55,861 nucleotides of DNA. Origin: Nanobdellota archaeon (GTDB lineage Archaea; Nanobdellota; Nanobdellia; Pacearchaeales; GW2011-AR1). Positions within the stretch are counted from its first letter, which is position 1, and every line of letters begins with the position of its first letter. Below are positions 1 through 55,861 of this stretch, in pieces. The position numbers were made by a program, and so were the translations under genes. The notes under the pieces were generated by a model. The model was not told the origin of the DNA, made no database searches, and saw only the letters and a list, made by a program, of their open reading frames with translations. The stretch lies in assembly GCA_027364705.1 (NCBI GenBank), contig DAHXOU010000029.1, forward strand, positions 1-55,861. The letters run 5' to 3'.

Positions 1-16
1 AATCCCGACCGGCGCA
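1..16 (+). tRNA. Probable last 16 nt of a tRNA gene, cut by the window edge
   Basis: AAT-CCCGA-CCGGCGC-A reads as the end of a TTCGAAT-type T-loop, a 5-nt T-stem 3' half, a 7-nt G+C-rich acceptor 3' strand and discriminator A. No CCA is encoded. The stretch is G+C-rich in an A+T-rich window. The anticodon is not visible, so identity is unknown. Confidence 0.4.
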
Positions 17-70
17 TAAATGATTCGACTCGAACGCCGACCACGCATAACCTCTGTTCAAGTCGAACAC
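1..70 (+). repeat. Imperfect direct repeat with a period of about 32 nt at the left edge
   Basis: AATCCCGACCGGCGCATAA (1-19) versus AACGCCGACCACGCATAA (33-50). TTCGACTCGAAC (24-35) versus TTCAAGTCGAAC (57-68). The CCGACC, CGCATAA and TCGAAC cores recur at offsets of 31-33 nt. Confidence 0.6.
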
Positions 71-89
71 AAAAACAACTAATAACAAA

Positions 90-986
90 ATGGACAAAGA
101 AAATTTCAGAAAAAAATTAACAGCATTTCATGATAAGAATTACAAATTATTGTTATTAATTCCTGTAATCTTTTTAATTTTCGGATTTATTTATATGGGT
201 ATTTTTTATTCTCAAAATCATGATTTTATTAACAAGGATATTTCTCTTACGGGAGGAACTTCTGTAACTATTAATGAAAAAATAAATGCAGCAGATTTAG
301 AAAATGCTTTGTCTGGAAAATTGGAAAATGTAAAGATTCGTGAAATTTCTGACTTGGTGACTCACGAACAAATTGCAGTCATTATAGACACAAAAAGCGA
401 CGGACAGGAAACAAGAACTGTTCTTGAAGAATATCTTCACTATCCTCTTACTGAAGAAAATAGCAGTTTTGAATTCACTGGTTCAACCTTAAGTAATTCT
501 TTTTATCAACAACTTTTGATTGCTCTTTTAATCGCATTCGTTTTGATGGCTGTTGTGGTCTCAATCCAGTTTAGAAATTTTATTCCTTCTATGGCCGTAA
601 TTTTTTCTGCTTTTGCAGATATCTTTTTTACTCTTGTAACAATTAATCTTCTCGGATTGCAAATTTCTACTGCAGGAATCGTTGCATTGTTAATGCTTAT
701 TGGATACAGTGTTGACACCGATATACTTCTTACAAATCGTGTATTGAGAAGAGAAGGAAAATCATTAAATCAAAAAATTTGGGACTCTTTCAAAACGGGA
801 ATAACTATGACTCTGATTGCAATTGGTTCTGCTCTGATTGCAATGTTCATTGTTGGTCCTTTCTCGTCTGTGTTAAAACAAATATTTTTAATACTCGCTA
901 TCGGACTTTGTTTTGATATTCTTAACACTTGGTTGACTAACACTTCAATAATTAAATGGTATGTTTTACATAAACAAAAGAAATGA
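90..986 (+). CDS. secF: Protein-export membrane protein SecF
   Basis: 298 aa. N-terminal TM helix, then the Sec_GG-type motif DISLTGGTSVTI. C-terminal 6-TM block with GYSVDTDILLTNRVLRR. ATGA overlap with the next gene. Confidence 0.9.
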   Translation: MDKENFRKKLTAFHDKNYKLLLLIPVIFLIFGFIYMGIFYSQNHDFINKDISLTGGTSVTINEKINAADLENALSGKLENVKIREISDLVTHEQIAVIIDTKSDGQETRTVLEEYLHYPLTEENSSFEFTGSTLSNSFYQQLLIALLIAFVLMAVVVSIQFRNFIPSMAVIFSAFADIFFTLVTINLLGLQISTAGIVALLMLIGYSVDTDILLTNRVLRREGKSLNQKIWDSFKTGITMTLIAIGSALIAMFIVGPFSSVLKQIFLILAIGLCFDILNTWLTNTSIIKWYVLHKQKK

Positions 987-2515
987 AAATTAAATTCACC
1001 TGGAAAATTTGGATATGGATTATTGTATTAATCTTTTCTTTAATTTCTATTTTTTACAACCCGAATTATTTTATGCAAAAAGGAGTTTTAATTAATAGCA
1101 TAGAGCAAAACTCTTCTGCATTTGAAGAAGGATTGAGGCAAGGGCAAATCATTACTGCAATTGATGGAAAAACAATAACAAGTATAGATGACTTTTCTAA
1201 AACTATGGAAGGTAAATTTAATTCCCATGAAAAAATAAAGACAACAATAACTACTTCCAAGGATGAATACATAATTTATTCTAACCAATCTTTGAATATT
1301 CTTGTTTCTGATCTTCCATCTACAAATCTTAAAACAGGTTTAGATCTGAGTGGTGGTGCAAGAGCATTAGTTAAAGCACAGAATCATGAATTAACTTCTT
1401 CCGAGATTAATGATTTGGTTAACGTCGTAAGTAATAGATTAAATGTATATGGAATTTCGGATATGACTATTCGTTCTGTTTCAGATCTTGCAGGAAATAA
1501 TTATATGTTAATTGAAATTGCTGGTGCAACTCCAAAAGATTTAGAGAACTTAATTTCTCAACAAGGTAAGTTCGAAGCTAAAATAGGCAATCAGACAATT
1601 TTTATCGGCGGAGAACAGGACATTACTTCTGTCTCGAGATCTGGACAGGAATCTGGAATTTATTCCTGCGCACAGGCAGCACAAGGATACTTTTGTGAAT
1701 TTAGATTTACTGTTTATTTAAGTGAACAGGCTGCAGAAAAACATGCAAATATCACGAATGGGCTTGAAGTTAACTCAACTTCCCAAGGAAATTATCTTTC
1801 TAAAAAATTAGATCTCTACCTCGATGATAATCTTGTAGAAAGTTTGTTAATTAGTGAAAGTTTGAAAGGAAGAGTAACTACTCAGATTCAGATTTCTGGT
1901 TCAGGTACAGGCGAGACAAAAGAAGAAGCTTACGATAATGCTATTAATGAAATGAATAAACTTCAAACTGTTTTGATAACAGGAAGTTTGCCGTTTAAAT
2001 TAGAGATTGTTAAATTAGATACTATCTCTCCGACGCTAGGAGAAAATTTCTCTAAATACATTTTTTTCGCGGGATTTGCTTCTTTGCTTCTTGTGGGAAT
2101 TGTTATTTTTGTGAAATACAGAAAATTGAAATTAGTTGTTCCTTCTTTCCTGATTTGCACTTCTGAAATTATTATCACTCTTGGTATTGCTTCTATTATG
2201 GGGCAGGATTTAGACTTACCTGGAATTGCAGGTATACTTGCTGCAATTGGAACAGGTATTGATGACCAGATTGTAATGTTAGATGAAATTAAAACAAAAG
2301 AAGTATTAACTATCAAACAAAAAATTAAAAGAGCTTTCGGAATTATCTTGGGAGCTTATTTAACTGTTTTAGTTTCATTACTTCCTCTTTTATGGGCTGG
2401 AGCAGGATTACTTCGTGGATTTGCAATTATGACTATAATCGGAATAACTATTGGGGTTTTAATCACACGACCTGCATTTGCAGATTTGATAAAACTCGTT
2501 GAAGATAAAGAATAA
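983..2515 (+). CDS. secD: Protein-export membrane protein SecD, with a PDZ-like segment in its extracytoplasmic loop
   Basis: 510 aa. GLDLSGGARALV motif. C-terminal TM block with GTGIDDQIVMLDE. Translationally coupled to secF, in the archaeal secF-secD order. Confidence 0.9.
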   Translation: MKIKFTWKIWIWIIVLIFSLISIFYNPNYFMQKGVLINSIEQNSSAFEEGLRQGQIITAIDGKTITSIDDFSKTMEGKFNSHEKIKTTITTSKDEYIIYSNQSLNILVSDLPSTNLKTGLDLSGGARALVKAQNHELTSSEINDLVNVVSNRLNVYGISDMTIRSVSDLAGNNYMLIEIAGATPKDLENLISQQGKFEAKIGNQTIFIGGEQDITSVSRSGQESGIYSCAQAAQGYFCEFRFTVYLSEQAAEKHANITNGLEVNSTSQGNYLSKKLDLYLDDNLVESLLISESLKGRVTTQIQISGSGTGETKEEAYDNAINEMNKLQTVLITGSLPFKLEIVKLDTISPTLGENFSKYIFFAGFASLLLVGIVIFVKYRKLKLVVPSFLICTSEIIITLGIASIMGQDLDLPGIAGILAAIGTGIDDQIVMLDEIKTKEVLTIKQKIKRAFGIILGAYLTVLVSLLPLLWAGAGLLRGFAIMTIIGITIGVLITRPAFADLIKLVEDKE

Positions 2516-2516
2516 G

Positions 2517-2984
2517 ATGATACCCAAATATCATATCCTCTTCGGATTTCTTTTTGTTGCATTTTTGTATTTCTTTTTTCCAATAATTCCGTTATACGGT
2601 CTTGCAATTATTTTTCTTTCTTCAATCTTGATAGACGTTGATCATGTATTCTATTATTTTTTTAGAAAAGGAAAATTAAATCCGGTCGAATCCTATAATT
2701 GGTATATGAAAAGAAAAATTCATTTTAATCTCATTCCTAAAGAACAAAGAAAAAAAATTTATTCTGGGTTTTATCTATTCCACGGAGTTGAATGGTTGAT
2801 TATTTTATTTTTATTAAGTAATTTTATCAATCCTTTTTTTCTTTTTATCTTCTTGGGTTTTTCTTTTCATTTTTTATTGGATTTAATTCATGAAATTTAC
2901 GATAAGAGAACGGTAGATAAGATTTCTTTGTTCTGGAATATTTTCCGAAGGAAAAAATATTATTCTCTAACTATCTTTCCTTAA
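2517..2984 (+). CDS. Small membrane-bound metal-dependent hydrolase-like protein (YdjM/DUF457-like)
   Basis: Polytopic membrane protein with H near the N-terminus, a LIDVDH motif and a C-terminal HFLLDLIHE. The ATG at 2517 lies 1 nt after the secD stop. The track ORF start at 2499 would overlap secD. Confidence 0.5.
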   Translation: MIPKYHILFGFLFVAFLYFFFPIIPLYGLAIIFLSSILIDVDHVFYYFFRKGKLNPVESYNWYMKRKIHFNLIPKEQRKKIYSGFYLFHGVEWLIILFLLSNFINPFFLFIFLGFSFHFLLDLIHEIYDKRTVDKISLFWNIFRRKKYYSLTIFP

Positions 2985-2989
2985 TAATC

Positions 2990-2996
2990 TTTAAAA
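2990..2996 (+). promoter_or_regulatory. TATA-box candidate for the flippase gene
   Basis: TTTAAAA centred about 26 nt upstream of the ATG at 3019. Confidence 0.4.
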
Positions 2997-3018
2997 GTGT
3001 TCTTTCCTATTTTAATCG

Positions 3019-4560
3019 ATGGAAAATCAAGAAAAAAAAGAGGAATTTGATTCTTCTCTCAGACTGATTATTAAATCTTCTCTGTTTGTTTTTCTTGGAG
3101 TAATTTTTTCTAAAATATTCGCTTATCTTTACAGAATTATAATTGCAAGATCTTTTGGCCCCGAAGTATACGGTTTATTCTCCCTCGCCTTAATCGTTTT
3201 CCTGTGGTTTATTTCTCTCTCTGCTCTTGGTTTTTATGATGGTGTGTTAAGATTTATCCCTTTTTATCGAGGACAAAAAAAGATAAATAATATTCGTTAT
3301 CTTTTCAAGTTTTCTTCAATTGTATTGATAATTTCAAGTATCATTTCTGGGATTTTACTTTTTTTGTCTTCAGAAATAATTTCTATTAAACTTTTTCATA
3401 ATTCGGATTTGATAATCTTCTTGAAAGTTTTTAGTTTTATGTTGCCTGCTTATATTTTTGCTTATTTCTTCTTAACTATAATGCAAGCATTTGAAAAAAT
3501 AAAAATTCATTCATTCTTTTCCGATTTTTTAATTAATCTCATTAAACTAATCTTGATCTTATTTTTTATTTTTATCGGGCTTAAAACAAACGCAGTGGTT
3601 TTTTCATACTTCTTTGGAATAATCTGTTTGTTGCTGATTTCTTATTTTTATTCCCGAAAAAAGATTTCAGAAATATTCGAAAAAACTAAACTAAAGAAAA
3701 AAATAAAAGAAGAAGTTAGAAAGAACTTATTCTCTTATTCTGTTCCACTTCTTTTTTTAAGTATACTCTCTAGTCTTTTCCTCTATATTGATTCTTTTGT
3801 AATTGGTTATTTTTTGGATGCAGTACAGGTTGGAATTTACAATGCTGCAATTCCAATAACTGAATTTTTATCTCTCTTTCCTTGTTTATTCATGAGACTT
3901 TTTTTCCCGATGATAACCAGAAAATTCTCTCAGAAAGATATACCTTTTATAAAAAATTTAAGCATTCAAATTGAAAAGTGGATTCTTATGGTGAACCTAC
4001 CCATTTTTGCATTGATGTTTTTATTTTCTGGAGCTTTTATAAACATTCTTTTTGGTCCACAATATATCGCCGCAGAAACTGCCCTGAGGTTTTTATCCGT
4101 GGGTCTTTTCTTTTTTTACTCTATTGCCTTAGTATCAAATAATCTTTTATCTATGCTTGGAAAGTCGAAGATTATTCTTATAGATACAATAGTAACCTCG
4201 GTTGTTAATCTAATCTTATGTTTGATTCTCGTTCCAATTTATGGGATTAATGGTGCCGCATTTGCAACAATGATAATGTACATTGTTCTTAGTCTGGTTT
4301 TTTTCATCCAATCAAGACATTATTTCTCAGGAATGTCTTTGGTTCCGAAGTTTCTTAGGATATTTTTGTCCATACTAATTCCTACAATTTTGCTTGCAAT
4401 AATTAAACAATTCATCAGGGTAACTTTGATTAGCATAATTCTTGAAGGATTAATCTTCTTTTCCCTTTATTTATTCCTCCTCTTCTTTACTAAAAGTTTA
4501 GAAAAAAATGATTTCATGATTTTGAGCTCTATAAAGAAAAAAATATTTCATTCTTCTTGA
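3019..4560 (+). CDS. Wzx/MOP-superfamily oligosaccharide (polysaccharide biosynthesis) flippase
   Basis: 513 aa with about 12-14 predicted TM helices. The N-terminal IIKSSLFVFLGVIFSKIFAYLYRIIIARSFGPEVYG region is typical of polysaccharide-biosynthesis/MOP flippases. Confidence 0.75.
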   Translation: MENQEKKEEFDSSLRLIIKSSLFVFLGVIFSKIFAYLYRIIIARSFGPEVYGLFSLALIVFLWFISLSALGFYDGVLRFIPFYRGQKKINNIRYLFKFSSIVLIISSIISGILLFLSSEIISIKLFHNSDLIIFLKVFSFMLPAYIFAYFFLTIMQAFEKIKIHSFFSDFLINLIKLILILFFIFIGLKTNAVVFSYFFGIICLLLISYFYSRKKISEIFEKTKLKKKIKEEVRKNLFSYSVPLLFLSILSSLFLYIDSFVIGYFLDAVQVGIYNAAIPITEFLSLFPCLFMRLFFPMITRKFSQKDIPFIKNLSIQIEKWILMVNLPIFALMFLFSGAFINILFGPQYIAAETALRFLSVGLFFFYSIALVSNNLLSMLGKSKIILIDTIVTSVVNLILCLILVPIYGINGAAFATMIMYIVLSLVFFIQSRHYFSGMSLVPKFLRIFLSILIPTILLAIIKQFIRVTLISIILEGLIFFSLYLFLLFFTKSLEKNDFMILSSIKKKIFHSS

Positions 4561-4571
4561 TTGACATTAAC

Positions 4572-4585
4572 TTTAAAAAATATAT
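4572..4585 (+). promoter_or_regulatory. TATA-box candidate
   Basis: TTTAAAAAATATAT centred about 25 nt upstream of the ATG at 4600. Confidence 0.4.
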
Positions 4586-4599
4586 CACGATAAATTTTT

Positions 4600-5979
4600 A
4601 TGAAGATCACTCTTTGTATTGCTCCATGGGATATGTGGGAAGATGAAAATTATTCTGTATATCCTCTTGGTTTAGCTTATCTTGGAGCCATGCTGGAAAA
4701 AAATAAATACGAGGTTAATTTGCTTAATCTTTCACTTTGCAAGTTAGAAGATGCTAAAAAAGAAATTATTAAACATCTCAGCGAACAAAAACCCGACTTC
4801 TTTGGTTTTAGTATTCTTTCAAATAGTAGGATTTCTGCAAGAGAATTAATTAAACTAGTAAAAGAATTAAGCCCACAAACAAAAATACTTGCCGGGGGAA
4901 TTCATACTACTTTTATGTATGAACAAATTCTAAATAATTACCCTGTTGATTTTGCTGTTTTGGGGGAGGGAGAGTATACCCTATTGGAGTTACTTGATGC
5001 AATACAAAAGAAAAAATCAATATCTTTCTTGAAAAAAATAAAAGGGATAGCATTCAAATATGAAGGAGAAATTATAAAAACCGAAAATCGGGAGAGAATT
5101 AAAGAATTAGATAGATTACCTCTTCCAAAACACAATTTTTTTAGTGAACAAATAAAAAAAACAAAAACAGCTTATATCATCACTTCTCGAGGCTGTCCTT
5201 TTAGTTGTTCTTTTTGTCCTAGTTCAGCATACTGGGGAAGACATATCATCCAAAGAAGTGCAGAAAATATTCTTGAAGAAATAAAATATTTATTAAATGA
5301 GTTTCCTGACTTGGAATATATTAATTTTTCTGATGATGAGTTCATCTGCAATAATCAAAGGGTGATCTCTTTATGTCAAATGATAATTCGGGAAAAAATA
5401 AAAATTAAATGGAGATGTTTAGGGAGAGTGTCTTCTATAACTGAAGAAGTAATAAAAAATATGAAAGAAGCAGGATGTTGTCAAATTACTTTTGGAGTTG
5501 AGTCTGGTAGCCAGAGAATTCTTGATGGGATTGGAAAAAAAGTAAAAATCTCCCAAATTGTTGATGCATTTAATATCTGTAGAAAATATGAAATTCAAAT
5601 ATCTTGCTTAACTATCGTCGGATTGCCTGGAGAAAATAGACAAAGTGTTAATGAAACAATCGCCCTGTGTAAAAAATTAAAAATTAATACGGAACCTGCA
5701 ATATTAATAATTTTTCCAGGAACAGAAGTTTACAAATTAGCTAAGGAAAAAGGATTTTTGACAGATGAATATTGGCTTGGCGAAGATCTGTGTCCTCTTT
5801 ATTTATGCGAACATCCAAAATGGAAACTATGGTGGTGGTCTTTTAAAACCGGACTTATAACTTATTATCATGATAAGGATGTTAGTGCTTATGACTTTTT
5901 TTATGATAAAATTATAAAAAAATTTAAACCATCTCTTTTTATAAGAATTTTTAAACGATATATAACGGATAAAACCTAA
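4600..5979 (+). CDS. B12-binding-domain (class B) radical SAM enzyme
   Basis: 459 aa. N-terminal Rossmann-like domain (PLGLAYLGAML...ILAGGIHTT...VLGEGE), followed by TSRGCPFSCSFC. The first Cys codon of this CxxxCxxC motif is at 5194. Confidence 0.85.
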   Translation: MKITLCIAPWDMWEDENYSVYPLGLAYLGAMLEKNKYEVNLLNLSLCKLEDAKKEIIKHLSEQKPDFFGFSILSNSRISARELIKLVKELSPQTKILAGGIHTTFMYEQILNNYPVDFAVLGEGEYTLLELLDAIQKKKSISFLKKIKGIAFKYEGEIIKTENRERIKELDRLPLPKHNFFSEQIKKTKTAYIITSRGCPFSCSFCPSSAYWGRHIIQRSAENILEEIKYLLNEFPDLEYINFSDDEFICNNQRVISLCQMIIREKIKIKWRCLGRVSSITEEVIKNMKEAGCCQITFGVESGSQRILDGIGKKVKISQIVDAFNICRKYEIQISCLTIVGLPGENRQSVNETIALCKKLKINTEPAILIIFPGTEVYKLAKEKGFLTDEYWLGEDLCPLYLCEHPKWKLWWWSFKTGLITYYHDKDVSAYDFFYDKIIKKFKPSLFIRIFKRYITDKT

Positions 5980-5989
5980 TCGTCATTAA

Positions 5990-6000
5990 TTTTATAAATA
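5990..6000 (+). promoter_or_regulatory. TATA-box candidate
   Basis: TTTTATAAATA centred about 25 nt upstream of the ATG at 6020. Confidence 0.4.
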
Positions 6001-6019
6001 TTCTTTTTCCTTTTTTTCT

Positions 6020-7687
6020 ATGGAGACATCTAGCAAAAATAATGAAATTCCTTCTTTAAAAAATAAAAAATTGATGCTCTCTACCTGGGGATGCGGAGAT
6101 AAAGATACTTTTCATTGTCGTGATTGGATTCCTGTCTTCAACAAAATGTTTGGAAAATTGGTAATATTTACTTCAAGAAATTTTTATTATCATTATGGAA
6201 AAGAGGCCTTAAATAAAGAATTTTTAAGAATAATTCAGCAAGAGAGGCCAGACTATCTTCTTTTTAGTCCAGGTTTTTTTGGGCAATTTGAAATTGAAAC
6301 TTTGGCCCAAATAAAAAAATTCTCCCCACAAACCAAAACAATTATAGAATTTGGCGACGATGATTGGAAATTTGAAGATTGGTCTCGGTATTATGCCTTA
6401 TTCTTTGATTATATCATTACTTCAAAAAAAGAAATATCTATCTATAAAAAAGATAAGCTAAAGAATGTTTTTGTTATTCATGGAGTAAACCCCCATTTTT
6501 TTAAACCACTTAATTTGGAAAAAAAATATGATGTTAGTTTTATTGGAAGACCTGTTGCAGATAGATATGAATATCTTCAATTCTTAAAAGAAAATGGGGT
6601 GAATTTAAGTCTATTTGGTATTGGGTGGCAGGATTATCCCGACTTAAAAAATATTTATCATGGGGTTTTGTATGATGAAGATTATCCTCGAGTAATCAAT
6701 CAGTCCAAGATAAATCTAAACTTTTCTAAAACTCTTTATAAAAAAGGAAAAAAAGGACAACTTAAAGGTAGAAGTCTTGAAGTTCCCGCATGCAACTCTT
6801 TTATGCTTAATGAATATACTTCTATGAATATAGAATTTATCAATAAACACAAGGAAATAAATTTTAACAATAAAAAAGAGTTATTAGAGAAGATAAATTA
6901 TTTTTTAATTCATGAAAAAGAAAGAGAGAAAATTGCTGAAGAATTTTATCAACATATAATTAAAAATTATTCTTGGGAATTTTTATTCCAAAAATTTTTC
7001 TCCAAGATAGAAAAAGATAACTCACTCGAATTTCATCTTCCAAAGATTAATAAAAATATTTTTGAGATTTCTAAAGAGGACATTCATCTTTCACTATCTG
7101 AACTAAAAGAGAAATTAAAAAATACAGATTATATCTCTTTCTCAGACACGAAAATAAGACATTCTTCTTACAGAAATTATCTCCAATCTTATTCTTTATT
7201 TATTACAAAAAAACAAATAAGCTGTTGCGATTATTTTGTTCATTCAAATGGGCTTGGAGATTATATGTTATCTTTAATGAAAGAGTCTTTTCATAATCTG
7301 GACAAAGAAAATTTTTCAAAAATAATTCATCCCGGTCAATTAATGGTGACCAAAAATTTTTTCCTTGATAATCTTTCTAAATTTAGAGAATTCTGTTTGG
7401 GTGGAGCTTTTTATTTAATCAATGAGAAAAATACTGCTTTTGTTTCCATACCTCTAATAAGTATTCCAACAACGCCTTTAATTGACTACCCTTTATTAAA
7501 AAAATATTTTCATCTAAGTTTTATTGATAATTTATTCTCTCTTTTCTCTCAGAAGAAAATTTTCAACGCTTATAACTTAAATTTTCTTATCTCCTTTTTT
7601 CAAAAAAGTTTTATTAGAAAATACCTAATTGATTACTTTCGAGATATTAGAACTATCTTTAATCTCTTAAAAACTTTCAAAAAATAA
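6020..7687 (+). CDS. CgeB-family / Glyco_trans_1_2-like glycosyltransferase with an uncharacterised C-terminal extension of about 200 aa
   Basis: 555 aa. The FIGRP...KINLNFSK...GRSLEVPACNSFMLNEY...ELLEKINYFLIHEKEREKIAEE pattern resembles CgeB-type GT-B C-terminal domains. I recognise no motif after about aa 340. Confidence 0.5.
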   Translation: METSSKNNEIPSLKNKKLMLSTWGCGDKDTFHCRDWIPVFNKMFGKLVIFTSRNFYYHYGKEALNKEFLRIIQQERPDYLLFSPGFFGQFEIETLAQIKKFSPQTKTIIEFGDDDWKFEDWSRYYALFFDYIITSKKEISIYKKDKLKNVFVIHGVNPHFFKPLNLEKKYDVSFIGRPVADRYEYLQFLKENGVNLSLFGIGWQDYPDLKNIYHGVLYDEDYPRVINQSKINLNFSKTLYKKGKKGQLKGRSLEVPACNSFMLNEYTSMNIEFINKHKEINFNNKKELLEKINYFLIHEKEREKIAEEFYQHIIKNYSWEFLFQKFFSKIEKDNSLEFHLPKINKNIFEISKEDIHLSLSELKEKLKNTDYISFSDTKIRHSSYRNYLQSYSLFITKKQISCCDYFVHSNGLGDYMLSLMKESFHNLDKENFSKIIHPGQLMVTKNFFLDNLSKFREFCLGGAFYLINEKNTAFVSIPLISIPTTPLIDYPLLKKYFHLSFIDNLFSLFSQKKIFNAYNLNFLISFFQKSFIRKYLIDYFRDIRTIFNLLKTFKK

Positions 7688-8851
7688 TTAAGGGAAATCA
7701 ACACACATAGGATCTTCTTCTCTTGATTCTAATGTCAGTTCTTCTATTTGTCGAGCATATTCTCCATAGGTGCATCTACCACATTCTTTGTCGACATTTA
7801 TTGATTCAAGAAGTCCTTTATGTTTTTCTGAACCCCAGAAATTTAAAATTTCTTTTGGATTTGGATAATGGCTTCCCAATTTGAATCTTTTTTCAATTCG
7901 ATGGTCTGCACAAACATAAACATTTCCGTCTGCGCAAGCTTGTAACATCAATGGAGAAGAACAGCATTTTTTGAAACTGTGTTTTACTGTAAAATCTGGA
8001 TTGTATTTGTGCATAATTGTGAAAACTCTGAAGTCATCTTTTTCTTCTAACTTGTGACACTCGAAAAATAATTTCTGTATCTCTTCTAAATTATAATTAA
8101 GTTCCATTGCCTGCACAAAATCTTTTCTTTCCAAATCTGCAGGACGTGCATGGAAATCCCTGACCCCAATTTTTTTTGCAAGTTTACACGCATCATAAAC
8201 TTCATGCCAGTTATCTGGTCTGATTAAAAACTTATATGCTATATCTATTTTCGATCCTGTTTTATTTTTTGTTTCCACCAAATCATTTAAATTTTTTACA
8301 ACCTTTTCAAAACAATTGATTCCATGAACTTTTTCAAAAGTTTCTTTTGTTGCAGAATCTAAAGAAACACCGACCCATCTGCAGTTCATCATTTCATTTG
8401 CGATATAGTCATTAATCAAGCTTCCATTTGTTGCAAAAGAACTTTTCATTCCTTTTGAAGCAATATACGACGGTAAATCCCACACATTTTTATTCATCAA
8501 CGGTTCTCCTCCACCACCGATACAAACTCCCCTCACACCCCAGTCCGCACAAAAATCAATAATATCTCTTAAATGTTCTTTCGTCATTTTTCTTTTGTCA
8601 GATGGAACTTCATCCGGATTCAAAATTAAATATCTCTTTGCATTACAATGACCACATTCAAAATTACATAAGTGTGTTGGATCTAATGATAGTTCAATTG
8701 GTGCAGGCAAATCTTTTGTCTCTCCCTTAAACCATTTTGCGATCGGCTTGTAATGACTATCATACCAGATAAGTCCTTTATATGAGTTGAATGAATTATA
8801 CTTTGATTTATCACTCCATTCACTTTTTTTATCTTTCCAATCATCACGCAT
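7688..8851 (-). CDS. Radical SAM enzyme with a C-terminal twitch/SPASM-like Cys region
   Basis: 387 aa. THLCNFECGHCNA (CxxxCxxC) plus GGGGEPL. C-terminal CADGNVYVC...CGRC. Confidence 0.8.
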   Translation of the reverse strand: MRDDWKDKKSEWSDKSKYNSFNSYKGLIWYDSHYKPIAKWFKGETKDLPAPIELSLDPTHLCNFECGHCNAKRYLILNPDEVPSDKRKMTKEHLRDIIDFCADWGVRGVCIGGGGEPLMNKNVWDLPSYIASKGMKSSFATNGSLINDYIANEMMNCRWVGVSLDSATKETFEKVHGINCFEKVVKNLNDLVETKNKTGSKIDIAYKFLIRPDNWHEVYDACKLAKKIGVRDFHARPADLERKDFVQAMELNYNLEEIQKLFFECHKLEEKDDFRVFTIMHKYNPDFTVKHSFKKCCSSPLMLQACADGNVYVCADHRIEKRFKLGSHYPNPKEILNFWGSEKHKGLLESINVDKECGRCTYGEYARQIEELTLESREEDPMCVDFP

Positions 8852-10328
8852 CTTGATTCTCCAGAATTTTTCTTTTTAATTTTATTTTTGTCATTTCTTG
8901 AATATGCTCTTTTGCTCCTTTCCCAAATTTGCTCTCTATCATATTTAAATATTTGGGGCTTGTAAAATATTTTTGAAAGGATTCATCTCTAAATTTTAAT
9001 ACTTCTCCTGCAGATAACTTTTTTGTTGAAAGAGGAAATGTTTCATAGGAATGCTGGGAATATCCAATCCACCCCGGACCCATTTTATCTTCGGGAAGCA
9101 CAATTTTTTCTTCAACACATTGTTTATGCAATTTTGAACCTGGATATGCCATTGCACAATAAAAATTTGCCCATTCGCAGTTTAATTCTTTTGCTAACTC
9201 AAATGTTTTTTGCATACTTTCTTTATCATCTTCTGGTAACCCAAAAATATAATTTGCCGCGACATAAATTCCATTATCTTTCATTTGATTAACTGCTTCA
9301 GTTATTTTTTTACTTCCGAATTTTCCTTTTGAAACATCTTTTCTTACCTCTTCATCACCCGACTCAATTCCAACACCCAGCCAGTTAATTCCTGCTTTTT
9401 TTAATGGAGATAAATATTCTTTTTTTGCAGTATCTATGCGCGCGTAAGACCATATATTTAATCCATAATCTCTCTTGATTAATCCTTCTGTTATCGGGAG
9501 AAAATGATTTGGGTTTAAAACAAATAATTCATCGATTATTTTAATATTTTTAACATCATATTTTTTTACGAGAGTATCAATTTGTTTAAGAACCCATTTC
9601 GGATTCCATTCTCTATATGCAGATTTTCCGAAAGGAGCATTGATACAACAAAATTCACAGTGATAGGGACATCCTAAACTTGTTGAAATTGCTGCATAAT
9701 TTTCTCTAGAATTTAAATCTCCGAGACAATGCCAATTATGTGCCTTATATTTTTTCATAGGTAATAAATCCCATGCAACATCATTAATTTCTTCTGTAAG
9801 GTTTGTTATCAAGTCTGCTCGATTAGTTGAGAAAATTTTATTTTCTTTTTTGTACCAAAGTCCAGGAATTTTTTCAAAATCTTTTTTTTCCAACAAACCT
9901 TGCAAAGTATAGAATCCTTCTCCTTCTCCAATGAAATCACAACTTTCTTCTTCAATGGTTTTTCTCGGTAATGCTGAAGGATGCAAACCTGTTAAAATAA
10001 TTTTTCTTTCAGGATTCTCTTTTTTTATTTCTTCACACAATCTTCTCACACTCGGCATTAGTGCTGTTGATGCCGATGGATGCTGGCCATAAACAACAAT
10101 ATTAGTTAGTTGGGGGTTATATTTTTCAACCTGTTTTGCTACTTCAATAAAATCTAAATTCTCTGCATTTGCGTCGAGAATATCCACATTAAAATTTTTA
10201 TTTCTTATATACCCTGCCATAATTGCTGCCCAAAAAGGAGGTTCTACTGCAGAAAAATCTTTTGATAATTCCTGATAAACTCTTTTTTTTGCTATGGGGT
10301 TTATCAATAACAAATCTAAACCTTTCAT
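8844..10328 (-). CDS. B12-binding-domain (class B) radical SAM enzyme
   Basis: 494 aa. N-terminal Rossmann-like domain (PPFWAAIMAGY...ILTGLHPS...IGEGEG), followed by TSLGCPYHCEFC. 8-nt overlap with the downstream radical SAM gene. Confidence 0.85.
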   Translation of the reverse strand: MKGLDLLLINPIAKKRVYQELSKDFSAVEPPFWAAIMAGYIRNKNFNVDILDANAENLDFIEVAKQVEKYNPQLTNIVVYGQHPSASTALMPSVRRLCEEIKKENPERKIILTGLHPSALPRKTIEEESCDFIGEGEGFYTLQGLLEKKDFEKIPGLWYKKENKIFSTNRADLITNLTEEINDVAWDLLPMKKYKAHNWHCLGDLNSRENYAAISTSLGCPYHCEFCCINAPFGKSAYREWNPKWVLKQIDTLVKKYDVKNIKIIDELFVLNPNHFLPITEGLIKRDYGLNIWSYARIDTAKKEYLSPLKKAGINWLGVGIESGDEEVRKDVSKGKFGSKKITEAVNQMKDNGIYVAANYIFGLPEDDKESMQKTFELAKELNCEWANFYCAMAYPGSKLHKQCVEEKIVLPEDKMGPGWIGYSQHSYETFPLSTKKLSAGEVLKFRDESFQKYFTSPKYLNMIESKFGKGAKEHIQEMTKIKLKRKILENQDA

Positions 10329-10437
10329 TCTCTTTGGAGAAAATTCCTTCTTTTAAAATTTCTGTAGGAATGATAGTTTTTCTAATATATATTTTCATAC
10401 ACAAATCCTTTAAAACCGAAATCTCCTGAAAAAGAAA
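10329..10437. promoter_or_regulatory. Divergent promoter region with two TATA-box candidates
   Basis: TTTTAAAA (10351-10358) lies about 26 nt from the minus-strand start at 10328. CTTTAAAAC (10408-10416) lies about 26 nt from the ATG at 10438. Confidence 0.45.
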
Positions 10438-12243
10438 ATGGGAAAAGAAATTAAGCTTGCAGATTATTTAATTAATTCTTTCGGAGAAAATGGGATTGGA
10501 CATATTTTTGAAGTATATGGTGCTGCTAATGGAGATTTAATCGACGCATTTACTAGAACAAATAAAACAAAATACATTTCTGTGATGCATGAACAAGCAG
10601 GAGGATTTGCTGCAGAAGGTTATGCAAAGGTTGCGGAGAAACCAGGAGTTGCAATTGCAACAAGCGGACCTGGAGGACAAAATTTTCTTACTCCTATTGC
10701 AAATTGTTATTATGATTCTGTTCCTGCAATATTCCTGACTGGACAGGTTGATTCAAGATTTTTAAGACCTACAGAAAACATTCGTCAAAGAGGATTTCAG
10801 GAAACTCCTATCGCAGAAATTGTAGCTCCTGTAACAAAATATTCTAAGATGATTACCGATCCAAATTCAATTAAATATGAATTTGAGAAAGCAATTTTTT
10901 ATTCTATGAATGGGCGACCAGGACCAATCCTCTTAGATTTGCCGATGGATGTCCAAAAAACAAAAATAAATCCAGAAGAATTAAAAGGTTTTAATAAAGA
11001 AGAATTTTCAAATAATTATAATTTTGACTTAATTAATGAACAGATTGATTCTTTTTTAGCTGACTTATATAAATCAGAAAGACCTTGCTTGTTGATTGGT
11101 GCGGGAGTTAGACACGCTAAGGGAATTGAAGATTTACTTGAAATTCAGGAAAAATTAAAAATTCCTTGTTTCCCGACGTGGAATGCTTTTGATATAGTAG
11201 CTTCTGATAATGAATATTACGGCGGAAGAATTGGAACTTACGGAGGCAAAGGTAGAAATTTTGGAATACAAAATTCAGATTTGGTTTTAGGAATAGGTAC
11301 AAGAGTTTCTGGAAGATTATTTGGTGGGAATACAAAAGCTTTTTTGCGGGGTGCTAAAACATATCTTGTAGATATTGATGAATCAATGCTCCATAGAGAA
11401 GTTCAAGAAGTTCCTTTTGATGTTAATATTTATTCTGACGCAAAATTTTTCTTATCTAGACTTAAGGAAAAAATAAATTCTAAAACTCTTCCCGATTTTA
11501 CAAAATGGGCTGAGCGTGTTAAAGAATGGAGAGATAAATATGATCCTGTAAGACCTGAATTTTTTTCTCAAAAAAATCCAACTAACCCTTATGTTTTTAT
11601 GCGAATGCTTTCAGGAGAGATGAAATCTAATGATATCTTCTTGGGAGATTGCGGAGGCAACATTGTAATTGCGGGACATGCTTTTGAAACAAAACAAGGG
11701 CAACGATTCATTACTAATAATGGAAACTCTCCAATGGGTTTTTCTTTTCCTGCAGCAATGGGGGCTTTTTTAGCTGCTTATGAAAAAAATCCTAATGGAA
11801 ATCAAAACACTGTTTGTGTAATTGGCGACGGAGGATTCAATTTAAACTTACAAGAATTGCAGACAATTAAGAATTATAATTTGGGGGTGAAAACTTTCAT
11901 ATTAAACAATCATTGTTATGGAATAACGAGACAATTTCAAAGAACAAATTTTGAAGGGAGAGAAGAAGCATGCGGTCCAAAAGGATATCATCCTCCTGAT
12001 TTTATAAAAATTGCTAAGGCATATGGAATTCCAACGATAACTATCAACAAAAATTCTGAAGCTAAAAATAAAATAAGAAAAGTTTTAGATCATAAAGGAC
12101 CAATTCTTTGTGATGTGAATTGTCATGATTGGGATACTTATGAACCAAGAGTTTTTGGTGCTTCTCCGATAGAAGATATGTATCCTAAACTTCCAAGAGA
12201 AGAATTTTTATCAAATATGATAATTCCTCCCATTAAAGAATAA
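10438..12243 (+). CDS. Thiamine-diphosphate enzyme of the acetolactate-synthase/YerE-like family (full three-domain length)
   Basis: 601 aa. N-terminal Pyr domain with the catalytic-Glu context HEQAGGFAAEGYA and ATSGPGGQN. C-terminal TPP motif GDGGFNLNLQELQT...ILNNHCYG. Confidence 0.85.
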   Translation: MGKEIKLADYLINSFGENGIGHIFEVYGAANGDLIDAFTRTNKTKYISVMHEQAGGFAAEGYAKVAEKPGVAIATSGPGGQNFLTPIANCYYDSVPAIFLTGQVDSRFLRPTENIRQRGFQETPIAEIVAPVTKYSKMITDPNSIKYEFEKAIFYSMNGRPGPILLDLPMDVQKTKINPEELKGFNKEEFSNNYNFDLINEQIDSFLADLYKSERPCLLIGAGVRHAKGIEDLLEIQEKLKIPCFPTWNAFDIVASDNEYYGGRIGTYGGKGRNFGIQNSDLVLGIGTRVSGRLFGGNTKAFLRGAKTYLVDIDESMLHREVQEVPFDVNIYSDAKFFLSRLKEKINSKTLPDFTKWAERVKEWRDKYDPVRPEFFSQKNPTNPYVFMRMLSGEMKSNDIFLGDCGGNIVIAGHAFETKQGQRFITNNGNSPMGFSFPAAMGAFLAAYEKNPNGNQNTVCVIGDGGFNLNLQELQTIKNYNLGVKTFILNNHCYGITRQFQRTNFEGREEACGPKGYHPPDFIKIAKAYGIPTITINKNSEAKNKIRKVLDHKGPILCDVNCHDWDTYEPRVFGASPIEDMYPKLPREEFLSNMIIPPIKE

Positions 12244-12246
12244 TAA

Positions 12247-13431
12247 TTAATTTTTATCTAAATACTTATTCAAAACTTCCCTCATTCTTTCAATTCCGTT
12301 TTCTATATTTTGCACAGAATTTGCATAACTTAATCTAACATATCCTTCACCATACTTTCCAAAAGCGGTTCCTGGAGATAAACTAACGCCACCTTCCTCC
12401 AACATTAATTTAGCAAATTCCCTGCTATTCATTCCAGTTTCTTTAATATTCGGGAAAACATAAAAAGCTCCTTGGGGTTTGATGCAACTTATTGCTGGTA
12501 GACTATTTAATCCATCAACAATTAAATCTCTTCTTCCTTTGTATTGTTTTATCATTTCATCACAATAAAGATTACTTCCACTAAGTGCTTCGATAGCTGC
12601 TTTTTGAATAAATGGGCTTGTACAGCTAAGACTAGTTTCCATTAATAATCCTGCTTTTTCTATAAATTCCTTCGGTGCAGTCATAATACCAATTCTCCAT
12701 CCAGTCATGGCATGTGATTTGCTGAATCCATTGACAATAATTGTTCTTTCTTTACATTTATCGTAAATGCTCGGGGAAGAAAATTGCACATTATCATAAA
12801 TCAAACGAGTGTACATTTCATCACTTAAAAGCCAAAGATCTTTTTTTTCTGCAATATCATAAATTTCTTTAATCTCTTCTGGAGTCATAACTGCTCCCAA
12901 AGGATTACTCGGGGAATTTATTATTATCATTTTTGTTTTATCTGTTATTGCTTTCTCTACATCTTTCGGATTTAATCGGAATTTATTTTTTTCATAAACA
13001 GGAACTCTAATAGCTTCTACTCTTCTTGCTTTAATAATTGAAAAATAAGAAGCAAATCCCGGATCTGGCACAATTATTTCATCTCCCGGGTTAGCCGTGC
13101 AAGAAACTGCGAAATCAATTTGAACATTTGCTCCCGGAGTTACTAATAATTGATTTAAATCCGGTCTAAATCCTCTTCTTCCTCTTTCTGTTGAATCCGC
13201 CGCAGCAACTTTTAATTCTAGTAATCCTGATGATGGCGCGTAATGCGTAAATCCTTTATTAAGGGCATCATAACAAGAGTTGATTATATTCTTGGGTGTA
13301 TTAAAATCTGGATCTCCAAGTTCAAAATGAAAAATTGTTTTACCTTCTTTTTCAAGTTCTTTCGCCCGACTTAATATTTGAAACATTTCTTGCCCTTCTA
13401 ATCTATCGGTCATGTCAGATAATTTTGCCAT
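12247..13431 (-). CDS. Class I/II PLP-dependent aminotransferase (AspC-like)
   Basis: 394 aa. PLP-lysine motif NGFSKSHAMTGWRIG. The INSPSNPLG and LSDEMY motifs are typical of fold-type I aminotransferases. Confidence 0.85.
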   Translation of the reverse strand: MAKLSDMTDRLEGQEMFQILSRAKELEKEGKTIFHFELGDPDFNTPKNIINSCYDALNKGFTHYAPSSGLLELKVAAADSTERGRRGFRPDLNQLLVTPGANVQIDFAVSCTANPGDEIIVPDPGFASYFSIIKARRVEAIRVPVYEKNKFRLNPKDVEKAITDKTKMIIINSPSNPLGAVMTPEEIKEIYDIAEKKDLWLLSDEMYTRLIYDNVQFSSPSIYDKCKERTIIVNGFSKSHAMTGWRIGIMTAPKEFIEKAGLLMETSLSCTSPFIQKAAIEALSGSNLYCDEMIKQYKGRRDLIVDGLNSLPAISCIKPQGAFYVFPNIKETGMNSREFAKLMLEEGGVSLSPGTAFGKYGEGYVRLSYANSVQNIENGIERMREVLNKYLDKN

Positions 13432-13525
13432 TTCTATTGGATAATTTGTTTCTTTTTAAGATTTCTGTAGTACAGATATATCTCTATAAATAAATATTTT
13501 TAAACAATTTTCTTTATCTAGCTTT
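13432..13525. promoter_or_regulatory. Divergent promoter region with two TATA-box candidates
   Basis: TTTTTAAG (13453-13460, read on the minus strand as CTTAAAAA) lies about 26 nt from the start at 13431. TTTTTAAAC (13497-13505) lies about 25 nt from the ATG at 13526. Confidence 0.45.
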
Positions 13526-14740
13526 ATGAAAGAAAGGAAGAAAAAAATTGTATTCTATTCTGCAACTACTCCAACCGTCTTTTTGTATAAACTAGGAATA
13601 TTATTTAAAAAAAATAATTATGAGACAATTTTATTTACAACCTGCGAGAAGAATAGATTTAATATGGAATTTTATAAAAATGCCTTTAACAGAGTAATCT
13701 GTTCTAATTTTCATTTTGTTAAACCTTCTCTAAAAAATATTTTTTACTTTTGTAAAAGAACTCCTGACCTAACAAATTTTTTATTTTTTTTAAAACGAAT
13801 AAAACCTTATGCAGTAATCGGGGTGGCTGGAAGTAATTGGCAATTAAGACTTGTTCACAAATATTTTTTTAAAAAATATCCATTTATCTATCTGCCTTAT
13901 GATATTCTGTCTCATTTTTTTAATTCTCTAAATGAAGCATTAGAACATACAAAATTAGACGAATTAACTGCAGAAAAATATTGTTTTGAAAACTCTGACG
14001 GAATTCTCCATAAAGGATCTCCAGAAGAATTATCTTTTATTTCTGGGAGAATTTTTGATAATATAAATATCGTTAAGGATACTCTCAGTTTCATGCCCTA
14101 TTGTTCAGAGGAATATAATGTTCCAATAAATAAAAATAAACTTTCAAAAAAAGATAAAGAATTTCATACTGTCTATGTTGGGGGTTTTTTACATGACCCA
14201 TTATCAAAAAAATCTAATCAGGATTCTATTAAAAAATTATTAGACCAAAATATACACGTCCATGTATATGCTCTTTCTGACCATTGTTCTAAAGAGGAAG
14301 AAGAAAATGCAATAAATGATTTCTTTGGAATCTTTATACAAAATAAATATTTTCACTTACATCACTCATTAGAACCAAAAGAGTTGATTAAAGAAATATC
14401 CCAATATGATTTTGGATTATTTTTTGCCTATGATTATTATCAAAGAACAGGTATAGAATTAAATCATAGCACGGGAAATAAAATTTCTAGCTACTTAGAA
14501 GCAGGTCTTCCAATCATTTATGATTCTAGGCTTTTATTTGTCGATCGATTAATGAAACCTTATAATTTAAACATCTATCTAAATGAAGAAAATATCCTGA
14601 ATACTCTTCAAAAAATAAATTATACTGCCCTTGTTAAACAAGTTGAAAAAATGAGATCTGATTTTGATATGGATAGAAATTTTTCAAGACTAAATGAGTT
14701 TATAGAAACTATTTGTAAATCTGTTAAAAAAAGCCCATAA
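13526..14740 (+). CDS. Hypothetical protein, possibly a divergent GT-B-fold glycosyltransferase
   Basis: 404 aa; the long ORF is convincing as a gene. The only hints to function are weak: VYVGGF...GNKISSYLEAGLPIIY, reminiscent of GT-B C-terminal domains. First gene of the 11-gene operon. Confidence 0.35.
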   Translation: MKERKKKIVFYSATTPTVFLYKLGILFKKNNYETILFTTCEKNRFNMEFYKNAFNRVICSNFHFVKPSLKNIFYFCKRTPDLTNFLFFLKRIKPYAVIGVAGSNWQLRLVHKYFFKKYPFIYLPYDILSHFFNSLNEALEHTKLDELTAEKYCFENSDGILHKGSPEELSFISGRIFDNINIVKDTLSFMPYCSEEYNVPINKNKLSKKDKEFHTVYVGGFLHDPLSKKSNQDSIKKLLDQNIHVHVYALSDHCSKEEEENAINDFFGIFIQNKYFHLHHSLEPKELIKEISQYDFGLFFAYDYYQRTGIELNHSTGNKISSYLEAGLPIIYDSRLLFVDRLMKPYNLNIYLNEENILNTLQKINYTALVKQVEKMRSDFDMDRNFSRLNEFIETICKSVKKSP

Positions 14741-14767
14741 TCCATCTATATATGGGACCTTCATAAA

Positions 14768-14780
14768 TTATTTAAATTAA
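14768..14780 (+). promoter_or_regulatory. TATA-box candidate
   Basis: TTATTTAAATTAA centred about 24 nt upstream of the ATG at 14798. Confidence 0.4.
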
Positions 14781-14797
14781 TCTCACAAATTTTTTTT

Positions 14798-16051
14798 ATG
14801 AAGATAGTATTAACAACTCTCCCTAAAGAAGGGAGTGCATTCAATTGGGTAACTCCAAAATATTTTTATCCTGATGATTCCAAATTTGTTCCCTTAGGTT
14901 TACTTTCTTTAGCATCTAATCTACCTTCTGAGCATGAGATTACTGTTTTGGATCCAAATAGTTTTTGTTGGTCTATCGATAAAACAATAGAAGAAATTGA
15001 AAAACAAAGACCAGATATTTTAGGTATCTCTGCTGTAACACTTAAGGCATACTCTATGGTTAAAATATTAAAAGAAACTTCGGCTCCTTACAAAATTGTT
15101 GGCGGTCCGCATACAACGAACAATTCTTCATCTATTCTAAATCAGGGAGCAGATGCAACTTTCATTGGACAACTAGCAGATTTAGAATTTGTAGATGCTA
15201 TAAAAAATAAACCCAAAGGAATTGTCTATTGTAATACTAACCTTAATCAAATAAAATTTCCAAACAGAAAGTTTATCGACATAAATTTTTATTATCCTTC
15301 ATCTATATTATTTTCAGCAAATAATAGGATGTCTACCTTTTCTAGTGTTGGTTGTCCACATCATTGTAGTTTTTGCGATGTTCAAACAAAAAAAATTCAA
15401 AGAAAATCTCCAGAATCTCTTTTAGAAGAAATGATCTATTTGCAGAAAATAGGTGCTAAGAGTATTCATCTAATGGATGATAACTTTAATACTAATGAAT
15501 CTTATTTAGAATCAATTTGTTCTGAGATGGATAAAAAAGAATTTTATTCTGAATGGAGTGGGAGAGGTCAGGCAAAAATAAGTCCGCATATAGCTAATAT
15601 GTTAAGTGAACGAAATTTTAAGAGAATTCATGTGGGGTTTGAATCTCTCTCGGATAAAACTTTGAAATTTTTTAATAAACCACAAAACTTTTCTCAGATA
15701 CAAAAATTTTGTGAGACTACAAATAAATATGGAATAGACATCCTGGGATATTTTATTATTGGTGCTCCTACAGAAACCGAAGAAGATAAACATACAATGG
15801 CACAAAAGATAAATGATCTCGGGATAAAATATCCTTATATTAACATTTTACAGCCTCTGCCAAATACCGAATATTATTCTTTCTTATTAAATGAAGGAAT
15901 CTACAAAAAAGATTATTGGGCAGAATATATTTCAAATCCTGTGCCAGATTTTATGTTACCTTTTCCTTACGGAGAAAAAAAGTGGCAAGAAGATGCAGAA
16001 TTTGTAAACGAGATGATAAACTTGTTTAAAGAAAAAAATGAAAATGAATAA
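14798..16051 (+). CDS. B12-binding-domain (class B) radical SAM enzyme
   Basis: 417 aa. N-terminal PLGLLSLASNL...IVGGPHTT, followed by SSVGCPHHCSFC. 14-nt overlap with the downstream GT9 gene. Confidence 0.85.
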   Translation: MKIVLTTLPKEGSAFNWVTPKYFYPDDSKFVPLGLLSLASNLPSEHEITVLDPNSFCWSIDKTIEEIEKQRPDILGISAVTLKAYSMVKILKETSAPYKIVGGPHTTNNSSSILNQGADATFIGQLADLEFVDAIKNKPKGIVYCNTNLNQIKFPNRKFIDINFYYPSSILFSANNRMSTFSSVGCPHHCSFCDVQTKKIQRKSPESLLEEMIYLQKIGAKSIHLMDDNFNTNESYLESICSEMDKKEFYSEWSGRGQAKISPHIANMLSERNFKRIHVGFESLSDKTLKFFNKPQNFSQIQKFCETTNKYGIDILGYFIIGAPTETEEDKHTMAQKINDLGIKYPYINILQPLPNTEYYSFLLNEGIYKKDYWAEYISNPVPDFMLPFPYGEKKWQEDAEFVNEMINLFKEKNENE

Positions 16052-16988
16052 AATTTTAATCATTAAAACAGGTTATTCTGAACTATTAGACAAAGAAAAT
16101 AATTCCCGCAAAGTTAGTCTTGGAGATATTTTAAGAACTACTTGTTTATTGCATTTATTCAAAAAAGATAATGTATCTTGGGTAACCGATGAATCTGCTT
16201 TTCCTCTTCTAGAAAAAAATCCTTATATTCATCGAGTTCTTCCATATGATTTAACAACAACTTTTCAGTTAATGGCCGAAGAATTTGATACCGTGATTAA
16301 TCTTGAAAAAACCCCTGGAATTTGTGCTCTTTCAGATAGAATTCGTGCAAGACGGAATCGGTATGGTTTTACTTTCAATAGTCAATCTGGAACTGCAGAA
16401 CCTTATGCTATGGCTTCGAACATATTAACTGTATGTGCAGACCCCCATCTTAAAAAAACAAATAAAAAAACTGCACAGGAACTTTTATTTGAAACAGTTG
16501 GAGAAACATGGAACAAAGAAGAATATGTTTTGGGATATACTCCAAAAACCGATGAAATATTTGATGTAGGTCTTAATACTCAAGTTGGGCAAAAATGGCC
16601 AACTAAATCGTGGCCTAGTAATCACTGGGATAAATTAGAAAGTTTATTATCGGAGAATAAAATAAAAACAAGTAGACAGGAAAAAAATAACCCCCTTATT
16701 CTCGGAGATTTGTTTAAATATATTGATTGGATAAATTCTTGTAAAGTTCTAGTTAGCAATGATAGTCTTGGATTGCACTTGGGAATTGCTCTGAAAAAAA
16801 AAGTTTTTGGGTTATTTGGTCCAACTCCTCATTTGGAAGTTTATTTTTATGGCCGAGGTAAAGCAATCCTACCCGAACCAGTTCCTTCCTGTCTGCCTTG
16901 TTTTGAAGGAAAATGTCTGAGGGAAAGAAATTGTTTGGAAGATATATCTCCAAATACAATCTATAATGAGGTGTTAAAAATAATTTAA
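16038..16988 (+). CDS. Glycosyltransferase family 9 (heptosyltransferase-family) protein
   Basis: 316 aa. ILIIKTG...GDILRTTCL N-terminus, VSNDSLGLHLGIALKKKVFGLFGPT donor-domain motif, and the C-terminal Cys motif CLPCFEGKCLRERNCLEDISP typical of GT9. The start may be at 16044. Confidence 0.75.
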   Translation: MKMNKILIIKTGYSELLDKENNSRKVSLGDILRTTCLLHLFKKDNVSWVTDESAFPLLEKNPYIHRVLPYDLTTTFQLMAEEFDTVINLEKTPGICALSDRIRARRNRYGFTFNSQSGTAEPYAMASNILTVCADPHLKKTNKKTAQELLFETVGETWNKEEYVLGYTPKTDEIFDVGLNTQVGQKWPTKSWPSNHWDKLESLLSENKIKTSRQEKNNPLILGDLFKYIDWINSCKVLVSNDSLGLHLGIALKKKVFGLFGPTPHLEVYFYGRGKAILPEPVPSCLPCFEGKCLRERNCLEDISPNTIYNEVLKII

Positions 16989-17010
16989 TTATTATTCATT
17001 AAATAATATC

Positions 17011-18849
17011 ATGGAACAAAATAAAAACAATATTAAGGATTACGATAACAATGATATTTTCTGGAAAAATTTTTCCAAAATCCAAAATAATCCTTATCTT
17101 GTTGGCGACTTAAATGATTTCAAATGTTTATTTGTTTTTCCAACGCCATCTGATGATTTTTCAAAAGACTATTATCCTACTCCTCTTGGGACTATGGCCT
17201 CTTTGGTTCGAATGAATAAAGGTCACGCAAAAATAATCACACCTGACGTAAAAAATTATAATCCTCTCGATTTTGCAGGTTATGATTTAATTTGTTTTTA
17301 TCCAATGATTGCTTCTTTTTCTCAGACAATGGATCTTCCGCAAAAAATTAAGAAAGATTTTTCCAATTCAAAAATTTGTTTATTTAACTCAGACCAACAT
17401 CAACATGAGATGATGTTATGTGCACCAAAAGCAAAAAATCTAGCAGAGAAGATTATGCAAAAATATTCTTCTTTAGATTATATCTTAGTAGGAGAATCTG
17501 AAAAATCTTTTATCAATCTCTGTAAAAAAATAAAATTAAAAGAGAATGATTTGGAAACTATTCCTTCTTGCATTTATAGAACTGAAGGAAAAATAAAAGT
17601 GTCTAATCAACCCATCATTCCGGTGGAATTTAAATTTTTACCATTTCCTTCTAGGGATTATTTGGAAGAAAAAATTTCCCCCGAAGGAATAAATTCACTT
17701 TCTCCAAGAATACATTCTAGTCGAGGATGTACTTCACAATGTTCTTTTTGTGCTGAATCTGCTGCAAATATAACTCTCGACGGAAGAAAACAACCCGTTT
17801 TAAACAGAGATATAAATCAGTTTATTGATGAAATAGAATTATTGCAAAAAAATTACGGTGCAGTTTTCTTTAATATTATGGATAGTTCTTTTGAAGATCC
17901 TGCAAAAGAAGGAATCATACGTATGAAAAAATTTTCTGAGGGCATATTAGAAAGAAAAATAGATGCTTCATTTAAGATTCATTTAAGGGCAGAGACAATA
18001 GAAAATCTCGACAATAATTTTCTTGATTTGCTTAAACTTTCTGGAGTAGACATAATCGGTGTCGGGGTTGAATCTGCTCTTGAAGAAGAATTAAAATCTT
18101 ACAAAAAAAGAACAACTGTCAAAAAAAGTATTTGCTCTATGAATAAGTTAGAAGAGCAACACGATTTTTTTGCTATTGTTGGATATATCATGTTTACACC
18201 TGAATTAAAATCTGAAGATTTTCTAACTAAAGTTGAATTCTTAAAAGGAATTAATCGTGGATGGGATTATATGAACCTATCTCATAGTATGCTTATCTTT
18301 CCTGGGAGCGAGTATCATAATCTTTTACAAAAAAGAGGATTAGAAGCAGAACATGATGAATTAGCTTTTTTAATCCCTTACAACTTTAGTGAAGAGAATA
18401 CAAGAAAAATTGCAGATGAAATGAGTAACCTCAAAAAAAAATGTCCTGAAGTGATAAAATTGAATAATGCATTATATGACGCAAAAAATTTGGTAAGTAG
18501 ATATTCTAATAAGATGAATAAACACTTATGGGAAAAAGAATCGGTCTTTTTAAATTTTAAAAAAAATTTATCTGAAATTTTACTAGTTACGGAATCAAAA
18601 TATTCTTCATATACTCACGATCTTTTTGAAGTTATCCAATCATCTTCTTCAGATAATCAAAAAGATTTAATCTTTGAAAAAAATATTTCTCCTTATATTC
18701 CGCCTCTATTAAATAAAACTACAAATTTAATCAACAATGTTCTTGAGGATTTTGAATCTTTTGGGCTTTCAACAAACAAACTTTATCTTAAAACATGGTT
18801 ATCTTTGATAAACACTCAGAAAAATATCGTCGGAGGGAAAAATGTCTGA
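17011..18849 (+). CDS. B12-binding-domain (class B) radical SAM enzyme with a long C-terminal extension
   Basis: 612 aa. SSRGCTSQCSFC after a Rossmann-like N-terminal domain. I recognise no motif in the last 150 aa or so. Confidence 0.8.
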   Translation: MEQNKNNIKDYDNNDIFWKNFSKIQNNPYLVGDLNDFKCLFVFPTPSDDFSKDYYPTPLGTMASLVRMNKGHAKIITPDVKNYNPLDFAGYDLICFYPMIASFSQTMDLPQKIKKDFSNSKICLFNSDQHQHEMMLCAPKAKNLAEKIMQKYSSLDYILVGESEKSFINLCKKIKLKENDLETIPSCIYRTEGKIKVSNQPIIPVEFKFLPFPSRDYLEEKISPEGINSLSPRIHSSRGCTSQCSFCAESAANITLDGRKQPVLNRDINQFIDEIELLQKNYGAVFFNIMDSSFEDPAKEGIIRMKKFSEGILERKIDASFKIHLRAETIENLDNNFLDLLKLSGVDIIGVGVESALEEELKSYKKRTTVKKSICSMNKLEEQHDFFAIVGYIMFTPELKSEDFLTKVEFLKGINRGWDYMNLSHSMLIFPGSEYHNLLQKRGLEAEHDELAFLIPYNFSEENTRKIADEMSNLKKKCPEVIKLNNALYDAKNLVSRYSNKMNKHLWEKESVFLNFKKNLSEILLVTESKYSSYTHDLFEVIQSSSSDNQKDLIFEKNISPYIPPLLNKTTNLINNVLEDFESFGLSTNKLYLKTWLSLINTQKNIVGGKNV

Positions 18850-19924
18850 ATATATTTTTAATTCCCCTATAAGTTTAGGTAACACTTTAATAAAAAATAG
18901 AATTGCATTTCCTCCTCTTGGATGCAATTGGGCAGATCAAGGAGGTTTTGTTAACGAAAAAATAATAAATCATTATCGGGAAATTTCTCGAGGAGGAAGT
19001 GGAATGGTTATTGTAGAAGGTACTTCTGTTTCTCCAGAGGGAAATGGAACCACAAATGGAATTGGATTGTATAATGATTCTTATTTACCTGGAATAAAAT
19101 TAATTCTGTCTGAATTAAAAAAGGAAAAATGTTTTTCTTCTATTCAATTACTCCATTCGGGGGGGCAAGCAAATCCTAATTTTACAGGACATCAACCTAT
19201 CTCTCCTTCTGGAACAACTTGCAATGCTACAGGATTCCCTTCTCATGAAATGAATCTTTCAGAAATAGAAGAGATAAAAAATAAATTTGTTTATTCAGCA
19301 AAACTCGCTGCATCAGCAGGGTTTGATGCTGTGGAATTACATTTAGCTCACGGTTATTTATTACATCAATTTCTTTCCCCTTATACAAATCATAGAAACG
19401 ATAAATACGGGGGAAATTTAGAAAACAGGGCAAGACTAATTACGGATATCATCCACGAGATTAAAATTCAAAATCCTTCTTTATTATTGGGAGCAAGAAT
19501 TTCGGGAGAAGATTATATACCTTCTGGAATAAATAACGAGATGAATAAAACTCTCTTGCCTTTACTTGAAAATTCAGGTATAAATTATTTTAGCGTTACT
19601 GCTGGAATTTATGATACTTCTAAATTAAAGCATGAAGCAATGATGAGGGGAGATTTTTTTAAATATAGTAAAGAGATAAAAGAAATTGTTAATGTTCCTG
19701 TTATTGGTGTGGGAAAGATACTTGATTTACTTACTGCAGAAAAACATTTATACGAACAATCTTGCGATATTGTTGCAATTGGTCGTGGTATGTTAGCAGA
19801 TCCATATATGTTAAAAAAATTTAATCGAAAAGAAGATTATAATCGATGTTCAGAATGTAATCATTGTGCCTATCTGAGGTTTGGTAAAAAAAGTGTAACT
19901 TGTCCTGTTCGAGGATTAGAATAA
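18842..19924 (+). CDS. Old-Yellow-Enzyme-family FMN oxidoreductase ending in an Fe-S-type Cys motif
   Basis: 360 aa. ELHLAHGYLLHQFLSPYTNHRNDKYGG OYE signature. C-terminal CSECNHCAYLRFGKKSVTC (C-x2-C-x2-C-x11-C, nt 19847-19903). GGAGGG Shine-Dalgarno-like site 4-5 nt before the ATG. Confidence 0.85.
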   Translation: MSEYIFNSPISLGNTLIKNRIAFPPLGCNWADQGGFVNEKIINHYREISRGGSGMVIVEGTSVSPEGNGTTNGIGLYNDSYLPGIKLILSELKKEKCFSSIQLLHSGGQANPNFTGHQPISPSGTTCNATGFPSHEMNLSEIEEIKNKFVYSAKLAASAGFDAVELHLAHGYLLHQFLSPYTNHRNDKYGGNLENRARLITDIIHEIKIQNPSLLLGARISGEDYIPSGINNEMNKTLLPLLENSGINYFSVTAGIYDTSKLKHEAMMRGDFFKYSKEIKEIVNVPVIGVGKILDLLTAEKHLYEQSCDIVAIGRGMLADPYMLKKFNRKEDYNRCSECNHCAYLRFGKKSVTCPVRGLE

Positions 19925-19925
19925 A

Positions 19926-20888
19926 ATGTCTAAGAAGGTTTTAATTTTGGGTGGAGCGAGATTCCATGGATTTCAGTTAGCCAAAAAATTATCTTCAGAG
20001 GGAAATTTGGTTTATGTTTTAAATAGGGGAAATTTTCGAGATAAATATCCTTCTTCAATCAACTTCCTAAAAGGAGATAGAGAAGACCCTCTTTTTCTCA
20101 AAGAAATATTTTCTCGCAATTATTTTGATTGCATTTTTGATAATAATGCTTATCTCCCTCGGCAGATAGGATTAATTTCTGATTACATTAAGAATAAATG
20201 TAATCATTATATTTTTACCAGTAGCGCTTCTGTTTATCTTAAAAATTTTTCAGACCATTTATTGACTGAGAAAGAAGCTACAGGGATATCAAATGGAAAT
20301 TATAATCCTTTTTTTGAACAATATGCTTTGAATAAATTTGAATGTGAAAATAAAATTAAAAAAATAGGGGGAAAAAAATACACTATCCTTCGCACCCCAA
20401 ATGTTTTTGGTGAGGGAGACTTTTCTGGAAAACTTATTTTTTTTAATACCCGAATAGAAGACGGAGGAAATATTCTTTTAGAAAAAGAAGTGAATCAAGT
20501 CGGAATAATCTATGTTAATGATCTCGTAAATATTTTAGCTAAAACTATGAACTGTGAAAGATGTTTTGAAAAAACACTAAATATCTCCTGCCCTACTTTT
20601 ATCAATAATTTTTTCAGTGAAATATATGGGGAAAAGTGTTTAGAAAAATTAACTTTCATGTCTTCTAAAGAAATGTGGGGAAATAATTATTCTCTACCTT
20701 TTGAGTGGAATCCTCCTCTTGAAACTTCTCTCATTCAATCATTAATTGGAGAAACGAATTACACTCCTATTTCTGAGTGGGGAAAAAAAACATTAGTTTG
20801 GGAGAAAAATAATCTCGGGGATATTAAAAGACCCGAATTTTCTAATCGGGGAAAAGAATTAAACTTAATTAAAAAATACAATGGTTGA
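19926..20888 (+). CDS. NAD-dependent epimerase/dehydratase (extended SDR)
   Basis: 320 aa. Rossmann N-terminus LILGGARFHGFQLAKKL, TSSASVY, and a catalytic YALNK (YxxxK). Confidence 0.65.
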   Translation: MSKKVLILGGARFHGFQLAKKLSSEGNLVYVLNRGNFRDKYPSSINFLKGDREDPLFLKEIFSRNYFDCIFDNNAYLPRQIGLISDYIKNKCNHYIFTSSASVYLKNFSDHLLTEKEATGISNGNYNPFFEQYALNKFECENKIKKIGGKKYTILRTPNVFGEGDFSGKLIFFNTRIEDGGNILLEKEVNQVGIIYVNDLVNILAKTMNCERCFEKTLNISCPTFINNFFSEIYGEKCLEKLTFMSSKEMWGNNYSLPFEWNPPLETSLIQSLIGETNYTPISEWGKKTLVWEKNNLGDIKRPEFSNRGKELNLIKKYNG

Positions 20889-21762
20889 AAATATAATTCT
20901 AAGAACTTCTTACTCCCAAATTCCAGGGGGGAAATTAAAATCTAATTTCGGGGATTTACTTCGGGTTTCTGTTTTAACAGAATGTATTGGAAAAGATTTT
21001 TTATGGCTGACGGATAAAAGATCCATAAATCTATTAAAATATTTTATAGACAAAGAAAAAATTATTTCTATCGACGATATAGAACCAGATAAAAATTTTA
21101 ATGCAATCAACATATACAATTTAGATAATTATATTTCAACTCCCGATTTATTTAATCGTATTTCTGGGAATTGGAGAGGATACATACCAAATAAAGAAAT
21201 TTTAAAACCAGAAAATAAATTAATAGAAGCTATCTCTCCCTACAAACCGCATAGAATAAATAAAAGTTTGCAAGAATTAATTGTTGAAGGATTGGGTTTT
21301 ACATGGAAAGGACAAGATTACCCGTTTCCTAAAACAGATATAACTGAATTTGTAGATATCGGATTAAACTGGTCTATGCCTTCAGACTGGAAATCTAAAA
21401 CTTGGCCACGAGAATATTGGAACGAACTTGAAGAAATATCAAAAAAAGATTATACTATTTCTTGGCAAGAGGGATTAGATAATATTGATGATTACGTCCA
21501 TTGGTTGTCTTCTTGTAAAATAATAATCACAGGAGAAACTCTCGGACTGCATTTAGCATCTGCTTTAAGAAAAAAAGTTTTAGCTATCCTTGGACCGATG
21601 AAAAATACTGAATTTCCTTATAATCGGTTGACAAGAATCTATCCTGCTGAAAGAGATTGTATGCCTTGTGATTCTCCAATTTGTAATCAAGGAGAAAATT
21701 GTTTAAACGAAATAAAACCGCAACAAATTAAGAAGATTATCGATGGTATACTTAGTACCTAA
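20881..21762 (+). CDS. GT9-like glycosyltransferase (shorter paralogue)
   Basis: 293 aa. GDLLRVSVL N-terminal motif, ITGETLGLHLASALRKKVLAILGP, and CMPCDSPICNQGENCLNEIKP. Parallels the genes at 16038 and 36857. Confidence 0.6.
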   Translation: MVENIILRTSYSQIPGGKLKSNFGDLLRVSVLTECIGKDFLWLTDKRSINLLKYFIDKEKIISIDDIEPDKNFNAINIYNLDNYISTPDLFNRISGNWRGYIPNKEILKPENKLIEAISPYKPHRINKSLQELIVEGLGFTWKGQDYPFPKTDITEFVDIGLNWSMPSDWKSKTWPREYWNELEEISKKDYTISWQEGLDNIDDYVHWLSSCKIIITGETLGLHLASALRKKVLAILGPMKNTEFPYNRLTRIYPAERDCMPCDSPICNQGENCLNEIKPQQIKKIIDGILST

Positions 21763-21765
21763 ATA

Positions 21766-21778
21766 TTTTTAAATAAAA
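21766..21778 (+). promoter_or_regulatory. TATA-box candidate
   Basis: TTTTTAAATAAAA centred about 25 nt upstream of the ATG at 21795. Confidence 0.4.
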
Positions 21779-21794
21779 TCTTTAATATACTTTT

Positions 21795-22847
21795 ATGGGA
21801 TCTATCCATCTAGATAGCAATAAACTAGCGCTTCATCCCGAAAGAGTTTCTGAGTGGAAAAATAAGGGAGATTGTTTTCCAATTTATGTTGAAATCGGAT
21901 TGACTAATAGATGTAATCATAATTGTATTTTTTGTGGATTAGATTGGGCAAGAGGAACAAATACTTTGGAAACCTCCGTTTTATTAAATAATCTTAATGA
22001 TATGAAAAATTCTGGAATTAAATCAGTCTGTTTTTCTGGTGCAGGAGAACCTTTATTGCATAAAGATTTTTCTCTGTTGGTTAAAAAAACAAAAGAATCA
22101 GGGATTGATGTTTCATTTTCTACTAATGCTGTTTTATTCAACGAAAAAATTTGTGAAGAAACATTACCTTATGCTTCTTGGATAAGATTTAGTATTGATG
22201 CTGCTTATCCAAAAACACATTCGATAATTCACAGAACTTCAGAAAAAGATTTTCCGAAGATATTAAATAATTTAGTTAAATCTGTTGAAATTAAAAAAAA
22301 GAATAATTATGCAACAACGCTGGGTGTTCAATTTTTGTTATTAGAAGAAAATAAAACTGAGTTATTAGAATTTGTAAAATTATTCCAAAAAATCGGGGTC
22401 GATAATGTCCAACTTAAACCTTACTCTAAGAATCCTAACAGTAATAATGCACTCTTCCAAGATTATGGTTCCTATTTGGAATTTGAAAAAGATTTAACAA
22501 ATTTATCTAGTGATACTTTTCAAATTTTTTTTAGAAAAAATAGAATAAACTCCGTCTCTTCCGAACCAAGTTATGATAATTGTTTAGGATTGCCTTTTTT
22601 TACAATAATAAATGAAAAAGGAGATATTGCTCCTTGTCATCTTTATTATTCTGTTCCTGATTTTTCTTATGGAAATTTATACAAAAATAATTTTTCAGAA
22701 ATATGGGCGGGAGATAAAAGAAAAGAAATAGTAGAAGAAATATCTCGAAAAGGAATTAATCATTGTAAAAAAGGATGCCGACTAGATAGTTCTAATTCCT
22801 ATCTTCATAGATTAAAAAATCCAGAACCTCATGATAATTTTATATAA
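21795..22847 (+). CDS. Radical SAM enzyme with a twitch/SPASM-like C-terminus
   Basis: 350 aa. LTNRCNHNCIFC plus SGAGEPL. C-terminal C-x14-GDIAPC and HCKKGC. Confidence 0.8.
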   Translation: MGSIHLDSNKLALHPERVSEWKNKGDCFPIYVEIGLTNRCNHNCIFCGLDWARGTNTLETSVLLNNLNDMKNSGIKSVCFSGAGEPLLHKDFSLLVKKTKESGIDVSFSTNAVLFNEKICEETLPYASWIRFSIDAAYPKTHSIIHRTSEKDFPKILNNLVKSVEIKKKNNYATTLGVQFLLLEENKTELLEFVKLFQKIGVDNVQLKPYSKNPNSNNALFQDYGSYLEFEKDLTNLSSDTFQIFFRKNRINSVSSEPSYDNCLGLPFFTIINEKGDIAPCHLYYSVPDFSYGNLYKNNFSEIWAGDKRKEIVEEISRKGINHCKKGCRLDSSNSYLHRLKNPEPHDNFI

Positions 22848-23476
22848 TGGAAATAAAAATAACTGTTAAAGAACTTATAGAATTTGAGAATAAAATTGCT
22901 CATTTATGGGAAGATAAAAAAATACCTTATCCAATTCATCTATCTGGGGGAAATGAGAAACAATTGATAGAAATATTTGGTGAGATAAACAAGGGAGATT
23001 ATATTTTTTCTACCCATCGTTCTCATTACCATTATCTTCTAGCAGGAGGTTCTCCTGAAAAATTAGAAAAAATTATTCTCGAAGGAAATAGTATGCATGT
23101 TTTTGATAAAGAACTGAATTTTTTAACTTCTGCAATTGTATCCGGTACACCAACAATAGCTACAGGAGTTGCTTTGGCATTGAAATTAAAAAAAAGTGAA
23201 AAAAAGGTTTGGTGTTTTGTCGGAGACGGAGCAGAAGATGAAGGGCATTTTTATGAAGCAGTTAGATATGTTGATGGACATGATCTACCCTGCACATTCA
23301 TTTTAGAAGACAATGATCGTTCTGTTGAAACTCCGAGGGAAGTTAGATATGGAAAATCCCGAATTAAATGGCCTGATTGTGTAAAGATATATAATTATAA
23401 AATTACTTACCCTCATGTTGGAACAGGAAAGTGGGTAGATTTTTCTGGAACTAAAGCAGGAGGTTCTTCTTTCTAA
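22847..23476 (+). CDS. Short E1-alpha-like thiamine-diphosphate-binding subunit
   Basis: 209 aa. FVGDGAEDEGHFYEAVRYVDGHDLPCTFILEDNDRSV matches the GDG...NN-type TPP motif of 2-oxoacid dehydrogenase E1 alpha, with EDND in place of ENN. TAATG coupling at both ends. Confidence 0.7.
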   Translation: MEIKITVKELIEFENKIAHLWEDKKIPYPIHLSGGNEKQLIEIFGEINKGDYIFSTHRSHYHYLLAGGSPEKLEKIILEGNSMHVFDKELNFLTSAIVSGTPTIATGVALALKLKKSEKKVWCFVGDGAEDEGHFYEAVRYVDGHDLPCTFILEDNDRSVETPREVRYGKSRIKWPDCVKIYNYKITYPHVGTGKWVDFSGTKAGGSSF

Positions 23477-24000
23477 TGAAATATAAAGATGCAATTAAAA
23501 AATCTATGGAAATGTTAGCAGAAGAAGATAATACTCTCTTTTTGGGTTATAATATCTCTTTTGGTTCTTATGCATATGGAACATTAAAAGACATTCCTTC
23601 TTGGAAAAAAATAGAAACTCCTGTCGCAGAAAATTTAATGATGGGTTTAGCAATGGGATTGGCTCTTGAAGGGTATCGTCCGATAGTATTCTTTGAGCGA
23701 CACGATTTTATGTTAAATTCATTAGATGCAATTGTTAATCATCTCGACAAAATCCCTGAAATGTCCAAAGGACAATTTAAAATGCCCGTTATAATAAGGG
23801 CTGCAATTGGTTCCAAATTTCCTTTAAATCCTGGACCACAGCATGTTCAGGACTTTTCAAAAACATTTAGAGGAATAATAAAATTTCCGATATATGATCC
23901 ACAAAATTCCGAGGAAATTCTTTCGGTTTATCATACTATTAAAAACTCAACTAACCCTTCTATGATTATAGAAAAAAAAGAGTTGTATGAGATAGAATAA
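23476..24000 (+). CDS. Short E1-beta-like pyrimidine-binding subunit; the usual C-terminal domain is missing
   Basis: 174 aa. The AENLMMGLAMGLALEGYRPIVFF motif is typical of the E1 beta / transketolase Pyr domain. The ORF ends where the E1 beta C-terminal domain would begin. Confidence 0.7.
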   Translation: MKYKDAIKKSMEMLAEEDNTLFLGYNISFGSYAYGTLKDIPSWKKIETPVAENLMMGLAMGLALEGYRPIVFFERHDFMLNSLDAIVNHLDKIPEMSKGQFKMPVIIRAAIGSKFPLNPGPQHVQDFSKTFRGIIKFPIYDPQNSEEILSVYHTIKNSTNPSMIIEKKELYEIE

Positions 24001-24001
24001 A

Positions 24002-24880
24002 ATGAACTCCATAAAAATCCCAGAAGAATTTAACTATATATCTTCTTTTTTGACTTTTAGATGTAATCTTTCCTGCCCCTATTGTCTCAATGCTTTTGAA
24101 GATGACTTTTCAAGAAAAAGAAATGAACTTTCTGGAGAAGAATGGGTGGAAAATCTAAATAGAATTGAGACAAATGTTCCAATAACTTTTACTGGAGGAG
24201 AACCTCTTGTGCATCAAGATTTTATTAAAATAATAAAACAACTAAAACCTTCTTTGAGTATAGACATTTTAACAAATCTTTATTCCAATACCGAAAAGTA
24301 TAAGCTGACCTTAGACACTTTTGTTTCTGAAATTAATCCCTCGAGAATAAATAAAAATTCCCCTTATGCTTCTATTCGTGTTTCTTATCATCCTGATCAA
24401 ATGAATCCCGCAAAATTAATCGATGACGTCAATCTTCTGAAAAATGCTGGATTTAATGTAGGAATATGGGCTGTTTTATATCCTGGCCCGAATCAATTAT
24501 CTGCGATTAATCAAATGCAATTTCGATGTAAGGACAATGGAATTGATTTTCGATTGAAAGAATTTACAGGAAAATATAAAGATGAACTTTATGGTAATTA
24601 TTCAAAATATCCAGATTCGATATTTATGGAAAAAACAAAAGAAGTTTTATGCAGAACTCCAGAATTATTAATTTCTCCTAACGGAGATATTTACAAATGT
24701 CACAGAGATTTATACTCTCAAGAATTCTCCATCGGGAATATAACCGATAAAAATTTTCAAGCAGAATATAAATTTAGAAAATGCAATAAATATGGTCAAT
24801 GTCATCCTTGCGATGTAAAACTTAAAACAAATCACAATCAAGAATTAGGTTATACTACCGTGGATATAATTAAATCTTAA
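24002..24880 (+). CDS. Radical SAM enzyme with a SPASM-like C-terminus
   Basis: 292 aa. LTFRCNLSCPYC plus TGGEPL. C-terminal C-x10-GDIYKC and CNKYGQCHPC. Confidence 0.8.
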   Translation: MNSIKIPEEFNYISSFLTFRCNLSCPYCLNAFEDDFSRKRNELSGEEWVENLNRIETNVPITFTGGEPLVHQDFIKIIKQLKPSLSIDILTNLYSNTEKYKLTLDTFVSEINPSRINKNSPYASIRVSYHPDQMNPAKLIDDVNLLKNAGFNVGIWAVLYPGPNQLSAINQMQFRCKDNGIDFRLKEFTGKYKDELYGNYSKYPDSIFMEKTKEVLCRTPELLISPNGDIYKCHRDLYSQEFSIGNITDKNFQAEYKFRKCNKYGQCHPCDVKLKTNHNQELGYTTVDIIKS

Positions 24881-25637
24881 ATTCTTCAAACTTATAACAC
24901 TTGTATTTCTTCAAAAATTTTACAACCTCTTCAAATAATTTGAAATTGTCTAAAACTTTCATGGTAATTGGATGAATCAAAATAACACTTGGGATTTTAT
25001 TTTTTTCATTATAGATAACTCTCTTTTTCAAAATTTCAAACCATTCTTCAGCACTGATTCTTCCTTTAACACAACTTGCAAAAGGATTTTTGTTTTCTGG
25101 TTTTGTTTGACCATAAGAAATTGTATCAACATCGTCGGGAATATTCATCGTCATATGAATAAGTTCTTCTTTTTCAAAAGGTCTTTCTCCAAATAAATCT
25201 GAAACATATTTTATCTCATTATTTTTTAAAATTTTGAAAGTTTTATCATTGGATGCAAAGGCATGTGTTCTCCAGCTTTTGATATTAAGATTTATTTTTT
25301 TGAAATTATTTATTGTTTTATCAATATCTTTTTTCTGATATCTTTCAGAGCCATAAACACATCCAAATATTTTTCTGTTGATGTAACCTTTCACTGGATT
25401 CATCTTTCCAAAATTATTGTAGGTATGCCCACCAATTTCAACATTATAATTTAATAATTCTCTGACCTTTTCATATTCTTCTTCAATACATTTTCCGTTG
25501 AGAAATAGTGTGCATGAAATTTTATATTTTTTTAATATCTCCAAATATTCTTTTGAAGCATCCAATTCACTTCCAGCAATTTTTTGTTCCCAATGTCCTT
25601 GGATTTTTGAATGGACATCTCCTGTTAGATATATCAT
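24870..25637 (-). CDS. Polysaccharide-deacetylase-like (divergent CE4/NodB-type) protein
   Basis: About 255 aa from the ATG at 25637, which lies 1 nt after the upstream stop. The LTGDVH...CTLFLNG...EIGGHTYNNF layout parallels the NodB TFDDG...ATFF..G...GHxxxxH motifs but with substitutions. Confidence 0.4.
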   Translation of the reverse strand: MIYLTGDVHSKIQGHWEQKIAGSELDASKEYLEILKKYKISCTLFLNGKCIEEEYEKVRELLNYNVEIGGHTYNNFGKMNPVKGYINRKIFGCVYGSERYQKKDIDKTINNFKKINLNIKSWRTHAFASNDKTFKILKNNEIKYVSDLFGERPFEKEELIHMTMNIPDDVDTISYGQTKPENKNPFASCVKGRISAEEWFEILKKRVIYNEKNKIPSVILIHPITMKVLDNFKLFEEVVKFLKKYKCYKFEEFKI

Positions 25638-25638
25638 C

Positions 25639-26721
25639 TTAAACTCTGTTACACCCAATACATTCTTTTGGGGATTTTCTTTCTTTCAATAATCTTCTTA
25701 ATTCTTGATATTTTTCTCCGTTCCAAACTTTCCAAAAATCTTGTTCTAAAATATTTCCCAAACAAAATTCTTTTGATTCAGTAATCTTACAACAGGCAGT
25801 TACATCTCCGTTATATGTAACATAAATTCCTCTCCACGGCCAAATGCATCCCGGACTTTCATCTTCATCAAAAATTAATATAATCCCATATTTTTCTGCT
25901 AACTCTTTTGCTTCTTTCATTTTTTCTTTTAGTCTATCTGCTTCTGCAGTTACAATTTGAGATTTCATTTCTTTGTCATAACTATTAAAAAAATTCTGTT
26001 TCGTCTGAAGTGTTTGAAAAGAAACCTTATTCACTCCAAGTTTATGCCCCAATTCAACAAACTCAGGAATTTCATCGATATTATCTTTGAATATTATAGT
26101 CGCTATATTAACAATAGTTTTTTTATTTGTTTTTTTTATTCCTTCTGTAAGATTTTTAATATTATTAATTAATACATCAAAATCTGCATTAATTCTTACT
26201 TTTTCATATTTCTCTTTTTTAGTTGAATCAACAGAAATTCCTATTTCTCCGATATCTGCTTGACAGATTTTATTTATTATGTCCTCTGTTAATAAAGTTC
26301 CATTTGAACTAATGTTAACTAAAATTCCTTTCTTATTTGCATAGTTTATCATTTCAAATAACTCTTTATTCAAAAATAATTCTCCTTGTCCTGAAAGATT
26401 TATCTTAAATAAAGAATCCAGCTTGTTCAAAATTTTTTTAAAATCTTCAAATGACATTGAACCAAAAGGAACTCCCATTTTTGTCCTTACACAAAATCTA
26501 CATCCCAGGTTACATAACGAAGTTGGTTCTATCTGCGCAGTCACAGGTTTATTTTTTAAGACGAGTGGTTTTTTTGATTGTATCTTGAGAAATCGAATAA
26601 CATTTGAAATAATTTTTGCTTTTTGTTTTAATGATGTTCTTGAAAAAGATTGATTTGTTCTCGCCGCATCATAATATTTTCTAAACCGCATAGATCGATA
26701 ATTCATAATCTTATAATCCAT
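25639..26721 (-). CDS. Radical SAM / SPASM-domain enzyme
   Basis: 360 aa. PTSLCNLGCRFC plus SGQGE. C-terminal C-x12-GDVTACC and a terminal CIGCN. Confidence 0.85.
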   Translation of the reverse strand: MDYKIMNYRSMRFRKYYDAARTNQSFSRTSLKQKAKIISNVIRFLKIQSKKPLVLKNKPVTAQIEPTSLCNLGCRFCVRTKMGVPFGSMSFEDFKKILNKLDSLFKINLSGQGELFLNKELFEMINYANKKGILVNISSNGTLLTEDIINKICQADIGEIGISVDSTKKEKYEKVRINADFDVLINNIKNLTEGIKKTNKKTIVNIATIIFKDNIDEIPEFVELGHKLGVNKVSFQTLQTKQNFFNSYDKEMKSQIVTAEADRLKEKMKEAKELAEKYGIILIFDEDESPGCIWPWRGIYVTYNGDVTACCKITESKEFCLGNILEQDFWKVWNGEKYQELRRLLKERKSPKECIGCNRV

Positions 26722-26830
26722 GTTTAAGCATAAATGATTTTCTTTTTAAATTTTCTTAATGAGATTACAAATTTCATTAATCATTTTATCTTACAACAAT
26801 CTTTAAAAAGAAAATCTTTTTTTATGAACT
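26722..26830. promoter_or_regulatory. Divergent promoter region with two TATA-box candidates
   Basis: TTTTTAAATTTT (26744-26755) lies about 27 nt from the minus-strand start at 26721. TTTAAAAA (26802-26809) lies about 26 nt from the ATG at 26831. Confidence 0.45.
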
Positions 26831-27781
26831 ATGGGAAAAGTGGCTATAACAGGAGGAAGTGGATTCATTGGTTCTGCTATTTATCGAGAGTGTAGAAAGA
26901 GAGGGGATGAAGTTATATTATTTGATAAAACTGAACCTCCATACAAACTTCCGAAAGGAGTAACTTGGACAAAATGTGATGTTTGTGATAAGGACCTTGT
27001 TCATAAAGTAATTGGAGAATCTAAACTAGATCAATTATATCTTGTTGCAGGAGTTTTAGGAACTTCTGAATTAAATGTTCAACCCAGTACTGCTTGTAAT
27101 GTTAATATCGGCGGCCTTGCTAATTTTATGGATTTGGCTGTAGAAAAAAAACTCCCAAGAACATTTTATGTTACAAAACCAAATGTTTGGGAAAATATGT
27201 ACACGATAACAAAAGAATGTTCTGAAAGAATAATTCAATATTATATGAATGAATATGGATTAGAAGGAGTAATTCACAAATGGTTTAATGCTTATGGTCC
27301 AGGACAACATACTCATCCAGTTAGAAAAGCAGTTCCTTATTTTATCTTAATGGCATTAAATAATAAACCAATGAGAATTCACGGCGATGGTGAACAAACT
27401 GTTGATTTAGTCTATGTTGATGATGTTGCTAAAATTGCTGTAGAATCAATGTATAAACCTAAAAATGAATTGACTAATTCCGAAGTAATTGAAGTAGGAA
27501 CCGGAGTAGGGCTTACGGTTAATTATTTAGCTAATACTATCAAGGAAATGTGCAACTCTAAGTCAGACATAATTCATGAACCAATGAGATCTGGAGAAGT
27601 TCCAAATACTCAGTTGGCTGCAAATACAAAAAGATTATTTGATATTATGGGAAAAGATTTTAAATTTATGGACTATGAAGAGGGAATGTTAAACACAATC
27701 AAATATTATAAAAGTATTAATCCTATTCAAGCAGATGCGGCTTTGGAATTTTATAACGGTCTGAATAAATTAGACAAATAA
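26831..27781 (+). CDS. NAD-dependent sugar epimerase/dehydratase (extended SDR)
   Basis: 316 aa. ITGGSGFIGSAI Rossmann motif and a catalytic YTITK (YxxxK). Confidence 0.8.
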   Translation: MGKVAITGGSGFIGSAIYRECRKRGDEVILFDKTEPPYKLPKGVTWTKCDVCDKDLVHKVIGESKLDQLYLVAGVLGTSELNVQPSTACNVNIGGLANFMDLAVEKKLPRTFYVTKPNVWENMYTITKECSERIIQYYMNEYGLEGVIHKWFNAYGPGQHTHPVRKAVPYFILMALNNKPMRIHGDGEQTVDLVYVDDVAKIAVESMYKPKNELTNSEVIEVGTGVGLTVNYLANTIKEMCNSKSDIIHEPMRSGEVPNTQLAANTKRLFDIMGKDFKFMDYEEGMLNTIKYYKSINPIQADAALEFYNGLNKLDK

Positions 27782-27789
27782 TTTTATAA
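27782..27789 (+). promoter_or_regulatory. TATA-box candidate
   Basis: TTTTATAA centred about 26 nt upstream of the ATG at 27812. Confidence 0.4.
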
Positions 27790-27811
27790 TGTTCTTTATT
27801 GAGGTAGCATT

Positions 27812-28897
27812 ATGATTAATCGCTTATGCATTTTTACCTGTAGCTTTTCTCCGAATAAACAAGCAATGCTTGATTATTTAGATAAAATTCTTCCTGAAAG
27901 TTGTGAAGTTTTTCTTTTTACTCCCCGAGATCCTAAGGGAACATATCAAACCAAAAAAATAAAAAAAATTGAAACAAGCTCAAGTAAACTTCTTTCTTTT
28001 TTTGAATTAAGAAAATTCTGTAAGCAGAAAAATATCCAGCGTATAATTAACCTCGGGGCCTTGCCTTATGAAGCTTTTGCAATGATTCATGCTTGTCTGT
28101 TTGTAAAAAAAAGAGATTTTATCTGCTATCATCTTGGAAATCCGATAGATTCTCTTTATCTCGATTCTACTAAAATGAAAATAAAAGCATTTTTTGAATT
28201 GATTATTTCATTTATCCTTTCTATCTTTCCAAAAAAAATTTTCTTAGTTTCTGCAAATCAGGTTAATCGAATTAAGAGATATTTATTTTTTTCAAGAGAA
28301 AAAATTTTCTTAATGCCACAACCAGTTTCAACTAGTTTTTTTTGTCCACAAGATAAACTTTCATCTAGAAAAAAATTAAATCTAAATTCAAAAGATAAGA
28401 TAATAATTTTTGTTGGGAGGATTGGTTACCTCAAAGGTTCAGACATTTTGCTTCATTTAATAAAGAACAATCCAGATAAAAAATTCATTCTTATAGGACA
28501 AATTGTGGATAAAGATTTGGAAAAAGAATTTTTATCTTTTCTCTCTACTAATTTAATTCTTTTCCCCCACAAAAATCAGAAAGAATTAATTGATTATTAT
28601 AATGCTTCAGATTTGTGTCTTTTCCCCAGCAGAATAGAAGGAACTCCTCTTGTCCCCCGAGAAGCTATGTCTTGCGGAACTCCCGCAATAGTTTCAAAGA
28701 TACCGAGTACAGAATCTATCTTTGCAGCAATAAAGGTGCCTATTAATTCGGCTAAAATGAATCTTGCCTTGAACAATTTTTTTAATTTATCTCCAGAAAG
28801 AAAAAAAGAAATTTCTTTTAACTCTAGAAAATGCATTGTAGAAGCTTTTGATGATTCTGTTTGGAAAAAAGAATTTATACGACTTTTTTTGTCTTAA
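27812..28897 (+). CDS. GT-B glycosyltransferase, family 4 / group 1 type
   Basis: 361 aa. IIFVGRIGYLKG and FPSRIEGTPLVPREAMSCGTPAIVS (E-x7-E-type motif). Confidence 0.75.
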   Translation: MINRLCIFTCSFSPNKQAMLDYLDKILPESCEVFLFTPRDPKGTYQTKKIKKIETSSSKLLSFFELRKFCKQKNIQRIINLGALPYEAFAMIHACLFVKKRDFICYHLGNPIDSLYLDSTKMKIKAFFELIISFILSIFPKKIFLVSANQVNRIKRYLFFSREKIFLMPQPVSTSFFCPQDKLSSRKKLNLNSKDKIIIFVGRIGYLKGSDILLHLIKNNPDKKFILIGQIVDKDLEKEFLSFLSTNLILFPHKNQKELIDYYNASDLCLFPSRIEGTPLVPREAMSCGTPAIVSKIPSTESIFAAIKVPINSAKMNLALNNFFNLSPERKKEISFNSRKCIVEAFDDSVWKKEFIRLFLS

Positions 28898-29388
28898 TTT
28901 TTCAAAACTTTTATTCTAACTTCAATATTTGAAATTAACCCGCCACAAAAAAGCGAAAGTTTATTTCTTATTTGTTTTGGAAATATTTTTCCAGGAAGTG
29001 TTGGTGTAAGTTCCAAATTTTCTATTTTAAATTGTCTCTTTTTTTCTATCTTAGTCCTTCTCATTTCAAGTTCTTTGAATGCAACTTCATTAAAGAAATG
29101 TTTATGTTGTAAATCCGAATAAGCTCCTTTGTTTGTATAGTGTGGGACAACTATATGAATTATCCCGTCGGGTTTTGATATTCTCCATAATTCTGAGATT
29201 ACTTTCTCTACATCATCTAAATGTTCCAAAACACAACTGGTATAAATGTAATCATAACTATCATCTTTTATAGGGTAAGGGAATTTATTAAAATCAAAAT
29301 TGCTAATTACGCCTGGACCTTTTTGTATGTCCACATTATCCCATCCTTCTTTGATATCATTTCCGCATCCAAAATTTAATCTTTTCAT
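28894..29388 (-). CDS. Class I SAM-dependent methyltransferase
   Basis: About 164 aa from MKRLNFGCGNDIKEGWDNVD (motif I), with a CVLEHLDD post-motif. The ATG at 29388 lies 1 nt after the upstream stop. The track start at 29451 would overlap the GT gene by 62 nt. Confidence 0.75.
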   Translation of the reverse strand: MKRLNFGCGNDIKEGWDNVDIQKGPGVISNFDFNKFPYPIKDDSYDYIYTSCVLEHLDDVEKVISELWRISKPDGIIHIVVPHYTNKGAYSDLQHKHFFNEVAFKELEMRRTKIEKKRQFKIENLELTPTLPGKIFPKQIRNKLSLFCGGLISNIEVRIKVLKN

Positions 29389-29389
29389 T

Positions 29390-30568
29390 TTATCTTTTAT
29401 AGTCCTCGATAGTGTTGTCAATAATATTTTTCCACCTGTATCTCTCGGCATACTTTCTTATATCTTTTTTTTCCCATTTTAAAATTTTACATATTGCATC
29501 AGTTATGTCTTTAACTGATTTCGGTTTTATTATAATGCCCTCTCTATTTTCTTCTATCATTGTAGGAATTCCTCCAACATTTGTTGCAATAATCGGGAGA
29601 TTTCTGGCAATAGCTTCCATTATACTTACAGGACAACTTTCTGTATAACTTGGTAAAATTAAACAATCGCAGGCAGATAAGTAGAGTAATTTCTTATCTC
29701 CATAAACCGGACCTAAGAATTTTACATTTTTCATTTTTTTGTCTTCTGAATAATCCTTAAAAAAATTATAATCTGCTCCTCCCCCGACGATTAATAATTC
29801 AACGCCATCTTCTTTTATTTTTTCCATTGCTTCAAGAAGTTCTCTTATTCCTTTGGTAGTTTTAACTCTTCCAAGAAACAGTAAATATTTTTTATTTTTA
29901 TCCAACCCTAATTTTTTTCTTGCGGAATCCTTTTGCTCTTTATCAAAGTATTCGTCTTCAATTCCCATCGTCTGAAATTTAATCTCTGTCTGTTTCGATA
30001 TTTTTTTCAGATAATTATTTTCTTCCTCTGACTCGCTGTAAAAAATATCTACTTTTTTAAAAAGTAATTTCTCTAAAACTTGCATTAATAATATTCCGGG
30101 TAAAAATCCAATTAATTTTTTATATTTTTTAAGATTGCCCAAGGGATTTCTGCCACCATGATGAGAGCTTATAATTTTTATATTCTTTTTATTTTTAGCA
30201 AGTAATAGAATTAAATAACTTTGCCAGGTATGGTGTTCATGAAGATGGATAATTAACTTTTTATCTTCTTCAATTGCTTCTTTTTGTTCTTTTTTTAATG
30301 CACGCAGAATATCTGTTGAAATTTCTATTCCGTGTCTTTTAGAAAAAATGGTTGGAAAAATTCTAAACTTCAAATTTTCCTTAAACTTTGTTTCTTCTTT
30401 TTTATATTTTCTTTCAATTGTCCAGGATTCTATCTCGATGTGGGGGTAAAACTTTTTTATCTGATAAGCAACTTTTGAATTCCATGCCCGATATATATCT
30501 TCTTCATAATCTTCTACAGAATGTGAAGACGAAGCTGAACTTATATGAATTACTTTTATTTTTTCCAT
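29390..30568 (-). CDS. GT-B glycosyltransferase, family 4 / group 1 type
   Basis: About 392 aa from MEKIKVIHISS. LLFLGRVKTTKG and LPSYTESCPVSIMEAIARNLPIIATNVGG. The ATG at 30568 lies 1 nt after the upstream stop. Confidence 0.8.
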   Translation of the reverse strand: MEKIKVIHISSASSSHSVEDYEEDIYRAWNSKVAYQIKKFYPHIEIESWTIERKYKKEETKFKENLKFRIFPTIFSKRHGIEISTDILRALKKEQKEAIEEDKKLIIHLHEHHTWQSYLILLLAKNKKNIKIISSHHGGRNPLGNLKKYKKLIGFLPGILLMQVLEKLLFKKVDIFYSESEEENNYLKKISKQTEIKFQTMGIEDEYFDKEQKDSARKKLGLDKNKKYLLFLGRVKTTKGIRELLEAMEKIKEDGVELLIVGGGADYNFFKDYSEDKKMKNVKFLGPVYGDKKLLYLSACDCLILPSYTESCPVSIMEAIARNLPIIATNVGGIPTMIEENREGIIIKPKSVKDITDAICKILKWEKKDIRKYAERYRWKNIIDNTIEDYKR

Positions 30569-30569
30569 T

Positions 30570-32081
30570 TTAATGTTTATACTTAAATCGGTAACTATAA
30601 TTTGCAATTGGGCTCATTAGGCTCTTCTCGAGAGATGGAGATATATTATACAAGAATAAAGATAACTTACTAAGAAGAAGCAATCCCTGATAAACTCCAA
30701 AACTTACAAAAGAATTTCTAAATCTTCTTTTTGAAATTATTTTAAGATTCCATTTTCCCATCATTTTATACAGCTGGTCAATTTCTCTAAAAACTTTTTT
30801 GTCTAATTTGTAAAAATTATTTTGCAGTTGTTCCCAGAATACGTGATAAAATAACATAAAAAAAGGATGATGATTCTTTATGAAAAAATCCTTTTTGTTC
30901 ATCCACCATTTTTCAAATCCGTATTCTTTTGCATAATTGTCATAATCTTCCGTATTCGGCATCGGCTGTAAAACTCCTCCACAAAATCCTTGTGTAACAT
31001 ATTTTCTTATTCTTTTAATTCGTTTATTCAGTTCTTTTATTTCTTCTGTGCTGTTCCATGGAAAACCCGTCAGAATATTTACACCAATACGGATTTTTGC
31101 TTTTTTGCACCAAATCAAAATATCTTTTGTTCTCTGAATATACCATTCTGCATTGCTGGTTTTTTTCATTTTAATAAGTGAAGATGGAATCAGACTTTCC
31201 ACACCGAGACTAATCATCACACAACCTGCTTTTTTCATTTTAGATATCATCTCCTCGTCGAGAAAATCTATTCTTGTTGCACAGACCCATTCTATTGGGA
31301 GTTTAGCTTCGGCAAGCATGTCACATAGTTCAATGAGTCTATTTTTATTTACGGTAAAAGCATCATCTATAAAATTAATGTGGGTTACTCCATATTTTTT
31401 ATATAATTCCAAAACTTCATCAAAAACATTTTTTGCTGGCCTATATCTGAAACATTTTCCGAATAATGCATGATAACAATAAGTGCATCTTCCGGGACAG
31501 CCGCGGCTTGTCAAAATTCCACCGAAATTATTTATCTCATCTTTTATTTTTACATAATCTTCTTTTCTGAAAATATCTTTATCTGGAGAAGGCAATTTGT
31601 CTATGTTAACTTGCTCTGCTGCGGGGTTTTTTTTAATTTTATTTTTATCTTTGTAAACTATTCCTTTTACTTTATCTAATTTTTTTCCCAAGGCAATTGC
31701 ATTTAGCAAATTTGCAAACATTGCTTCAGCTTCTCCAACGACAGCTATGTCTGCACCTTGCTCAATTGTTTCTTCTGGATAGATTGTAACATGTGGGCCT
31801 CCCGCGATTATTGTTTTACAATACGGACGGATTTTTTTTATTAAGTCATAAGAGTCTACGGCATAATTTGTGAAAATGCTGATACCCACAATTGGATTTT
31901 CTTTTTTAATTAATTCAATGATATCTCCAATATTTTTTTGGTTATACTGAGCATTCAAATTTTCTACCAAAACTTCAAATCCAGCATCTTTTGCAATTTT
32001 GCCTAAATAAGCAAAAGCCATAGGTGGTGACGGGTCTTTCCATCCTGTCTCTGCTCTGAGAAATAATACTTTTCTCTCCAT
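30570..32081 (-). CDS. B12-binding-domain (class B) radical SAM enzyme
   Basis: About 503 aa from MERKVLFLRAETG. PMAFAYLGKIA...IAGGPHVT...VVGEAE, followed by TSRGCPGRCTYC. The longer track ORF begins at a GTG inside the promoter region. Confidence 0.85.
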   Translation of the reverse strand: MERKVLFLRAETGWKDPSPPMAFAYLGKIAKDAGFEVLVENLNAQYNQKNIGDIIELIKKENPIVGISIFTNYAVDSYDLIKKIRPYCKTIIAGGPHVTIYPEETIEQGADIAVVGEAEAMFANLLNAIALGKKLDKVKGIVYKDKNKIKKNPAAEQVNIDKLPSPDKDIFRKEDYVKIKDEINNFGGILTSRGCPGRCTYCYHALFGKCFRYRPAKNVFDEVLELYKKYGVTHINFIDDAFTVNKNRLIELCDMLAEAKLPIEWVCATRIDFLDEEMISKMKKAGCVMISLGVESLIPSSLIKMKKTSNAEWYIQRTKDILIWCKKAKIRIGVNILTGFPWNSTEEIKELNKRIKRIRKYVTQGFCGGVLQPMPNTEDYDNYAKEYGFEKWWMNKKDFFIKNHHPFFMLFYHVFWEQLQNNFYKLDKKVFREIDQLYKMMGKWNLKIISKRRFRNSFVSFGVYQGLLLLSKLSLFLYNISPSLEKSLMSPIANYSYRFKYKH

Positions 32082-32168
32082 TTGCTCAGAAAAATAGTTC
32101 CCTTTAAAATAATTTATATAATTCCAAAACACACAAATTTTTATAAATATTTTTCATATTTCCCCCTT
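32082..32168. promoter_or_regulatory. Divergent promoter region with two TATA-box candidates
   Basis: TTTAAAATAA (32103-32112) lies about 26 nt from the minus-strand ATG at 32081. TTTTTATAAATA (32138-32149) lies about 25 nt from the ATG at 32169. Confidence 0.45.
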
Positions 32169-33284
32169 ATGCCCTCTATGTCTCTGAAGCACAAGATAAA
32201 ACTGGTTTCTCACTACATTACCAGAATGAAATTTATGGAACTCTACAATATGTTTTGGGTTTACTCTCTTTGGTGGAACCATAAATTAAGTGCATTTTTA
32301 CTTAATAAATTCCTTCCGAAATTAGGAGTTGATTTATTTCCTCCTTTCCTTGAAGTCGAACATACTACTGTCTGTAGTTTCAGATGTAAAATTTGCGAAC
32401 ACACTTACTGGAAAGAACCCTCAGTCAATATGAGCTTTGAAAAATTCAAACATATTTATGACCAATTTGGAAGATTAAAATGGATTGGGCTTACAGGAAT
32501 TGGTTCATCTTATCTGAACCCTGATTTTCACAAAATCGTAAGATACTGCAAATCAAAAGGAACAATTGTAGAGTTAATGGACCACTTTGGACATTTCAAA
32601 AATGAATCCCAAATAAGAGAACTTCTTGAAATCGGTCCTGACTTTCAGTTTGTTTCAATCTATGGGGCAACTAAAAAAACTTCAGACGGAGTTTGCATCG
32701 GAAGCGATTTTGATGTTGTAACAAAAAATGTAAGGGATTTTGTTCGACTAAAAAAACAGATGAATAAAAAATTCCCGATACTGAATTTTCATTATATTGT
32801 GACCAATCAATCTAAAGATGAAGTTTTTGGTTTCCTTGATTTTATTCATTCCCTAAACACAGAAATTGGAGAAATTCTTATTACGCCGATGCTTCACGAT
32901 TTTAAGGAAGCAAAAGGATATGCTGTCAAATTAGATTCTGAATATATTGCTAAGATTAGAAAAAAAGCAGCACAGTATAAAATTCCGACGACGATAAATC
33001 TTACTGCAATTCAGCAAGAAAAAGGATTGTTGAAAAAACCTCCGTTTAGTTTTTGCAAGGAATATATCATGCCGTTTGTTTTCGTCACAGGTGATGTTAG
33101 TCCGTGTTGCGGAATGAATGAAGCAAACCAGCGTGACTTGCTGAAAAAAAATTCTCCAGGAAATTTATTCAATCAAAATATTCGGCAAGTTTGGTATTCT
33201 CCAAAATATAAAAGAATTAGAAAAATGTTAAGAAAGAATAAATGCCCTCATGAATGTGCATTGTGTCCTGCGTATCAAGAATAA
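32169..33284 (+). CDS. Radical SAM / SPASM-domain enzyme
   Basis: About 371 aa from MPSMSLKHK. HTTVCSFRCKICEH (CxxxCxxC). C-terminal C-x11-GDVSPCC and CPHECALC. The track start at 32082 is a TTG within the promoter region. Confidence 0.8.
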   Translation: MPSMSLKHKIKLVSHYITRMKFMELYNMFWVYSLWWNHKLSAFLLNKFLPKLGVDLFPPFLEVEHTTVCSFRCKICEHTYWKEPSVNMSFEKFKHIYDQFGRLKWIGLTGIGSSYLNPDFHKIVRYCKSKGTIVELMDHFGHFKNESQIRELLEIGPDFQFVSIYGATKKTSDGVCIGSDFDVVTKNVRDFVRLKKQMNKKFPILNFHYIVTNQSKDEVFGFLDFIHSLNTEIGEILITPMLHDFKEAKGYAVKLDSEYIAKIRKKAAQYKIPTTINLTAIQQEKGLLKKPPFSFCKEYIMPFVFVTGDVSPCCGMNEANQRDLLKKNSPGNLFNQNIRQVWYSPKYKRIRKMLRKNKCPHECALCPAYQE

Positions 33285-35164
33285 TTCTTCCAAGCGTCTT
33301 TATACGCCCGAATCATTTTTTCTGCAAACATTTCCCAAGAAAGATTTTTTTGAATAAATACTGCTTTCTCTTTTGCTTTTCTTTCCCACTCTTTTTTATT
33401 GTTATAAATTTCTAAAACGGAATCAGCATAGTTTGAAGTTACAATACCTAAATCTTTTTCTTTAATTAACGAGGCAGTTTCAATTTCTTCTGAAACAATT
33501 ATTGGAACTCCTGCACATAGTACTTCTATCGGAGCCAAAACTCCGCCCATTTTTTTAAGAGGAAATAATCCCACATCACTTGCTTTATACAAATCTGCAA
33601 GTTCTTTCCTGTTATCAAACATGCCGATAAATTTGATATATTTCTCCAATTTTTTTTCTTTGATATAATCATCTATCTTTTTTTTGTAATCAGGGGTTTC
33701 TCTTCCGCTCAGAATTAAAAGGATATTTGGAATTTTGTCTTTCAATTTTTCAATTGTTTTAATACTTTCCAGTTGATTTTTTACTTCGGTAATCATTCCA
33801 GACTGCAGAATAACAAATTTTTTTTCTAGTCCATATTTTTTCTTCGCATTTAATGAGTCTCCAGAAGAAAAAAAATTATAATCAACTCCAAAATCAATTA
33901 GTCTAGAATTCATCCCATATCTTTCCTTTGCTCTGATTTTATTCAAACTTTCGGCGACAGTAATTATATCCATGCTATTTCTTATCATAAATTTGTCGAC
34001 CCCGATTCTGATTTCATTTAATATTTTTAGGAACAATCCTGCATTTGGTTTGCTATAAAGGTTCGGCGGGAGATTCATAAACCAGACAGCCGGTTTTTTC
34101 CTTGGCCATAAAGTCCATGTTGCAGGAAAATCATGGAAATTTATTACATCATAGTTTCTAATTAACTTCTTAATCTCTCGTCGATAAATTCGTATAAAAC
34201 TTAGAATCTCCTTTATGCTTTTGAATCCTGGAGGCTGCAAGTCAATATTATGTTTTGGAATAATTATGTCTGTATTAATCAGCAGATTTTCAACTTCCTT
34301 AGATTTTGATAATGCAAGAATGTCATTCTTTATTCCTCTTTTGGTCAGCTGATTTGCAAGTTCTGTTATCAGCAATTCTGCCCCGCCAAAATATTTCATT
34401 TGGGTATGAACAATCAAAACTTTTGGATTTTCTTTTTTAATTAGGTCTTTTGCAAGTTCAAAATCCTCTTTTGTATTTACATTAACATAACCCTTTTTGC
34501 TAATTGGGTAAACATGGATTTTTTTACCATCATCAATTGCAACCTGAATTAAGTCGACAAGTTCTTTCTGTTTCCTGAATGCATTTATCGGCGTTCTCTC
34601 AATATAATTAAAAATATCATTTTTCAAAATGCAATGTCCCGTACCTTTTATATTATTGACAATAACTCTTGGTTTTTCTATAAGCCGAAATACTCTGCCA
34701 AGATGATTTCCCATTGCTGTATAGGTTTTAGAAATGCTGGATTTATCCTTTTCAAAAACAATTCCACAGACAGCAAATAATTCCTCTTTTTTGAATTTCT
34801 TAATCATCTCTCTAAGTTTTGCATCCGATATAATCTCATCAGCAAGCATAAGAATAAAATCGCTTCCATCAATTGCTTCTCTCGCCGCCTCAATTCCAGT
34901 AACGAGTCCTTCTTTTATTTTTTCTTCGCTAATTTCAACATAAGTTATTTTTGTTCCCCTATACTCATTGCCTATACTTTTGATAATTTCATCTTTTTTA
35001 TAACAAACAACAATTACAATCTCACTTACTCCTGCTTCTACTGCGTGGTCAAGATTATATTCGATAAGGGGCTTTTCATAGAGTTTAATCATACTCTTAT
35101 TTTTATTATCTGTCCAGTCTTCAAGTCTACTTCCCCTACCTCCTGCTAAAATAAGAGCCTTCAT
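33275..35164 (-). CDS. Fusion protein: sugar-1-phosphate nucleotidyltransferase (N-terminal) plus GT4-type glycosyltransferase (C-terminal)
   Basis: 629 aa. MKALILAGGRGSRL nucleotidyltransferase signature (aa 1 to about 240, nt 35164-34445). Then KVLIVHTQMKYFGGAELL...LILSGRE...GGVLAPIEVLCAGVPIIVS, a GT-B domain (aa about 248-629). Confidence 0.8.
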   Translation of the reverse strand: MKALILAGGRGSRLEDWTDNKNKSMIKLYEKPLIEYNLDHAVEAGVSEIVIVVCYKKDEIIKSIGNEYRGTKITYVEISEEKIKEGLVTGIEAAREAIDGSDFILMLADEIISDAKLREMIKKFKKEELFAVCGIVFEKDKSSISKTYTAMGNHLGRVFRLIEKPRVIVNNIKGTGHCILKNDIFNYIERTPINAFRKQKELVDLIQVAIDDGKKIHVYPISKKGYVNVNTKEDFELAKDLIKKENPKVLIVHTQMKYFGGAELLITELANQLTKRGIKNDILALSKSKEVENLLINTDIIIPKHNIDLQPPGFKSIKEILSFIRIYRREIKKLIRNYDVINFHDFPATWTLWPRKKPAVWFMNLPPNLYSKPNAGLFLKILNEIRIGVDKFMIRNSMDIITVAESLNKIRAKERYGMNSRLIDFGVDYNFFSSGDSLNAKKKYGLEKKFVILQSGMITEVKNQLESIKTIEKLKDKIPNILLILSGRETPDYKKKIDDYIKEKKLEKYIKFIGMFDNRKELADLYKASDVGLFPLKKMGGVLAPIEVLCAGVPIIVSEEIETASLIKEKDLGIVTSNYADSVLEIYNNKKEWERKAKEKAVFIQKNLSWEMFAEKMIRAYKDAWKNYS

Positions 35165-35278
35165 TAATTACTCCTGTCATTAGCTCTTTAAAGGATTTAT
35201 CTACGAAAACTATATGTTTTCAAAATATATATCAGAGCTGACATAAAACCTTAAAAATAATTCAATTATTCCTTTTTG
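35165..35278. promoter_or_regulatory. Divergent promoter region with two TATA-box candidates
   Basis: CTTTAAAG (35186-35193) lies about 25 nt from the minus-strand start at 35164. CTTAAAAATAA (35250-35260) lies about 24 nt from the ATG at 35279. Confidence 0.45.
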
Positions 35279-36817
35279 ATGAAGATTACCCTCATATCGA
35301 CTTCAACTTTCCCTTCTGACCAGGGAATCAGAACAATTTCGAGCGTTCTAAAAAGGGAAGGATATGATGTAAAACTTGTTTTTATGTCTCTGAGCGAAGA
35401 TTATTCAATAAATTATACTTTGCACGAGTTAAAACAACTTTTAAGAATTTGCAGAGACAGTCAGTTAATTGGAATAAATTCTTTTGCTTCGACTTCTCAA
35501 AGAGCTTTAAGAATAATTTCTTTTCTAAAAAAGAATCTTAATGTTCCAATAGTTTATGGAGGAGTTCATGCAACAATTTCTCCTGAAGACTGCATAAATG
35601 TTTCCGACCTTGTTTGTGTTGGAGAAGGAGAAGAAGCAATAGTTGAATTGGCGAAGGCGATAGACAAAGAAAAAAATTTCGATAAGATAAAAAATTTATG
35701 GATAAAAAAAGAAGAAAAGATAATTAAAAATCCTGTGAGAAATATTTTAGATAATTTAGATTCACTTCCTCTCCCAGATTATAATATCGAAAATCATTTT
35801 ATTCTTGAAAAAGGAAAATTAAGAAAATTTCGAGAAGAAGATTTATCTGGTCAGATTTTTTTTCTCACTGGAAGAGGTTGCCCTTATGGTTGTGACTACT
35901 GCAGTAATTCTTTTTTTAATAAGCTCTATGAGGGAAAAAGAAAATCAATTTTGAGATGGCATTCCCCAGAATACATTATCGATGGCATTTTGGAATTAAA
36001 AAAGAAATTTCCAAAAACTCTTGGTTATTTTGATATTCGTGACGACACTTTTTCTCTGCGCCCACTTGATGATATAAAAAAATTCTGTAATCTATACAAA
36101 GAAAAAGTTAAGATGAGATTCAAATGTCTTGCAGACCCGAAAACAGTCAGCGACGATAAAGTTAAACTTCTTGTTGATGCGGGATGTACAGATATAATTA
36201 TTGGTATTCAAGGAAGTGAAAGAACTAATCAGGAAATTTATCACAGAAATCAAAAAGATGAAGATGTTTTGCGTTCTGCAAAAGTTCTCAATAAGTACAA
36301 AGATAAACTTGCAGTTATGTACGATGTCATCACATGTAACCCTTATGAAAAACCAGAAGATATCATAAATCTAATCCGCCTCCTTCAGAAAATTCCAAAA
36401 CCATATTATCTTTCAGTTAACAATCTTGTTTTTTTTCCAGGTTCCCAATTATACCGTAGGATAATGGACGACGATAATTTGAAAAAAGAAAGAAATGCAA
36501 CTTACAAATTAAATTACTGGGACCGAGCAAAACATATTCGACTAAAAAAGAAAAATGCCTATCTTGTTTTAATCTTAAATTTAATGCGGGGTTCAGTTAC
36601 TAAAAAGCGATTTGGTTTTATGCCTACTTCTTTAATAAACTGGTTTTTGGTTCCTGCAAGAGTTAAAAAAAATTTAAGAAATCCATTTACAACTAAAATA
36701 ATTTTGAGACTTGTTGAACTTATTGATTTAATCCGAGAAAAAATATTGAAGCCATTTTACAGATCATTACCCGTAAATTTTAAGGTCTGGTACGATAAAA
36801 CGAGATATAGAGTTTAA
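35279..36817 (+). CDS. B12-binding-domain (class B) radical SAM enzyme
   Basis: 512 aa from the ATG at 35279 (the track start at 35276 is a TTG). VYGGVHAT...CVGEGE, followed by TGRGCPYGCDYC. Confidence 0.85.
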   Translation: MKITLISTSTFPSDQGIRTISSVLKREGYDVKLVFMSLSEDYSINYTLHELKQLLRICRDSQLIGINSFASTSQRALRIISFLKKNLNVPIVYGGVHATISPEDCINVSDLVCVGEGEEAIVELAKAIDKEKNFDKIKNLWIKKEEKIIKNPVRNILDNLDSLPLPDYNIENHFILEKGKLRKFREEDLSGQIFFLTGRGCPYGCDYCSNSFFNKLYEGKRKSILRWHSPEYIIDGILELKKKFPKTLGYFDIRDDTFSLRPLDDIKKFCNLYKEKVKMRFKCLADPKTVSDDKVKLLVDAGCTDIIIGIQGSERTNQEIYHRNQKDEDVLRSAKVLNKYKDKLAVMYDVITCNPYEKPEDIINLIRLLQKIPKPYYLSVNNLVFFPGSQLYRRIMDDDNLKKERNATYKLNYWDRAKHIRLKKKNAYLVLILNLMRGSVTKKRFGFMPTSLINWFLVPARVKKNLRNPFTTKIILRLVELIDLIREKILKPFYRSLPVNFKVWYDKTRYRV

Positions 36818-36828
36818 CTTCATAACCC

Positions 36829-36836
36829 TTTTAAAT
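36829..36836 (+). promoter_or_regulatory. TATA-box candidate
   Basis: TTTTAAAT centred about 25 nt upstream of the ATG at 36857. An AAGGAAAG purine tract lies between the two. Confidence 0.4.
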
Positions 36837-36856
36837 CACAAAACTAAGGAAAGATA

Positions 36857-38755
36857 ATGAATATTCTTATAATAAAAATAGGTGCCTTGGGAGATGTCCT
36901 CCGAACTAGTTTTATTGCTCAGGCACTTAAAGAAAAATATCTAAATAGAAAAGAAAGAAAATTTCCCGATATTTATTGGATAACAAGTAAAAACGCAGCA
37001 CCTCTTTTTGCTAATAACCCTTATGTTACTAAAACAATAATTTCTGAGAATAGAAATTCATTAAGAAAGATAAATTTCGATTTAATAATCAATTTAGAAG
37101 AAGATGAAGATAACTGTAGATTTGCTGCCTCTTTTAATGCAAAAGTAGTAGGATTTAATTATTGTAATGAAAAAATAGTTCCCACTCCAACGGCAAAAGA
37201 ATGGTTTGACATGTCTATCCTCGGTAAAAAACCAGAAAATGATATATTGAAAAAGAAAAATAAAAAAACTCACCGACAGATAATTTCTGAAATTTTAGAA
37301 GTAAAAGATTATCAGAGATATGAACCATTCTTAAGACTCACTCAGCGCCAGAGAGATTTTGCGGAAAATTTTCTCAGGAGACATAATCTTTCAAGAAAAG
37401 ATTTGATTATAGGAATAAATACTGGTTCAGCAGATCGATGGCCAAAACAGTTGTCTGTAAAAAAAACAGTTGAACTTATCAATAAACTTTATCGTCAGTT
37501 TAATGCAAAAATTTTGCTTTTTGGTGGCCCCGAAGAAATAGTTAGAAATGCCGAGATACAAAAACTTTCAAAATCTCCTGTTATTGATACTGGATGCGGA
37601 AATAATCTTTTTGAATTTCCTGCAATGATTAGTATCTGCAATACTCTCATTACTAGTGATACATTCGGTCTTCATGTTGCACTTGCTCTTAAAAGAAAAA
37701 CAATTTGTTTAATTGGACCAACTTCTTCTTCGGAGATCGATATGTATGGGCTCGGGGAAAAAATTATTGCCGATTCTCCCTGTGTTTGTTGTTATAAACG
37801 CGACTGTAAAAGCATGGAAAAAATAGATTTGAATAAAATAGTTGATGTAATAAAAAAAAGTATCAATACAAAAATAAGTATATTAATAACCGCATTTAAG
37901 GAACCAAATATTTCTAAGGCAATAGAATCCTGTCTCAATCAAAAAACAAATGCAGATTATGAAATAATTATTTCTGCACCCGACGATGAAACTTTGGAGA
38001 TTGTAAAAAAATATGCTCAATCAGATAAAAAAATAAAATGGATCAAAGACCCCGGAAAGGGAAAAGCTTACGCATTGAATTTTGTATTTTCACAGGTAAA
38101 TACAGATATACTAATCCTTACAGATGGAGATGTTTTCATTAATGAAAATGCAGTGGAAGAAATTTCTAATTTATTTATGAATCCTGAAATTGGATGCGTT
38201 TCAGGAAGGCCTGTTCCAATGGAACGCAAAAATAAAAAATATGGTTATTGGGCACACTTCTTATTTGACTCTGCACATAGACTAAGAGATAACTCTTATC
38301 AGTCGGGAAATTTTATAGAATGTTCTGGATATTTATTTGCTTTCAGAAAACAAAAAATTAATCAAATTCCTGTTGATGTTGCAGAAGATACAATTATTCC
38401 TTATCTTCTCTGGCAAAAAGGATACAGGATTGGTTATGCTGCAGATGCAAAAGTTTTTGTCAAAAATGCAAATCGGCTTAATGATTGGATAAAACAAAAA
38501 ATAAGGACCCACAAATCCCATATGAAAATTTCAAAATATGTTGATACAGAAACAACTCCTCAGGTAAAAACTTTCAAAAATGAATTGAAGGGAATTTTTT
38601 GGTTATTCCATTATCCTGAGACATTAAAAGAATTATTCTGGAGCAGTCAGTTAGCTTTATTCCGTTTTTACACCTGGTTTAGATATTATATTGACTTAAT
38701 CATTCTGCATAAATATTATCAGGATGGATGGGAAAGAATTGAGAGCACAAAATGA
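36857..38755 (+). CDS. Fusion protein: GT9 (heptosyltransferase-family) domain plus GT2 glycosyltransferase domain
   Basis: 632 aa. The GT9 part is aa 1 to about 335: ILIIKIGALGDVLRTSFI, ITSDTFGLHVALALKRKTICLIGPT, CVCCYKRDC. The GT2 part is aa about 339-632, nt 37871-38752: ISILITAFKEPN...LTDGD...ED..., followed by hydrophobic C-terminal segments. Confidence 0.75.
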   Translation: MNILIIKIGALGDVLRTSFIAQALKEKYLNRKERKFPDIYWITSKNAAPLFANNPYVTKTIISENRNSLRKINFDLIINLEEDEDNCRFAASFNAKVVGFNYCNEKIVPTPTAKEWFDMSILGKKPENDILKKKNKKTHRQIISEILEVKDYQRYEPFLRLTQRQRDFAENFLRRHNLSRKDLIIGINTGSADRWPKQLSVKKTVELINKLYRQFNAKILLFGGPEEIVRNAEIQKLSKSPVIDTGCGNNLFEFPAMISICNTLITSDTFGLHVALALKRKTICLIGPTSSSEIDMYGLGEKIIADSPCVCCYKRDCKSMEKIDLNKIVDVIKKSINTKISILITAFKEPNISKAIESCLNQKTNADYEIIISAPDDETLEIVKKYAQSDKKIKWIKDPGKGKAYALNFVFSQVNTDILILTDGDVFINENAVEEISNLFMNPEIGCVSGRPVPMERKNKKYGYWAHFLFDSAHRLRDNSYQSGNFIECSGYLFAFRKQKINQIPVDVAEDTIIPYLLWQKGYRIGYAADAKVFVKNANRLNDWIKQKIRTHKSHMKISKYVDTETTPQVKTFKNELKGIFWLFHYPETLKELFWSSQLALFRFYTWFRYYIDLIILHKYYQDGWERIESTK

Positions 38756-39294
38756 ACAAAGCAATTTTCTTGGACAGAGACGGAACAATAAATGTAGATA
38801 AACATTATATTCATAAAGTAGAAGATTTGGAATTGATTCCGTTTGCAACAGAAGGGATGAGACTTCTTTCTAAAAATTATTTGTTGATTATTGCGACTAA
38901 TCAATCTGGAATAGGAAGAGGATTATATTCTTTAGAAGATTATTTTGTGGTTAGGGAAAAACTAACTCAAATTTTAAATCAAGAAAAAATAAAAATTTCG
39001 GGAGAATATTATTGTCCTCATCACATGGAAGGAGTTGGAGAATATAAACTAGATTGTAATTGCAGAAAACCTAAAACAGGAATGTTAGAACGGGCTTCAA
39101 AAGATTTTAATTTGGAATTAAATGAATGCTGGATGATTGGAGATAAATTATCTGATATAATGGCTGGAAAAAATGCAGGATGTAAAACAATACACGTTCT
39201 TAGCGGACAAACAGAAAAACCAATTTTGTCCGCAAATTTTGTTGCTAAGAATCTTTTAGATGCAGCAGATTATATTCTGAAAAATAATTACTGA
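38752..39294 (+). CDS. gmhB: D-glycero-D-manno-heptose 1,7-bisphosphate phosphatase (HAD-IIIA)
   Basis: 180 aa. AIFLDRDGTIN, ATNQSGIGRG, the Zn-site pattern CPHH...CNCRKPKTGM, and GDKLSDIMAG. ATGA overlap with the upstream gene. Confidence 0.85.
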   Translation: MNKAIFLDRDGTINVDKHYIHKVEDLELIPFATEGMRLLSKNYLLIIATNQSGIGRGLYSLEDYFVVREKLTQILNQEKIKISGEYYCPHHMEGVGEYKLDCNCRKPKTGMLERASKDFNLELNECWMIGDKLSDIMAGKNAGCKTIHVLSGQTEKPILSANFVAKNLLDAADYILKNNY

Positions 39295-40229
39295 TACTTT
39301 TTCTTATCCATCAAAGAAATTCTTTTCTTCAATTCCTTGAGCCTAACAGAGTAAGTACCCTTTTTCTCTACGGCAATTCCTGCAGAATAATTTCCTAATT
39401 TTGCCGCTTCTTCAAGAGATGAACCCGCGGCAAGTGCAAGTGCAACTGTTGCAACAACAGTATCTCCTGCCCCTTGAACATCGTAAACTTCCTGAGCATA
39501 AGTTGGAATGTCGGTTACATTATCCGAGAATAATGTCATTCCTCTTTCTCCTCTTGTAACCAAAATATTTGTTTCCAAATTTTTTTGAAGTTTCTTTCCA
39601 GCATTGTAAACTTTATTCACCCTTGACATTTCTAAAGCCTCTTTTTCATTAGGAATAACTAACAGAGTGCGCTTGTAAAGATTTTTATTGGAGGGTTTCG
39701 GATTTACTACTATCTTTTTTTTATACTCTTCCAGAAAATTCATGGTATCTTTGTTTACTGCTCCCTTATCATAATCCGAAATTACAATTATGTCTGCTCT
39801 CTCAGCATATTTTTTAAGAGTCTCTTTTGTTTCTTTGGAAAACACTTTCTTGGATTTTTCTTCGTGGTCAATCCTTATTAATTGCTGACCATTGCCGATA
39901 ATTCTTATTTTAGAAACAGTCATAGAATCTTCATCGAGACGATATTCAATTTTATTTTCTTTAAGAATATTTTTCAAAATCTCTGCTTCAGGATCTTTTC
40001 CTATAAATGAAAATATACTTACTTCTCCACCAAGAGAAGAAATATTTGACGCAACATTTCCTGCACCCCCCATTTTAGATTGTTCATATTTTTTTACTAC
40101 TACTGGAACTGGTGCTTCGGGGCTAATTCTACTAACTTCTCCGTCAATATACTTGTCAAGCATTATATCTCCGACAACTACTATCCTTTTATTATCAAAC
40201 TCTTTTAGAATATCTAGTAACGTTCCCAT
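39288..40229 (-). CDS. hldA: D-beta-D-heptose 7-phosphate kinase (stand-alone HldE domain I, PfkB family)
   Basis: 313 aa. IVVVGDIMLDKYIDGEVSRISPEAPVPVV and GGAGNVASNISSLGG match the HldE/RfaE kinase domain. GAGDTVVA is the PfkB motif. Confidence 0.85.
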   Translation of the reverse strand: MGTLLDILKEFDNKRIVVVGDIMLDKYIDGEVSRISPEAPVPVVVKKYEQSKMGGAGNVASNISSLGGEVSIFSFIGKDPEAEILKNILKENKIEYRLDEDSMTVSKIRIIGNGQQLIRIDHEEKSKKVFSKETKETLKKYAERADIIVISDYDKGAVNKDTMNFLEEYKKKIVVNPKPSNKNLYKRTLLVIPNEKEALEMSRVNKVYNAGKKLQKNLETNILVTRGERGMTLFSDNVTDIPTYAQEVYDVQGAGDTVVATVALALAAGSSLEEAAKLGNYSAGIAVEKKGTYSVRLKELKKRISLMDKKKYQ

Positions 40230-40326
40230 TTATTTAACGGGAAAATTAGACTATAAAAGCATTATTGCACAATTTACTATTCTTCAGAATAATAACAAAT
40301 AAAAAGCATATTAAACATTTATACGC
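40230..40326. promoter_or_regulatory. Divergent promoter region with two TATA-box candidates
   Basis: TATAAAA (40253-40259, read on the minus strand as TTTTATA) lies about 27 nt from the start at 40229. AAATAAAAA (40297-40305) lies about 26 nt from the GTG at 40327. Confidence 0.4.
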
Positions 40327-41934
40327 GTGGAAGAGATAAAAGGAGAACTAAGGGAACCAATATCCAATAAAGAAATTGAAAAAAGGATAAAAAAATTGTC
40401 CGGATTTTTCTTTGGATGGGTTAAGGATAATTATGACAAGGCATTTATTGCAGTTTTAGTCTTATCTGTTTTAATCAGAATCTATTTTCTATCAATTTCC
40501 ATTCATCAGCCTGTTTGGTGGGATTCGGCAGATTATCTTACTGAAGCTAAAGTTCTTGCAGGAAACCTTAATATTCCTTACTACTTTACTCCCCGTAGAA
40601 CTTTTCTTCTTCCATTACTTTGGGCTGGTTTGCTGAATCTTGGATTCGAAGAAATTTCGTTCAGAATTTTAGAATTAATATTTTCAATAGCAGTAGTTCC
40701 TGCAACTTACTTAATTGGAAAACAATTATTTGATAAAAAAATCGCTTTGATTGCCTCTTTTTTATCTTCGGTATTCTGGATGTATCTTTTTTATTCTAAC
40801 AAACTTATGACCGAAATTCCGACTCTTGCGCTTTTTTTATTTTCAGTTTATTTTTTCTGGCAGGGTTATACAAAGAAAAATGAAAAAATGTTTATCTGGT
40901 TCGGAATTTTTCTAGGACTAGCGTTTTTGGCAAGAGCAGGAACAATTGTAATGTTTGCTATCTTTCCAATATTCCTTTTAATTACAGAAAAATTGAAATT
41001 CATTAAGAGAAAATATTTGTGGTTCGGAGTATTGGCTGTTCTTGCAATTATGGCCTTCTTTTTTATTTTCACTTCTATAAAACAAGATGTAAATGCAATT
41101 TCTTACTTTTTGGCATTAACTCCCGAAACCAGCGGAGGCAATCCAAGGTTTTCTAACCTTCTTGGATTTCAAGGTATATCTGAATATTTTTCTTTAATGC
41201 CTCATTATTTTGGTTGGGTTCTTTTATCCATTTTTGGAATTAGTGTAATAATCTTCTTGTTTGAATTATTCCTAAGTTTTGACATGATTATAAAAAGAAA
41301 AGATACTTCTCGAGATAAATATCTTTTTTTATTCCTTCTTGCATTTGTCCCGTTTATATTTCAGGCAATGTTTTATCATCATACAGAAGACAGATACCTA
41401 ATGAATGCATTCCCTGCATTTTTTCTTATTCTTTCAATAGGCCTAGTAAAAATTGCAGAGAAATTAAAAAAATACAAAAAATATCTCGGATTATTTTTTA
41501 TATTGCTAATCTTAGCAGTCGGCGCATTTCAGCAGATTACTCAAGCAAATGCAATTATCGAGAGCAAAATTAATTCATATCAGGAAGTAAAAGATTCTGC
41601 AATATGGATTAAAGAAAATTCTAATACAACAGCTATCGTTTTCTCAGCTTCAGTTCCTCAGACTACTTATTACGCCGAAAGAGAAACTTATAATTTCCTT
41701 ACAGAAGATATTAACCAATCTTATTTCGAACAAAAAATGTATGATTTAAAACCAACTTTTTTAGTTTTGTCAGTATTCGAACCTCATTCACAATGGATTT
41801 ATACTTATCCAGAAAAACATCCTAATTTATTAATTCCTGTAAAAGCATATAATCAAAATGACCAACCTGTTTTAATTGTCTATCAATTTAATTATGCAGC
41901 TATGTCTGATTTAATTTCAAATGAAACCAAATAA
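40327..41934 (+). CDS. GT-C-fold membrane glycosyltransferase (ArnT / PMT_2 / GT39-GT83-like)
   Basis: 535 aa with a GTG start. About 11 TM helices with WWDSADYL in the first external loop, then a soluble C-terminal domain of about 130 aa. This layout is typical of lipid-phosphate-sugar-dependent GT-C enzymes. Confidence 0.7.
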   Translation: MEEIKGELREPISNKEIEKRIKKLSGFFFGWVKDNYDKAFIAVLVLSVLIRIYFLSISIHQPVWWDSADYLTEAKVLAGNLNIPYYFTPRRTFLLPLLWAGLLNLGFEEISFRILELIFSIAVVPATYLIGKQLFDKKIALIASFLSSVFWMYLFYSNKLMTEIPTLALFLFSVYFFWQGYTKKNEKMFIWFGIFLGLAFLARAGTIVMFAIFPIFLLITEKLKFIKRKYLWFGVLAVLAIMAFFFIFTSIKQDVNAISYFLALTPETSGGNPRFSNLLGFQGISEYFSLMPHYFGWVLLSIFGISVIIFLFELFLSFDMIIKRKDTSRDKYLFLFLLAFVPFIFQAMFYHHTEDRYLMNAFPAFFLILSIGLVKIAEKLKKYKKYLGLFFILLILAVGAFQQITQANAIIESKINSYQEVKDSAIWIKENSNTTAIVFSASVPQTTYYAERETYNFLTEDINQSYFEQKMYDLKPTFLVLSVFEPHSQWIYTYPEKHPNLLIPVKAYNQNDQPVLIVYQFNYAAMSDLISNETK

Positions 41935-42406
41935 TAAAATAAAAACATTTTCTGAAATAAGTGATGTTGTAGCAGATATAAGAAAAAAAAATTTAGGAGA
42001 AAAAATAGTCACCACCAACGGAGCTTTTGACTTATTTCATCTTGGTCATTTATATTCTCTTATGGAAGCAAAAAAATACGGAAATATTCTTGTCGTAGGA
42101 TTAAATTCAGATTCTTCAATAAAAAAATATAAATCTCTTGATAGACCAATAGTTCCTCAAGAAGAAAGAGCAGAAATTTTGTCTGCACTTGAAATTGTCA
42201 ATTATGTTGTTATGTTTGATGAACCTGACAATCTGAATTTCTTGGAAGCAGTAAGACCTGATTATCATGTAAAATCAAAAACTGGATACAAAGGAATAGA
42301 AGAAGAAGTTATAAAAAAATATGGTGGCCATATAATCTTAATAGATGATGTTCAAGAGATGTCTACAACAAAAAGAATAGAGAAGATTCTCCGTTTATAT
42401 CATTAA
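41921..42406 (+). CDS. hldC: D-beta-D-heptose 1-phosphate adenylyltransferase (stand-alone HldE domain II, cytidylyltransferase fold)
   Basis: 161 aa. TNGAFDLFHLGHLYSL (HxGH), VVGLNSDSSIKKYKSLDRPIVPQEERAEILSALEIVNYVVMFDE. Closely parallels HldE/RfaE domain II. Confidence 0.85.
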   Translation: MKPNNKIKTFSEISDVVADIRKKNLGEKIVTTNGAFDLFHLGHLYSLMEAKKYGNILVVGLNSDSSIKKYKSLDRPIVPQEERAEILSALEIVNYVVMFDEPDNLNFLEAVRPDYHVKSKTGYKGIEEEVIKKYGGHIILIDDVQEMSTTKRIEKILRLYH

Positions 42407-43453
42407 TTTTTTAATTTCTTCAAAAACATTTTCAACACTAACCCCTTCCATTATTTTTCGTATTTCTTCTTTGCTCATCTTAATTGGTTTTCCATCATAT
42501 TTGTAATATTCAAGTTTATTCTTTAAAATTGCAGGATTTTTTACGGTAATAAACGGTTTATTATAGGGATAAACTGTTTCATTGAAAGTTGGTGTTTCTA
42601 TAACTAACTGGTTACTTACTTCCATTGCAGAAGCTATATGCATTAAAGCTGTATCAACACTCAGAAAAATTTTACATCTTCTAGCAACTGATGCTGTTTC
42701 TTTGATATTGTTTGTTTTTACTATTTTTATTCTGTTTCTATCTATTTCACTTATTTTTTCGTTTTCTTTTTCTTCCTCTTTTCCAAACAATAAAATAGAA
42801 ATGTCTTCGTTAAAGTTAAGTAATTTTTCTGATAGTTCTATATAATTTTTTAATGGCCATCTTCTACTGGATAGATTTTTAGTAGAACCAGAACCAATAT
42901 GAAATCCAATAATCTTTTTCCCACCAAGATTGTTCTCTCTAATAAATTCTTTCGCAAATTCCATCTCTTCCCCCGACAGAAAAATTTCATACTTGGGATT
43001 CTTTAATTTCCTTTTTCCTAAGAGCCCAATAAAATCAAGGTTATTTTCCGCACATTGTTTTGAATAATCTTCTTCAATAAAATTATTAATAAGAATATTT
43101 TCTACAAAATTATTTTTCCCATATCTATGACTAAATCTTTTTTTGGCTCCAATAAGTTTAGAGATTATTCTGTATTCTATTTTACTCTGGGGGAAAGTAT
43201 TTATTGAGATATCATAATTTTCTTTTCTTAATTTTCTGCAGAAATCCATCGTCTTTATCGGGCCCTCTTTGATCATATTAAAATAGATTACCTTCGTTAC
43301 ATATGGATTATTTTTCAATATTTCTTCAGCCCCCTTCCACATTACAAGGACATTAATTTCTGCTTCGGGGAAATTATTTCTTAATTCGTGCAAGAGCGGA
43401 GTTGCCATAATAGTGTCTCCTATTCCTGCCAGTGAGATAACAATAATCTTCAT
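42395..43453 (-). CDS. Glycosyltransferase family 9 (heptosyltransferase-family) protein
   Basis: 352 aa. MKIIVISLAGIGDTIMATPLL N-terminus, IGFHIGSGSTKNLSSRRWP, and FLSVDTALMHIASAM donor-domain motif. Confidence 0.8.
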   Translation of the reverse strand: MKIIVISLAGIGDTIMATPLLHELRNNFPEAEINVLVMWKGAEEILKNNPYVTKVIYFNMIKEGPIKTMDFCRKLRKENYDISINTFPQSKIEYRIISKLIGAKKRFSHRYGKNNFVENILINNFIEEDYSKQCAENNLDFIGLLGKRKLKNPKYEIFLSGEEMEFAKEFIRENNLGGKKIIGFHIGSGSTKNLSSRRWPLKNYIELSEKLLNFNEDISILLFGKEEEKENEKISEIDRNRIKIVKTNNIKETASVARRCKIFLSVDTALMHIASAMEVSNQLVIETPTFNETVYPYNKPFITVKNPAILKNKLEYYKYDGKPIKMSKEEIRKIMEGVSVENVFEEIKKLMI

Positions 43454-43532
43454 TATCCTCTAAAAATTAACTCATTTAAATCCTTTTCCCGAGCATATAT
43501 AATTTTATAAATAAAATACTATCCCTATTAAA
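43454..43532. promoter_or_regulatory. Divergent promoter region with two TATA-box candidates
   Basis: TTTAAA (43475-43480) lies about 25 nt from the minus-strand start at 43453. TTTTATAAATAAAA (43504-43517) lies about 24 nt from the ATG at 43533. Confidence 0.45.
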
Positions 43533-44645
43533 ATGGTAAGTTCCATACGTTTAGCAACAAAAATACTCTCTTTTCAATTATTTCGGGCATTCGGATTTCC
43601 AAAGATAATGCCTCTTAATGTAACTATTGCTGTTACAAATAAATGTACTTCGCTATGTAAAACTTGCAATCTTGGTAGAATTTATCTTAAAAATCCAAAG
43701 ATCGCAAATAATGATTTGACTTTGGAAGAATATAAAAAAATTTTTAGGGATATAGGGAAGAATAATGTTTACTGGTTTGTATTTTCTGGAGCAGAACCAT
43801 TTATGAGGAATGACCTTGTCGATGTCTGTAAATCTGCATATGACTATTGTAAACCTAATGTTATTGTTTTACCAACAAATTCTCTTCCTTCAAACATTGT
43901 TTCGAGAGTTAAAGAACTTTTAGAGCATTGCAGAGGAACAATAATCAACGTAAATCTTTCTCTCGACGGAGTTGGCAAGGACCATGATGAAGTCAGAGGG
44001 ATTAAAGGAAATTTTGAAAAGGTAATTGGTTTATTCAGTGAACTTAAACAATTAAAAAAAGAATACAAAAATTTTGAACTTAACATTCACACGGTAATCT
44101 CTAAATTTAATTCAGACAAAATAAATGAATTGCATAACTTTGTTAAGGAAAAATTAAAACCAGATGCACATATTACTGAAATTGCAGAGAACAAAGCTGA
44201 AATAGAAAATTTGGATTTGAGTATAACTCCTTCTCCTAAAGATTATCAAAAAACTATAGACATTCTTTCCGACCAATTAAAGAAAGAAAAATTTTACGGA
44301 TTTACAAAAATGAAACAAGTATCAAGACTAATCTATTATCAGCTTGTTAAAAAAATAATGCAAAGACAAACACAGGTAATTCCTTGTTATGCTGCAATAA
44401 ATGAAGTTCAAATATCTCCTGCGGGAGAAGTCTGGACTTGTTCTCTTTTGGGGAAATCCTTGGGTGATCTTAGGAAAAATGATTACAGTTTCAGAAAAAT
44501 ATGGGGAAGTCAGAGAGCAAAAATTCTTAGAAAAAGCATAAAGAATAAAGAATGCTGGTGTCCGGTTGCTAATATATCTTACACGAATATGATTTGTCAT
44601 CCATCATCATCTTTAAAAATGATCTACAACTTCCTCTTTAAATGA
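43533..44645 (+). CDS. Radical SAM enzyme with a twitch/SPASM-like C-terminus
   Basis: 370 aa. VTNKCTSLCKTC plus SGAEPF. C-terminal C-x12-GEVWTC and CWC. Confidence 0.8.
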   Translation: MVSSIRLATKILSFQLFRAFGFPKIMPLNVTIAVTNKCTSLCKTCNLGRIYLKNPKIANNDLTLEEYKKIFRDIGKNNVYWFVFSGAEPFMRNDLVDVCKSAYDYCKPNVIVLPTNSLPSNIVSRVKELLEHCRGTIINVNLSLDGVGKDHDEVRGIKGNFEKVIGLFSELKQLKKEYKNFELNIHTVISKFNSDKINELHNFVKEKLKPDAHITEIAENKAEIENLDLSITPSPKDYQKTIDILSDQLKKEKFYGFTKMKQVSRLIYYQLVKKIMQRQTQVIPCYAAINEVQISPAGEVWTCSLLGKSLGDLRKNDYSFRKIWGSQRAKILRKSIKNKECWCPVANISYTNMICHPSSSLKMIYNFLFK

Positions 44646-45637
44646 AGATTTTAGTGACTGGTGCTACAGGATTCATTGGAAAACATCTGGTTAAGGCTTT
44701 ATCTAAAAAAAAATATGAAATAAGATGCCTAGTCAGAACAGATAGTAAAAAACAAGATATCGATTTTCTCGAGTCATGCGGGGCCAAGATTTTTATTGGA
44801 GATATTTTTGATGAACCAAGTTTGCTAAAAGCAGCAAAGAGAGTAAATACTGTCTTTCATTTGGCAGGTGGAGGTTATGTTGCAACAACGTTCAAAAAAG
44901 GGTATGAAGAATTAAAAAAACTTAATGTCGAAGCAACTCAAAGAGTATTCGAAGCGGCTTACAAATCTAAAGTGAAAAGAATTGTACATTTTTCCAGTAT
45001 CTCTGCAATGGGAATAATTGTTGAAAAGGAACTTGACGAGAATTCTGAATGCTCCCCAAAGACACCTCATGAAGTTTGTAAACTAGAAACAGAAAAAATA
45101 GCAGAAAATTTTAGAGATAAAATGTTAGTTACAATAATTAGGCCAGGTATTGTTTATGGCCCATATGGTATGAATTCTGAAATTTTACAGCTTTCAAAAA
45201 TGATGAAAAAACATTTTTTTGTAATTCCGGGGAATGGAAAAAATATTATGCCCTGGGTTTATGTGGATGATGTAGTGAATGCAACTATCCTTGCTTTTGA
45301 AAACAATAAAGAATCATGTACTAAATTTATAGTCGTGTCTGACCACCAGCCTACATTTAATCAGCTTATAGATTCAATTCGAAAAAATCTTGGAAATCAA
45401 GTTTTTATTTTTCACATACCAAAACACTTATTTATTTTCGCAGCATTTATTCTCGAGAAAATTGGTGACTTCTTGCATACATCTCCGTTATTAAATTATA
45501 CCCGTGCAAGAAGTATGACTTCTAATAGAATTTATAACATAAAAAAATTAAAGGATTTAGGATATAATCAAGAGACAAATTTTGAAGAGGGGATGAAAAA
45601 AACAATTGAATGGTACAAAGAAAATGGTTTCATCTGA
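44642..45637 (+). CDS. NAD-dependent epimerase/dehydratase-family SDR with an apparent HxxxK in place of YxxxK
   Basis: 331 aa. VTGATGFIGKHL Rossmann motif and an FSSISAMG Ser region. The expected P..Y...K reads PKTPHEVCK. Confidence 0.75.
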   Translation: MKILVTGATGFIGKHLVKALSKKKYEIRCLVRTDSKKQDIDFLESCGAKIFIGDIFDEPSLLKAAKRVNTVFHLAGGGYVATTFKKGYEELKKLNVEATQRVFEAAYKSKVKRIVHFSSISAMGIIVEKELDENSECSPKTPHEVCKLETEKIAENFRDKMLVTIIRPGIVYGPYGMNSEILQLSKMMKKHFFVIPGNGKNIMPWVYVDDVVNATILAFENNKESCTKFIVVSDHQPTFNQLIDSIRKNLGNQVFIFHIPKHLFIFAAFILEKIGDFLHTSPLLNYTRARSMTSNRIYNIKKLKDLGYNQETNFEEGMKKTIEWYKENGFI

Positions 45638-46412
45638 TAAAAAAATACTGCTTCAGTTAACTTTTGCCGAATATGAGGGAATTGGAACCTGGTATGAATA
45701 CCTTGCAAAATATAAACATTTCAAAAAATTAAAAGAAATAAAAAATATTTTAATTGCTGGTCTCCCCCAAGAATATGGGATTTCTTCAGAGATGATTTTA
45801 TTCTCCATAAATGGATGTAATATTACAGTTCTCGATAATCGTAAGAATAAACTTGAAAGCTTCAAAAAAATAGCAGAAAAATTTAACGTTGCTGATAAAA
45901 TAAAATTAGTTTATTCGGAAAATCTTGAAAAATTTCCTTTCAAAGATAATTCTTTTGATTTGGTTCTTAACACTGAAGTTATTCAGCGAGTTAATAATCA
46001 CAAAAAAATGGTTCAGGAGATGGAAAGAGTTTCCAGCAAACACATTTTTGTTTTTGCATCCAATGCTTATTATTATGCGCATTATCTGATTACTAAAATA
46101 AAAACTTTCAAACTAAAAGAACTAAAAAAATATTGTAGTTTAAAGATAATTGACTCGGGTTATTTGGATAGACCGCCTTGGCCCGCAGGAGTTGCTATTT
46201 CTTCATCAAAAATTTCTTTTACCGAAGGTAGCAAATCAAAAGAAAGAGAAACATATGAAAAAGAAAATAAAAAAGATAACTTCTTAATCTCTTTAATAAA
46301 AAATATATTTATTTCCATAACTCCCTCTCTTGTGGTTCTGGAATCTTTATGTCCTTCTCCCTTCAGGGAAATGTTTAGTCATATTTGTTATGTTCATCTT
46401 ATAAAAAAATAA
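45606..46412 (+). CDS. Class I methyltransferase-like protein with a degenerate SAM-binding loop
   Basis: 268 aa. FKDNSFDLVLNTEVIQRVNNHKKMVQEMERVS resembles Methyltransf_11 post-motifs, but motif I is poorly conserved (ILIAGLPQEYG). The start is uncertain (45606 or 45624). Confidence 0.4.
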   Translation: MNGTKKMVSSDKKILLQLTFAEYEGIGTWYEYLAKYKHFKKLKEIKNILIAGLPQEYGISSEMILFSINGCNITVLDNRKNKLESFKKIAEKFNVADKIKLVYSENLEKFPFKDNSFDLVLNTEVIQRVNNHKKMVQEMERVSSKHIFVFASNAYYYAHYLITKIKTFKLKELKKYCSLKIIDSGYLDRPPWPAGVAISSSKISFTEGSKSKERETYEKENKKDNFLISLIKNIFISITPSLVVLESLCPSPFREMFSHICYVHLIKK

Positions 46413-46413
46413 A

Positions 46414-47718
46414 ATGGGAAAATATACTGCTTATGGAGAGAAAGTAGACAATGAAATTCAAAAACAGCTCGACAAAATTTGTGAAGTTATTATAAAATAT
46501 GTCAAACCCGTTTCTATTCTGCTGATTGGCGGATTTGGGAGGGGAGAAGGAAGCATTATCTACAAGAAAAATAAATTTATCCCAATTAATGATTATGACA
46601 TTTATGCAATTACCTCTAAAAATTATCCTAACCCTTTGATAGAAAAAATGTGTGATGAAGCGAGCAAAAGTATTAACAAGAAATGTATTGATTTTGAAGA
46701 TTATTCTAACGACATGGAATACAGCATAGAAAAAACATTTTATCCAGATATAAGAGTGATAAATATTTCATCTCTAAAAAAACTTCCCTCTTTCTTGAAA
46801 TATTTTGAGATTAAATATGGTTCAACAGTTATTTACGGAAAAAATGTTTTAAAAGAAATGCCTAATTTTAATATTCAAAATATACCTAATACCGAGGGGT
46901 TCAGATTTTTAATGAATCGACTTTCACTGATGATAATGCATTTTTCTCCAGCATTCCTCCATTCTATAAATCCTTCAGATAAGGAAAGAGTTATTAACTT
47001 TAATTCAAAGATGGCTCTTAGTTGTGCAGAAGCACTTTTACTCTATTCAAAAAAATTTGTTGCAAGTTATAAAAAAAGAGCAGACATTCTGGAAGAAACT
47101 TATCGAAAAGATTTTCCTGAACTTTATAAAACAATTTCAAATCTTCCCGAAATTGTGAAAAAATACACAGATCATAAATTAAAACCAAATTATCAGGTTA
47201 AAGATTATCTTAATGATTGGTTTACTCTGAGAAATTATGCTGGAGAAATTTTAAAATTTTTAATTTTCAAAACAACAAATAAAAAAGCAAAAAACTGGTA
47301 CGATTTAGCTCAGATAATAAATAAACATTATTTCAAATATTATATTCGGGAATATGTAAAGCTGAAATTTAAAATAAGAAATAAAACCCTTTTGAGTTTC
47401 CTGACTCCTTTTGCCGACGCTACTCTTAATCTACTCTATATGTTAAAAATTTTTGAATCGACTAAAAAAATTTTATTTTCCCCTCTTGCTAATCCAATTA
47501 TTCCTCCAGATTTAAAATTATTTCCAGCAGCTCTTCTGATAATTTTTTCCCTTAATTTCGACGGCACCATCAATGAAAAAATGTTCAAAAAATCAAGAAA
47601 ATATCTGAAACAGGTTTATTTTGACAACCCCGAAATTTATTCTCAATTAAACTGGGAGGAGATGAGAAAATCATTTGGAACTGCTTTCAATTTCTATGGT
47701 TTTCAAAGATTGATCTAA
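46414..47718 (+). CDS. Pol-beta-superfamily nucleotidyltransferase-fold protein with a helical C-terminal region of about 300 aa
   Basis: 434 aa. LLIGGFGRGEGS-x12-DYDIY fits the hG[GS]-x9-13-DhD minimal nucleotidyltransferase signature (GlnD/GlnE-like GGxGRGE). Confidence 0.4.
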   Translation: MGKYTAYGEKVDNEIQKQLDKICEVIIKYVKPVSILLIGGFGRGEGSIIYKKNKFIPINDYDIYAITSKNYPNPLIEKMCDEASKSINKKCIDFEDYSNDMEYSIEKTFYPDIRVINISSLKKLPSFLKYFEIKYGSTVIYGKNVLKEMPNFNIQNIPNTEGFRFLMNRLSLMIMHFSPAFLHSINPSDKERVINFNSKMALSCAEALLLYSKKFVASYKKRADILEETYRKDFPELYKTISNLPEIVKKYTDHKLKPNYQVKDYLNDWFTLRNYAGEILKFLIFKTTNKKAKNWYDLAQIINKHYFKYYIREYVKLKFKIRNKTLLSFLTPFADATLNLLYMLKIFESTKKILFSPLANPIIPPDLKLFPAALLIIFSLNFDGTINEKMFKKSRKYLKQVYFDNPEIYSQLNWEEMRKSFGTAFNFYGFQRLI

Positions 47719-48872
47719 TGACTTTTGTAATAATCTGCCTTGACGGTTTTAAGTATGATTATCTTAAACAAACAAAATTTCTTAAGGATCTTGCATCAAA
47801 AAGCATATCTGGAAAATTGCATCACGGAGTTGGTTTTGTTTCTGAATTTTCAGCAATAACAGGGAAAAGTGCAGAACAATTAGGAATAATCACAAATAAT
47901 TTCAGCTTTGGGAAAGGGCTTAAATTTTTTAATTTCTTTAAATTTCTAGATAAACCAAATAATAAAAATTTTCGCCTCGTTCTGAACATACTTTACAACA
48001 TAAAAGAATTTCTTGTGGGAAATAATCAGCCTAAAAGTATATTTAATGTTCCATTAAAATATTCTAAATACTTCAATTTCCCTCTCAAGAAAAATTTCTT
48101 TGAAAAAAATTCATTCAGATTTCCGACAATCTTTGAACTTATGAAGAAAAATAAAAAAATTGTTTCGGGATATATGTGGCCGTTTATTTATGAACATAAT
48201 AAGACTAAGTTGGATTTTCTTAATCTCAGCGATAGCACAGCCAATGCAGACGAAAGAACTTTTCAAAAATCTATAAACCTATTAAAAAAGAAACCAGAAG
48301 TAATGTATATTCATTTTTTTTCCACAGACAATCTTGTTCACAGCTACGGTACCAATTGCAAAAAAACCGACGAATTAGTTAATAAATTGGATAAATATGT
48401 AGAAGAAATAAACAAATACGCAGAATCTCTTTTGATTTTTTCAGACCATGGGATGAAAGATATAGAAGAAACATGGGATGTTTGGAGTTTGATTAAAAAG
48501 ACAAATTTAATTTACGGAAAAGATTACATCATGTTTCTCGATTCAACTCTTGCAAGATTTTGGTTCAGAAATAAAAATTCCGAACAAATTATTAAAAATA
48601 TTCTGAATGATTCTGGAAAGGGAAAAATTCTGAACTTCAAAAATAAAGAGATTCATGACAGTTCGGGAGATTTAATTTTTCAGGTCAATCCCGGTGTTTT
48701 AATTCTTCCTAATTTTTATCAGTCCATTTCAAATAAAGCAATGCATGGTTATTCTGATGATTGCTCCGACGAACACGGAATTTTTTTATTCACTAAAAAA
48801 GGAATAAGACCTTCAAAAAAAGATATAAACATAGAAGAAATTTTTGAATTGGTTCTTTCAAATATCAGTTAA
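47718..48872 (+). CDS. Alkaline-phosphatase-superfamily enzyme, nucleotide pyrophosphatase/phosphodiesterase (NPP)-like
   Basis: 384 aa. N-terminal VIICLDGFKYDYL, FSDHGM, and C-terminal HGYSDD. These parallel the NPP metal-ligand motifs. TAATG coupling to the upstream gene. Confidence 0.65.
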   Translation: MTFVIICLDGFKYDYLKQTKFLKDLASKSISGKLHHGVGFVSEFSAITGKSAEQLGIITNNFSFGKGLKFFNFFKFLDKPNNKNFRLVLNILYNIKEFLVGNNQPKSIFNVPLKYSKYFNFPLKKNFFEKNSFRFPTIFELMKKNKKIVSGYMWPFIYEHNKTKLDFLNLSDSTANADERTFQKSINLLKKKPEVMYIHFFSTDNLVHSYGTNCKKTDELVNKLDKYVEEINKYAESLLIFSDHGMKDIEETWDVWSLIKKTNLIYGKDYIMFLDSTLARFWFRNKNSEQIIKNILNDSGKGKILNFKNKEIHDSSGDLIFQVNPGVLILPNFYQSISNKAMHGYSDDCSDEHGIFLFTKKGIRPSKKDINIEEIFELVLSNIS

Positions 48873-49668
48873 TCCTTTCTACAATAGAACTTATCTTCCA
48901 TCTTTCTGGAAGTTTTGAATGTGCCCTGACAATAAATTTGAAAGGAGAATGAACCATCCTAAGTCTCATTACAGAAAAAAATGTTTTTATCGGAGTCTTC
49001 TTGATATTCAGTTTAGAATTTTTTTTATCTTCCCATATGGTGGGTATAGATTTTATTTTTGCTCTTTCCCTTCGAAGATAAAATAGCAAATCAATATCAA
49101 AACTCCATTCACTTGAACCAAGTTTTGGAACAATCTTTTCGAGAATTTCTCTTCTGAAAATTTTTGCTCCGCACTGCGTATCTCTAAAGTTTATAATAAA
49201 TAAAGACCTTATTACAAAATTTCCAGCCCTTCCGATAAATCTCCTGAATAAAGTTTCTTTTGACCTGATGATACTTTTTCTGTTTCTTCTGTCTGCAATT
49301 GCCCCATCCGAACTTTTGGAATTTATTATCAAATCATAAAAACATTCGGGAGGAGTAGCTTCATCAGCATCAACAAAACCAATCAAATCAAATCTTTGTT
49401 TAATTCCCCACTTAAAACCCTGAATTACTGCAAACCCTTTTCCTCCCTGTTCAAATTCTAAATGGGTTATATTCTTGTTTTTATTTTCCGAGGATTTAAC
49501 AATCTCAAGAGTTCTGTCTTTACATGCATTAAGAACAACTAATATCTTAAAATTTCCTATCTTTTCTTCTTCCTTTAATGAATTAAAGAATTCTCCGTAG
49601 TGTTCAAGGGTTTTTTCTATTCTTTTTTCTTCATTATATGCCGGAATCACAATGCAAACCGTTTTCAT
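48865..49668 (-). CDS. GT2 dolichyl-phosphate hexose synthase-like glycosyltransferase
   Basis: 267 aa. VCIVIPAYNEEKRIEKTLE, VDADEATPP (DxD), and QCGAKIF motifs are typical of Dol-P-Glc/Man synthase-type GT2 enzymes. Confidence 0.8.
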   Translation of the reverse strand: MKTVCIVIPAYNEEKRIEKTLEHYGEFFNSLKEEEKIGNFKILVVLNACKDRTLEIVKSSENKNKNITHLEFEQGGKGFAVIQGFKWGIKQRFDLIGFVDADEATPPECFYDLIINSKSSDGAIADRRNRKSIIRSKETLFRRFIGRAGNFVIRSLFIINFRDTQCGAKIFRREILEKIVPKLGSSEWSFDIDLLFYLRRERAKIKSIPTIWEDKKNSKLNIKKTPIKTFFSVMRLRMVHSPFKFIVRAHSKLPERWKISSIVERIN

Positions 49669-49674
49669 GAATAA

Positions 49675-50637
49675 TCATTTCTCTGCCTGCAATCTTTTTA
49701 AGGATTTAGCGTCCAATTGGATTAGTATTATTGCTATTACCGACGGAATAATTGTACTGAAAAAAAGACTGAGTAATGACATTGAAAATACCTTTGTTGC
49801 CGCAACCCCAAAAAAACCAAACAGACTGATTAATGTTACTTCTCTAGTTCCAAGACCATTAATGCTTATTGGAATCTGAGCTACAATTGTTCCTATTGGA
49901 AGCAGAGCTAAAAAATATATAATCGGTAAATCAATTCCAATCGACAACCCCATAAAATAGGTAGTAATGTAAAGAAGCAGCCAATTAAACAGGTTAACCG
50001 CAAAAATTCCCAGCAAAAATCTTTTTTTTGGAATATCTTCATAAAATGATTCAAATGTCAGCCTGACTTTTTCTTTAAGAGTTTTTGGAATAAACTTGAT
50101 GTATATTACTTTTAGTAAGGCTCTTGTTCTCTCTTTTTTCATAAATATAATTGTAAATAGAAATATAACTCCCAATAAAATCGTAGACCATATAAGAAGC
50201 ATGTCTCCAAACTTATCTCTGAAAACAAATCCGAAAATTATTGTTATAAAAAATAGCGAAGATAAATCGAGAACCTTGTCAAGAACAAAATTACTCGTCC
50301 CCTTTCCGACGTTATTTGTATATCTCTTAAGATAATTTGCTCTAGTGATTGTCCCAATTCTCGAGGGAGTTATGAACCCATAAAAATTACTCATTAAATT
50401 TATCTTAACTGCTTCTCTAAAAGGAATATTTATTTTTTGTTTTCTTGCTATCAAAAACCACTTTAATGTCTGAATAAACAAAGACAAAACTACCAGAGGA
50501 ATTATAATCACTAAAAATAAAAAATTAATATTTTTTAATTCTTCACCTACTTTTGCTAAGTCCAATTTCAATAAAATATAAATGAAAATTCCTACTCCAA
50601 TAATCGGAAGAAATTTTTTCAACCTTTTCCAAATCAT
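49675..50637 (-). CDS. Flippase-like membrane protein (LPG_synthase_TM / UPF0104 family)
   Basis: 320 aa with about 8 TM helices. LKWFLIARKQKINIPFREAVKINLMSNFYGFITPSRIGTITRANYL is typical of this family, which is commonly adjacent to Dol-P/Und-P GT2 genes. Confidence 0.65.
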   Translation of the reverse strand: MIWKRLKKFLPIIGVGIFIYILLKLDLAKVGEELKNINFLFLVIIIPLVVLSLFIQTLKWFLIARKQKINIPFREAVKINLMSNFYGFITPSRIGTITRANYLKRYTNNVGKGTSNFVLDKVLDLSSLFFITIIFGFVFRDKFGDMLLIWSTILLGVIFLFTIIFMKKERTRALLKVIYIKFIPKTLKEKVRLTFESFYEDIPKKRFLLGIFAVNLFNWLLLYITTYFMGLSIGIDLPIIYFLALLPIGTIVAQIPISINGLGTREVTLISLFGFFGVAATKVFSMSLLSLFFSTIIPSVIAIILIQLDAKSLKRLQAEK

Positions 50638-50716
50638 TAAACTAACTACATTTTTGTTAATAAAAACCTTTTGATGTTTTCTAAATCTTTAAATAACTTT
50701 TATTCTTAATGATAAA
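50638..50716. promoter_or_regulatory. Divergent promoter region with two TATA-box candidates
   Basis: TTAATAAAAA (about 50657-50666, read on the minus strand as TTTTTATTAA) lies about 24 nt from the start at 50637. CTTTAAATAA (50688-50697) lies about 25 nt from the ATG at 50717. Confidence 0.4.
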
Positions 50717-51253
50717 ATGCCACAAGCAGTAACTCATTTTTTGATTCCAGTAATCTTGTTAGAACTATTCCGACATTTTTTTGTAAAGAATAAAAAATCT
50801 TTTCCTATTCATTATGTTTTTATCGGAGGTTTAGCCGGCTTAATTCCTGATTTTGACATAGCTCTTTATTATATCCTAAGTTTCTTCGGATTTACTTATC
50901 AAGAAGTTCACAGAACTTTTTTGCATACCTTATTTATTCCATTAATCTTTGTAATTTTATCTTTTCCCGTAGAGAAAATTAAAATAAAAAAATTAGGAGA
51001 GTATCATCTTAAACTGAAAAATATCTTCCTTGTTATTGCATTTGGTGTTTTAATTCACCTTATTCTTGATGCAACTATCTCTGGATTTATAATGCCTTTT
51101 TATCCTTTCTTTCTTTTTCCTGTAGGATTAAATTTAGTTAATCTTTTTCCTCTTCAATGGCAAAATAGCATAATTCCTACTCTTGATGCAATTTTATTAA
51201 TTATTTGGATAATTCACATAGAGCTAAAACATAAAATTTCTGATTTTTTTTAA
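50717..51253 (+). CDS. Membrane-bound metal-dependent hydrolase-like protein (YdjM/DUF457 family)
   Basis: 178 aa. N-terminal THFLIP, GLIPDFD, HRTFLHT, and HLILD motifs across 4-5 TM helices. Confidence 0.65.
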   Translation: MPQAVTHFLIPVILLELFRHFFVKNKKSFPIHYVFIGGLAGLIPDFDIALYYILSFFGFTYQEVHRTFLHTLFIPLIFVILSFPVEKIKIKKLGEYHLKLKNIFLVIAFGVLIHLILDATISGFIMPFYPFFLFPVGLNLVNLFPLQWQNSIIPTLDAILLIIWIIHIELKHKISDFF

Positions 51254-52266
51254 AACATCAAAGAAAATATTTTTAAAATATCTACTTCAAAAATTATAAA
51301 TCCCAAGACGATAATTAGAATTTGGAATAAATTTATCAGATGAACTACATCCTTCTCGTAAACTTTTTTATTTGGCTTAATTTTCTTAAGGAGATATATT
51401 GCTAAATGCTCCAAACCATAAATTTTTTTGTAAGGCATTTCGATGCTTCCATCTTCATTTACTTTTGCGAAACTTTCTTTTTTTAGTCTCCCTCTTGCCT
51501 TGAGAATTGTTTCAAGAATATATGGAATAAAAAAGAAAATTGCAATCTTTTCAATATCTCCTAAAATAGCAATTATTGCAATAAGTGCTCCTACTGGATA
51601 TGTTAAAGTATCTCCGGGAAAAACTTTTGCAGGATGTTTGTTAAAAATATAAAATGCGAATAAACAGGCAACCATTACCAATCCTATTATACTTAGCCAT
51701 CTGTTTCCCATGAGATAGGTTACAACTGAAAGCCCAGATAGAATTAAAATTCCCTGACTTGTTTCTAATTCATTATATCCTGCAAGAAAATTTAATGTTG
51801 AAGCTGCTCCGACAATCCCCAAAGGGATTAATAGGAAAGGATAAATTGCACCTAATTCTATTCCAGCAATTTCAGAATGCCCTGCATTTATTACCACTAA
51901 TGGAAGTGAAGCAAAAATCAAAAATATAATCCTGATTGGTTTATTGAGCCCGATTTTCCATCCAAGAATATCGTCGGTAAAACCAATAAATGAAACAATT
52001 AATATCACACTCATTAAAGAAAATATTTCTATTATATCTTCATATGATTGAAAATAAAAAGTTTTAACTGCAATATAAGTTAACAGCCCTAGAATAAAAC
52101 CCATAATCACACAAACTCCTCCTGCTTCTGCAACTATCCCTCCATTGATTTTGTTCATATCCTTTCCTGCTAATCCAACTTTTTTTGCTCTTTTAATCCA
52201 GATGGGAAGTGCAAATAAAGACAATAAAAATCCAAAAAATATTGGAATAAACAAAAGAATTTGCAT
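51250..52266 (-). CDS. Polyprenyl-phosphate HexNAc-1-phosphate transferase (MraY/WecA/Alg7-AglH-like GPT family)
   Basis: 338 aa with about 10 TM helices. GFTDDILGW Asp-Asp motif and FPGDTLTYPVG. The ATG lies 1 nt after the aglB stop. Confidence 0.8.
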   Translation of the reverse strand: MQILLFIPIFFGFLLSLFALPIWIKRAKKVGLAGKDMNKINGGIVAEAGGVCVIMGFILGLLTYIAVKTFYFQSYEDIIEIFSLMSVILIVSFIGFTDDILGWKIGLNKPIRIIFLIFASLPLVVINAGHSEIAGIELGAIYPFLLIPLGIVGAASTLNFLAGYNELETSQGILILSGLSVVTYLMGNRWLSIIGLVMVACLFAFYIFNKHPAKVFPGDTLTYPVGALIAIIAILGDIEKIAIFFFIPYILETILKARGRLKKESFAKVNEDGSIEMPYKKIYGLEHLAIYLLKKIKPNKKVYEKDVVHLINLFQILIIVLGFIIFEVDILKIFSLMF

Positions 52267-52267
52267 T

Positions 52268-55075
52268 TTAATATTCGCCGGGATTTACATTCGTTAACTC
52301 TTTTGGATATTCTGTATTCAAATAACTTGAATTCAGTTTAATATCCGACGGGTAATTGATATCCCAAATTTTAATTGGTCCCCTAAGTCCGTTGTAATAT
52401 GCAAATTCACCAAGATTAACTCCTTGTCTTTTAATATCAGCAATCACTAAATCATCTTCGCTATGAGCTAATTTGATATAATCTGATTGTTCATTGAATA
52501 AATAATATCTTGCAATTCCAGAATGAATTGTTCGTGTACTTAAATAAAATGCAGCACCTTTCTCACTCACTCCTAATTGACCTTCATTGTTTTCCAGCAA
52601 CGGGAAAATAAAGATTCCTGCTTCTAATCCTGTCTTAAAGTCATACATTTTATTTTTAATATAGACATATCTCAGAGGCATTTCATACTGATTTCCGTTG
52701 TAGATAAAGAATATTGTCGGTTGCAGAGGTTCTCCATCTTTATTTTCTCTCGTCCCTATTGCTGCAACTATTGCTTTTTTTCGTGGTAATAATATTTCTC
52801 TTCCATCTTTCTCTAGAATTATATCTTCATCGACGGGTGTTCCGATTGGATATACGTAAATTGTTTCATTATTTGTTTCTCTTGTTTGAGTACTATCCAT
52901 AAATATATTTGGAATCCATGAATATCTGTCGTATTCTGCATTTGAACCAATACTTGAAAATGCAGCATATTTTCCGATATCTGTTGAATCAATTAATAAG
53001 TGTGTCCCTTCATGAGCATAGAGGAATTCAAGGGCTGCTCTTTCATCGCTCCCAGTTAATACGAGCCTTCCCATAAGATGGTTCCAGTAACCTATTGCAT
53101 TACCTCCGTCTAAAATTGTTGCTCTTTCTCCTATAGTCTGAACCCAATAACCATAATCCCACCAATGTGCAAAAACAGAATCTATAGGAGTATTATCTCT
53201 TACCCAGGACATTGCTTTCTGCCATTGTTGCGTGTAAACATTAGGGGCATAATATTCGGCCATGCCTTTGTCATTCTGATAATAACTCCAGATAGTAAAC
53301 ATAGATGCAAGCAAGATTATTATTGCAAGTATAGCTATAAACACTTTTTTTGTTTCTTCTTTTTCATGGAAATATTTCTGAGAAATTTTTACAATAAGGA
53401 ATGCAACAGCAATTGGGCTGACTGCACCTAAAACCATAACCAGTCTTATTGCCCCTCTTGCAGCAATTATCATCATCGTTAATAACATAAAATACAAAAC
53501 ATAAGAGAAATTAATTTCATCAAAAATAGATAATTTTCCTTCTTTATTTCTTTGAATATACACATATGCAAAAGCTAAAATGAACACAATTAATCCACCA
53601 ACATAAATAAGTATACTTAATCCACTTTCTCCATCGAGAATGCTATCAGCAGAATATTTACTAAATATTAATCCAAGTAGGAAAAGGACATAACTCACCG
53701 TTAAAATTATTTTTTCTTTTTTTGCAAGAGGTTTTATCATATAATTAAATAAGAACACTGCTCCAGCAAAAAATAGCCAAAAGTATAATGGTATGTTGAA
53801 AACCATCGGACCAAACTCATTTGCCCAATCACTTGTAAAATAAGGCTGTTTATTTTCTGCAACAGTTACTCCAAATCTATCTGTAGCAAGAGGTTTAATT
53901 GTATCTGAAATAACATTTTTTATCATGTCCGGGATAAATGAAACTCCAAAAATTATTGAAGTTAAAATAATGATAACAATAAAAGCAATTATAAGGGAAA
54001 TTATCTGGTGAGGAATTTTTATTTTCTTAAATTTTTCATGCAGATTGAAAATCTTTTTCTTAAAAATTAAAAGGTCAATTCCGATTATCAGGAAAACTAT
54101 AAATGACAATCCTGTAGACACAGAACTGATTAAATTAACAACATTGTATCTTGTAGAAAAAGGAATCATCATTAGTGCAGATGAAAATAACCATATTGAA
54201 TAAAAAAGGAATTTTTTAGCATCAAATTTTCCTAAAAGGAATATAAACAAAACGGCAATAGCTATAGTTATGAAAATGAAGACCACTGCTCCCCACGTTA
54301 ATCCTAATAATGCTGTTGAAATTCCTGCTAATGCCCCAAAGATTATACCTTTTGATAATTTCTCCGACGTATAAGCTTCTAAGAAGAAATAAAACGCCAT
54401 AAAAATAAAGAAGAAAGCGACTGATTCTTTTTCTGGAATTCCTGCAATTGATCTTGGAAGAAGTGAAGGAATTAAAACAAAAAATGCTGTTGCTATTAGA
54501 GCAATTATATTGGCAATTTTTTTATCTTCTTTGTAAAATATTTTCCTCGTTAATAAAAAGAAAGCAATTCCTGTAAGAACTGCCATTACAACAGGGAATA
54601 TTATTGCTGCATAAGTTACTGTTAAATCTTTATTCAGGAAAGATAATAAATTGCTTAATGTAGCTATCATATACGGGAGCAACTTCATTTCTGATGCAGT
54701 ATTTATTGAATTACATAAATCTCCTGAACAAATATTTGCTAATGGGGCAGACCTCATTGCATCAAGAACAAATAACTTTCCGTTTTCTACAATATATTTT
54801 GCCCATCTTAGGAATAAGAATGGATCAAGGTCAGGACCAAGTGTCCAGTTGTTTGTTGCAATGTCCCACAATTTTGGTTTTCCAGTAGCAGGATTTATGT
54901 GCATCGGCAGAGTTCTTATATAGACACTTACCATCAAGATTATTGACAATATTGAATAGACTACCCAATTACTTTTCTCTTTTAGAAAATGAATTATCCT
55001 CTTCTTTCTCTTTTCTATTTCTGCACTTGAGAAACTCTCTTCTTTTTTTGTTTCTATTGCACCTAGTTCTGTCAT
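52268..55075 (-). CDS. aglB: Archaeal oligosaccharyltransferase AglB (STT3 family)
   Basis: 935 aa. 13-TM N-terminal domain with GPDLDPFLFLRW (the first DxD-type loop). WWDYGYW is encoded at 53144-53164 on the minus strand. Large soluble C-terminal domain. Confidence 0.9.
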   Translation of the reverse strand: MTELGAIETKKEESFSSAEIEKRKKRIIHFLKEKSNWVVYSILSIILMVSVYIRTLPMHINPATGKPKLWDIATNNWTLGPDLDPFLFLRWAKYIVENGKLFVLDAMRSAPLANICSGDLCNSINTASEMKLLPYMIATLSNLLSFLNKDLTVTYAAIIFPVVMAVLTGIAFFLLTRKIFYKEDKKIANIIALIATAFFVLIPSLLPRSIAGIPEKESVAFFFIFMAFYFFLEAYTSEKLSKGIIFGALAGISTALLGLTWGAVVFIFITIAIAVLFIFLLGKFDAKKFLFYSIWLFSSALMMIPFSTRYNVVNLISSVSTGLSFIVFLIIGIDLLIFKKKIFNLHEKFKKIKIPHQIISLIIAFIVIIILTSIIFGVSFIPDMIKNVISDTIKPLATDRFGVTVAENKQPYFTSDWANEFGPMVFNIPLYFWLFFAGAVFLFNYMIKPLAKKEKIILTVSYVLFLLGLIFSKYSADSILDGESGLSILIYVGGLIVFILAFAYVYIQRNKEGKLSIFDEINFSYVLYFMLLTMMIIAARGAIRLVMVLGAVSPIAVAFLIVKISQKYFHEKEETKKVFIAILAIIILLASMFTIWSYYQNDKGMAEYYAPNVYTQQWQKAMSWVRDNTPIDSVFAHWWDYGYWVQTIGERATILDGGNAIGYWNHLMGRLVLTGSDERAALEFLYAHEGTHLLIDSTDIGKYAAFSSIGSNAEYDRYSWIPNIFMDSTQTRETNNETIYVYPIGTPVDEDIILEKDGREILLPRKKAIVAAIGTRENKDGEPLQPTIFFIYNGNQYEMPLRYVYIKNKMYDFKTGLEAGIFIFPLLENNEGQLGVSEKGAAFYLSTRTIHSGIARYYLFNEQSDYIKLAHSEDDLVIADIKRQGVNLGEFAYYNGLRGPIKIWDINYPSDIKLNSSYLNTEYPKELTNVNPGEY

Positions 55076-55127
55076 TATGAAAATTCTCCTGAATTTTTAT
55101 TTGTGCTGAACATTAGTTCTGTCATTA
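55064..55127 (-). repeat. 14-nt direct repeat TAATGACAGAACTA (minus-strand reading), two copies 50 nt apart
   Basis: Plus-strand TAGTTCTGTCATTA occurs at 55064-55077 and at 55114-55127. The first copy contains the aglB start codon. Confidence 0.85.
55075..55125 (-). promoter_or_regulatory. Possible 16-codon upstream ORF (MTELMFSTNKNSGEFS) ending in a TAATG overlap with the aglB start
   Basis: The ATG at 55125 shares its first four codons (ATG ACA GAA CTA) with aglB. A GGAG (plus-strand CTCC, 55086-55089) lies inside it, about 10 nt from the aglB ATG. TATA candidates: TTTAAAT at 55152-55158 and AAATAAAAAT at 55093-55102. Whether it is translated is unknown. Confidence 0.25.
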
Positions 55128-55180
55128 GTAAAAACTGGAATAAAAATTTCTATTTAAACATTTCCTTAGCGAAAAAGAGA

Positions 55181-55855
55181 TTATCCGAATATAACTGGAG
55201 TAATGAATACTTCAATTAGTGCTGCAATGATAAGAATTATTACTGCAATAAAAATAAGAATTATTACATTCAGGAGTATGTGTGTAAACTTCTTATTGCC
55301 AAAACCATTTCTGACAATTCCAATTCCAAAGATTCCGCCAGCAAGAGCAGTTATGAAATATGCTGCTATTTCAGGAAAACCATGAATCATGTAACGTAAT
55401 ATTCCTAAGGGAATTTCGGTTACATTATATTTTGTAAAAATTCCTATTGCTGCCGAGATGACACTTGCATTCCAAGCTAAAACAAATATTGCTCCCGCTC
55501 CGAAAATCAGCGAGAATATTAGTGTAAATATCATAACCCCAAAATTATTTCCTATTATAGAAAGAAATCTGGTTCCATTAGATAATGCGTTTGAAGAAAT
55601 TACATTGCTTGTAAAAGAATATTCCGAAACACAATCTTCAACCTGCCCCGGGTCATTTATATTACAGTATGTTTCTATCTGCGCATTTAATAGCGACGAA
55701 TTTTGGAGAATAGCATACCAAAATGAAAATGCTACTATAAATCCGAGGAAAAGCCACAAAAAAGCATAAATTGCATCGCCATGAGTTTTCCATACACCCC
55801 AAATTCCATCAATTTCTTCATCTTCTATCTCTTCCTGTCTGATTATAAAATACAT
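55181..55855 (-). CDS. SpoIIM-like (DUF95) integral membrane protein
   Basis: 224 aa. RYMIHGFPEIAAYFITALAGG motif and 5-6 TM helices. The start codon is 6 nt from the window edge with no upstream in-frame stop, so the 5' end may extend beyond the window. Confidence 0.6.
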   Translation of the reverse strand: MYFIIRQEEIEDEEIDGIWGVWKTHGDAIYAFLWLFLGFIVAFSFWYAILQNSSLLNAQIETYCNINDPGQVEDCVSEYSFTSNVISSNALSNGTRFLSIIGNNFGVMIFTLIFSLIFGAGAIFVLAWNASVISAAIGIFTKYNVTEIPLGILRYMIHGFPEIAAYFITALAGGIFGIGIVRNGFGNKKFTHILLNVIILIFIAVIILIIAALIEVFITPVIFG

Positions 55856-55861
55856 AAAAGG

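Follow-up and report, generated by a model that had tools for sequence, protein, structure and literature searches.

A gene island beside aglB of a Pacearchaeota-like archaeon interleaves sugar-chain assembly genes with twelve predicted radical SAM genes

Foldseek searches with predicted structures (AF2 pLDDT 93 each) of two of the radical SAM enzymes considered here gave OxsB, MgmA, TsrM, CysS, AprD4 and TokK as top matches for a long, B12-domain family (B12rS_4600), and matches to SuiB, DesII, SkfB, anSME, BlsE and BtrN for a short one (tw_25639). The initial annotation had likewise named TsrM, BtrN, DesII and anSME. For an island of such enzymes we found no published description, nor, in the literature library searched, any paper linking aglB with radical SAM, in agreement with the earlier view that such chemistry is undescribed for archaeal protein glycosylation.

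In the window, the whole analysed stretch of 55,861 nucleotides, 52 kb beside AglB hold sugar-chain assembly genes interleaved with twelve radical SAM genes. Forty-four tightly packed genes lie between SecDF/YdjM (90-2984) and AglB/SpoIIM (52268-55855), and encode 12 radical SAM proteins, 13 glycosyltransferase domains, a Wzx flippase, nucleotide-heptose enzymes, three SDRs, two ThDP systems and methyltransferases. Judging from AglB, which is 60-68% identical to homologues in Pacearchaeota/Woesearchaeota MAGs, the host, which has a small genome, is a Pacearchaeota-like DPANN archaeon; the claim of an archaeal glycosylation island ending at aglB is supported. Relatives keep both borders, and the order SecF-SecD-YdjM-like-Wzx is shared with loci L082, L169 and L171 (L numbers denote loci of related genomes, and percentages in the lists are orthologue identities).

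90-986, +: SecF (Pfam SecD_SecF_C), conserved housekeeping left border
983-2515, +: SecD (SecD_SecF_C), same border
2499-2984, +: YdjM-like border membrane protein (weak Pfam YdjM match, E 2.6e-4; four TM), position kept in L082, L169, L171
55181-55855, -: SpoIIM-family membrane protein (59.6 bits), conserved right border, upstream of aglB in 75 of 80 loci

The CxxxCxxC motif occurs in exactly twelve ORFs, matching the count and motif strings first reported, and Pfam Radical_SAM reaches its gathering score in all except ORF 32082 (11 of 12). All are soluble, and they share only 20-32% pairwise identity. They make up 12 of the 44 island genes, compared with four radical SAM ORFs in the 570 kb that flank aglB on its non-island side in 80 related genomes (binomial P between 3e-16 and 6e-9 when the background rate is set at 0.7-3%). 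The neighbourhood survey proposed at the outset found orthologues in glycan loci of relatives, and across the 80 genomes the island side of aglB is enriched about 7-fold in radical SAM genes. Housekeeping roles, the alternative that had been raised against a glycan function, are unsupported, since none of the twelve reached the cutoff of a curated NCBIfam family; synteny with glycosyltransferases is seen in related genomes, the opposite of what that alternative holds.

The twelve fall into six class-B proteins and six short proteins with a C-terminal auxiliary-cluster domain. The six B12-type enzymes first proposed were all recovered: the Pfam B12-binding domain passes in five, and 17011, which has no match in that search, aligns over residues 37-447 to the entire class-B architecture of the 4600-family profile (hhalign 99.6%).

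4600-5979, +: class-B radical SAM, family B12rS_4600 (B12-binding 81, Radical_SAM 95.7 bits); orthologues in glycan loci L082, L085, L169, L170, L171
8844-10328, -: class-B (56.1, 67.2 bits); top NCBIfam match HpnJ, 155 bits vs 577 cutoff; 56-60% in L082, L086
14798-16051, +: class-B (34.4, 69.5 bits), overlapping the downstream GT9 gene (16038) by 14 nt
17011-18849, +: divergent class-B with ~165-aa C-terminal extension (Radical_SAM 38.7 bits); PDB match to OxsB, E 1.3e-7
30570-32132, -: class-B (60.5, 69.4 bits)
35276-36817, +: class-B (51.5, 57.3 bits); 82% in L087 and L095, 67% in aglB locus L073; TTG start, with the in-frame ATG at 35279, used earlier, as alternative

The short proteins had been assigned to the SPASM/twitch type. 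The auxiliary-cluster C-terminus stands, and Pfam SPASM passes in 21795, 25639c, 32082 and 43533, but the cysteines follow the four-Cys BtrN-type twitch spacing C-x16-18-C-x~43-C-x2-3-C and not the seven-Cys SPASM motif. From their sequences, these proteins are better called BtrN-like, single-cluster twitch enzymes. In tw_25639, all of 55 homologues keep C292, C354 and C357, and nearly all keep C310.

7688-8851, -: radical SAM with Cys-rich twitch-like C-terminus (Radical_SAM 70.3 bits; no SPASM profile match); C297/C314/C357/C360 fit the spacing; 65-73% in L082, L086, L087
21795-22847, +: radical SAM, twitch/SPASM domain (Radical_SAM 66.5, SPASM 32.2 bits); twitch Cys 263/281/324/328
24002-24880, +: radical SAM, twitch/SPASM domain (Radical_SAM 38.6 bits); SPASM just under cutoff (20.4 vs 21.5), TIGR04085 passes (29.7 vs 27)
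25639-26721, -: radical SAM, BtrN-like twitch domain, tw_25639 (Radical_SAM 74.1, SPASM 56.4 bits); orthologues in islands L086-L088
32082-33284, +: radical SAM, twitch/SPASM domain (SPASM 36.1 bits; TIGR04317 99 bits, full-length; Radical_SAM under cutoff, 25.3 vs 29.5); 65% in L171, adjoining NTP-GT4; TTG start, alternative in-frame ATG at 32169, used earlier
43533-44645, +: radical SAM, twitch/SPASM domain (Radical_SAM 35.9, SPASM 25.1 bits); 44% in aglB locus L006, with the same gene order

The count of 13 glycosyltransferase domains was exact, family by family: four GT9, three GT4, two GT2, a CgeB-like Glyco_trans_1_2, two GT-C (PMT_2 and AglB) and one GPT.

3019-4560, +: Wzx/AglR-like oligosaccharide flippase (Polysacc_synt 98.5 bits; thirteen TM); 54-55%, adjoining B12-radical SAM in L082 and L169
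6020-7687, +: CgeB-like glycosyltransferase (PF13524, 83.3 bits); 54-58% in L082, L169
13526-14740, +: probable GT-B glycosyltransferase, Gtf3-like, from Gtf3_C in its 40% orthologue in L082 (no Pfam match itself; weak matches to NF007325 sugar transferase, E 5.7e-5, and PDB Glucosyltransferase 3, E 0.22)
16038-16988, +: GT9 (38.7 bits); 58% in L082
20881-21762, +: GT9 (27.9 bits)
27812-28897, +: GT4 (Glycos_transf_1 82.8 bits); 47% in L086
29390-30607, -: GT4 (127.6 bits); 54% in L171
33275-35164, -: sugar-1-P nucleotidyltransferase-GT4 fusion (NTP_transferase 88.9, Glycos_transf_1 62 bits); 56% in L171
36857-38755, +: GT9-GT2 fusion (Glyco_transf_9 37.5, Glycos_transf_2 71.3 bits); 65% in aglB locus L046
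40327-41934, +: GT-C (PMT_2/ArnT-like; PMT_2 54.9 bits; ten TM), predicted Dol-P-sugar-dependent; best-match homologues in 23 ORFs of aglB loci
42395-43453, -: GT9 (62.9 bits)
48865-49668, -: GT2, candidate Dol-P-sugar synthase (AglD/DPM-like; 63.4 bits); orthologues of at least 40% beside aglB in 41 loci
49675-50637, -: LPG_synthase_TM "flippase-like" membrane protein (PF03706, 144.9 bits; eight TM); orthologues in 22 aglB loci
50717-51253, +: second YdjM-like membrane protein (51.9 bits)
51250-52266, -: GPT, polyprenyl-P HexNAc-1-P transferase, AglH/WecA family (Glycos_transf_4 91.3 bits); adjoins aglB in 74 of 80 related loci
52268-55075, -: AglB oligosaccharyltransferase (STT3 45.6, STT3-PglB_core 25.1 bits; 14 TM), WWDYG at residue 638

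Pfam also confirmed the three SDRs, two ThDP (TPP) systems, two methyltransferases and Wzx first listed. The heptose claim fared less evenly: GmhB is present, as are four GT9 domains and an HldE-like pair of kinase and adenylyltransferase, but GmhA and a convincing HldD are missing from the contig. The ALS-like carboligase (10438) is closest to YerE-like branched-sugar carboligases, with JanthE (8RPH, YerE-like) as best PDB match at 321 bits and true ALS at ≤273.

38752-39294, +: GmhB-type heptose-1,7-bisphosphate phosphatase (TIGR00213, 157.4 vs 149.6 cutoff)
39288-40229, -: HldE domain-I-like heptose-7-P kinase (TIGR02198, 317 vs 345 cutoff)
41921-42406, +: HldE domain-II-like heptose-1-P nucleotidyltransferase (TIGR02199, 141.6 vs 181.5 cutoff)
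10438-12243, +: YerE-like ThDP carboligase, ALS-fold (TPP_enzyme N/M/C); 76% in L169
12247-13431, -: class I/II PLP aminotransferase forming a pair with the carboligase (Aminotran_1_2 234 bits); 79% in L169, there too beside the ThDP enzyme
18842-19924, +: Old-yellow-enzyme-type flavin oxidoreductase (Oxidored_FMN 215 bits)
19926-20888, +: SDR epimerase/dehydratase (Epimerase 47.5 bits)
22847-23476, +: split ThDP enzyme, E1-alpha-like half (E1_dh 70.1 bits)
23476-24000, +: its Transket_pyr half (39.6 bits); both halves (22847-24000) 37-47% in L082
24870-25658, -: polysaccharide deacetylase (Polysacc_deac_1 38.5 bits); 60-64%, close to radical SAM genes in L086-L088 and L169
26831-27781, +: SDR NDP-sugar epimerase/dehydratase (Epimerase 121.7 bits)
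28894-29451, -: class I SAM methyltransferase (Methyltransf_11 36.4 bits); orthologues of at least 40% in 10 of the loci sampled
44642-45637, +: SDR, HpnA-like sugar epimerase/reductase (Epimerase 137.3 bits; TIGR03466 138.7 bits, under cutoff)
45606-46412, +: class I SAM methyltransferase (Methyltransf_11 40.3 bits)
46414-47718, +: conserved protein that usually accompanies the phosphodiesterase (no match in Pfam, NCBIfam or the PDB; best-match homologues in 12 aglB-locus ORFs)
47718-48872, +: type I phosphodiesterase/alkaline-phosphatase-superfamily enzyme (Phosphodiest 70.8 bits)

Taken together, the gene content is best read as a hypervariable, modular surface/N-glycan island with predicted radical SAM sugar tailoring. 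The similar arrangement in related archaea suggests that archaeal surface sugars undergo radical chemistry not yet described, which might include C-methylation, oxidation, epimerisation or carbocycle formation; we infer, in the same conditional sense, that the product may be N-linked. The initial interpretation survives in its core, an aglB-linked DPANN island with non-housekeeping radical SAM enzymes, but not in the SPASM label or a complete heptose set. The island is no one-off but a recurrent, modular and hypervariable locus of Pacearchaeota-like archaea: seven of the twelve radical SAM families have orthologues (44-82%) in other glycan loci, and in one compact cluster an orthologue sits between a GT9 and a GT2 gene.

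The stretch from 3019 to 55075 is, in our reading, the main surface-glycan assembly locus of this archaeon, with an interior that would be a mosaic of exchangeable modules and with radical SAM (rSAM) enzymes that would tailor its sugars; we give this reading a probability of about 0.65. Mechanical ORF calling yielded 48 tightly packed genes in the window, a whole contig, where the largest intergenic gap is 111 nt, the GC content is ~30% overall and uniform along the length (28-33%), and neither tRNA genes nor Rfam matches were found. Pfam and NCBIfam together identify 42 of the 44 genes of the island. The genes on which the argument turns are the following.

90-2984, SecF, SecD and YdjM-like genes, left of the island
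3019, plus strand, Wzx flippase
4600, plus strand, class-B rSAM
7688, minus strand (7688c), short rSAM
8844, minus strand (8844c), class-B rSAM
10438, plus strand, ThDP enzyme
14798, plus strand, class-B rSAM
17011, plus strand, class-B rSAM
21795, plus strand, short rSAM
24002, plus strand, short rSAM
25639, minus strand (25639c), short rSAM
30570, minus strand (30570c), class-B rSAM
32082, plus strand, short rSAM (TTG start; alternative ATG at 32169)
35276, plus strand, class-B rSAM (TTG start; alternative ATG at 35279)
38752, plus strand, GmhB
39288, minus strand (39288c), HldE domain-I-like kinase
41921, plus strand, HldE domain-II-like nucleotidyltransferase
43533, plus strand, short rSAM
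44642, plus strand, SDR
48865, minus strand (48865c), GT2
51250, minus strand (51250c), GPT
52268, minus strand (52268c), AglB
55181, minus strand (55181c), SpoIIM, right of the island

The inventory of the initial annotation was borne out: the Pfam/NCBIfam scan of the window ORFs gave exactly the 13 glycosyltransferase (GT) domains counted there, and Pfam found the three SDRs, two ThDP systems, methyltransferases (two), Wzx, GPT and AglB. At 13526-24880, spacings of -14 to +57 nt imply that eleven co-directional genes, among which GT, rSAM, SDR and ThDP genes alternate, are co-transcribed. AglB matches Pfam STT3 and STT3-PglB_core, has 14 predicted TM segments and carries the WWDYG motif at residue 638. 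The gene for GPT adjoins aglB, and eleven more GT domains lie in the island beyond those of GPT and AglB. Like the agl clusters of Haloferax volcanii (aglB-aglJ/P/Q/E/R/F/I/G/M) and Methanococcus, the island clusters a priming transferase, soluble GTs and an AglR-like Wzx flippase with AglB, has a Dol-P-sugar GT2 and an external GT-C step of AglD/AglS type, and varies in content among relatives. In the agl clusters characterised so far, sugar tailoring is, to our knowledge, the work of ordinary SAM methyltransferases, dehydrogenases and the like, and none is described with rSAM enzymes in the literature searched; the island differs from them in its share of rSAM genes (27%), in its GT9 and heptose genes and in its ThDP carboligases.

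Relatives of this AglB with 60-68% identity come from MAGs labelled Pacearchaeota, Woesearchaeota or Nanoarchaeota, which places the source of the window among the DPANN archaea of this group; an exact-protein search with AglB gave a 3.3-kb Logan contig only. A marine Pacearchaeota cluster with Tara Oceans sequences among its members contains the relative with 64% identity to ORF 4600. The order SpoIIM-AglB-GPT is kept in nearly all of 80 related aglB loci, where it is usually followed by GT2 and/or LPG_synthase_TM, and past this core the gene content differs from locus to locus. At the left end, the order SecF-SecD-YdjM-like-Wzx is common to three related loci (L082, L169, and L171). Since the gene order is conserved on both flanks whereas the content in between varies, the island is a hypervariable interior between two conserved chromosomal anchors. 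A mobile island was rejected, as Pfam finds no integrase or transposase domains in the window ORFs, there is no tRNA gene or Rfam match in the window, and the GC content is uniform. Genes for small YdjM-like membrane proteins at 2499-2984 (after SecD) and 50717-51253 (in the GPT/LPG_synthase_TM interval) flank most of the island and are found again at both positions in relatives.

Exactly twelve ORFs carry the CxxxCxxC motif, with the very motif strings first reported for them. Pfam Radical_SAM is found in all twelve and exceeds the gathering score in eleven; the remaining one, ORF 32082 (25.3 vs a cutoff of 29.5), nevertheless passes the SPASM model and aligns with TIGR04317 over its full length. 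With pairwise identities of only 20-32%, the twelve represent distinct lineages rather than recent duplicates or an amplification. The N-terminal B12-type domain ascribed to six of them withstood the profile searches: PF02310 passes in 4600, 8844c, 14798, 30570c and 35276, and 17011, which has no Pfam B12 match, aligns with the whole class-B architecture over residues 37-447 at 99.6% (hhalign, profile of 54 homologues of 4600). These class-B enzymes are candidate cobalamin users; AprD4, their best overall match by TM-score, has a related N-terminal domain and is not known to use cobalamin. Nor is B12 synthesis, as far as we know, expected in DPANN archaea. The gene for the divergent 612-aa class-B enzyme 17011 is overlapped by 8 nt by one for an Old-Yellow-Enzyme flavin oxidoreductase (18842-19924), which has no homologue in any sampled related locus and might serve as a dedicated reductase partner or as an enone reductase acting on a sugar intermediate.

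The six short rSAMs had been assigned C-terminal regions of SPASM/twitch type, and the twitch part of this assignment stood while the full SPASM part did not. SPASM-type profile matches (PF13186/TIGR04085) pass in five of the six (PF13186 in 21795, 25639c, 32082, and 43533; 24002 falls just under the Pfam cutoff but passes TIGR04085). All six, however, share the spacing C-x16-18-C-x~43-C-x2-3-C, which is the four-Cys, BtrN-type half-motif, and none has the seven-Cys SPASM motif for two auxiliary [4Fe-4S] clusters. In 25639c, three of these cysteines (C292, C354, and C357) are invariant in 55 homologues and the fourth, C310, is almost so, and BtrN aligns to residues 290-360 with an E value of 1e-6 (PDB sequence match). 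The short rSAMs are therefore predicted to carry a single-cluster twitch domain of BtrN/MoaA type.

No member of the twelve reaches the curated cutoff of any NCBIfam functional family (Tes, MoaA, HpnJ, BchE, MgmA, anSME, NirJ/Ahb, PqqE, viperin, and MiaB/RimO included). At best they score 70-190 bits, where the cutoffs lie at 180-850: the class-B enzymes score 70-190 bits on the BchE, HpnJ, PhpK, TIGR04072 and MgmA models (cutoffs 360-750), and the short ones 50-119 bits on the TIGR04317, NirJ, MoaA, PqqE and viperin models (cutoffs 180-650). MoaA scores are at most 59 vs 284. Housekeeping and cofactor families were rejected on these scans, and the rSAM genes are syntenic with GT genes in relatives, the reverse of what the initial annotation named as refuting its reading. 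AlphaFold (AF2) models of 25639c and 4600 (pLDDT 93) confirm the predicted rSAM classes of both. The PDB fold neighbours of 25639c are SuiB, DesII, CteB, SkfB, anSME, BlsE, viperin and BtrN, and the model of 4600 superposes on OxsB, MgmA (9CCB), TsrM, CysS, AprD4 and TokK. These neighbours, at TM 0.6-0.73, include sugar-acting enzymes (DesII, BlsE, BtrN, and AprD4), but they mix sugar- or small-molecule-acting rSAMs with peptide-acting ones (SuiB, CteB, SkfB, anSME, and MgmA), so the fold does not fix the substrate class. The rSAMs of antibiotic sugar pathways (class B: GenK, Fom3, and AprD4; twitch or other: BtrN, DesII, and BlsE) are like those of the island in domain architecture, in fold within this TM range, in the BtrN-like Cys spacing, and in the location of their genes among NDP-sugar enzymes and glycosyltransferases. 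They differ in that sequence identity is only 13-24% with no family cutoff reached, and in that they serve secondary-metabolite clusters, whereas here twelve enzymes lie in an archaeal cell-surface glycan locus.

Gene neighbourhoods in related loci argue for a role with sugars. Orthologues with 44-82% identity were found in the sampled loci for seven of the twelve rSAM families (4600, 7688c, 8844c, 25639c, 32082, 35276, and 43533), and rSAM-GT synteny was seen repeatedly in independent assemblies from ENA, JGI, NCBI and Logan. The 4600 family comprises more than 100 clusters at 40-75% identity, is from DPANN wherever a source is named, and lies in glycan loci in five of the six distinct contexts sampled.

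Gene neighbourhoods of ORF 4600 homologues in related loci (first percentage, identity to 4600; others, identity to the corresponding island gene; B12rS, class-B rSAM; MT, methyltransferase)
L082, 64%: SecF-SecD-YdjM-B12rS-Wzx-B12rS-CgeB-transketolase-7688 rSAM (68%)-NUDIX-8844 B12rS (60%)-E1 split-Gtf3-like (40%)-GT9 (58%); L083 is another assembly of this region and is not counted as a separate context
L169, 61%: SecDF-Wzx-CgeB-ThDP (76%)-aminotransferase (79%)-B12rS-3 SDR-DegT-B12rS-deacetylase-B12rS-MT
L171, 43%: SecDF-Wzx-B12rS-GT9-GT2-GT4 (54%)-SDR-twitch 32082 (65%)-NTP/GT4 (56%)-PMT_2
L170, 42%: compact 14-kb GPT-AglB-epimerase-MT-GT4x3-GT9-x-x-B12rS-GT2-MT-Wzx-SpoIIM
L085, 42%: DegT, SDR, split ThDP, SDR, MT, SDR, DegT, GT, GT10, B12rS, GT2, ManC, PGM
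L084:10001-11401, 50%: a lone gene flanked by those for ribosomal protein L31e and DNA-alkylation/TruB (651-kb JGI contig)

The single counter-example to the GT association is L084, with no glycan genes within 10 kb of the 4600 homologue, and L170 in effect amounts to a pared-down island that includes the rSAM. Members of the 25639 family form a compact group of more than 110 clusters at 53-83% identity, beyond which identity falls to 42%; the family lies in rSAM-rich glycan islands in all three contexts sampled (L086-L088), where the module GT4-twitch rSAM-MT-deacetylase is conserved; L086 and L087 hold six rSAMs in 17 kb each. L087 (GCA_040961015.1) also encodes, at 9695-12742 within its rSAM-rich island, a 1015-aa fusion of CoA_binding_3, Polysacc_synt_2 (4,6-dehydratase) and aminotransferase domains that looks like a bacillosamine-type pathway in one polypeptide. 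A metagenome scan with a 25639-family profile is of limited value as a synteny survey, as its back-translated patterns are generic rSAM motifs and hence retrieved distant homologues (21-36% identity); the closest of these (L089, L090, L095, L100, L102, and L112) are the ones in GT contexts, and the rest include unrelated tandem rSAM arrays. On two metagenome contigs (L126 and L136), six to eight twitch/SPASM rSAM genes stand in tandem, 25-29% identical to 25639c, with no glycan genes around the array on the L136 contig, and these look like a different, unexplained system.

The association extends to aglB itself. Across the 80 related aglB loci, 27 rSAM ORFs were counted in 578 kb on the island side of aglB vs 4 in 570 kb on the other side, in 20 vs 3 loci, which is a ~7-fold enrichment. 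Taking the latter flank as background (0.7%), or rates up to 3%, the presence of rSAMs in 12 of the 44 island genes has a binomial P of 3e-16 to 6e-9. Loci with an rSAM rise to 24 of 80 when a B12-rSAM-like subfamily with the variant motif CWWGKCKFC (Cx4Cx2C) is included. Proteins of this subfamily (~490 aa, e.g. L004:14645-16123) are 25-29% identical to ORF 4600 and are not present in the window; their genes lie near the Dol-P-type GT2 and LPG_synthase_TM genes in 15 of the 80 loci (L002, L004, L005, L007-L010, L013-L016, L018, L067, L069, and L072), in several of them, e.g. L004, L005 and L007, directly between the two. One aglB locus on a 295-kb contig (L050, DAIQOR010000001.1) has the order SpoIIM-AglB-GPT-GT2-MT-B12rSAM in the Pacearchaeota arrangement with a 45% identical AglB, and its source, labelled 'bacterium isolate CTOTU11692', is probably a mislabelled archaeal MAG. 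Another (L051) has two adjacent best AglB matches (47% and 45%), which is a tandem aglB duplication or a split gene.

The heptose glycan proposed in the initial annotation is partly backed by the genes of the island. ORF 38752 passes the GmhB model TIGR00213 (157.4 vs 149.6), 39288c and 41921 stay just under the cutoffs for HldE domain I (317 vs 345) and domain II (141.6 vs 181.5), and four GT9 (PF01075) matches, with heptose as a putative donor, score 27.9-62.9 bits vs a cutoff of 22. GmhA is lacking from the window, where neither a SIS-domain ORF (Pfam) nor a tblastn match to an approximate E. coli GmhA query was found, and the contig has no convincing HldD. The same query matches a GmhA adjoining GmhB in L095, and the GmhA gene may lie elsewhere in the genome. 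The island resembles the ADP-heptose pathway of the LPS inner core in its GmhB, its separate HldE-like kinase and nucleotidyltransferase genes and its four GT9 enzymes, and differs from it in these gaps, in the below-cutoff HldE-like scores, and in that its acceptor cannot be lipid A-Kdo.

In yersiniose synthesis, the two-carbon branch is attached by YerE, which is encoded in the Yersinia O-antigen cluster and acts on a 4-keto sugar nucleotide. The closest match of ORF 10438 is JanthE (8RPH, 321 bits vs at most 273 for acetolactate synthases), a YerE-like ThDP enzyme (PMC12188165), and the ORF falls below the cutoff of every NCBIfam acetolactate synthase model. It shares with YerE a place among SDRs and glycosyltransferases, and differs in its archaeal host and in its pairing with a class I/II aminotransferase; the two genes recur jointly in L169 (76% and 79%). 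A true acetolactate synthase is disfavoured, given the better score of the YerE-like match and the presence of the gene among glycan genes in both L169 and L085. In L082 and L086, the 7688/8844 rSAM pair adjoins a split E1/transketolase-like ThDP enzyme. There, a full split transketolase (Transketolase_N, Transket_pyr, and Transketolase_C; L082:13054-14839 and L086:15652-17056) stands beside the 7688/8844 orthologues at the place where the window has the YerE-like enzyme; a transketolase may provide the sedoheptulose-7-P needed for heptoses or lengthen sugar chains. Taken together, these heptose and ThDP genes, the three SDRs, the deacetylase, the NTP-transferase-GT4 fusion and the two methyltransferases make up the toolkit of unusual-sugar biosynthesis.

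From these genes we infer the following route. GPT (51250c) would prime dolichyl-phosphate, and cytoplasmic GT4, GT9, GT2 and CgeB-like transferases would lengthen the lipid-linked oligosaccharide from NDP-sugars made or modified in situ. The making and modifying of these donors would involve the NTP-transferase-GT4 fusion, the GmhB/HldE-like enzymes, the three SDRs, the YerE-like carboligase with its aminotransferase, the split E1-like ThDP enzyme, the deacetylase and the two SAM methyltransferases. The twelve soluble rSAMs would remove hydrogen from carbons of the sugars, acting on NDP-sugars or on the glycan once it is lipid-linked. For the six class-B enzymes, C-methylation as in GenK and Fom3 or AprD4-type dehydration/deoxygenation seems most likely, and for the six twitch-type enzymes, oxidation, deamination, epimerisation or decarboxylation as in BtrN, DesII and BlsE. 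Each rSAM appears to pair with neighbouring transferases in a putative 'activate - modify - transfer' cassette. Wzx would then flip the glycan, GT2 (48865c), the LPG_synthase_TM protein and the PMT_2 GT-C enzyme would add Dol-P-borne sugars outside the cell, a step for which H. volcanii AglD/AglS offers an analogue, and AglB would move the glycan onto Asn of surface proteins.

For the last step, that the product of the island is N-linked, we would give slightly less than even odds. The 13 GT domains may serve more than one glycoconjugate, so the adjacency of aglB is no proof that all products are N-linked. The strongest of the alternatives keeps the rSAM sugar tailoring but makes the product mostly something other than an N-glycan, such as a heptose lipoglycan or LPS-core-like glycolipid, a capsule or EPS, or an O-glycan made via PMT_2, with aglB merely at the border. 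We consider it the less probable account of the whole, although for part of the island a non-N-linked glycoconjugate is quite possible. GT9 and ADP-heptose genes, which Pfam and NCBIfam find in the island, are hallmarks of the bacterial LPS core, a PMT_2 GT-C enzyme is present, and 13 GT domains in 52 kb are more than one N-glycan requires. Conservation of the SecDF-side modules (Wzx-B12rS-CgeB) is seen at other loci than that of the aglB-side core (GPT-GT2-LPGs). L170, on the other hand, joins GT9, B12-rSAM, Wzx, GPT and AglB in a single 14-kb unit, and the window has one priming transferase (GPT) and one Wzx with no Wzy, Wzz or ABC exporter.

It is unlikely that the rSAMs act on lipids instead, be it the dolichol carrier, host-derived membrane lipids or glycolipid head groups, in the manner of Tes, Grs, GDGT methylase, HpnJ or calditol synthase. 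Such a role would fit the top NCBIfam families of several class-B enzymes, which are lipid-related (HpnJ, 155-172 bits; TIGR04072, 'lipid biosynthesis B12-binding/radical SAM', up to 157; HpnR), the below-cutoff resemblance of SDR 44642 to HpnA, the presence of GDGT-MAS among the fold and sequence neighbours of 25639c, and the scavenging of host lipids by DPANN archaea. These lipid-family scores, however, are far under the curated cutoffs (Tes, 29-31 vs 450; HpnJ, at most 172 vs 577), all twelve rSAMs lack TM segments, and the genes conserved around theirs encode NDP-sugar enzymes and glycosyltransferases rather than isoprenoid enzymes. HpnJ itself, which forms the hopanoid cyclitol ether, acts on the sugar moiety and, like the calditol synthase Cds, turns a lipid-linked sugar into a carbocycle. 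Among curated families it gives 8844c its highest score, in an alignment over nearly the whole length, but that score is 155 bits against the cutoff of 577, and no hopanoid or GDGT genes are near the island rSAMs.

Still more doubtful is a role in modifying proteins or peptides, as RiPP-like maturases or as modifiers of glycosylated S-layer or pilin proteins. Many SPASM/twitch rSAMs are peptide maturases, the top Foldseek matches of 25639c include SuiB, CteB, SkfB and anSME, and 4600 resembles the protein methylase MgmA. A RiPP cluster was nevertheless rejected as the main reading, because the intergenic gaps leave no room for a precursor gene and Pfam detects no RRE/PqqD domain, protease or exporter in the window ORFs. 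The short rSAMs, besides, have the single-cluster twitch domain rather than full SPASM, and the genes conserved alongside are those for GTs, SDRs, nucleotidyltransferases and a deacetylase. Incidental clustering of housekeeping, cofactor or RNA-modification enzymes, of viperin-like anti-phage genes in a variable region, or by assembly chimera is effectively excluded, since against some generic matches (PADLOC pVip at 30-75 bits, a weak core similarity with a twitch domain in place of the viperin C-terminus; MoaA, MiaB and NirJ-type families) and the lone homologue in L084 stand the missed NCBIfam cutoffs, the rSAM-GT synteny and the ~7-fold enrichment on the island side of aglB, and a uniform GC content with both ends and the middle modules syntenic with independent assemblies.

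Archaeal N-glycans are the most chemically diverse known, and we know of no radical SAM enzyme tied to their synthesis. Returning to the reading of the island as a glycan locus with rSAM sugar tailoring, we tentatively extend it, with rather less confidence than a coin toss would warrant, to Pacearchaeota-type DPANN in general: their AglB-transferred N-glycans would be decorated by a modular, fast-shuffled toolkit of up to a dozen rSAMs that yields C-methylated, deoxygenated, branched-chain or carbocyclic sugars, including modified heptoses, new to protein glycans. If so, the glycans might form a hypervariable 'glycan code' mediating host attachment or virus evasion, and the cells would depend on externally supplied cobalamin for building their surface. 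The island in itself suggests that ultra-small host-dependent archaea devote much DNA to the chemistry of surface sugars, at a probable cost in scavenged B12, iron-sulfur clusters and SAM, which bears on DPANN host recognition and virus evasion.

In the literature searched, no report joins radical SAM, aglB, N-glycosylation and archaea; aglB and radical SAM are mentioned together on Pectobacterium only, and DPANN and radical SAM with glycosyltransferase or cell surface gave nothing relevant. A 2026 review of B12-dependent rSAM enzymes mentions neither glycans, polysaccharides nor archaea. An uncharacterised rSAM gene is listed for a Campylobacter capsule cluster, so isolated rSAMs in bacterial surface-glycan loci are already known of. 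What appears to be new, as a hypothesis-generating finding, is the combination of an agl-type glycan cluster with a battery of candidate rSAM tailoring enzymes, recurrent in a DPANN lineage. For rSAM enzymology, cell-surface glycans become a new candidate substrate class, and at least seven rSAM families are defined by 44-82% orthologues in independent MAGs, with glycosyltransferases, nucleotidyltransferases and a deacetylase as conserved partners, so that the putative cassettes are concrete and clonable.

Two island genes stand apart from these assignments. ORF 13526 gave nothing significant in sequence and PDB searches. For ORF 46414, which encodes a 434-aa protein with one predicted TM segment, Pfam, NCBIfam and the PDB gave no match; the gene is translationally coupled to one for a type I phosphodiesterase of the alkaline-phosphatase superfamily (pair at 46414-48872). 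Homologues of both recur near aglB, often paired (e.g. L005-L009, L016, and L038), and the pair may add or remove phospho-substituents of the glycan.

What the first reader, a model, noticed from the sequence alone, without database searches (positions are those of the whole stretch)
13526..24880. Gap-free eleven-gene core operon mixes B12-rSAM, GT9, flavoenzyme, SDR, SPASM-rSAM and a split TPP enzyme
Seen in sequence: eleven same-strand genes cover 11.3 kb. Their junctions are overlaps (14, 8, 8 nt), TAATG or ATGA couplings, or gaps of no more than 57 nt.

The order is: GT-B-like orphan, B12-rSAM, GT9, B12-rSAM, OYE with an Fe-S motif, SDR, GT9-like, SPASM-rSAM, E1alpha-like, E1beta-like, SPASM-rSAM.

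Inference: this looks like a self-contained route. A nucleotide sugar would be oxidised or dehydrated (SDR), an enone reduced (OYE) and a C2 unit added (TPP pair). The sugar would then be radically modified (rSAMs) and transferred (GT9).

This gene combination does not match any sugar pathway I can name.
Basis: partly seen in the sequence, partly recalled or inferred. Interest (0 to 1): 0.8.

Follow-up and report, generated by a model that had tools for sequence, protein, structure and literature searches.

The report
Radical-SAM plus thiamine sugar-modifying gene cassettes
The eleven genes are real and tightly packed, but they are four separately promoted, exchangeable cassettes within a large surface-glycan locus of a tiny (DPANN) archaeon; their conserved heart is an uncharacterised pairing of a radical-SAM enzyme with a stripped-down thiamine enzyme, which also occurs in bacteria and hundreds of phages, often next to the genes that make ADP-heptose.

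Summary
Eleven same-strand ORFs lie at 13526-24880, with the stated junctions and domain calls.

The "self-contained operon" reading holds only in part.

- **Transcription units.** An archaeal TATA-like box (TTTAWW at -27) precedes only O1, O2, O4 and O8. That implies four units: O1 | O2-O3 | O4-O7 | O8-O11.
- **Cassettes.** These borders match cassettes that move independently in related loci. The nearest relative has O1 directly followed by O8-O11. One contig carries 9 of the 11 genes in a different order.
- **Conserved core.** The core is O8-O11: a DesII/BlsE/viperin-like twitch/SPASM radical-SAM enzyme, a minimal E1-like TPP enzyme (alpha 209 aa, beta 174 aa, no E2-binding domain) and a second small rSAM.
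- **Distribution.** Relatives occur in DPANN archaea, several bacterial phyla and at least 558 viral contigs.
- **Partner swap.** In cyanobacterial and phage versions the rSAM is replaced by a Zn-alcohol dehydrogenase. Only one of about 180 loci has both. The TPP genes are then fused and sit inside GmhA/HldE heptose operons.
- **Fusions.** rSAM-TPP(PYR) fusion proteins exist on three contigs.
- **Local context.** The window itself encodes HldE and GmhB homologues, five GT9-like proteins and AglB.

Best reading: these are modification and transfer cassettes for an ADP-heptose-based glycan. A sugar hydroxyl is oxidised, then TPP-dependent C-C chemistry follows. The chemistry is inferred and the module is uncharacterised.

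The parts
13499..13504 (+). TATA-like box (TTTAAA) at -27 of O1; start of unit 1
   Evidence: TTTAWW peaks at -27..-29 for 19 of 47 window genes, against about 1 expected (P ~8e-20).
13526..14740 (+). O1: GT-B fold glycosyltransferase (Gtf3/BshA-like), a DPANN-restricted family
   Evidence: No Pfam hit above threshold. All 152 homologues are named DPANN or unnamed, and many have a precomputed Gtf3_C hit. AF2 pLDDT 93. The Foldseek top 50 are all GT-B glycosyltransferases or GT-B-fold relatives. It travels with O8-O11 in L010, L005, L138 and L141.
14771..14776 (+). TATA-like box (TTTAAA) at -27 of O2; start of unit 2
14798..16051 (+). O2: class B (B12-binding domain) radical SAM enzyme
   Evidence: Pfam B12-binding 34.4 bits (cutoff 32.1) and Radical_SAM 69.5 bits. 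Best NCBIfam hit is HpnJ, far below cutoff. Best PDB hits are 9ccb and AprD4. Orthologues at 51-61% id in L002, L005, L007, L019 and L078.
16038..16988 (+). O3: GT9-family (heptosyltransferase-like) GT-B glycosyltransferase
   Evidence: Pfam Glyco_transf_9 38.7 bits, residues 227-294 only. Heptosyltransferase equivalogs are far below cutoff. Orthologues at 52-65% id in 13 loci.
16984..16989 (+). TATA-like box (TTTAAT) at -27 of O4, overlapping the O3 stop codon; start of unit 3
17011..18849 (+). O4: 612-aa class-B-like radical SAM enzyme
   Evidence: Pfam Radical_SAM only. NCBIfam alignments to BchE, HpnJ and ArsL extend into the N-terminal domain. Best PDB hit is OxsB, 1.3e-7. Contiguous with O5/SDR/O7 in L007/L119 and L019.
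18842..19924 (+). O5: OYE-type FMN plus [4Fe-4S] reductase domain without FAD/NAD(P)H domains
   Evidence: Oxidored_FMN 215 bits. Aligns to the N-terminal 355 residues of 640-aa FadH/BaiCD-type models. The CxxCxxC-x11-C motif is conserved. The L007 orthologue is fused to a classical SDR.
19926..20888 (+). O6: divergent extended SDR (GxxGxxG, YxxxK present)
   Evidence: Pfam Epimerase E 1.9e-12. Only weak N-terminal similarity to GalE in the PDB. No orthologue in other loci; a classical SDR occupies this position in L007 and L019.
20881..21762 (+). O7: GT9-like glycosyltransferase
   Evidence: Pfam GT9 27.9 bits (cutoff 22), C-terminal region. Orthologues at 53% id in L007/L119 and L019.
21768..21773 (+). 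TATA-like box (TTTAAA) at -27 of O8; start of unit 4
21795..22847 (+). O8: twitch/partial-SPASM radical SAM enzyme, DesII/BlsE/viperin/anSME-like; conserved partner of the TPP pair
   Evidence: Pfam Radical_SAM plus SPASM. Invariant C40/C44/C47 plus C263, C281, C324 and C328. AF2 pLDDT 91. Foldseek: DesII TM up to 0.71, then SuiB, BlsE, viperin, anSME, BtrN. An O8-family rSAM is adjacent to the TPP pair in 71 of 101 metagenome loci and 47 of 80 viral loci. Fused to a TPP PYR domain in P0261/P0265/P0362.
22847..23476 (+). O9: minimal E1alpha-like TPP (PP) subunit, 209 aa
   Evidence: E1_dh 70 bits. GDG-x26-N TPP motif. Aligns to positions 16-179 of the 315-position PDH E1alpha model. Family profile against PDB: E1alpha 1e-15, DXS 2.5e-5, split TK 1e-3. 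1380 homologues at up to 83% id (the listed best 120 are 67-83% identical). 88 clusters at E<=1e-30.
23476..24000 (+). O10: minimal E1beta-like TPP (PYR) subunit, 174 aa, no Transketolase_C/E2-binding domain
   Evidence: Transket_pyr 39.6 bits. Aligns to positions 5-178 of the 327-position E1beta model. Candidate catalytic Glu52 (PVAEN) is >=95% conserved in 62 orthologues.
24002..24880 (+). O11: small MoaA-like radical SAM enzyme with a Cys-rich C-terminus
   Evidence: Radical_SAM 38.6 bits; SPASM 20.4 bits, just below cutoff. C21/C25/C28 plus five conserved C-terminal Cys. Orthologues at 39-65% id next to the TPP module in 20 loci.
24870..25658 (-). Convergent CE4-type polysaccharide deacetylase, a conserved neighbour of O11
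   Evidence: Pfam Polysacc_deac_1. 74% id and the same convergent position in L010, 68% id in L138.
38752..39294 (+). GmhB-like heptose 1,7-bisphosphate phosphatase (context: ADP-heptose supply)
   Evidence: TIGR00213 157.4 bits, above the 149.6 cutoff.
39288..40229 (-). HldE kinase-domain homologue (heptose-7-P kinase)
   Evidence: rfaE_dom_I 317 bits (cutoff 345), E 1e-94.
41921..42406 (+). HldE adenylyltransferase-domain homologue
   Evidence: rfaE_dom_II 141.6 bits (cutoff 181.5), E 1.5e-41.

Best explanation
The block is a string of four co-directional, separately promoted cassettes: O1 | O2-O3 | O4-O7 | O8-O11. It sits within the surface-glycan (AglB-dependent) locus of a DPANN archaeon. 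The cassettes modify and transfer a nucleotide-activated sugar, most likely ADP-heptose.

The conserved engine is O8-O11.
- Shown: O8-family rSAMs and a mini TPP pair are near-obligate neighbours and are sometimes fused.
- Shown: in oxic lineages and phages the rSAM is replaced by a Zn-alcohol dehydrogenase, and the TPP gene then sits inside GmhA/HldE heptose operons.
- Inferred: O8 (or the ADH) oxidises a sugar hydroxyl to a carbonyl. This would be an O2- and NAD-independent route analogous to BtrN versus NeoA, or to DesII dehydrogenation.
- Inferred: the minimal E1-like TPP enzyme O9/O10 then performs C-C chemistry at that carbonyl. My preferred version is addition of a pyruvate-derived C2 unit, giving a C-branched or chain-extended heptose, as Plm8/9 and AviB1/2 do on 4-keto-hexoses. 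The alternative is ketol cleavage of an oxidised C6-C7 side chain.
- Inferred: O11 tailors the product, and the GT-B O1 transfers it.
- Inferred: O2-O3 and O4-O7 are accessory rSAM-plus-GT9 cassettes that add further modified residues. O4-O7 would combine a class-B-like rSAM (C-methylation or rearrangement) with an FMN/Fe-S ene-reductase and an SDR.
For: **Anatomy and promoters.**

**Cassette behaviour.**
- L010/L110: O1-O8-O9-O10-O11-deacetylase, with O2-O7 absent.
- L005: O1-O2-O3-O8-O9-O10.
- L007/L119 and L019: O4-O5-SDR-O7 stay contiguous next to the TPP pair.
- L138: O1-GT9-B12rSAM-SPASM-TKalpha-TKbeta-O8-NUDIX-O11-deacetylase.

**rSAM-TPP coupling.**
- 71 of 101 metagenome loci and 47 of 80 viral loci have an O8-family rSAM beside the TPP genes.
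- In phages the rSAM lies between the beta and alpha genes.
- PYR-rSAM fusion proteins occur on three contigs.

**ADH swap.** 19 plus 30 loci have a Zn-ADH instead. None has both within the immediate neighbourhood; L084 has both slightly further apart.

**Heptose link.**
- Cyanophages S-SM2 and P-TIM68 carry ADH-TPPalphabeta-kinase-epimerase-adenylyltransferase-GmhA.
- Prochlorococcus L008 has TPR-GT9, ADH, TPPalphabeta, GmhB and HldE.
- 19 of the 33 viral loci that lack the rSAM (30 with a Zn-ADH, 3 with neither) carry heptose genes.
- DPANN loci L007, L013, L017 and L094 have HldE-like genes adjacent.
- The window has HldE- and GmhB-like genes and five GT9-like proteins.

**O8 fold.** It is closest to rSAMs acting on NDP-sugars, nucleosides or nucleotides, and to rSAM dehydrogenases.

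**TPP enzyme.** The catalytic motifs are intact and the E2-binding parts are missing.

**Precedent.** E1alpha/beta-type C2 branching of keto-sugars is documented in PMC4802897.
Against: - No substrate or product is known, and every chemical step is inferred.
- Heptose genes are adjacent in only 10 of 48 cellular loci and in none of the 36 freshwater-phage-type (rSAM) loci. Many of these contigs are short.
- No GmhA is present in the window.
- O8's fold neighbours include peptide maturases (SuiB, SkfB, CteB) at scores equal to DesII.
- The ADH/rSAM exclusivity could reflect different reactions in different lineages rather than one step.
- A TK-like mini pair can replace the E1-like pair in the same context. 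This leaves ketol transfer as likely as pyruvate-derived acylation.
- TATA-like motifs do not exclude read-through transcripts.
- All NCBIfam equivalog matches are far below cutoff.
Confidence: 0.5

Rival explanations
1. First reader's model. A single self-contained operon encodes one linear route on a nucleotide sugar: SDR oxidation/dehydration, OYE enone reduction, TPP C2 addition, rSAM modification, GT9 transfer.
For: All eleven genes are co-directional and 99% coding. 9 of the 11 recur together on L019. OYE and an SDR are fused in L007, so those two do cooperate.
Against: TATA-like boxes sit before O2, O4 and O8. The nearest relative lacks O2-O7 but keeps O1 and O8-O11. The TPP pair occurs in about 180 loci, almost always without OYE/SDR. 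No activating enzyme lies in the block.
Confidence: 0.1
2. The mini TPP enzyme works at the sugar-phosphate level. It would be a dedicated transketolase- or DXS-like enzyme that builds a (possibly unusual) heptulose phosphate. That product would feed GmhA/HldE, with the ADH or rSAM preparing the acceptor or donor.
For: The TPP gene sits directly beside the kinase and GmhA genes in phages and in L084. A TK-like mini pair can substitute for it. The window lacks GmhA and any obvious source of sedoheptulose-7-P. An APH-kinase-TPPalpha fusion exists.
Against: The family profile is much closer to E1alpha than to TK or DXS. Cyanobacterial hosts already have transketolase (background knowledge, not tested here). 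The partner rSAM most resembles enzymes that bind nucleotide-linked substrates. A NUDIX gene and GTs are embedded in the DPANN modules.
Confidence: 0.17
3. O8 (and O11) are maturases. They would post-translationally modify the TPP enzyme or a peptide, as anSME or SPASM RiPP maturases do, rather than act on a sugar.
For: The top NCBIfam hit of O8 is a 'tungsten cofactor oxidoreductase rSAM maturase' (107 bits, cutoff 380). SuiB, SkfB, CteB and anSME are among the best fold matches. The tight coupling and the fusion with a PYR domain fit this reading.
Against: A Zn-ADH, which is a small-molecule dehydrogenase, replaces the rSAM in 49 loci. The gap-free block leaves no room for a precursor peptide gene. 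DesII, BlsE and viperin match equally well.
Confidence: 0.08
4. There is no common pathway. The run is a chance accretion of unrelated glycan genes in a hypervariable locus.
For: Gene order is shuffled between relatives. The locus behaves like an O-antigen-type cassette array.
Against: The same gene families recur around the TPP pair across archaea and bacteria: 9 of 11 in L019, 7 of 11 in L005 and 6 of 11 in a planctomycete. Sub-blocks keep their internal order. Fusion proteins exist.
Confidence: 0.07

Closest known systems
E1alpha/E1beta-like pairs that attach a pyruvate-derived two-carbon branch to NDP-4-keto-sugars (Plm8/Plm9 of paulomycin, AviB1/AviB2 of avilamycin; functionally also YerE of yersiniose)
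   Same: A heteromeric E1-type TPP enzyme is encoded in a sugar-modification/glycosyltransferase cluster with no E2/E3. A carbonyl-generating enzyme is encoded next to it (PMC4802897).
   Different: O9/O10 are roughly half-size (209 + 174 aa) and lack the C-terminal parts of both subunits. The keto group would come from a radical SAM enzyme or a Zn-ADH, not a 4,6-dehydratase. The context points to ADP-heptose/GT9 rather than dTDP-deoxyhexoses. Orthology could not be tested because no reference sequences were available.
Radical SAM enzymes acting on sugar nucleotides and cyclitols: DesII, BtrN, BlsE, viperin
   Same: O8 has the CxxxCxxC core and one auxiliary-cluster Cys set (twitch-like). Its model superposes on DesII (TM up to 0.71), BlsE, viperin and BtrN. 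Replacement by a Zn-ADH parallels BtrN (rSAM) versus NeoA (Zn-ADH) in 2-deoxystreptamine pathways (background knowledge).
   Different: Sequence identity is only 14-19%. O8 is always coupled to, or fused with, a TPP enzyme, which none of those enzymes is.
ADP-L-glycero-beta-D-manno-heptose pathway with GT9 heptosyltransferases (GmhA, HldE, GmhB, HldD; WaaC/WaaF)
   Same: The window encodes HldE kinase- and adenylyltransferase-domain homologues, a GmhB homologue and five GT9-like proteins. Phage and cyanobacterial relatives of O9/O10 sit inside GmhA-HldE operons.
   Different: The host is archaeal (no LPS) and the locus contains AglB. GmhA is missing from the window. The GT9 matches are partial. 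There is an extra dehydrogenase-plus-TPP step that is unknown in the canonical pathway.
Heterotetrameric 2-oxoacid / acetoin dehydrogenase E1 components
   Same: The alpha subunit has the GDG...N TPP/Mg motif and the HL..G.E and R.H motifs. The beta subunit has the PYR-domain Glu.
   Different: There is no Transketolase_C/E2-binding domain, the alpha subunit is truncated, and no E2/E3/lipoyl genes are present. Scores are far below the equivalog cutoffs (90 vs 394 bits).
Cassette-variable surface-polysaccharide loci (O-antigen, capsule and archaeal agl clusters)
   Same: A flippase, an oligosaccharyltransferase, many GTs and nucleotide-sugar genes are present. Cassettes are swapped between close relatives: window vs L010 and L138.
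   Different: The density of radical SAM genes is exceptional (12 of 48 genes). rSAM-TPP modules are present.

Membership tests
Single operon (one transcription unit) | Co-directional genes with short or overlapping junctions | tested here: met
   Junctions range from -14 to +57 nt, and the span is 99% coding.
Single operon (one transcription unit) | No internal promoters | tested here: not met
   TTTAWW lies at exactly -27 before O1, O2, O4 and O8 and before none of the other seven genes. The motif is enriched window-wide at -27..-29 (19 of 47 genes, P ~8e-20). Transcripts themselves were not tested.
2-oxoacid dehydrogenase E1 (alpha2beta2) | TPP/Mg motif GDG-x(24-27)-N in alpha and a catalytic Glu in the beta PYR domain | tested here: met
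   GDGAEDEG...EDND is invariant. E52 of O10 is >=95% conserved.
2-oxoacid dehydrogenase E1 (alpha2beta2) | Beta C-terminal (Transketolase_C) domain, full-length alpha, and E2/E3 partners | tested here: not met
   O10 covers positions 5-178 of the 327-position model and O9 covers 16-179 of 315. Scores of 90 and 74 bits compare with cutoffs of 394 and 321. No E2/E3 genes are in the window.
Sugar C2-branching E1alpha/beta pairs (AviB1/B2, Plm8/9) | E1alpha/beta homologues encoded in a nucleotide-sugar/GT cluster without E2/E3 | tested here: met
   Context; precedent in PMC4802897.
Sugar C2-branching E1alpha/beta pairs (AviB1/B2, Plm8/9) | Sequence orthology to characterised members, and pyruvate-dependent acylation of an NDP-keto-sugar | not testable with these tools
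   No reference sequences were reachable and no biochemistry is available.
Radical SAM, SPASM/twitch subgroup (O8, O11) | CxxxCxxC plus C-terminal auxiliary-cluster cysteines | tested here: met
   O8: C40/C44/C47 plus four invariant Cys; SPASM 32.2 bits, above cutoff 21.5. O11: C21/C25/C28 plus five conserved Cys; SPASM 20.4 bits, just below cutoff.
DesII/BtrN-type sugar-oxidising rSAM (O8) | Specific structural and sequence similarity, and an NDP-sugar or cyclitol substrate | tested here: inconclusive
   DesII TM 0.65-0.71 and BlsE 0.65, but peptide maturases score alike. By sequence, only BlsE is found, at 2e-7.
Class B cobalamin-dependent rSAM (O2, O4) | N-terminal B12-binding Rossmann domain plus rSAM core | tested here: inconclusive
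   O2 meets Pfam B12-binding (34.4 vs 32.1 bits). O4 has no Pfam B12 hit but aligns with class-B families across its N-terminal domain and weakly with OxsB. Cobalamin binding cannot be tested.
GT9 heptosyltransferase (O3, O7) | Pfam GT9 domain above the gathering score | tested here: met
   38.7 and 27.9 bits against a cutoff of 22, but only the C-terminal ~65 residues align.
GT9 heptosyltransferase (O3, O7) | ADP-heptose donor; equivalog-level match to WaaC/WaaF/WaaQ | tested here: not met
   Best score is 33.5 bits against a cutoff of 134.6. Donor specificity cannot be tested.
FadH/BaiCD-type FMN-[4Fe-4S] OYE (O5) | OYE TIM barrel plus CxxCxxC-x11-C | tested here: met
   215 bits; the motif is present and conserved.
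FadH/BaiCD-type FMN-[4Fe-4S] OYE (O5) | C-terminal FAD and NAD(P)H domains | tested here: not met
   The protein is 360 aa and aligns only to positions 4-355 of 640-aa models.
ADP-heptose pathway in the window | HldE kinase, HldE adenylyltransferase and GmhB | tested here: met
   317/345, 141.6/181.5 and 157.4/149.6 bits (score/cutoff). Only GmhB passes a curated cutoff; the other two are strong but sub-cutoff.
ADP-heptose pathway in the window | GmhA (sedoheptulose-7-P isomerase) | tested here: not met
   None of the 48 ORFs scanned has a SIS-domain hit. The gene may lie elsewhere in the genome.

The most novel reading that the evidence does not exclude
The O8-type radical SAM enzyme and the minimal E1-like TPP enzyme form one two-cofactor catalyst; in some organisms they are literally one polypeptide. 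It would couple radical H-abstraction/oxidation with TPP carbanion chemistry to make or break a C-C bond on ADP-heptose, producing a higher-carbon or C-branched heptose that has not yet been described. This would be a new enzyme system. It would be spread between DPANN archaea, anaerobic bacteria and hundreds of phages, with an aerobic Zn-ADH version in cyanophages. Cells and viruses would use it to re-decorate surface glycans.
Probability: 0.2. Interest if true: 0.85.

Novelty: new variant of a known kind. Interest (0 to 1): 0.62.

Why it matters
**New sugar chemistry.** If correct, this defines a widespread and entirely uncharacterised step of sugar chemistry: a dehydrogenase (rSAM or Zn-ADH) plus a mini-E1 TPP enzyme bolted onto the ADP-heptose pathway. 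That would imply unknown heptose-derived sugars on the surfaces of DPANN archaea, anaerobic bacteria, marine cyanobacteria and cells infected by many phages.

**Tractable entry point.** It offers an experimentally easy system. The aerobic cyanophage S-SM2/P-TIM68 gene pair could be used to work out a reaction whose anaerobic radical-SAM version is hard to reconstitute.

**Phage auxiliary genes.** It flags an abundant phage auxiliary gene set (at least 558 IMG/VR contigs) that current annotation calls 'transketolase central region' or 'unknown'.

**Genome architecture.** It shows that DPANN glycan loci are built from separately promoted cassettes. Their borders can be read directly from leaderless-type TATA boxes.

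Tried and rejected
- **NCBIfam equivalogs for all eleven proteins:** nothing near the cutoffs, so no name could be transferred.
- **tRNA and Rfam scans of the window:** nothing found, including no TPP, cobalamin or SAM riboswitch.
- **Genome-contig scan with the TPPalpha alignment:** it saturated on short patterns and gave only 7 loci. A 38-nt degenerate DNA pattern against the metagenomes worked better.
- **PDB sequence searches:** uninformative for O6; for O4 only a weak OxsB match (1.3e-7).
- **PHROGs:** the fused TPPalphabeta is phrog_34187, 'unknown function'.
- **Literature searches:** seven searches found no description of an rSAM-TPP or ADH-TPP heptose module.
- **HpnI/J/K-like cyclitol formation:** considered because O2's best family hit is HpnJ and a deacetylase is adjacent. 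I did not adopt it, because 86 bits against a 578-bit cutoff is too weak.
- **Fe-S-containing OFOR-like TPP enzyme:** considered because O9 has three invariant Cys. I rejected it because LPC is also conserved in human E1alpha.
- **Organism name:** looking up the window's own proteins returned no name. The DPANN assignment rests on named homologues, AglB and the promoter architecture.

Full report
**1. The observation**

The ORF list shows eleven + strand ORFs from 13526 to 24880. 99% of the 11,355 nt is coding. This is the longest same-strand run in the 48-gene window; the next-longest run has 6 genes.

Pfam confirms the domain order.
- O2 has B12-binding plus Radical_SAM.
- O3 is GT9.
- O4 has Radical_SAM.
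- O5 has Oxidored_FMN.
- O6 is an Epimerase-type SDR.
- O7 is a weak GT9.
- O8 has Radical_SAM plus SPASM.
- O9 is E1_dh.
- O10 is Transket_pyr.
- O11 has Radical_SAM plus a borderline SPASM.

The "GT-B-like orphan" O1 has no Pfam hit in my scan. An AlphaFold model built on 40 homologues has pLDDT 93. Its 50 best PDB matches are all GT-B glycosyltransferases or GT-B-fold relatives such as SdgB, BshA, Gtf3 and plant UGTs; two are UDP-GlcNAc 2-epimerase chains.

O5 ends in CSECNHC-x11-C and stops there. It is therefore an FMN/[4Fe-4S] domain without the FAD/NAD(P)H domains of FadH or BaiCD.

No protein reaches an NCBIfam equivalog cutoff.

**2. Where it sits**

The whole window is 30% GC and is one giant glycan locus. 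It contains:
- SecDF and a Wzx-type flippase;
- twelve radical SAM genes;
- GT4, GT2, GT-C and GT9 enzymes;
- an NTP-transferase-GT4 fusion and a GT9-GT2 fusion;
- a GT4-family (AglH-like) phosphosugar transferase and a 935-aa AglB/STT3.

The window also encodes an HldE kinase-domain homologue (317 bits, cutoff 345), an HldE adenylyltransferase-domain homologue (141.6 bits, cutoff 181.5) and a GmhB homologue (157.4 bits, cutoff 149.6). These are most of the ADP-heptose pathway, but GmhA is missing.

The closest homologues of O1, O8 and O9 come from Pacearchaeota/Nanoarchaeota MAGs. With AglB and the promoter architecture described below, the organism is a DPANN archaeon.

**3. Four transcription units, not one**

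I looked at the 45 nt upstream of all 48 genes. TTTAWW starts at -29, -28 or -27 from the start codon in 19 of 47 genes. About one is expected from the window-wide frequency (P ~8e-20). This is the signature of archaeal TATA boxes driving leaderless or near-leaderless mRNAs.

Within the block, only O1, O2, O4 and O8 have the motif, all at exactly -27. These are precisely the genes that follow the 94-, 57-, 22- and 32-nt gaps. The sequence therefore predicts units O1 | O2-O3 | O4-O7 | O8-O11. Read-through cannot be excluded without transcript data.

**4. Comparative synteny gives the same borders**

I collected about 220 related loci:
- by exact-protein look-ups;
- by a genome scan;
- by a degenerate DNA pattern for the invariant GDGAEDEGHFYEA motif against the metagenomes;
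- by an IMG/VR scan.

I annotated them by BLASTP against the window's proteins.

The full 11-gene order is not found anywhere else.
- In the nearest relative (L010/L110; TPPalpha 83%, rSAM_b 80%, SPASM_d 85% identical) the arrangement is O1-O8-O9-O10-O11-deacetylase(-). O2-O7 are absent.
- L005 has O1-O2-O3-O8-O9-O10.
- L007/L119 have HldE-like-O4-O5~SDR-O7-O9-O10-rSAM-O8.
- L019 has O8-O9-O10-rSAM-O4-O5-SDR-O7-O11, with O3 and O2 nearby. That is 9 of the 11 genes in another order.
- L138 has flippase-O1-GT9-B12rSAM-SPASM-TKalpha-TKbeta-O8-NUDIX-O11-deacetylase(-).
- A planctomycete MAG contig (L002), which also carries sigma-70, FtsH and signal-peptidase genes, has six of the eleven.

The gene set is therefore clearly not a chance juxtaposition. 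It is, however, modular:
- O1 and O8-O11 (plus the convergent CE4 deacetylase) form a recurrent frame;
- O2/O3 are loosely linked accessories;
- O4-O5-SDR-O7 is a compact accessory cassette seen in three contexts.

In L007 the OYE is fused to a classical SDR. This supports OYE-SDR cooperation, although O6 itself is a different, extended SDR with no detectable orthologue elsewhere.

**5. The conserved heart: an rSAM plus a minimal TPP enzyme**

O9 has 1380 detectable homologues, at up to 83% identity (the listed best 120 are 67-83% identical). It also has 88 clusters (at 50% identity) with E<=1e-30.

O9 keeps the GDG-x26-N TPP/Mg motif and E1alpha-type HL..G.E and R.H motifs. O10 keeps the PYR-domain Glu, E52, in at least 95% of 62 orthologues.

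Both subunits are truncated. O9 aligns to positions 16-179 of the 315-position E1alpha model, and O10 to positions 5-178 of the 327-position E1beta model. There is no Transketolase_C/E2-binding domain and no E2 or E3 gene. This is not a dehydrogenase-complex E1. A family profile ranks PDB E1alpha (1e-15) well above DXS (2.5e-5) and split transketolase (1e-3).

An O8-family rSAM lies beside the TPP genes in 71 of 101 metagenome loci. These rSAMs fall into three subfamilies. The same holds in 47 of the 80 best viral loci.

In a large group of freshwater phage contigs the order is 254-aa protein, TPPbeta, rSAM, TPPalpha. These contigs carry tape-measure genes nearby, and the fused TPP form is PHROG 34187, 'unknown function'.

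Natural fusion proteins join a transketolase-type PYR domain to an O8-type rSAM (63% identical to O8). They occur on three independent contigs, preceded by the matching PP-subunit gene and followed by O11-like and O1-like genes.

O8 has the CxxxCxxC site plus four invariant C-terminal Cys, a twitch-like set for one auxiliary cluster. Its model has pLDDT 91. It superposes best on SuiB, DesII (TM up to 0.71), BlsE, SkfB, anSME, viperin, MoaA and BtrN. That list mixes peptide maturases with the rSAMs known to act on NDP-sugars, nucleosides and nucleotides, and with rSAM dehydrogenases.

**6. The Zn-ADH swap and the heptose link**

In 19 metagenome loci and 30 of the 80 viral loci, the neighbour of the TPP gene is a Zn-dependent medium-chain alcohol dehydrogenase rather than an rSAM. 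In most of these the TPP genes are fused. No locus has both partners in the immediate neighbourhood, and only L084 has both within a few genes.

The cultured cyanophages S-SM2 and P-TIM68 carry this order: Zn-ADH, TPPalphabeta ("transketolase central region-containing protein"), carbohydrate kinase (rfaE domain I-like), nucleotide-sugar epimerase, heptose-1-P adenylyltransferase, phosphoheptose isomerase.

A Prochlorococcus single-cell contig has TPR-GT9, Zn-ADH, TPPalphabeta, GmhB-like and HldE-like genes. 19 of the 33 viral loci that lack the rSAM (30 with a Zn-ADH, 3 with neither) have heptose genes adjacent. DPANN loci L007, L013, L017 and L094 have HldE-like genes next to the module.

The published note on a related cyanophage lists the heptose genes but not the TPP gene (PMC7378029). 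I found no paper that describes this module.

**7. Mechanism**

What is shown:
- the genes, motifs and promoters;
- the cassette structure;
- the rSAM-TPP coupling and fusion;
- the rSAM/ADH exclusivity;
- the recurrent association with heptose and GT9 genes.

What is inferred, in order:
1. The rSAM and the ADH are isofunctional, acting as anaerobic and aerobic dehydrogenases. BtrN versus NeoA is the textbook parallel (background knowledge). Either would convert a hydroxyl of a nucleotide-activated heptose into a carbonyl.
2. The mini-E1 TPP enzyme then acts on that carbonyl. I favour transfer of a pyruvate-derived C2 unit, giving a C-acetyl/hydroxyethyl-branched or chain-extended heptose. My reasons are that the enzyme is E1alpha-like and that E1alpha/beta pairs do exactly this in the paulomycin, avilamycin and kosinostatin sugar pathways (PMC4802897). 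The main alternative is transketolase-type cleavage of a 6-keto-7-hydroxy side chain. That alternative gains weight because a TK-like mini pair can take the place of O9/O10.
3. O11 tailors the product.
4. The co-travelling GT-B O1 transfers it.
5. O2-O3 and O4-O7 are additional cassettes that pair an rSAM with a GT9. O4's nearest solved relative is OxsB and O2's is AprD4, both sugar-acting enzymes, but the E-values (~1e-7) are weak.

I put about 0.5 on the overall picture. Within that, I put about 0.3 on C2 addition specifically.

**8. Comparison, novelty and verdict**

The locus belongs to the known kind "cassette-variable surface-glycan locus", and each enzyme superfamily in it is known.

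What is new:
- the minimal E1-like architecture;
- its near-obligate pairing, and occasional fusion, with a twitch/SPASM rSAM;
- the ADH-for-rSAM replacement;
- its attachment to the ADP-heptose pathway across archaea, bacteria and more than 550 viral contigs.

The idea of a C2-adding TPP step in a novel sugar route remains plausible. The claim of one self-contained, order-conserved 11-gene operon with a linear SDR-OYE-TPP-rSAM-GT9 flow is not supported.

I rate this a new variant of a known kind, with interest about 0.6. It would rank high for enzymologists and phage biologists if the two-cofactor C-C chemistry proves real, but at present it rests entirely on genomic inference.

Noticed in passing
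window, whole length (e.g. 3019, 4600, 6020, 10438, 26831, 27812, 36857, 43533 upstream regions): TTTAWW sits at -27 to -29 from the start codon of 19 of 47 genes, against about 1 expected. This implies leaderless or near-leaderless transcripts, and it allows transcription units across the whole locus to be read from the sequence.
   Followed up: yes
window 10438-12243 (+) and 12247-13431 (-): An ALS/YerE-like three-domain TPP enzyme lies next to a class I/II aminotransferase. The same pair occurs in L001 (aminotransferase 62% id). In the nearest relative L010 this position is taken by a transketolase-like mini TPP pair plus a NUDIX hydrolase. The locus may therefore hold a second, independent C-C-forming TPP step.
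   Followed up: partly
window, 12 genes (4600, 7688, 8844, 14798, 17011, 21795, 24002, 25639, 30570, 32082, 35276, 43533): A quarter of the genes in the window are radical SAM enzymes: six with class-B (B12-domain) architecture (B12-binding detected by Pfam in five, inferred for O4), five SPASM/twitch and one other. That is an unusual density for a glycan locus.
   Followed up: partly
L022-L134 (many) and L143-L206; e.g. L038 181-3159: Freshwater phage contigs carry GT2(561 aa)-254-aa unknown-TPPbeta-rSAM-TPPalpha just upstream of tail tape-measure genes. The 254-aa protein has no Pfam or PHROG hit. At least 558 IMG/VR contigs carry a TPPalpha relative.
   Followed up: partly
P0413, P0415 (relatives of O9): Some TPPalpha homologues are interrupted by inteins (Intein_splicing/Hint and LAGLIDADG domains) inserted near the TPP-binding motif.
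   Followed up: no
P0365 (552 aa): An APH-family phosphotransferase (kinase) domain is fused N-terminally to a TPPalpha homologue. This hints at a phosphorylated substrate or a kinase step coupled to the TPP enzyme.
   Followed up: no
L007 4856-6700: The orthologue of O5 (56% id) is fused to a classical short-chain dehydrogenase (614 aa). In the window the equivalent position is held by an unrelated extended SDR (O6).
   Followed up: partly
L012 12013-16873: Next to the rSAM-TPP module, a Pacearchaeota contig carries a CTP-transferase-PEP-mutase fusion, a phosphonopyruvate-decarboxylase-like TPP enzyme, an Fe-ADH and a nucleotidyltransferase. These suggest phosphonate decoration of the same glycan.
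   Followed up: no
window 33275-35164 (-), 36857-38755 (+): Two fusion proteins: nucleotidyltransferase-GT4 (629 aa) and GT9-GT2 (632 aa).
   Followed up: no
window 38752-42406: HldE (as split kinase and adenylyltransferase genes) and GmhB homologues are present, but no GmhA/SIS-domain gene is found anywhere in the 55.9-kb contig.
   Followed up: partly
window 46414-47718 (+): A 434-aa protein with no Pfam or NCBIfam hit lies in a five-gene unit between a methyltransferase and a type I phosphodiesterase/nucleotide pyrophosphatase homologue.
   Followed up: no
window 30570-32132 (-) / 32082-33284 (+): Two divergent rSAM ORFs overlap by 51 nt at their 5' ends and use GTG/TTG starts. The true starts are probably further in, since neither upstream region has the -27 TATA motif.
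   Followed up: no

What the first reader, a model, noticed from the sequence alone, without database searches (positions are those of the whole stretch)
14798..44645. Every GT9 (heptosyltransferase-family) gene is physically paired with a radical SAM gene
Seen in sequence:
- GT9 at 16038 is overlapped by the B12-rSAM at 14798 and followed by the B12-rSAM at 17011.
- GT9-like at 20881 is followed 32 nt later by the SPASM-rSAM at 21795.
- The GT9-GT2 fusion at 36857 is preceded by the B12-rSAM at 35279.
- GT9 at 42395c is divergently paired with the SPASM-rSAM at 43533.

That is four of four. Three of the GT9s share an unusual N-terminal G(A)LGD[ILV]LR[TV]S motif, which suggests one expanding paralogue family.

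Inference: there is a repeated transfer-then-radically-modify (or modify-then-transfer) module. Alternatively, these GT9-fold proteins use a radical-SAM-generated donor or acceptor rather than canonical ADP-heptose.
Basis: partly seen in the sequence, partly recalled or inferred. Interest (0 to 1): 0.75.

Follow-up and report, generated by a model that had tools for sequence, protein, structure and literature searches.

The report
GT9 transferases in radical-SAM-rich glycan island
All four heptosyltransferase-like genes do sit beside radical SAM genes, but mostly because a quarter of this archaeal sugar-coat island is radical SAM; only one of them belongs to a truly conserved, apparently undescribed transferase-plus-radical-SAM cassette shared by tiny archaea and many anaerobic bacteria.

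Summary
The adjacency is real at the stated coordinates. All four ORFs pass the Pfam GT9 cut-off, and all 12 rSAM genes carry CX3CX2C. But 12 of 48 genes are rSAM, so 4-of-4 has p = 0.03-0.09 by permutation, and two of the GT9s share one operon.

Comparative genomics splits the pattern in two:
- **Cassette.** GT9_16038 belongs to a cassette conserved in DPANN archaea and many anaerobic bacterial phyla. It holds this GT9, two SPASM rSAMs (21795 and 24002 types), an E1-alpha/beta-like TPP enzyme and a B12-rSAM. The GT9 abuts an rSAM in 61 of 80 loci, with a median gap of 1 nt.
- **Inserted paralogue.** GT9_20881 sits in an inserted segment. Its relatives are fused to OYE or SDR domains.
- **Heptose module.** GT9-GT2 (36857) and GT9 (42395c) flank a standard NDP-heptose module (GmhB, split HldE, PMT_2). 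Their rSAM neighbours are kept only in close relatives, and sister islands have none.

The GD motif is canonical GT9. The LRT[ST] extension and a C-terminal Cys4 knuckle do mark a distinct subclade. No curated family or paper was found for the cassette.

The parts
13526..14740 (+). Unknown 404-aa soluble protein that travels with the cassette in DPANN loci
   Evidence: No Pfam hit. Orthologues lie next to the cassette in 11-12 archaeal loci. Profile-profile similarity to GT4 is weak and inconclusive (hhalign E = 0.0017, probability 16%).
14798..16051 (+). Class-B (B12-binding) radical SAM; first gene of the 10-gene operon, overlapping GT9_16038 by 14 nt
   Evidence: PF04055 69.5 bits and PF02310 34.4 bits. 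CX3CX2C at residue 186. Orthologues (52-61% identity) occur in only 4 of 80 cassette loci. No curated NCBIfam family reached.
16038..16988 (+). Cys-knuckle GT9 glycosyltransferase, the conserved cassette member
   Evidence: PF01075 38.7 bits. 1912 homologues. Identity is 56-67% in most DPANN loci and 46-51% in bacteria. AF2 plus Foldseek points to WaaC, WaaF and TibC. D30, K190, D242, H247 and C285/288/293/299 are 95-100% conserved in 81 sequences.
17011..18849 (+). 612-aa radical SAM (class-B-like); first gene of the inserted segment
   Evidence: PF04055 38.7 bits with no Pfam B12 hit. Partial BchE and other class-B NCBIfam matches. No orthologue in any of the 80 cassette loci.
18842..19924 (+). 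Old-yellow-enzyme-type FMN oxidoreductase; partner of GT9_20881
   Evidence: PF00724 215 bits. A GT9_20881-family protein (P0370) carries this domain fused to its N-terminus.
19926..20888 (+). SDR epimerase/dehydratase-like protein; partner of GT9_20881
   Evidence: PF01370 47.5 bits. A more distant GT9_20881 relative (P0436, E = 1.3e-22, 30% identity) is fused to an SDR domain.
20881..21762 (+). GT9 paralogue (Cys-knuckle clade) occupying the slot before SPASM_21795
   Evidence: PF01075 27.9 bits. It has its own small family: 12 representatives at 35-49% identity. It is sister to the 16038 family with 93.5% bootstrap. No orthologue in the 80 cassette loci.
21795..22847 (+). SPASM radical SAM 'A', core cassette member
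   Evidence: PF04055 66.5 bits and PF13186 32.2 bits. Orthologues in 63 of 80 loci; it is the gene directly after the GT9 in 26. Weak sequence match to BlsE (7vob).
22847..23476 (+). Short E1-alpha-like TPP-binding subunit
   Evidence: PF00676 70 bits. Similar to PDH E1-alpha structures. Present in 45 of 80 loci; full-length E1_dh in bacterial cassettes.
23476..24000 (+). Short E1-beta-like (Transket_pyr) subunit
   Evidence: PF02779 39.6 bits. Present in 43 of 80 loci. Bacterial versions add Transketolase_C.
24002..24880 (+). Small SPASM/twitch-like radical SAM 'B', core cassette member
   Evidence: PF04055 38.6 bits; PF13186 20.4 bits, just below the cut-off. Orthologues at 43-61% identity in 55 of 80 loci; it is the gene directly after the GT9 in 26.
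35276..36817 (+). Class-B radical SAM at the head of the heptose operon
   Evidence: PF04055 57.3 bits and PF02310 51.5 bits. 80%-identical orthologues lie upstream of GT9-GT2 in L096 and L099 only. Absent next to GT9-GT2 in L082, L083, L097, L009 and L012.
36857..38755 (+). GT9-GT2 fusion glycosyltransferase
   Evidence: PF01075 37.5 bits and PF00535 71.3 bits. 413 homologues; the 120 listed are 58-79% identical, mostly from DPANN archaea. The conserved neighbour is PMT_2.
38752..39294 (+). GmhB-type heptose 1,7-bisphosphate phosphatase
   Evidence: TIGR00213 157.4 bits, above the 149.6 cut-off.
39288..40229 (-). HldE domain-I-type heptose-7-phosphate kinase
   Evidence: TIGR02198 317 bits, below the 345 cut-off, E = 1e-94.
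40327..41934 (+). PMT_2 (GT-C) membrane glycosyltransferase; constant partner of both heptose-module GT9s
   Evidence: PF13231 54.9 bits. Nine TM-like segments. Adjacent to GT9-GT2 or GT9_42395c orthologues in L082, L083, L092, L093, L095-L097, L099 and L100.
41921..42406 (+). HldE domain-II-type heptose-1-phosphate nucleotidyltransferase
   Evidence: TIGR02199 141.6 bits, below the 181.5 cut-off, E = 1.5e-41. It lies next to GT9_42395c orthologues even in Verrucomicrobia.
42395..43453 (-). Canonical-type GT9 (no Cys knuckle)
   Evidence: PF01075 62.9 bits over nearly the whole profile. TIGR02195 72 bits full length, below cut-off. 722 homologues.
43533..48872 (+). Five-gene operon divergent from GT9_42395c: SPASM rSAM, SDR, methyltransferase, unknown 434 aa, AP-superfamily phosphodiesterase
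   Evidence: Pfam. The whole operon is conserved opposite the GT9 in the P0122 locus and L093, and its proximal part in L100. In L095 only a truncated rSAM orthologue at the contig end is visible. rSAM orthologues are 70-78% identical. Absent in L092 and L094.

Best explanation
The window is most of a ~50-kb AglB-linked surface-glycan island of a DPANN archaeon (Woese-/Pacearchaeota type). It is unusually dense in radical SAM genes, and that density is why every GT9 touches one. Two different things lie underneath.

**(1) Cassette operon, 14798-24880.** This is a 10-gene operon built on a cassette shared by DPANN archaea and many anaerobic bacterial phyla. The cassette holds:
- a Cys4-knuckle GT9 (16038 family);
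- SPASM rSAM A (21795);
- an E1-alpha/beta-like TPP enzyme (22847/23476);
- SPASM rSAM B (24002);
- a class-B rSAM.

Most likely (inferred, not shown) these soluble enzymes tailor a nucleotide-linked sugar without oxygen. The steps would be radical oxidation or rearrangement, TPP-dependent two-carbon branching and B12-dependent C-methylation. The GT9 would be the dedicated transferase for that sugar. A segment inserted here (17011-21762) adds a second module: rSAM, OYE, SDR and the paralogous GT9_20881.

**(2) Heptose module, 35276-48872.** This is a standard NDP-heptose module: GT9-GT2 fusion, GmhB, split HldE, PMT_2 and a second GT9. Its constant partners are the heptose-activation genes. 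Its flanking rSAM genes are lineage-specific add-ons, probably heptose or glycan tailoring.
For: **Island context.**
- 12 of 48 genes are rSAM, and AglB, a GT4 phosphotransferase and a flippase are present.
- In-window significance is weak.

**Cassette.**
- 80 loci from archaea, Omnitrophota, Planctomycetes, Desulfuromonadales/'Deltaproteobacteria', Nitrospirae, Saccharibacteria and others carry GT9_16038 orthologues at 45-67% identity.
- Per-locus presence: SPASM_21795 type 63, SPASM_24002 type 55, E1 subunits 45 and 43, B12-rSAM 43.
- The GT9 abuts an rSAM in 61 of 80 loci against a 38% background (binomial p = 3e-12). In 51 loci the downstream rSAM is co-directional, with a median gap of 1 nt.
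- Catalytic and donor-site residues are conserved.

**Sugar-nucleotide setting.**
- DegT aminotransferase, SDR, NUDIX and GT2 genes occur in cassettes.
- OYE-, SDR- and NUDIX-GT9 fusions exist among relatives of GT9_20881.
- All cassette proteins lack TM segments.
- AviB1/AviB2 and Pau11/Pau12 are the proposed precedent for E1-like C-acetyl branching of sugars (PMC4753412).

**Heptose module.**
- GmhB and both HldE halves lie between the two GT9s.
- The same module without internal rSAM genes occurs in L095, L099 and L100.
- rSAM-free sister islands: L082, L083, L092 and L097.
Against: - No biochemical data exist for any cassette protein. No curated family or paper was found, so the proposed chemistry rests on analogy.
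- The minimal cassette has no nucleotidyltransferase or dehydratase, so the starting sugar is unknown.
- The two lineage-specific pairs are still conserved in several relatives: 35276 in 2 of 7 GT9-GT2 contexts, and the 43533 operon in 4 of 6 GT9_42395c contexts. A functional link there cannot be excluded.
- The in-locus background (38%) is itself inflated by the cassette.
- Mirror-tree correlations (r = 0.68-0.77) may only reflect shared phylogeny.
Confidence: 0.6

Rival explanations
1. First reader's model. Four instances of one repeated GT9 + radical SAM functional unit (transfer then radically modify, or the reverse), produced by expansion of a single paralogue family. The GT9s would use rSAM-made substrates instead of ADP-heptose.
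For: - 4 of 4 adjacency.
- Three GT9s share GDxLR[TV][ST] and a Cys knuckle and fall in one superclade.
- Pairs at 35276/36857 and 42395c/43533 are retained in some relatives.
- The glycosylate-then-rSAM logic has precedents in HpnI/K/J and Cds (PMC13459092).
Against: - The partner rSAMs belong to different classes and are not orthologous to one another.
- The GT9-GT2 family lacks an rSAM neighbour in 5 of 7 contexts, and GT9_42395c in 2 of 6.
- GmhB and HldE sit between these two GT9s.
- Each paralogue has its own broad orthologue family, so the duplications are ancient.
- 16038 and 20881 lie in one operon, and permutation p is only 0.03-0.09.
Confidence: 0.12
2. Pure density artefact. No GT9 in the window has any functional tie to radical SAM enzymes, and adjacency simply reflects a quarter of the genes being rSAM.
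For: - Permutation p = 0.035-0.094.
- 57% of other non-rSAM island genes also abut an rSAM.
- Fisher p = 0.17 against other glycosyltransferases.
Against: The GT9_16038 family keeps SPASM rSAM neighbours across two domains of life: 61 of 80 loci, median gap 1 nt.
Confidence: 0.08
3. The cassette does not make a donor sugar. Instead GT9_16038 first glycosylates a lipid or carrier, and the SPASM rSAMs then rearrange the attached sugar, for example by ring contraction to a carbocycle as proposed for HpnJ and Cds. Alternatively the cassette matures a peptide (RiPP).
For: - The B12-rSAM 14798 has HpnJ as its best, sub-threshold NCBIfam hit, and a polysaccharide deacetylase lies nearby at 24870c.
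- 24002 has weak MoaA and QueE-like matches.
- Precedent in PMC13459092.
- SPASM enzymes are often peptide maturases.
Against: - HpnJ score is 86 against a 577.6 cut-off.
- No RRE/PqqD domain, no precursor-sized ORF and no room between the genes.
- All cassette proteins are soluble.
- Cassettes are embedded in flippase/GT/aminotransferase glycan loci.
Confidence: 0.2

Closest known systems
LPS core heptosyltransferases WaaC/WaaF/WaaQ (CAZy GT9)
   Same: - GT-B fold (Foldseek E = 2e-12 to WaaC).
- N-terminal GD motif, K-W-P and D-x4-H donor-site motifs.
- GT9_42395c and GT9-GT2 sit with GmhB and HldE genes, as LPS heptosyltransferases depend on ADP-heptose.
   Different: - All four score far below the NCBIfam equivalog cut-offs.
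- The hosts include archaea and Saccharibacteria, which (own knowledge) have no LPS.
- The 16038 and 20881 families have a ~15-residue insertion before GD.
- All three Cys-knuckle GT9s share a C-terminal CxxCx4C motif (a fourth Cys follows in 16038 and 20881) that the E. coli enzymes lack.
TibC/BAHT iron-containing protein heptosyltransferases
   Same: GT9 fold. TibC is a structural neighbour of the GT9_16038 model and its PDB entries describe it as iron-containing. The window subclade has a fully conserved Cys4 cluster.
   Different: No sequence-level match. TM-score is only ~0.57. No autotransporter substrate is nearby. Equivalence of the Cys sites and metal binding were not tested.
AviB1/AviB2 and Pau11/Pau12 E1-like enzymes that add a two-carbon branch to sugars
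   Same: A two-subunit E1-alpha/E1-beta-like TPP enzyme encoded inside a sugar-tailoring cluster (PMC4753412).
   Different: Those enzymes belong to actinomycete antibiotic pathways without rSAM partners. The DPANN versions are truncated (209 + 174 aa). Orthology and activity were not tested.
Radical SAM sugar-tailoring enzymes (BlsE; BtrN, GenK, AprD4 from own knowledge)
   Same: SPASM/twitch and class-B rSAM enzymes acting on sugars or nucleoside sugars. BlsE is the only solved structure matched by SPASM_21795.
   Different: The match is weak (33 bits) and no curated family is reached. Those enzymes are not known to travel with a GT9.
HpnI/HpnK/HpnJ and calditol synthase Cds (glycosylate, then radical SAM rearrangement)
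   Different: Those systems use a different GT family (GT2 for HpnI). HpnJ similarity is far below cut-off. No lipid substrate is indicated here.
Archaeal N-glycosylation (Agl) gene islands
   Same: AglB/STT3, a GT4 phosphotransferase, a Wzx-like flippase and many GTs in one island. The same architecture occurs in sister DPANN islands L082, L083 and L092.
   Different: 12 rSAM genes plus the inter-domain cassette. The sister islands have none.

Membership tests
GT9 (Pfam PF01075 / CAZy GT9) | Profile HMM score above the gathering cut-off (22 bits) | tested here: met
   Scores are 38.7, 27.9, 37.5 and 62.9 bits. The matches for 16038 and 20881 cover only the C-terminal ~65 residues of the profile.
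GT9 (Pfam PF01075 / CAZy GT9) | GT-B fold closest to solved heptosyltransferases | tested here: met
   For GT9_16038 only: AF2 pLDDT 88.9 and pTM 0.87. Foldseek top hits are WaaC, 3tov, WaaF and TibC, with probability 1.00. The family profile hits 3tov at 1.6e-9 and WaaF at 7e-6.
GT9 (Pfam PF01075 / CAZy GT9) | N-terminal GD (catalytic Asp of WaaC, own knowledge) and C-domain donor-site motifs | tested here: met
   G-D, H247 and A251 are invariant across the four window GT9s, their relatives and E. coli WaaC/F/Q/U. D30, K190, D242 and H247 are 99-100% conserved in 81 orthologues.
GT9 (Pfam PF01075 / CAZy GT9) | ADP-heptose as donor | not testable with these tools
   Context only. GmhB and HldE genes lie next to 36857 and 42395c. 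Heptose genes lie within 10 kb of only 1 of 80 GT9_16038-family loci.
LPS heptosyltransferase I/II/III equivalogs (NCBIfam TIGR02193/02195/02201) | Score above the curated equivalog cut-off | tested here: not met
   The best score is 72 against 134.6, for 42395c. The others score 31-48 bits.
Radical SAM superfamily | CX3CX2C cluster motif and a PF04055 hit | tested here: met
   The motif is present in all 12. PF04055 is above cut-off in 11; 32082 scores 25.3 against 29.5 but has SPASM at 36.1.
Class B (cobalamin-binding) radical SAM | N-terminal B12-binding domain (PF02310, at least 32.1 bits) | tested here: met
14798 scores 34.4 and 35276 scores 51.5.
SPASM radical SAM | C-terminal SPASM domain (PF13186, at least 21.5 bits) | tested here: met
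   21795 scores 32.2 and 43533 scores 25.1. 24002 scores 20.4, just below the cut-off.
RiPP maturation system | Precursor peptide gene and an RRE/PqqD-like recognition domain | tested here: not met
   No RRE/PqqD Pfam hit in any rSAM. Operon gaps run from -14 to +32 nt, leaving no room for a peptide gene.
HpnJ-type hopanoid head-group radical SAM | NCBIfam TIGR03471 above 577.6 bits | tested here: not met
   14798 scores 86.4, 35276 scores 70.7 and 17011 scores 41.8.
ADP-heptose pathway (GmhA, HldE, GmhB) | All enzymes present and above curated cut-offs | tested here: inconclusive
   GmhB reaches TIGR00213 at 157.4, above 149.6. The HldE kinase scores 317 against 345 and the nucleotidyltransferase 141.6 against 181.5, both just below cut-off. 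No SIS/GmhA domain is present in the window.
E1-like (AviB1/AviB2-type) sugar-branching TPP enzyme | Two subunits with E1_dh and Transket_pyr domains inside a sugar cluster; C-acetyl transfer to a keto-sugar | tested here: inconclusive
   The domains are present. Activity and orthology to AviB1/B2 were not tested.

The most novel reading that the evidence does not exclude
The 16038-type GT9, the two SPASM rSAMs, the E1-like TPP enzyme and the B12-rSAM form a previously undescribed, horizontally mobile cassette specific to anaerobes. It would build and install a new higher-carbon or C-branched sugar, possibly derived from an ADP-linked sugar such as heptose, in the surface glycans of DPANN archaea, Saccharibacteria, Omnitrophota, Planctomycetes and Desulfuromonadales/'Deltaproteobacteria'. 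The Cys4 knuckle of the GT9 would be a metal site needed for working with the rSAM partners.
Probability: 0.35. Interest if true: 0.75.

Novelty: new variant of a known kind. Interest (0 to 1): 0.55.

Why it matters
DPANN archaea and candidate-phylum bacteria live attached to other cells, and their surface glycans are essentially uncharacterised. A tightly conserved cassette shared across two domains (46-67% identity for the transferase in nearly all loci) points to an unknown sugar building block made by oxygen-independent radical chemistry. It also defines a distinct, probably metal-binding branch of the heptosyltransferase family.

The finding also offers a caution. In rSAM-dense islands, 'n of n' adjacency is weak evidence, and only cross-genome synteny separates real modules from crowding.

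Tried and rejected
**Searches that found nothing useful.**
- Exact-sequence look-up of the window GT9 found nothing, because the database copy is 314 aa against the 316-aa ORF translation.
- The first genome scan with a single protein found no confirmed relative. It had to be repeated with an alignment.
A viral-contig scan with the family alignment found nothing. The genomic context of GT9_20881 relatives is therefore unknown apart from the fusions.
- NCBIfam gave no family above cut-off for any GT9, rSAM or E1-like protein.
- Literature searches on GT9/heptosyltransferase plus radical SAM, SPASM, transketolase, DPANN or Woesearchaeota returned nothing relevant.
- The anammox S-layer glycan paper has no link to this cassette.

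**Technical failures.**
- The first bootstrapped tree timed out and a second run crashed. I redid it with a lighter NJ and bootstrap procedure.

**Ideas rejected.**
- I had expected E. coli WaaF to share the C-terminal Cys motif. Alignment A3 shows that it does not.
- A RiPP reading was rejected: there is no RRE domain and no peptide ORF.
- A canonical transketolase supplying sedoheptulose-7-phosphate was rejected: the Pfam hits are E1_dh and Transket_pyr, not Transketolase_N, and the proteins are short.
- The suggestion that unk_13526 is a GT-B enzyme is inconclusive.

Full report
**What is in the window**

The 55.9-kb window (GC about 30%) carries about 48 real ORFs.
- Pfam shows SecDF at the left end. 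At the right end are AglB/STT3, a GT4-family phosphotransferase and a SpoIIM-like gene.
- Between them lie a Wzx-like flippase, many glycosyltransferases and sugar-nucleotide enzymes, and 12 radical SAM (rSAM) genes.
- The closest relatives of its proteins come from MAGs labelled Nanoarchaeota, Woesearchaeota or Pacearchaeota.
- This is therefore a DPANN archaeal surface- or N-glycan island.

**Check of the observation**

| ORF | PF01075 bits (cut-off 22) | Note |
|---|---|---|
| 16038 | 38.7 | match covers only the last ~65 residues |
| 20881 | 27.9 | match covers only the last ~65 residues |
| 36857 | 37.5 | plus a GT2 domain at 71 bits |
| 42395c | 62.9 | match over most of the profile |

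- 16038 and 20881 are nevertheless collinear with E. coli WaaC/F/Q.
- An AlphaFold model of 16038 (pLDDT 88.9) has WaaC, Veillonella GT9 3tov, WaaF and TibC as its best PDB neighbours.
- Gaps to the neighbouring rSAM genes are -14, +22, +32, +39 and +79 nt.
- All 12 rSAM ORFs carry CX3CX2C.
- 17011 has no detectable Pfam B12 domain.

*Is it more than chance?*
- With 12 rSAM among 48 genes, 4 of 4 has permutation p = 0.035 for the whole window, 0.066 for the island and 0.094 for the finding span.
- 57% of the other non-rSAM island genes also touch an rSAM.
- GT9s do not differ significantly from the other glycosyltransferases (4 of 4 against 3 of 6, Fisher p = 0.17).
- 16038 and 20881 lie in one 10-gene operon (14798-24880; gaps from -14 to +32 nt), so the four cases are not independent.
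- On its own, the window gives only weak evidence.

**Cross-genome test, GT9_16038**

This protein has 1912 homologues. A profile scan of GTDB species genomes gave 186 relatives, of which 80 loci were kept.
- Identity is 56-67% in most DPANN loci.
- Identity is 45-51% in Omnitrophota, Planctomycetes (including Scalindua), Geobacteraceae and 'Deltaproteobacteria', Nitrospirae, Nitrospinota, Saccharibacteria, Firestonebacteria, Spirochaetes and Ignavibacteria.

Mapping window proteins onto these loci shows a recurrent cassette:

| Cassette member | Loci of 80 |
|---|---|
| SPASM_21795-type rSAM | 63 |
| SPASM_24002-type rSAM | 55 |
| E1-alpha-like subunit | 45 |
| E1-beta-like subunit | 43 |
| Class-B rSAM | 43 |
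| GT2 (bacteria only) | 36 |

SDR, NUDIX and DegT aminotransferase genes also occur in some loci.

- The GT9 abuts an rSAM in 61 of 80 loci. Other non-rSAM genes of the same loci do so in 299 of 790 cases (binomial p = 3e-12).
- The gene after the GT9 is a 21795-type rSAM in 26 loci and a 24002-type rSAM in 26.
- In 51 loci the downstream rSAM is co-directional. The median gap is 1 nt and there are 20 overlaps.
- Distance matrices of the GT9 and the two SPASM families correlate (r = 0.68-0.77, Mantel p below 0.001). This is consistent with co-inheritance but is not specific.
- The link is therefore real for this family. Its conserved partners are the SPASM rSAMs at 21795 and 24002 and the E1-like pair.

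**GT9_20881**

- No orthologue of rSAM_17011, OYE_18842, SDR_19926 or GT9_20881 occurs in the 80 loci.
- In several archaeal loci (for example L002-L004) the 16038 orthologue is followed directly by the 21795 orthologue.
- Window 17011-21762 is therefore an insertion into the cassette.
- GT9_20881 has its own small family of 12 representatives at 35-49% identity.
- That family is sister to the 16038 family with 93.5% bootstrap support.
- One family member, P0370, is fused to an OYE domain. More distant relatives are fused to an SDR epimerase (P0436) or a NUDIX domain (P0497).
- These are the kinds of genes just upstream in the window, so the demonstrable partners of 20881 are sugar-nucleotide enzymes.
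- Its position before SPASM_21795 is inherited from the cassette layout.

**GT9-GT2 (36857) and GT9_42395c**

NCBIfam identifies three heptose-activation genes between these two GT9s:
- GmhB at 38752, above cut-off;
- an HldE kinase half at 39288c, E = 1e-94;
- an HldE nucleotidyltransferase half at 41921, E = 1.5e-41.

*GT9-GT2 contexts.* The family has 413 homologues; the 120 listed are 58-79% identical.
- It is followed by PMT_2, directly or after heptose-activation genes, in every context fetched by look-up (L082, L083, L096, L097, L099).
- An 80%-identical orthologue of the B12-rSAM 35276 precedes it only in the two closest relatives, L096 and L099.
- In L082, L083, L097, L009 and L012 no rSAM abuts it. 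In L082, L083 and L097 the upstream neighbour is a GT4, and L082 and L083 have no rSAM within 10 kb.

*GT9_42395c contexts.* The family has 722 homologues.
- It keeps the divergent operon (SPASM rSAM, SDR, methyltransferase, unknown protein, phosphodiesterase) in 4 of 6 contexts: the P0122 locus, L093, L100 and L095. In L095 only the truncated rSAM gene at the contig end can be seen. The rSAM is 70-78% identical.
- It lacks the operon in a Pacearchaeota island (L092) and in a verrucomicrobial locus (L094), where only the nucleotidyltransferase remains next to it.

*Tally.* Further GT9 genes in these sister islands also lack rSAM neighbours. Counting GT9 genes in the loci fetched by look-up (L082-L100 and the P0122 locus):
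- 6 abut an rSAM;
- 8 do not;
- 1 sits at a contig end and cannot be scored.

These two pairings are lineage-level synteny around a standard NDP-heptose module. For these two genes, the idea that they avoid canonical activated heptose is contradicted by context.

**The motif and the 'one paralogue family' idea**

- G-D is invariant in all four window GT9s and in E. coli WaaC, WaaF, WaaQ and WaaU. It is the canonical GT9 motif. From my own knowledge, Asp13 of WaaC is the catalytic base.
- The extension GDxLR[TV][ST] and a C-terminal CxxCx4C(x5C) knuckle are specific to 16038, 20881, 36857 and their families.
- The four Cys of 16038 are 95-100% conserved in 81 orthologues.
- The 16038 and 20881 families also share a ~15-residue insertion before GD.
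- An NJ tree puts the three families in one superclade with moderate support (59.5%). GT9_42395c groups with WaaF/WaaQ-like sequences.
- Each window gene nests within its own family, so these are old paralogues and not a local expansion.

**How it most likely works**

*Shown:*
- the cassette membership;
- the tight operonic coupling;
- the intact GT9 catalytic motifs;
- the soluble nature of all cassette proteins;
- the sugar-nucleotide setting (DegT, SDR, NUDIX, GT2, flippase, PMT_2);
- the absence of RiPP hallmarks.

*Inferred by analogy:*
- The SPASM rSAMs oxidise or rearrange a nucleotide-linked sugar. BlsE is the only structural relative found by sequence.
- The E1-like enzyme adds a two-carbon unit from pyruvate, as proposed for AviB1/AviB2 and Pau11/Pau12 (PMC4753412).
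- The class-B rSAM C-methylates. This rests on my own knowledge of GenK- and Fom3-type enzymes.
- The Cys-knuckle GT9 transfers the product.

The opposite order is a live alternative: glycosylate first, then rearrange radically, as proposed for HpnI/K/J and Cds (PMC13459092). The starting sugar is unknown. Heptose genes lie near the cassette in only 1 of 80 loci.

**Novelty**

No NCBIfam model reaches its cut-off for the GT9s, the rSAMs tested or the E1-like proteins. Six literature searches found no description of a GT9-rSAM-E1 cassette. The kind of system is known: an rSAM-tailored glycan pathway. This particular inter-domain cassette and the Cys-knuckle GT9 branch appear undescribed in what I could search.

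**Verdict**

The literal observation is correct but weakly significant.
- one real, conserved GT9-rSAM module;
- one paralogue riding in it;
- two heptose-module GT9s with lineage-specific rSAM neighbours.

Interest is 0.55, carried by the cassette rather than by the '4 of 4' pattern.

Noticed in passing
window 16038-16988 (C285, C288, C293, C299); also 20881-21762 (C260...) and 36857-38755 (C309...): A C-terminal CxxCx4C(x5C) Cys knuckle is conserved at 95-100% in 81 GT9_16038 orthologues. It is absent from E. coli WaaC/F/Q/U and from GT9_42395c. TibC, described as an iron-containing heptosyltransferase, is a structural neighbour. This is a possible metal site.
   Followed up: partly
window 17011-21762: A four-gene segment (rSAM, OYE, SDR, GT9 paralogue) is absent from all 80 related cassette loci, so it looks like an insertion. 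Relatives of the GT9 occur fused to OYE, SDR or NUDIX domains (P0370, P0436, P0497).
   Followed up: partly
window 22847-24000; L027 11982-13125: DPANN cassettes use a truncated E1-like pair (209 + 174 aa), while bacterial cassettes use full-length E1-alpha/beta (~335 + 350 aa). A Firestonebacteria MAG carries the short type at 72% and 64% identity to the window, which suggests inter-domain transfer.
   Followed up: partly
window 13526-14740: A 404-aa protein with no Pfam hit accompanies the cassette in 11-12 DPANN loci. Profile-profile similarity to the C-terminal half of GT4 is weak (hhalign E = 0.0017, probability 16%).
   Followed up: partly
window 46414-47718: A 434-aa protein with no Pfam hit sits inside the conserved SPASM/SDR/MT/unknown/phosphodiesterase operon. 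By eye it has a Pol-beta-type nucleotidyltransferase-like motif (GGFGRGEG...DYDIY).
   Followed up: no
window 10438-13431: An acetolactate-synthase-like TPP enzyme (TPP_enzyme_N/M/C) lies next to a class I/II aminotransferase. This is a second possible sugar-branching system, YerE-like by my own knowledge. AT_12247c and TPP_10438 homologues also occur beside the cassette in L006 and L009.
   Followed up: no
window 38752-42406: GmhB and both HldE halves are present, but no SIS/GmhA isomerase is present in the window. Close relatives carry a fused HldE (L099) or two nucleotidyltransferase copies (L095, L100).
   Followed up: partly
whole window; L082, L083, L092, L097: One 56-kb contig of a small-genome DPANN archaeon carries 12 radical SAM genes. 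Sister AglB islands with the same GT9-GT2/PMT_2 core show none in the stretches fetched.
   Followed up: partly
window 2499-2984 and 50717-51253: Two YdjM-family membrane hydrolase-like genes bracket the island. YdjM-like genes also sit directly upstream of the GT9 in several 'Deltaproteobacteria' cassettes (for example L064, L075, L078).
   Followed up: no
window 30570-33284 and 28894-30607: ORF pairs overlap: 30570-32132c with 32082-33284 by 51 nt (divergent), and 28894-29451c with 29390-30607c by 62 nt. GTG or TTG starts are involved, so the start codons are probably mis-assigned by the mechanical ORF caller.
   Followed up: no
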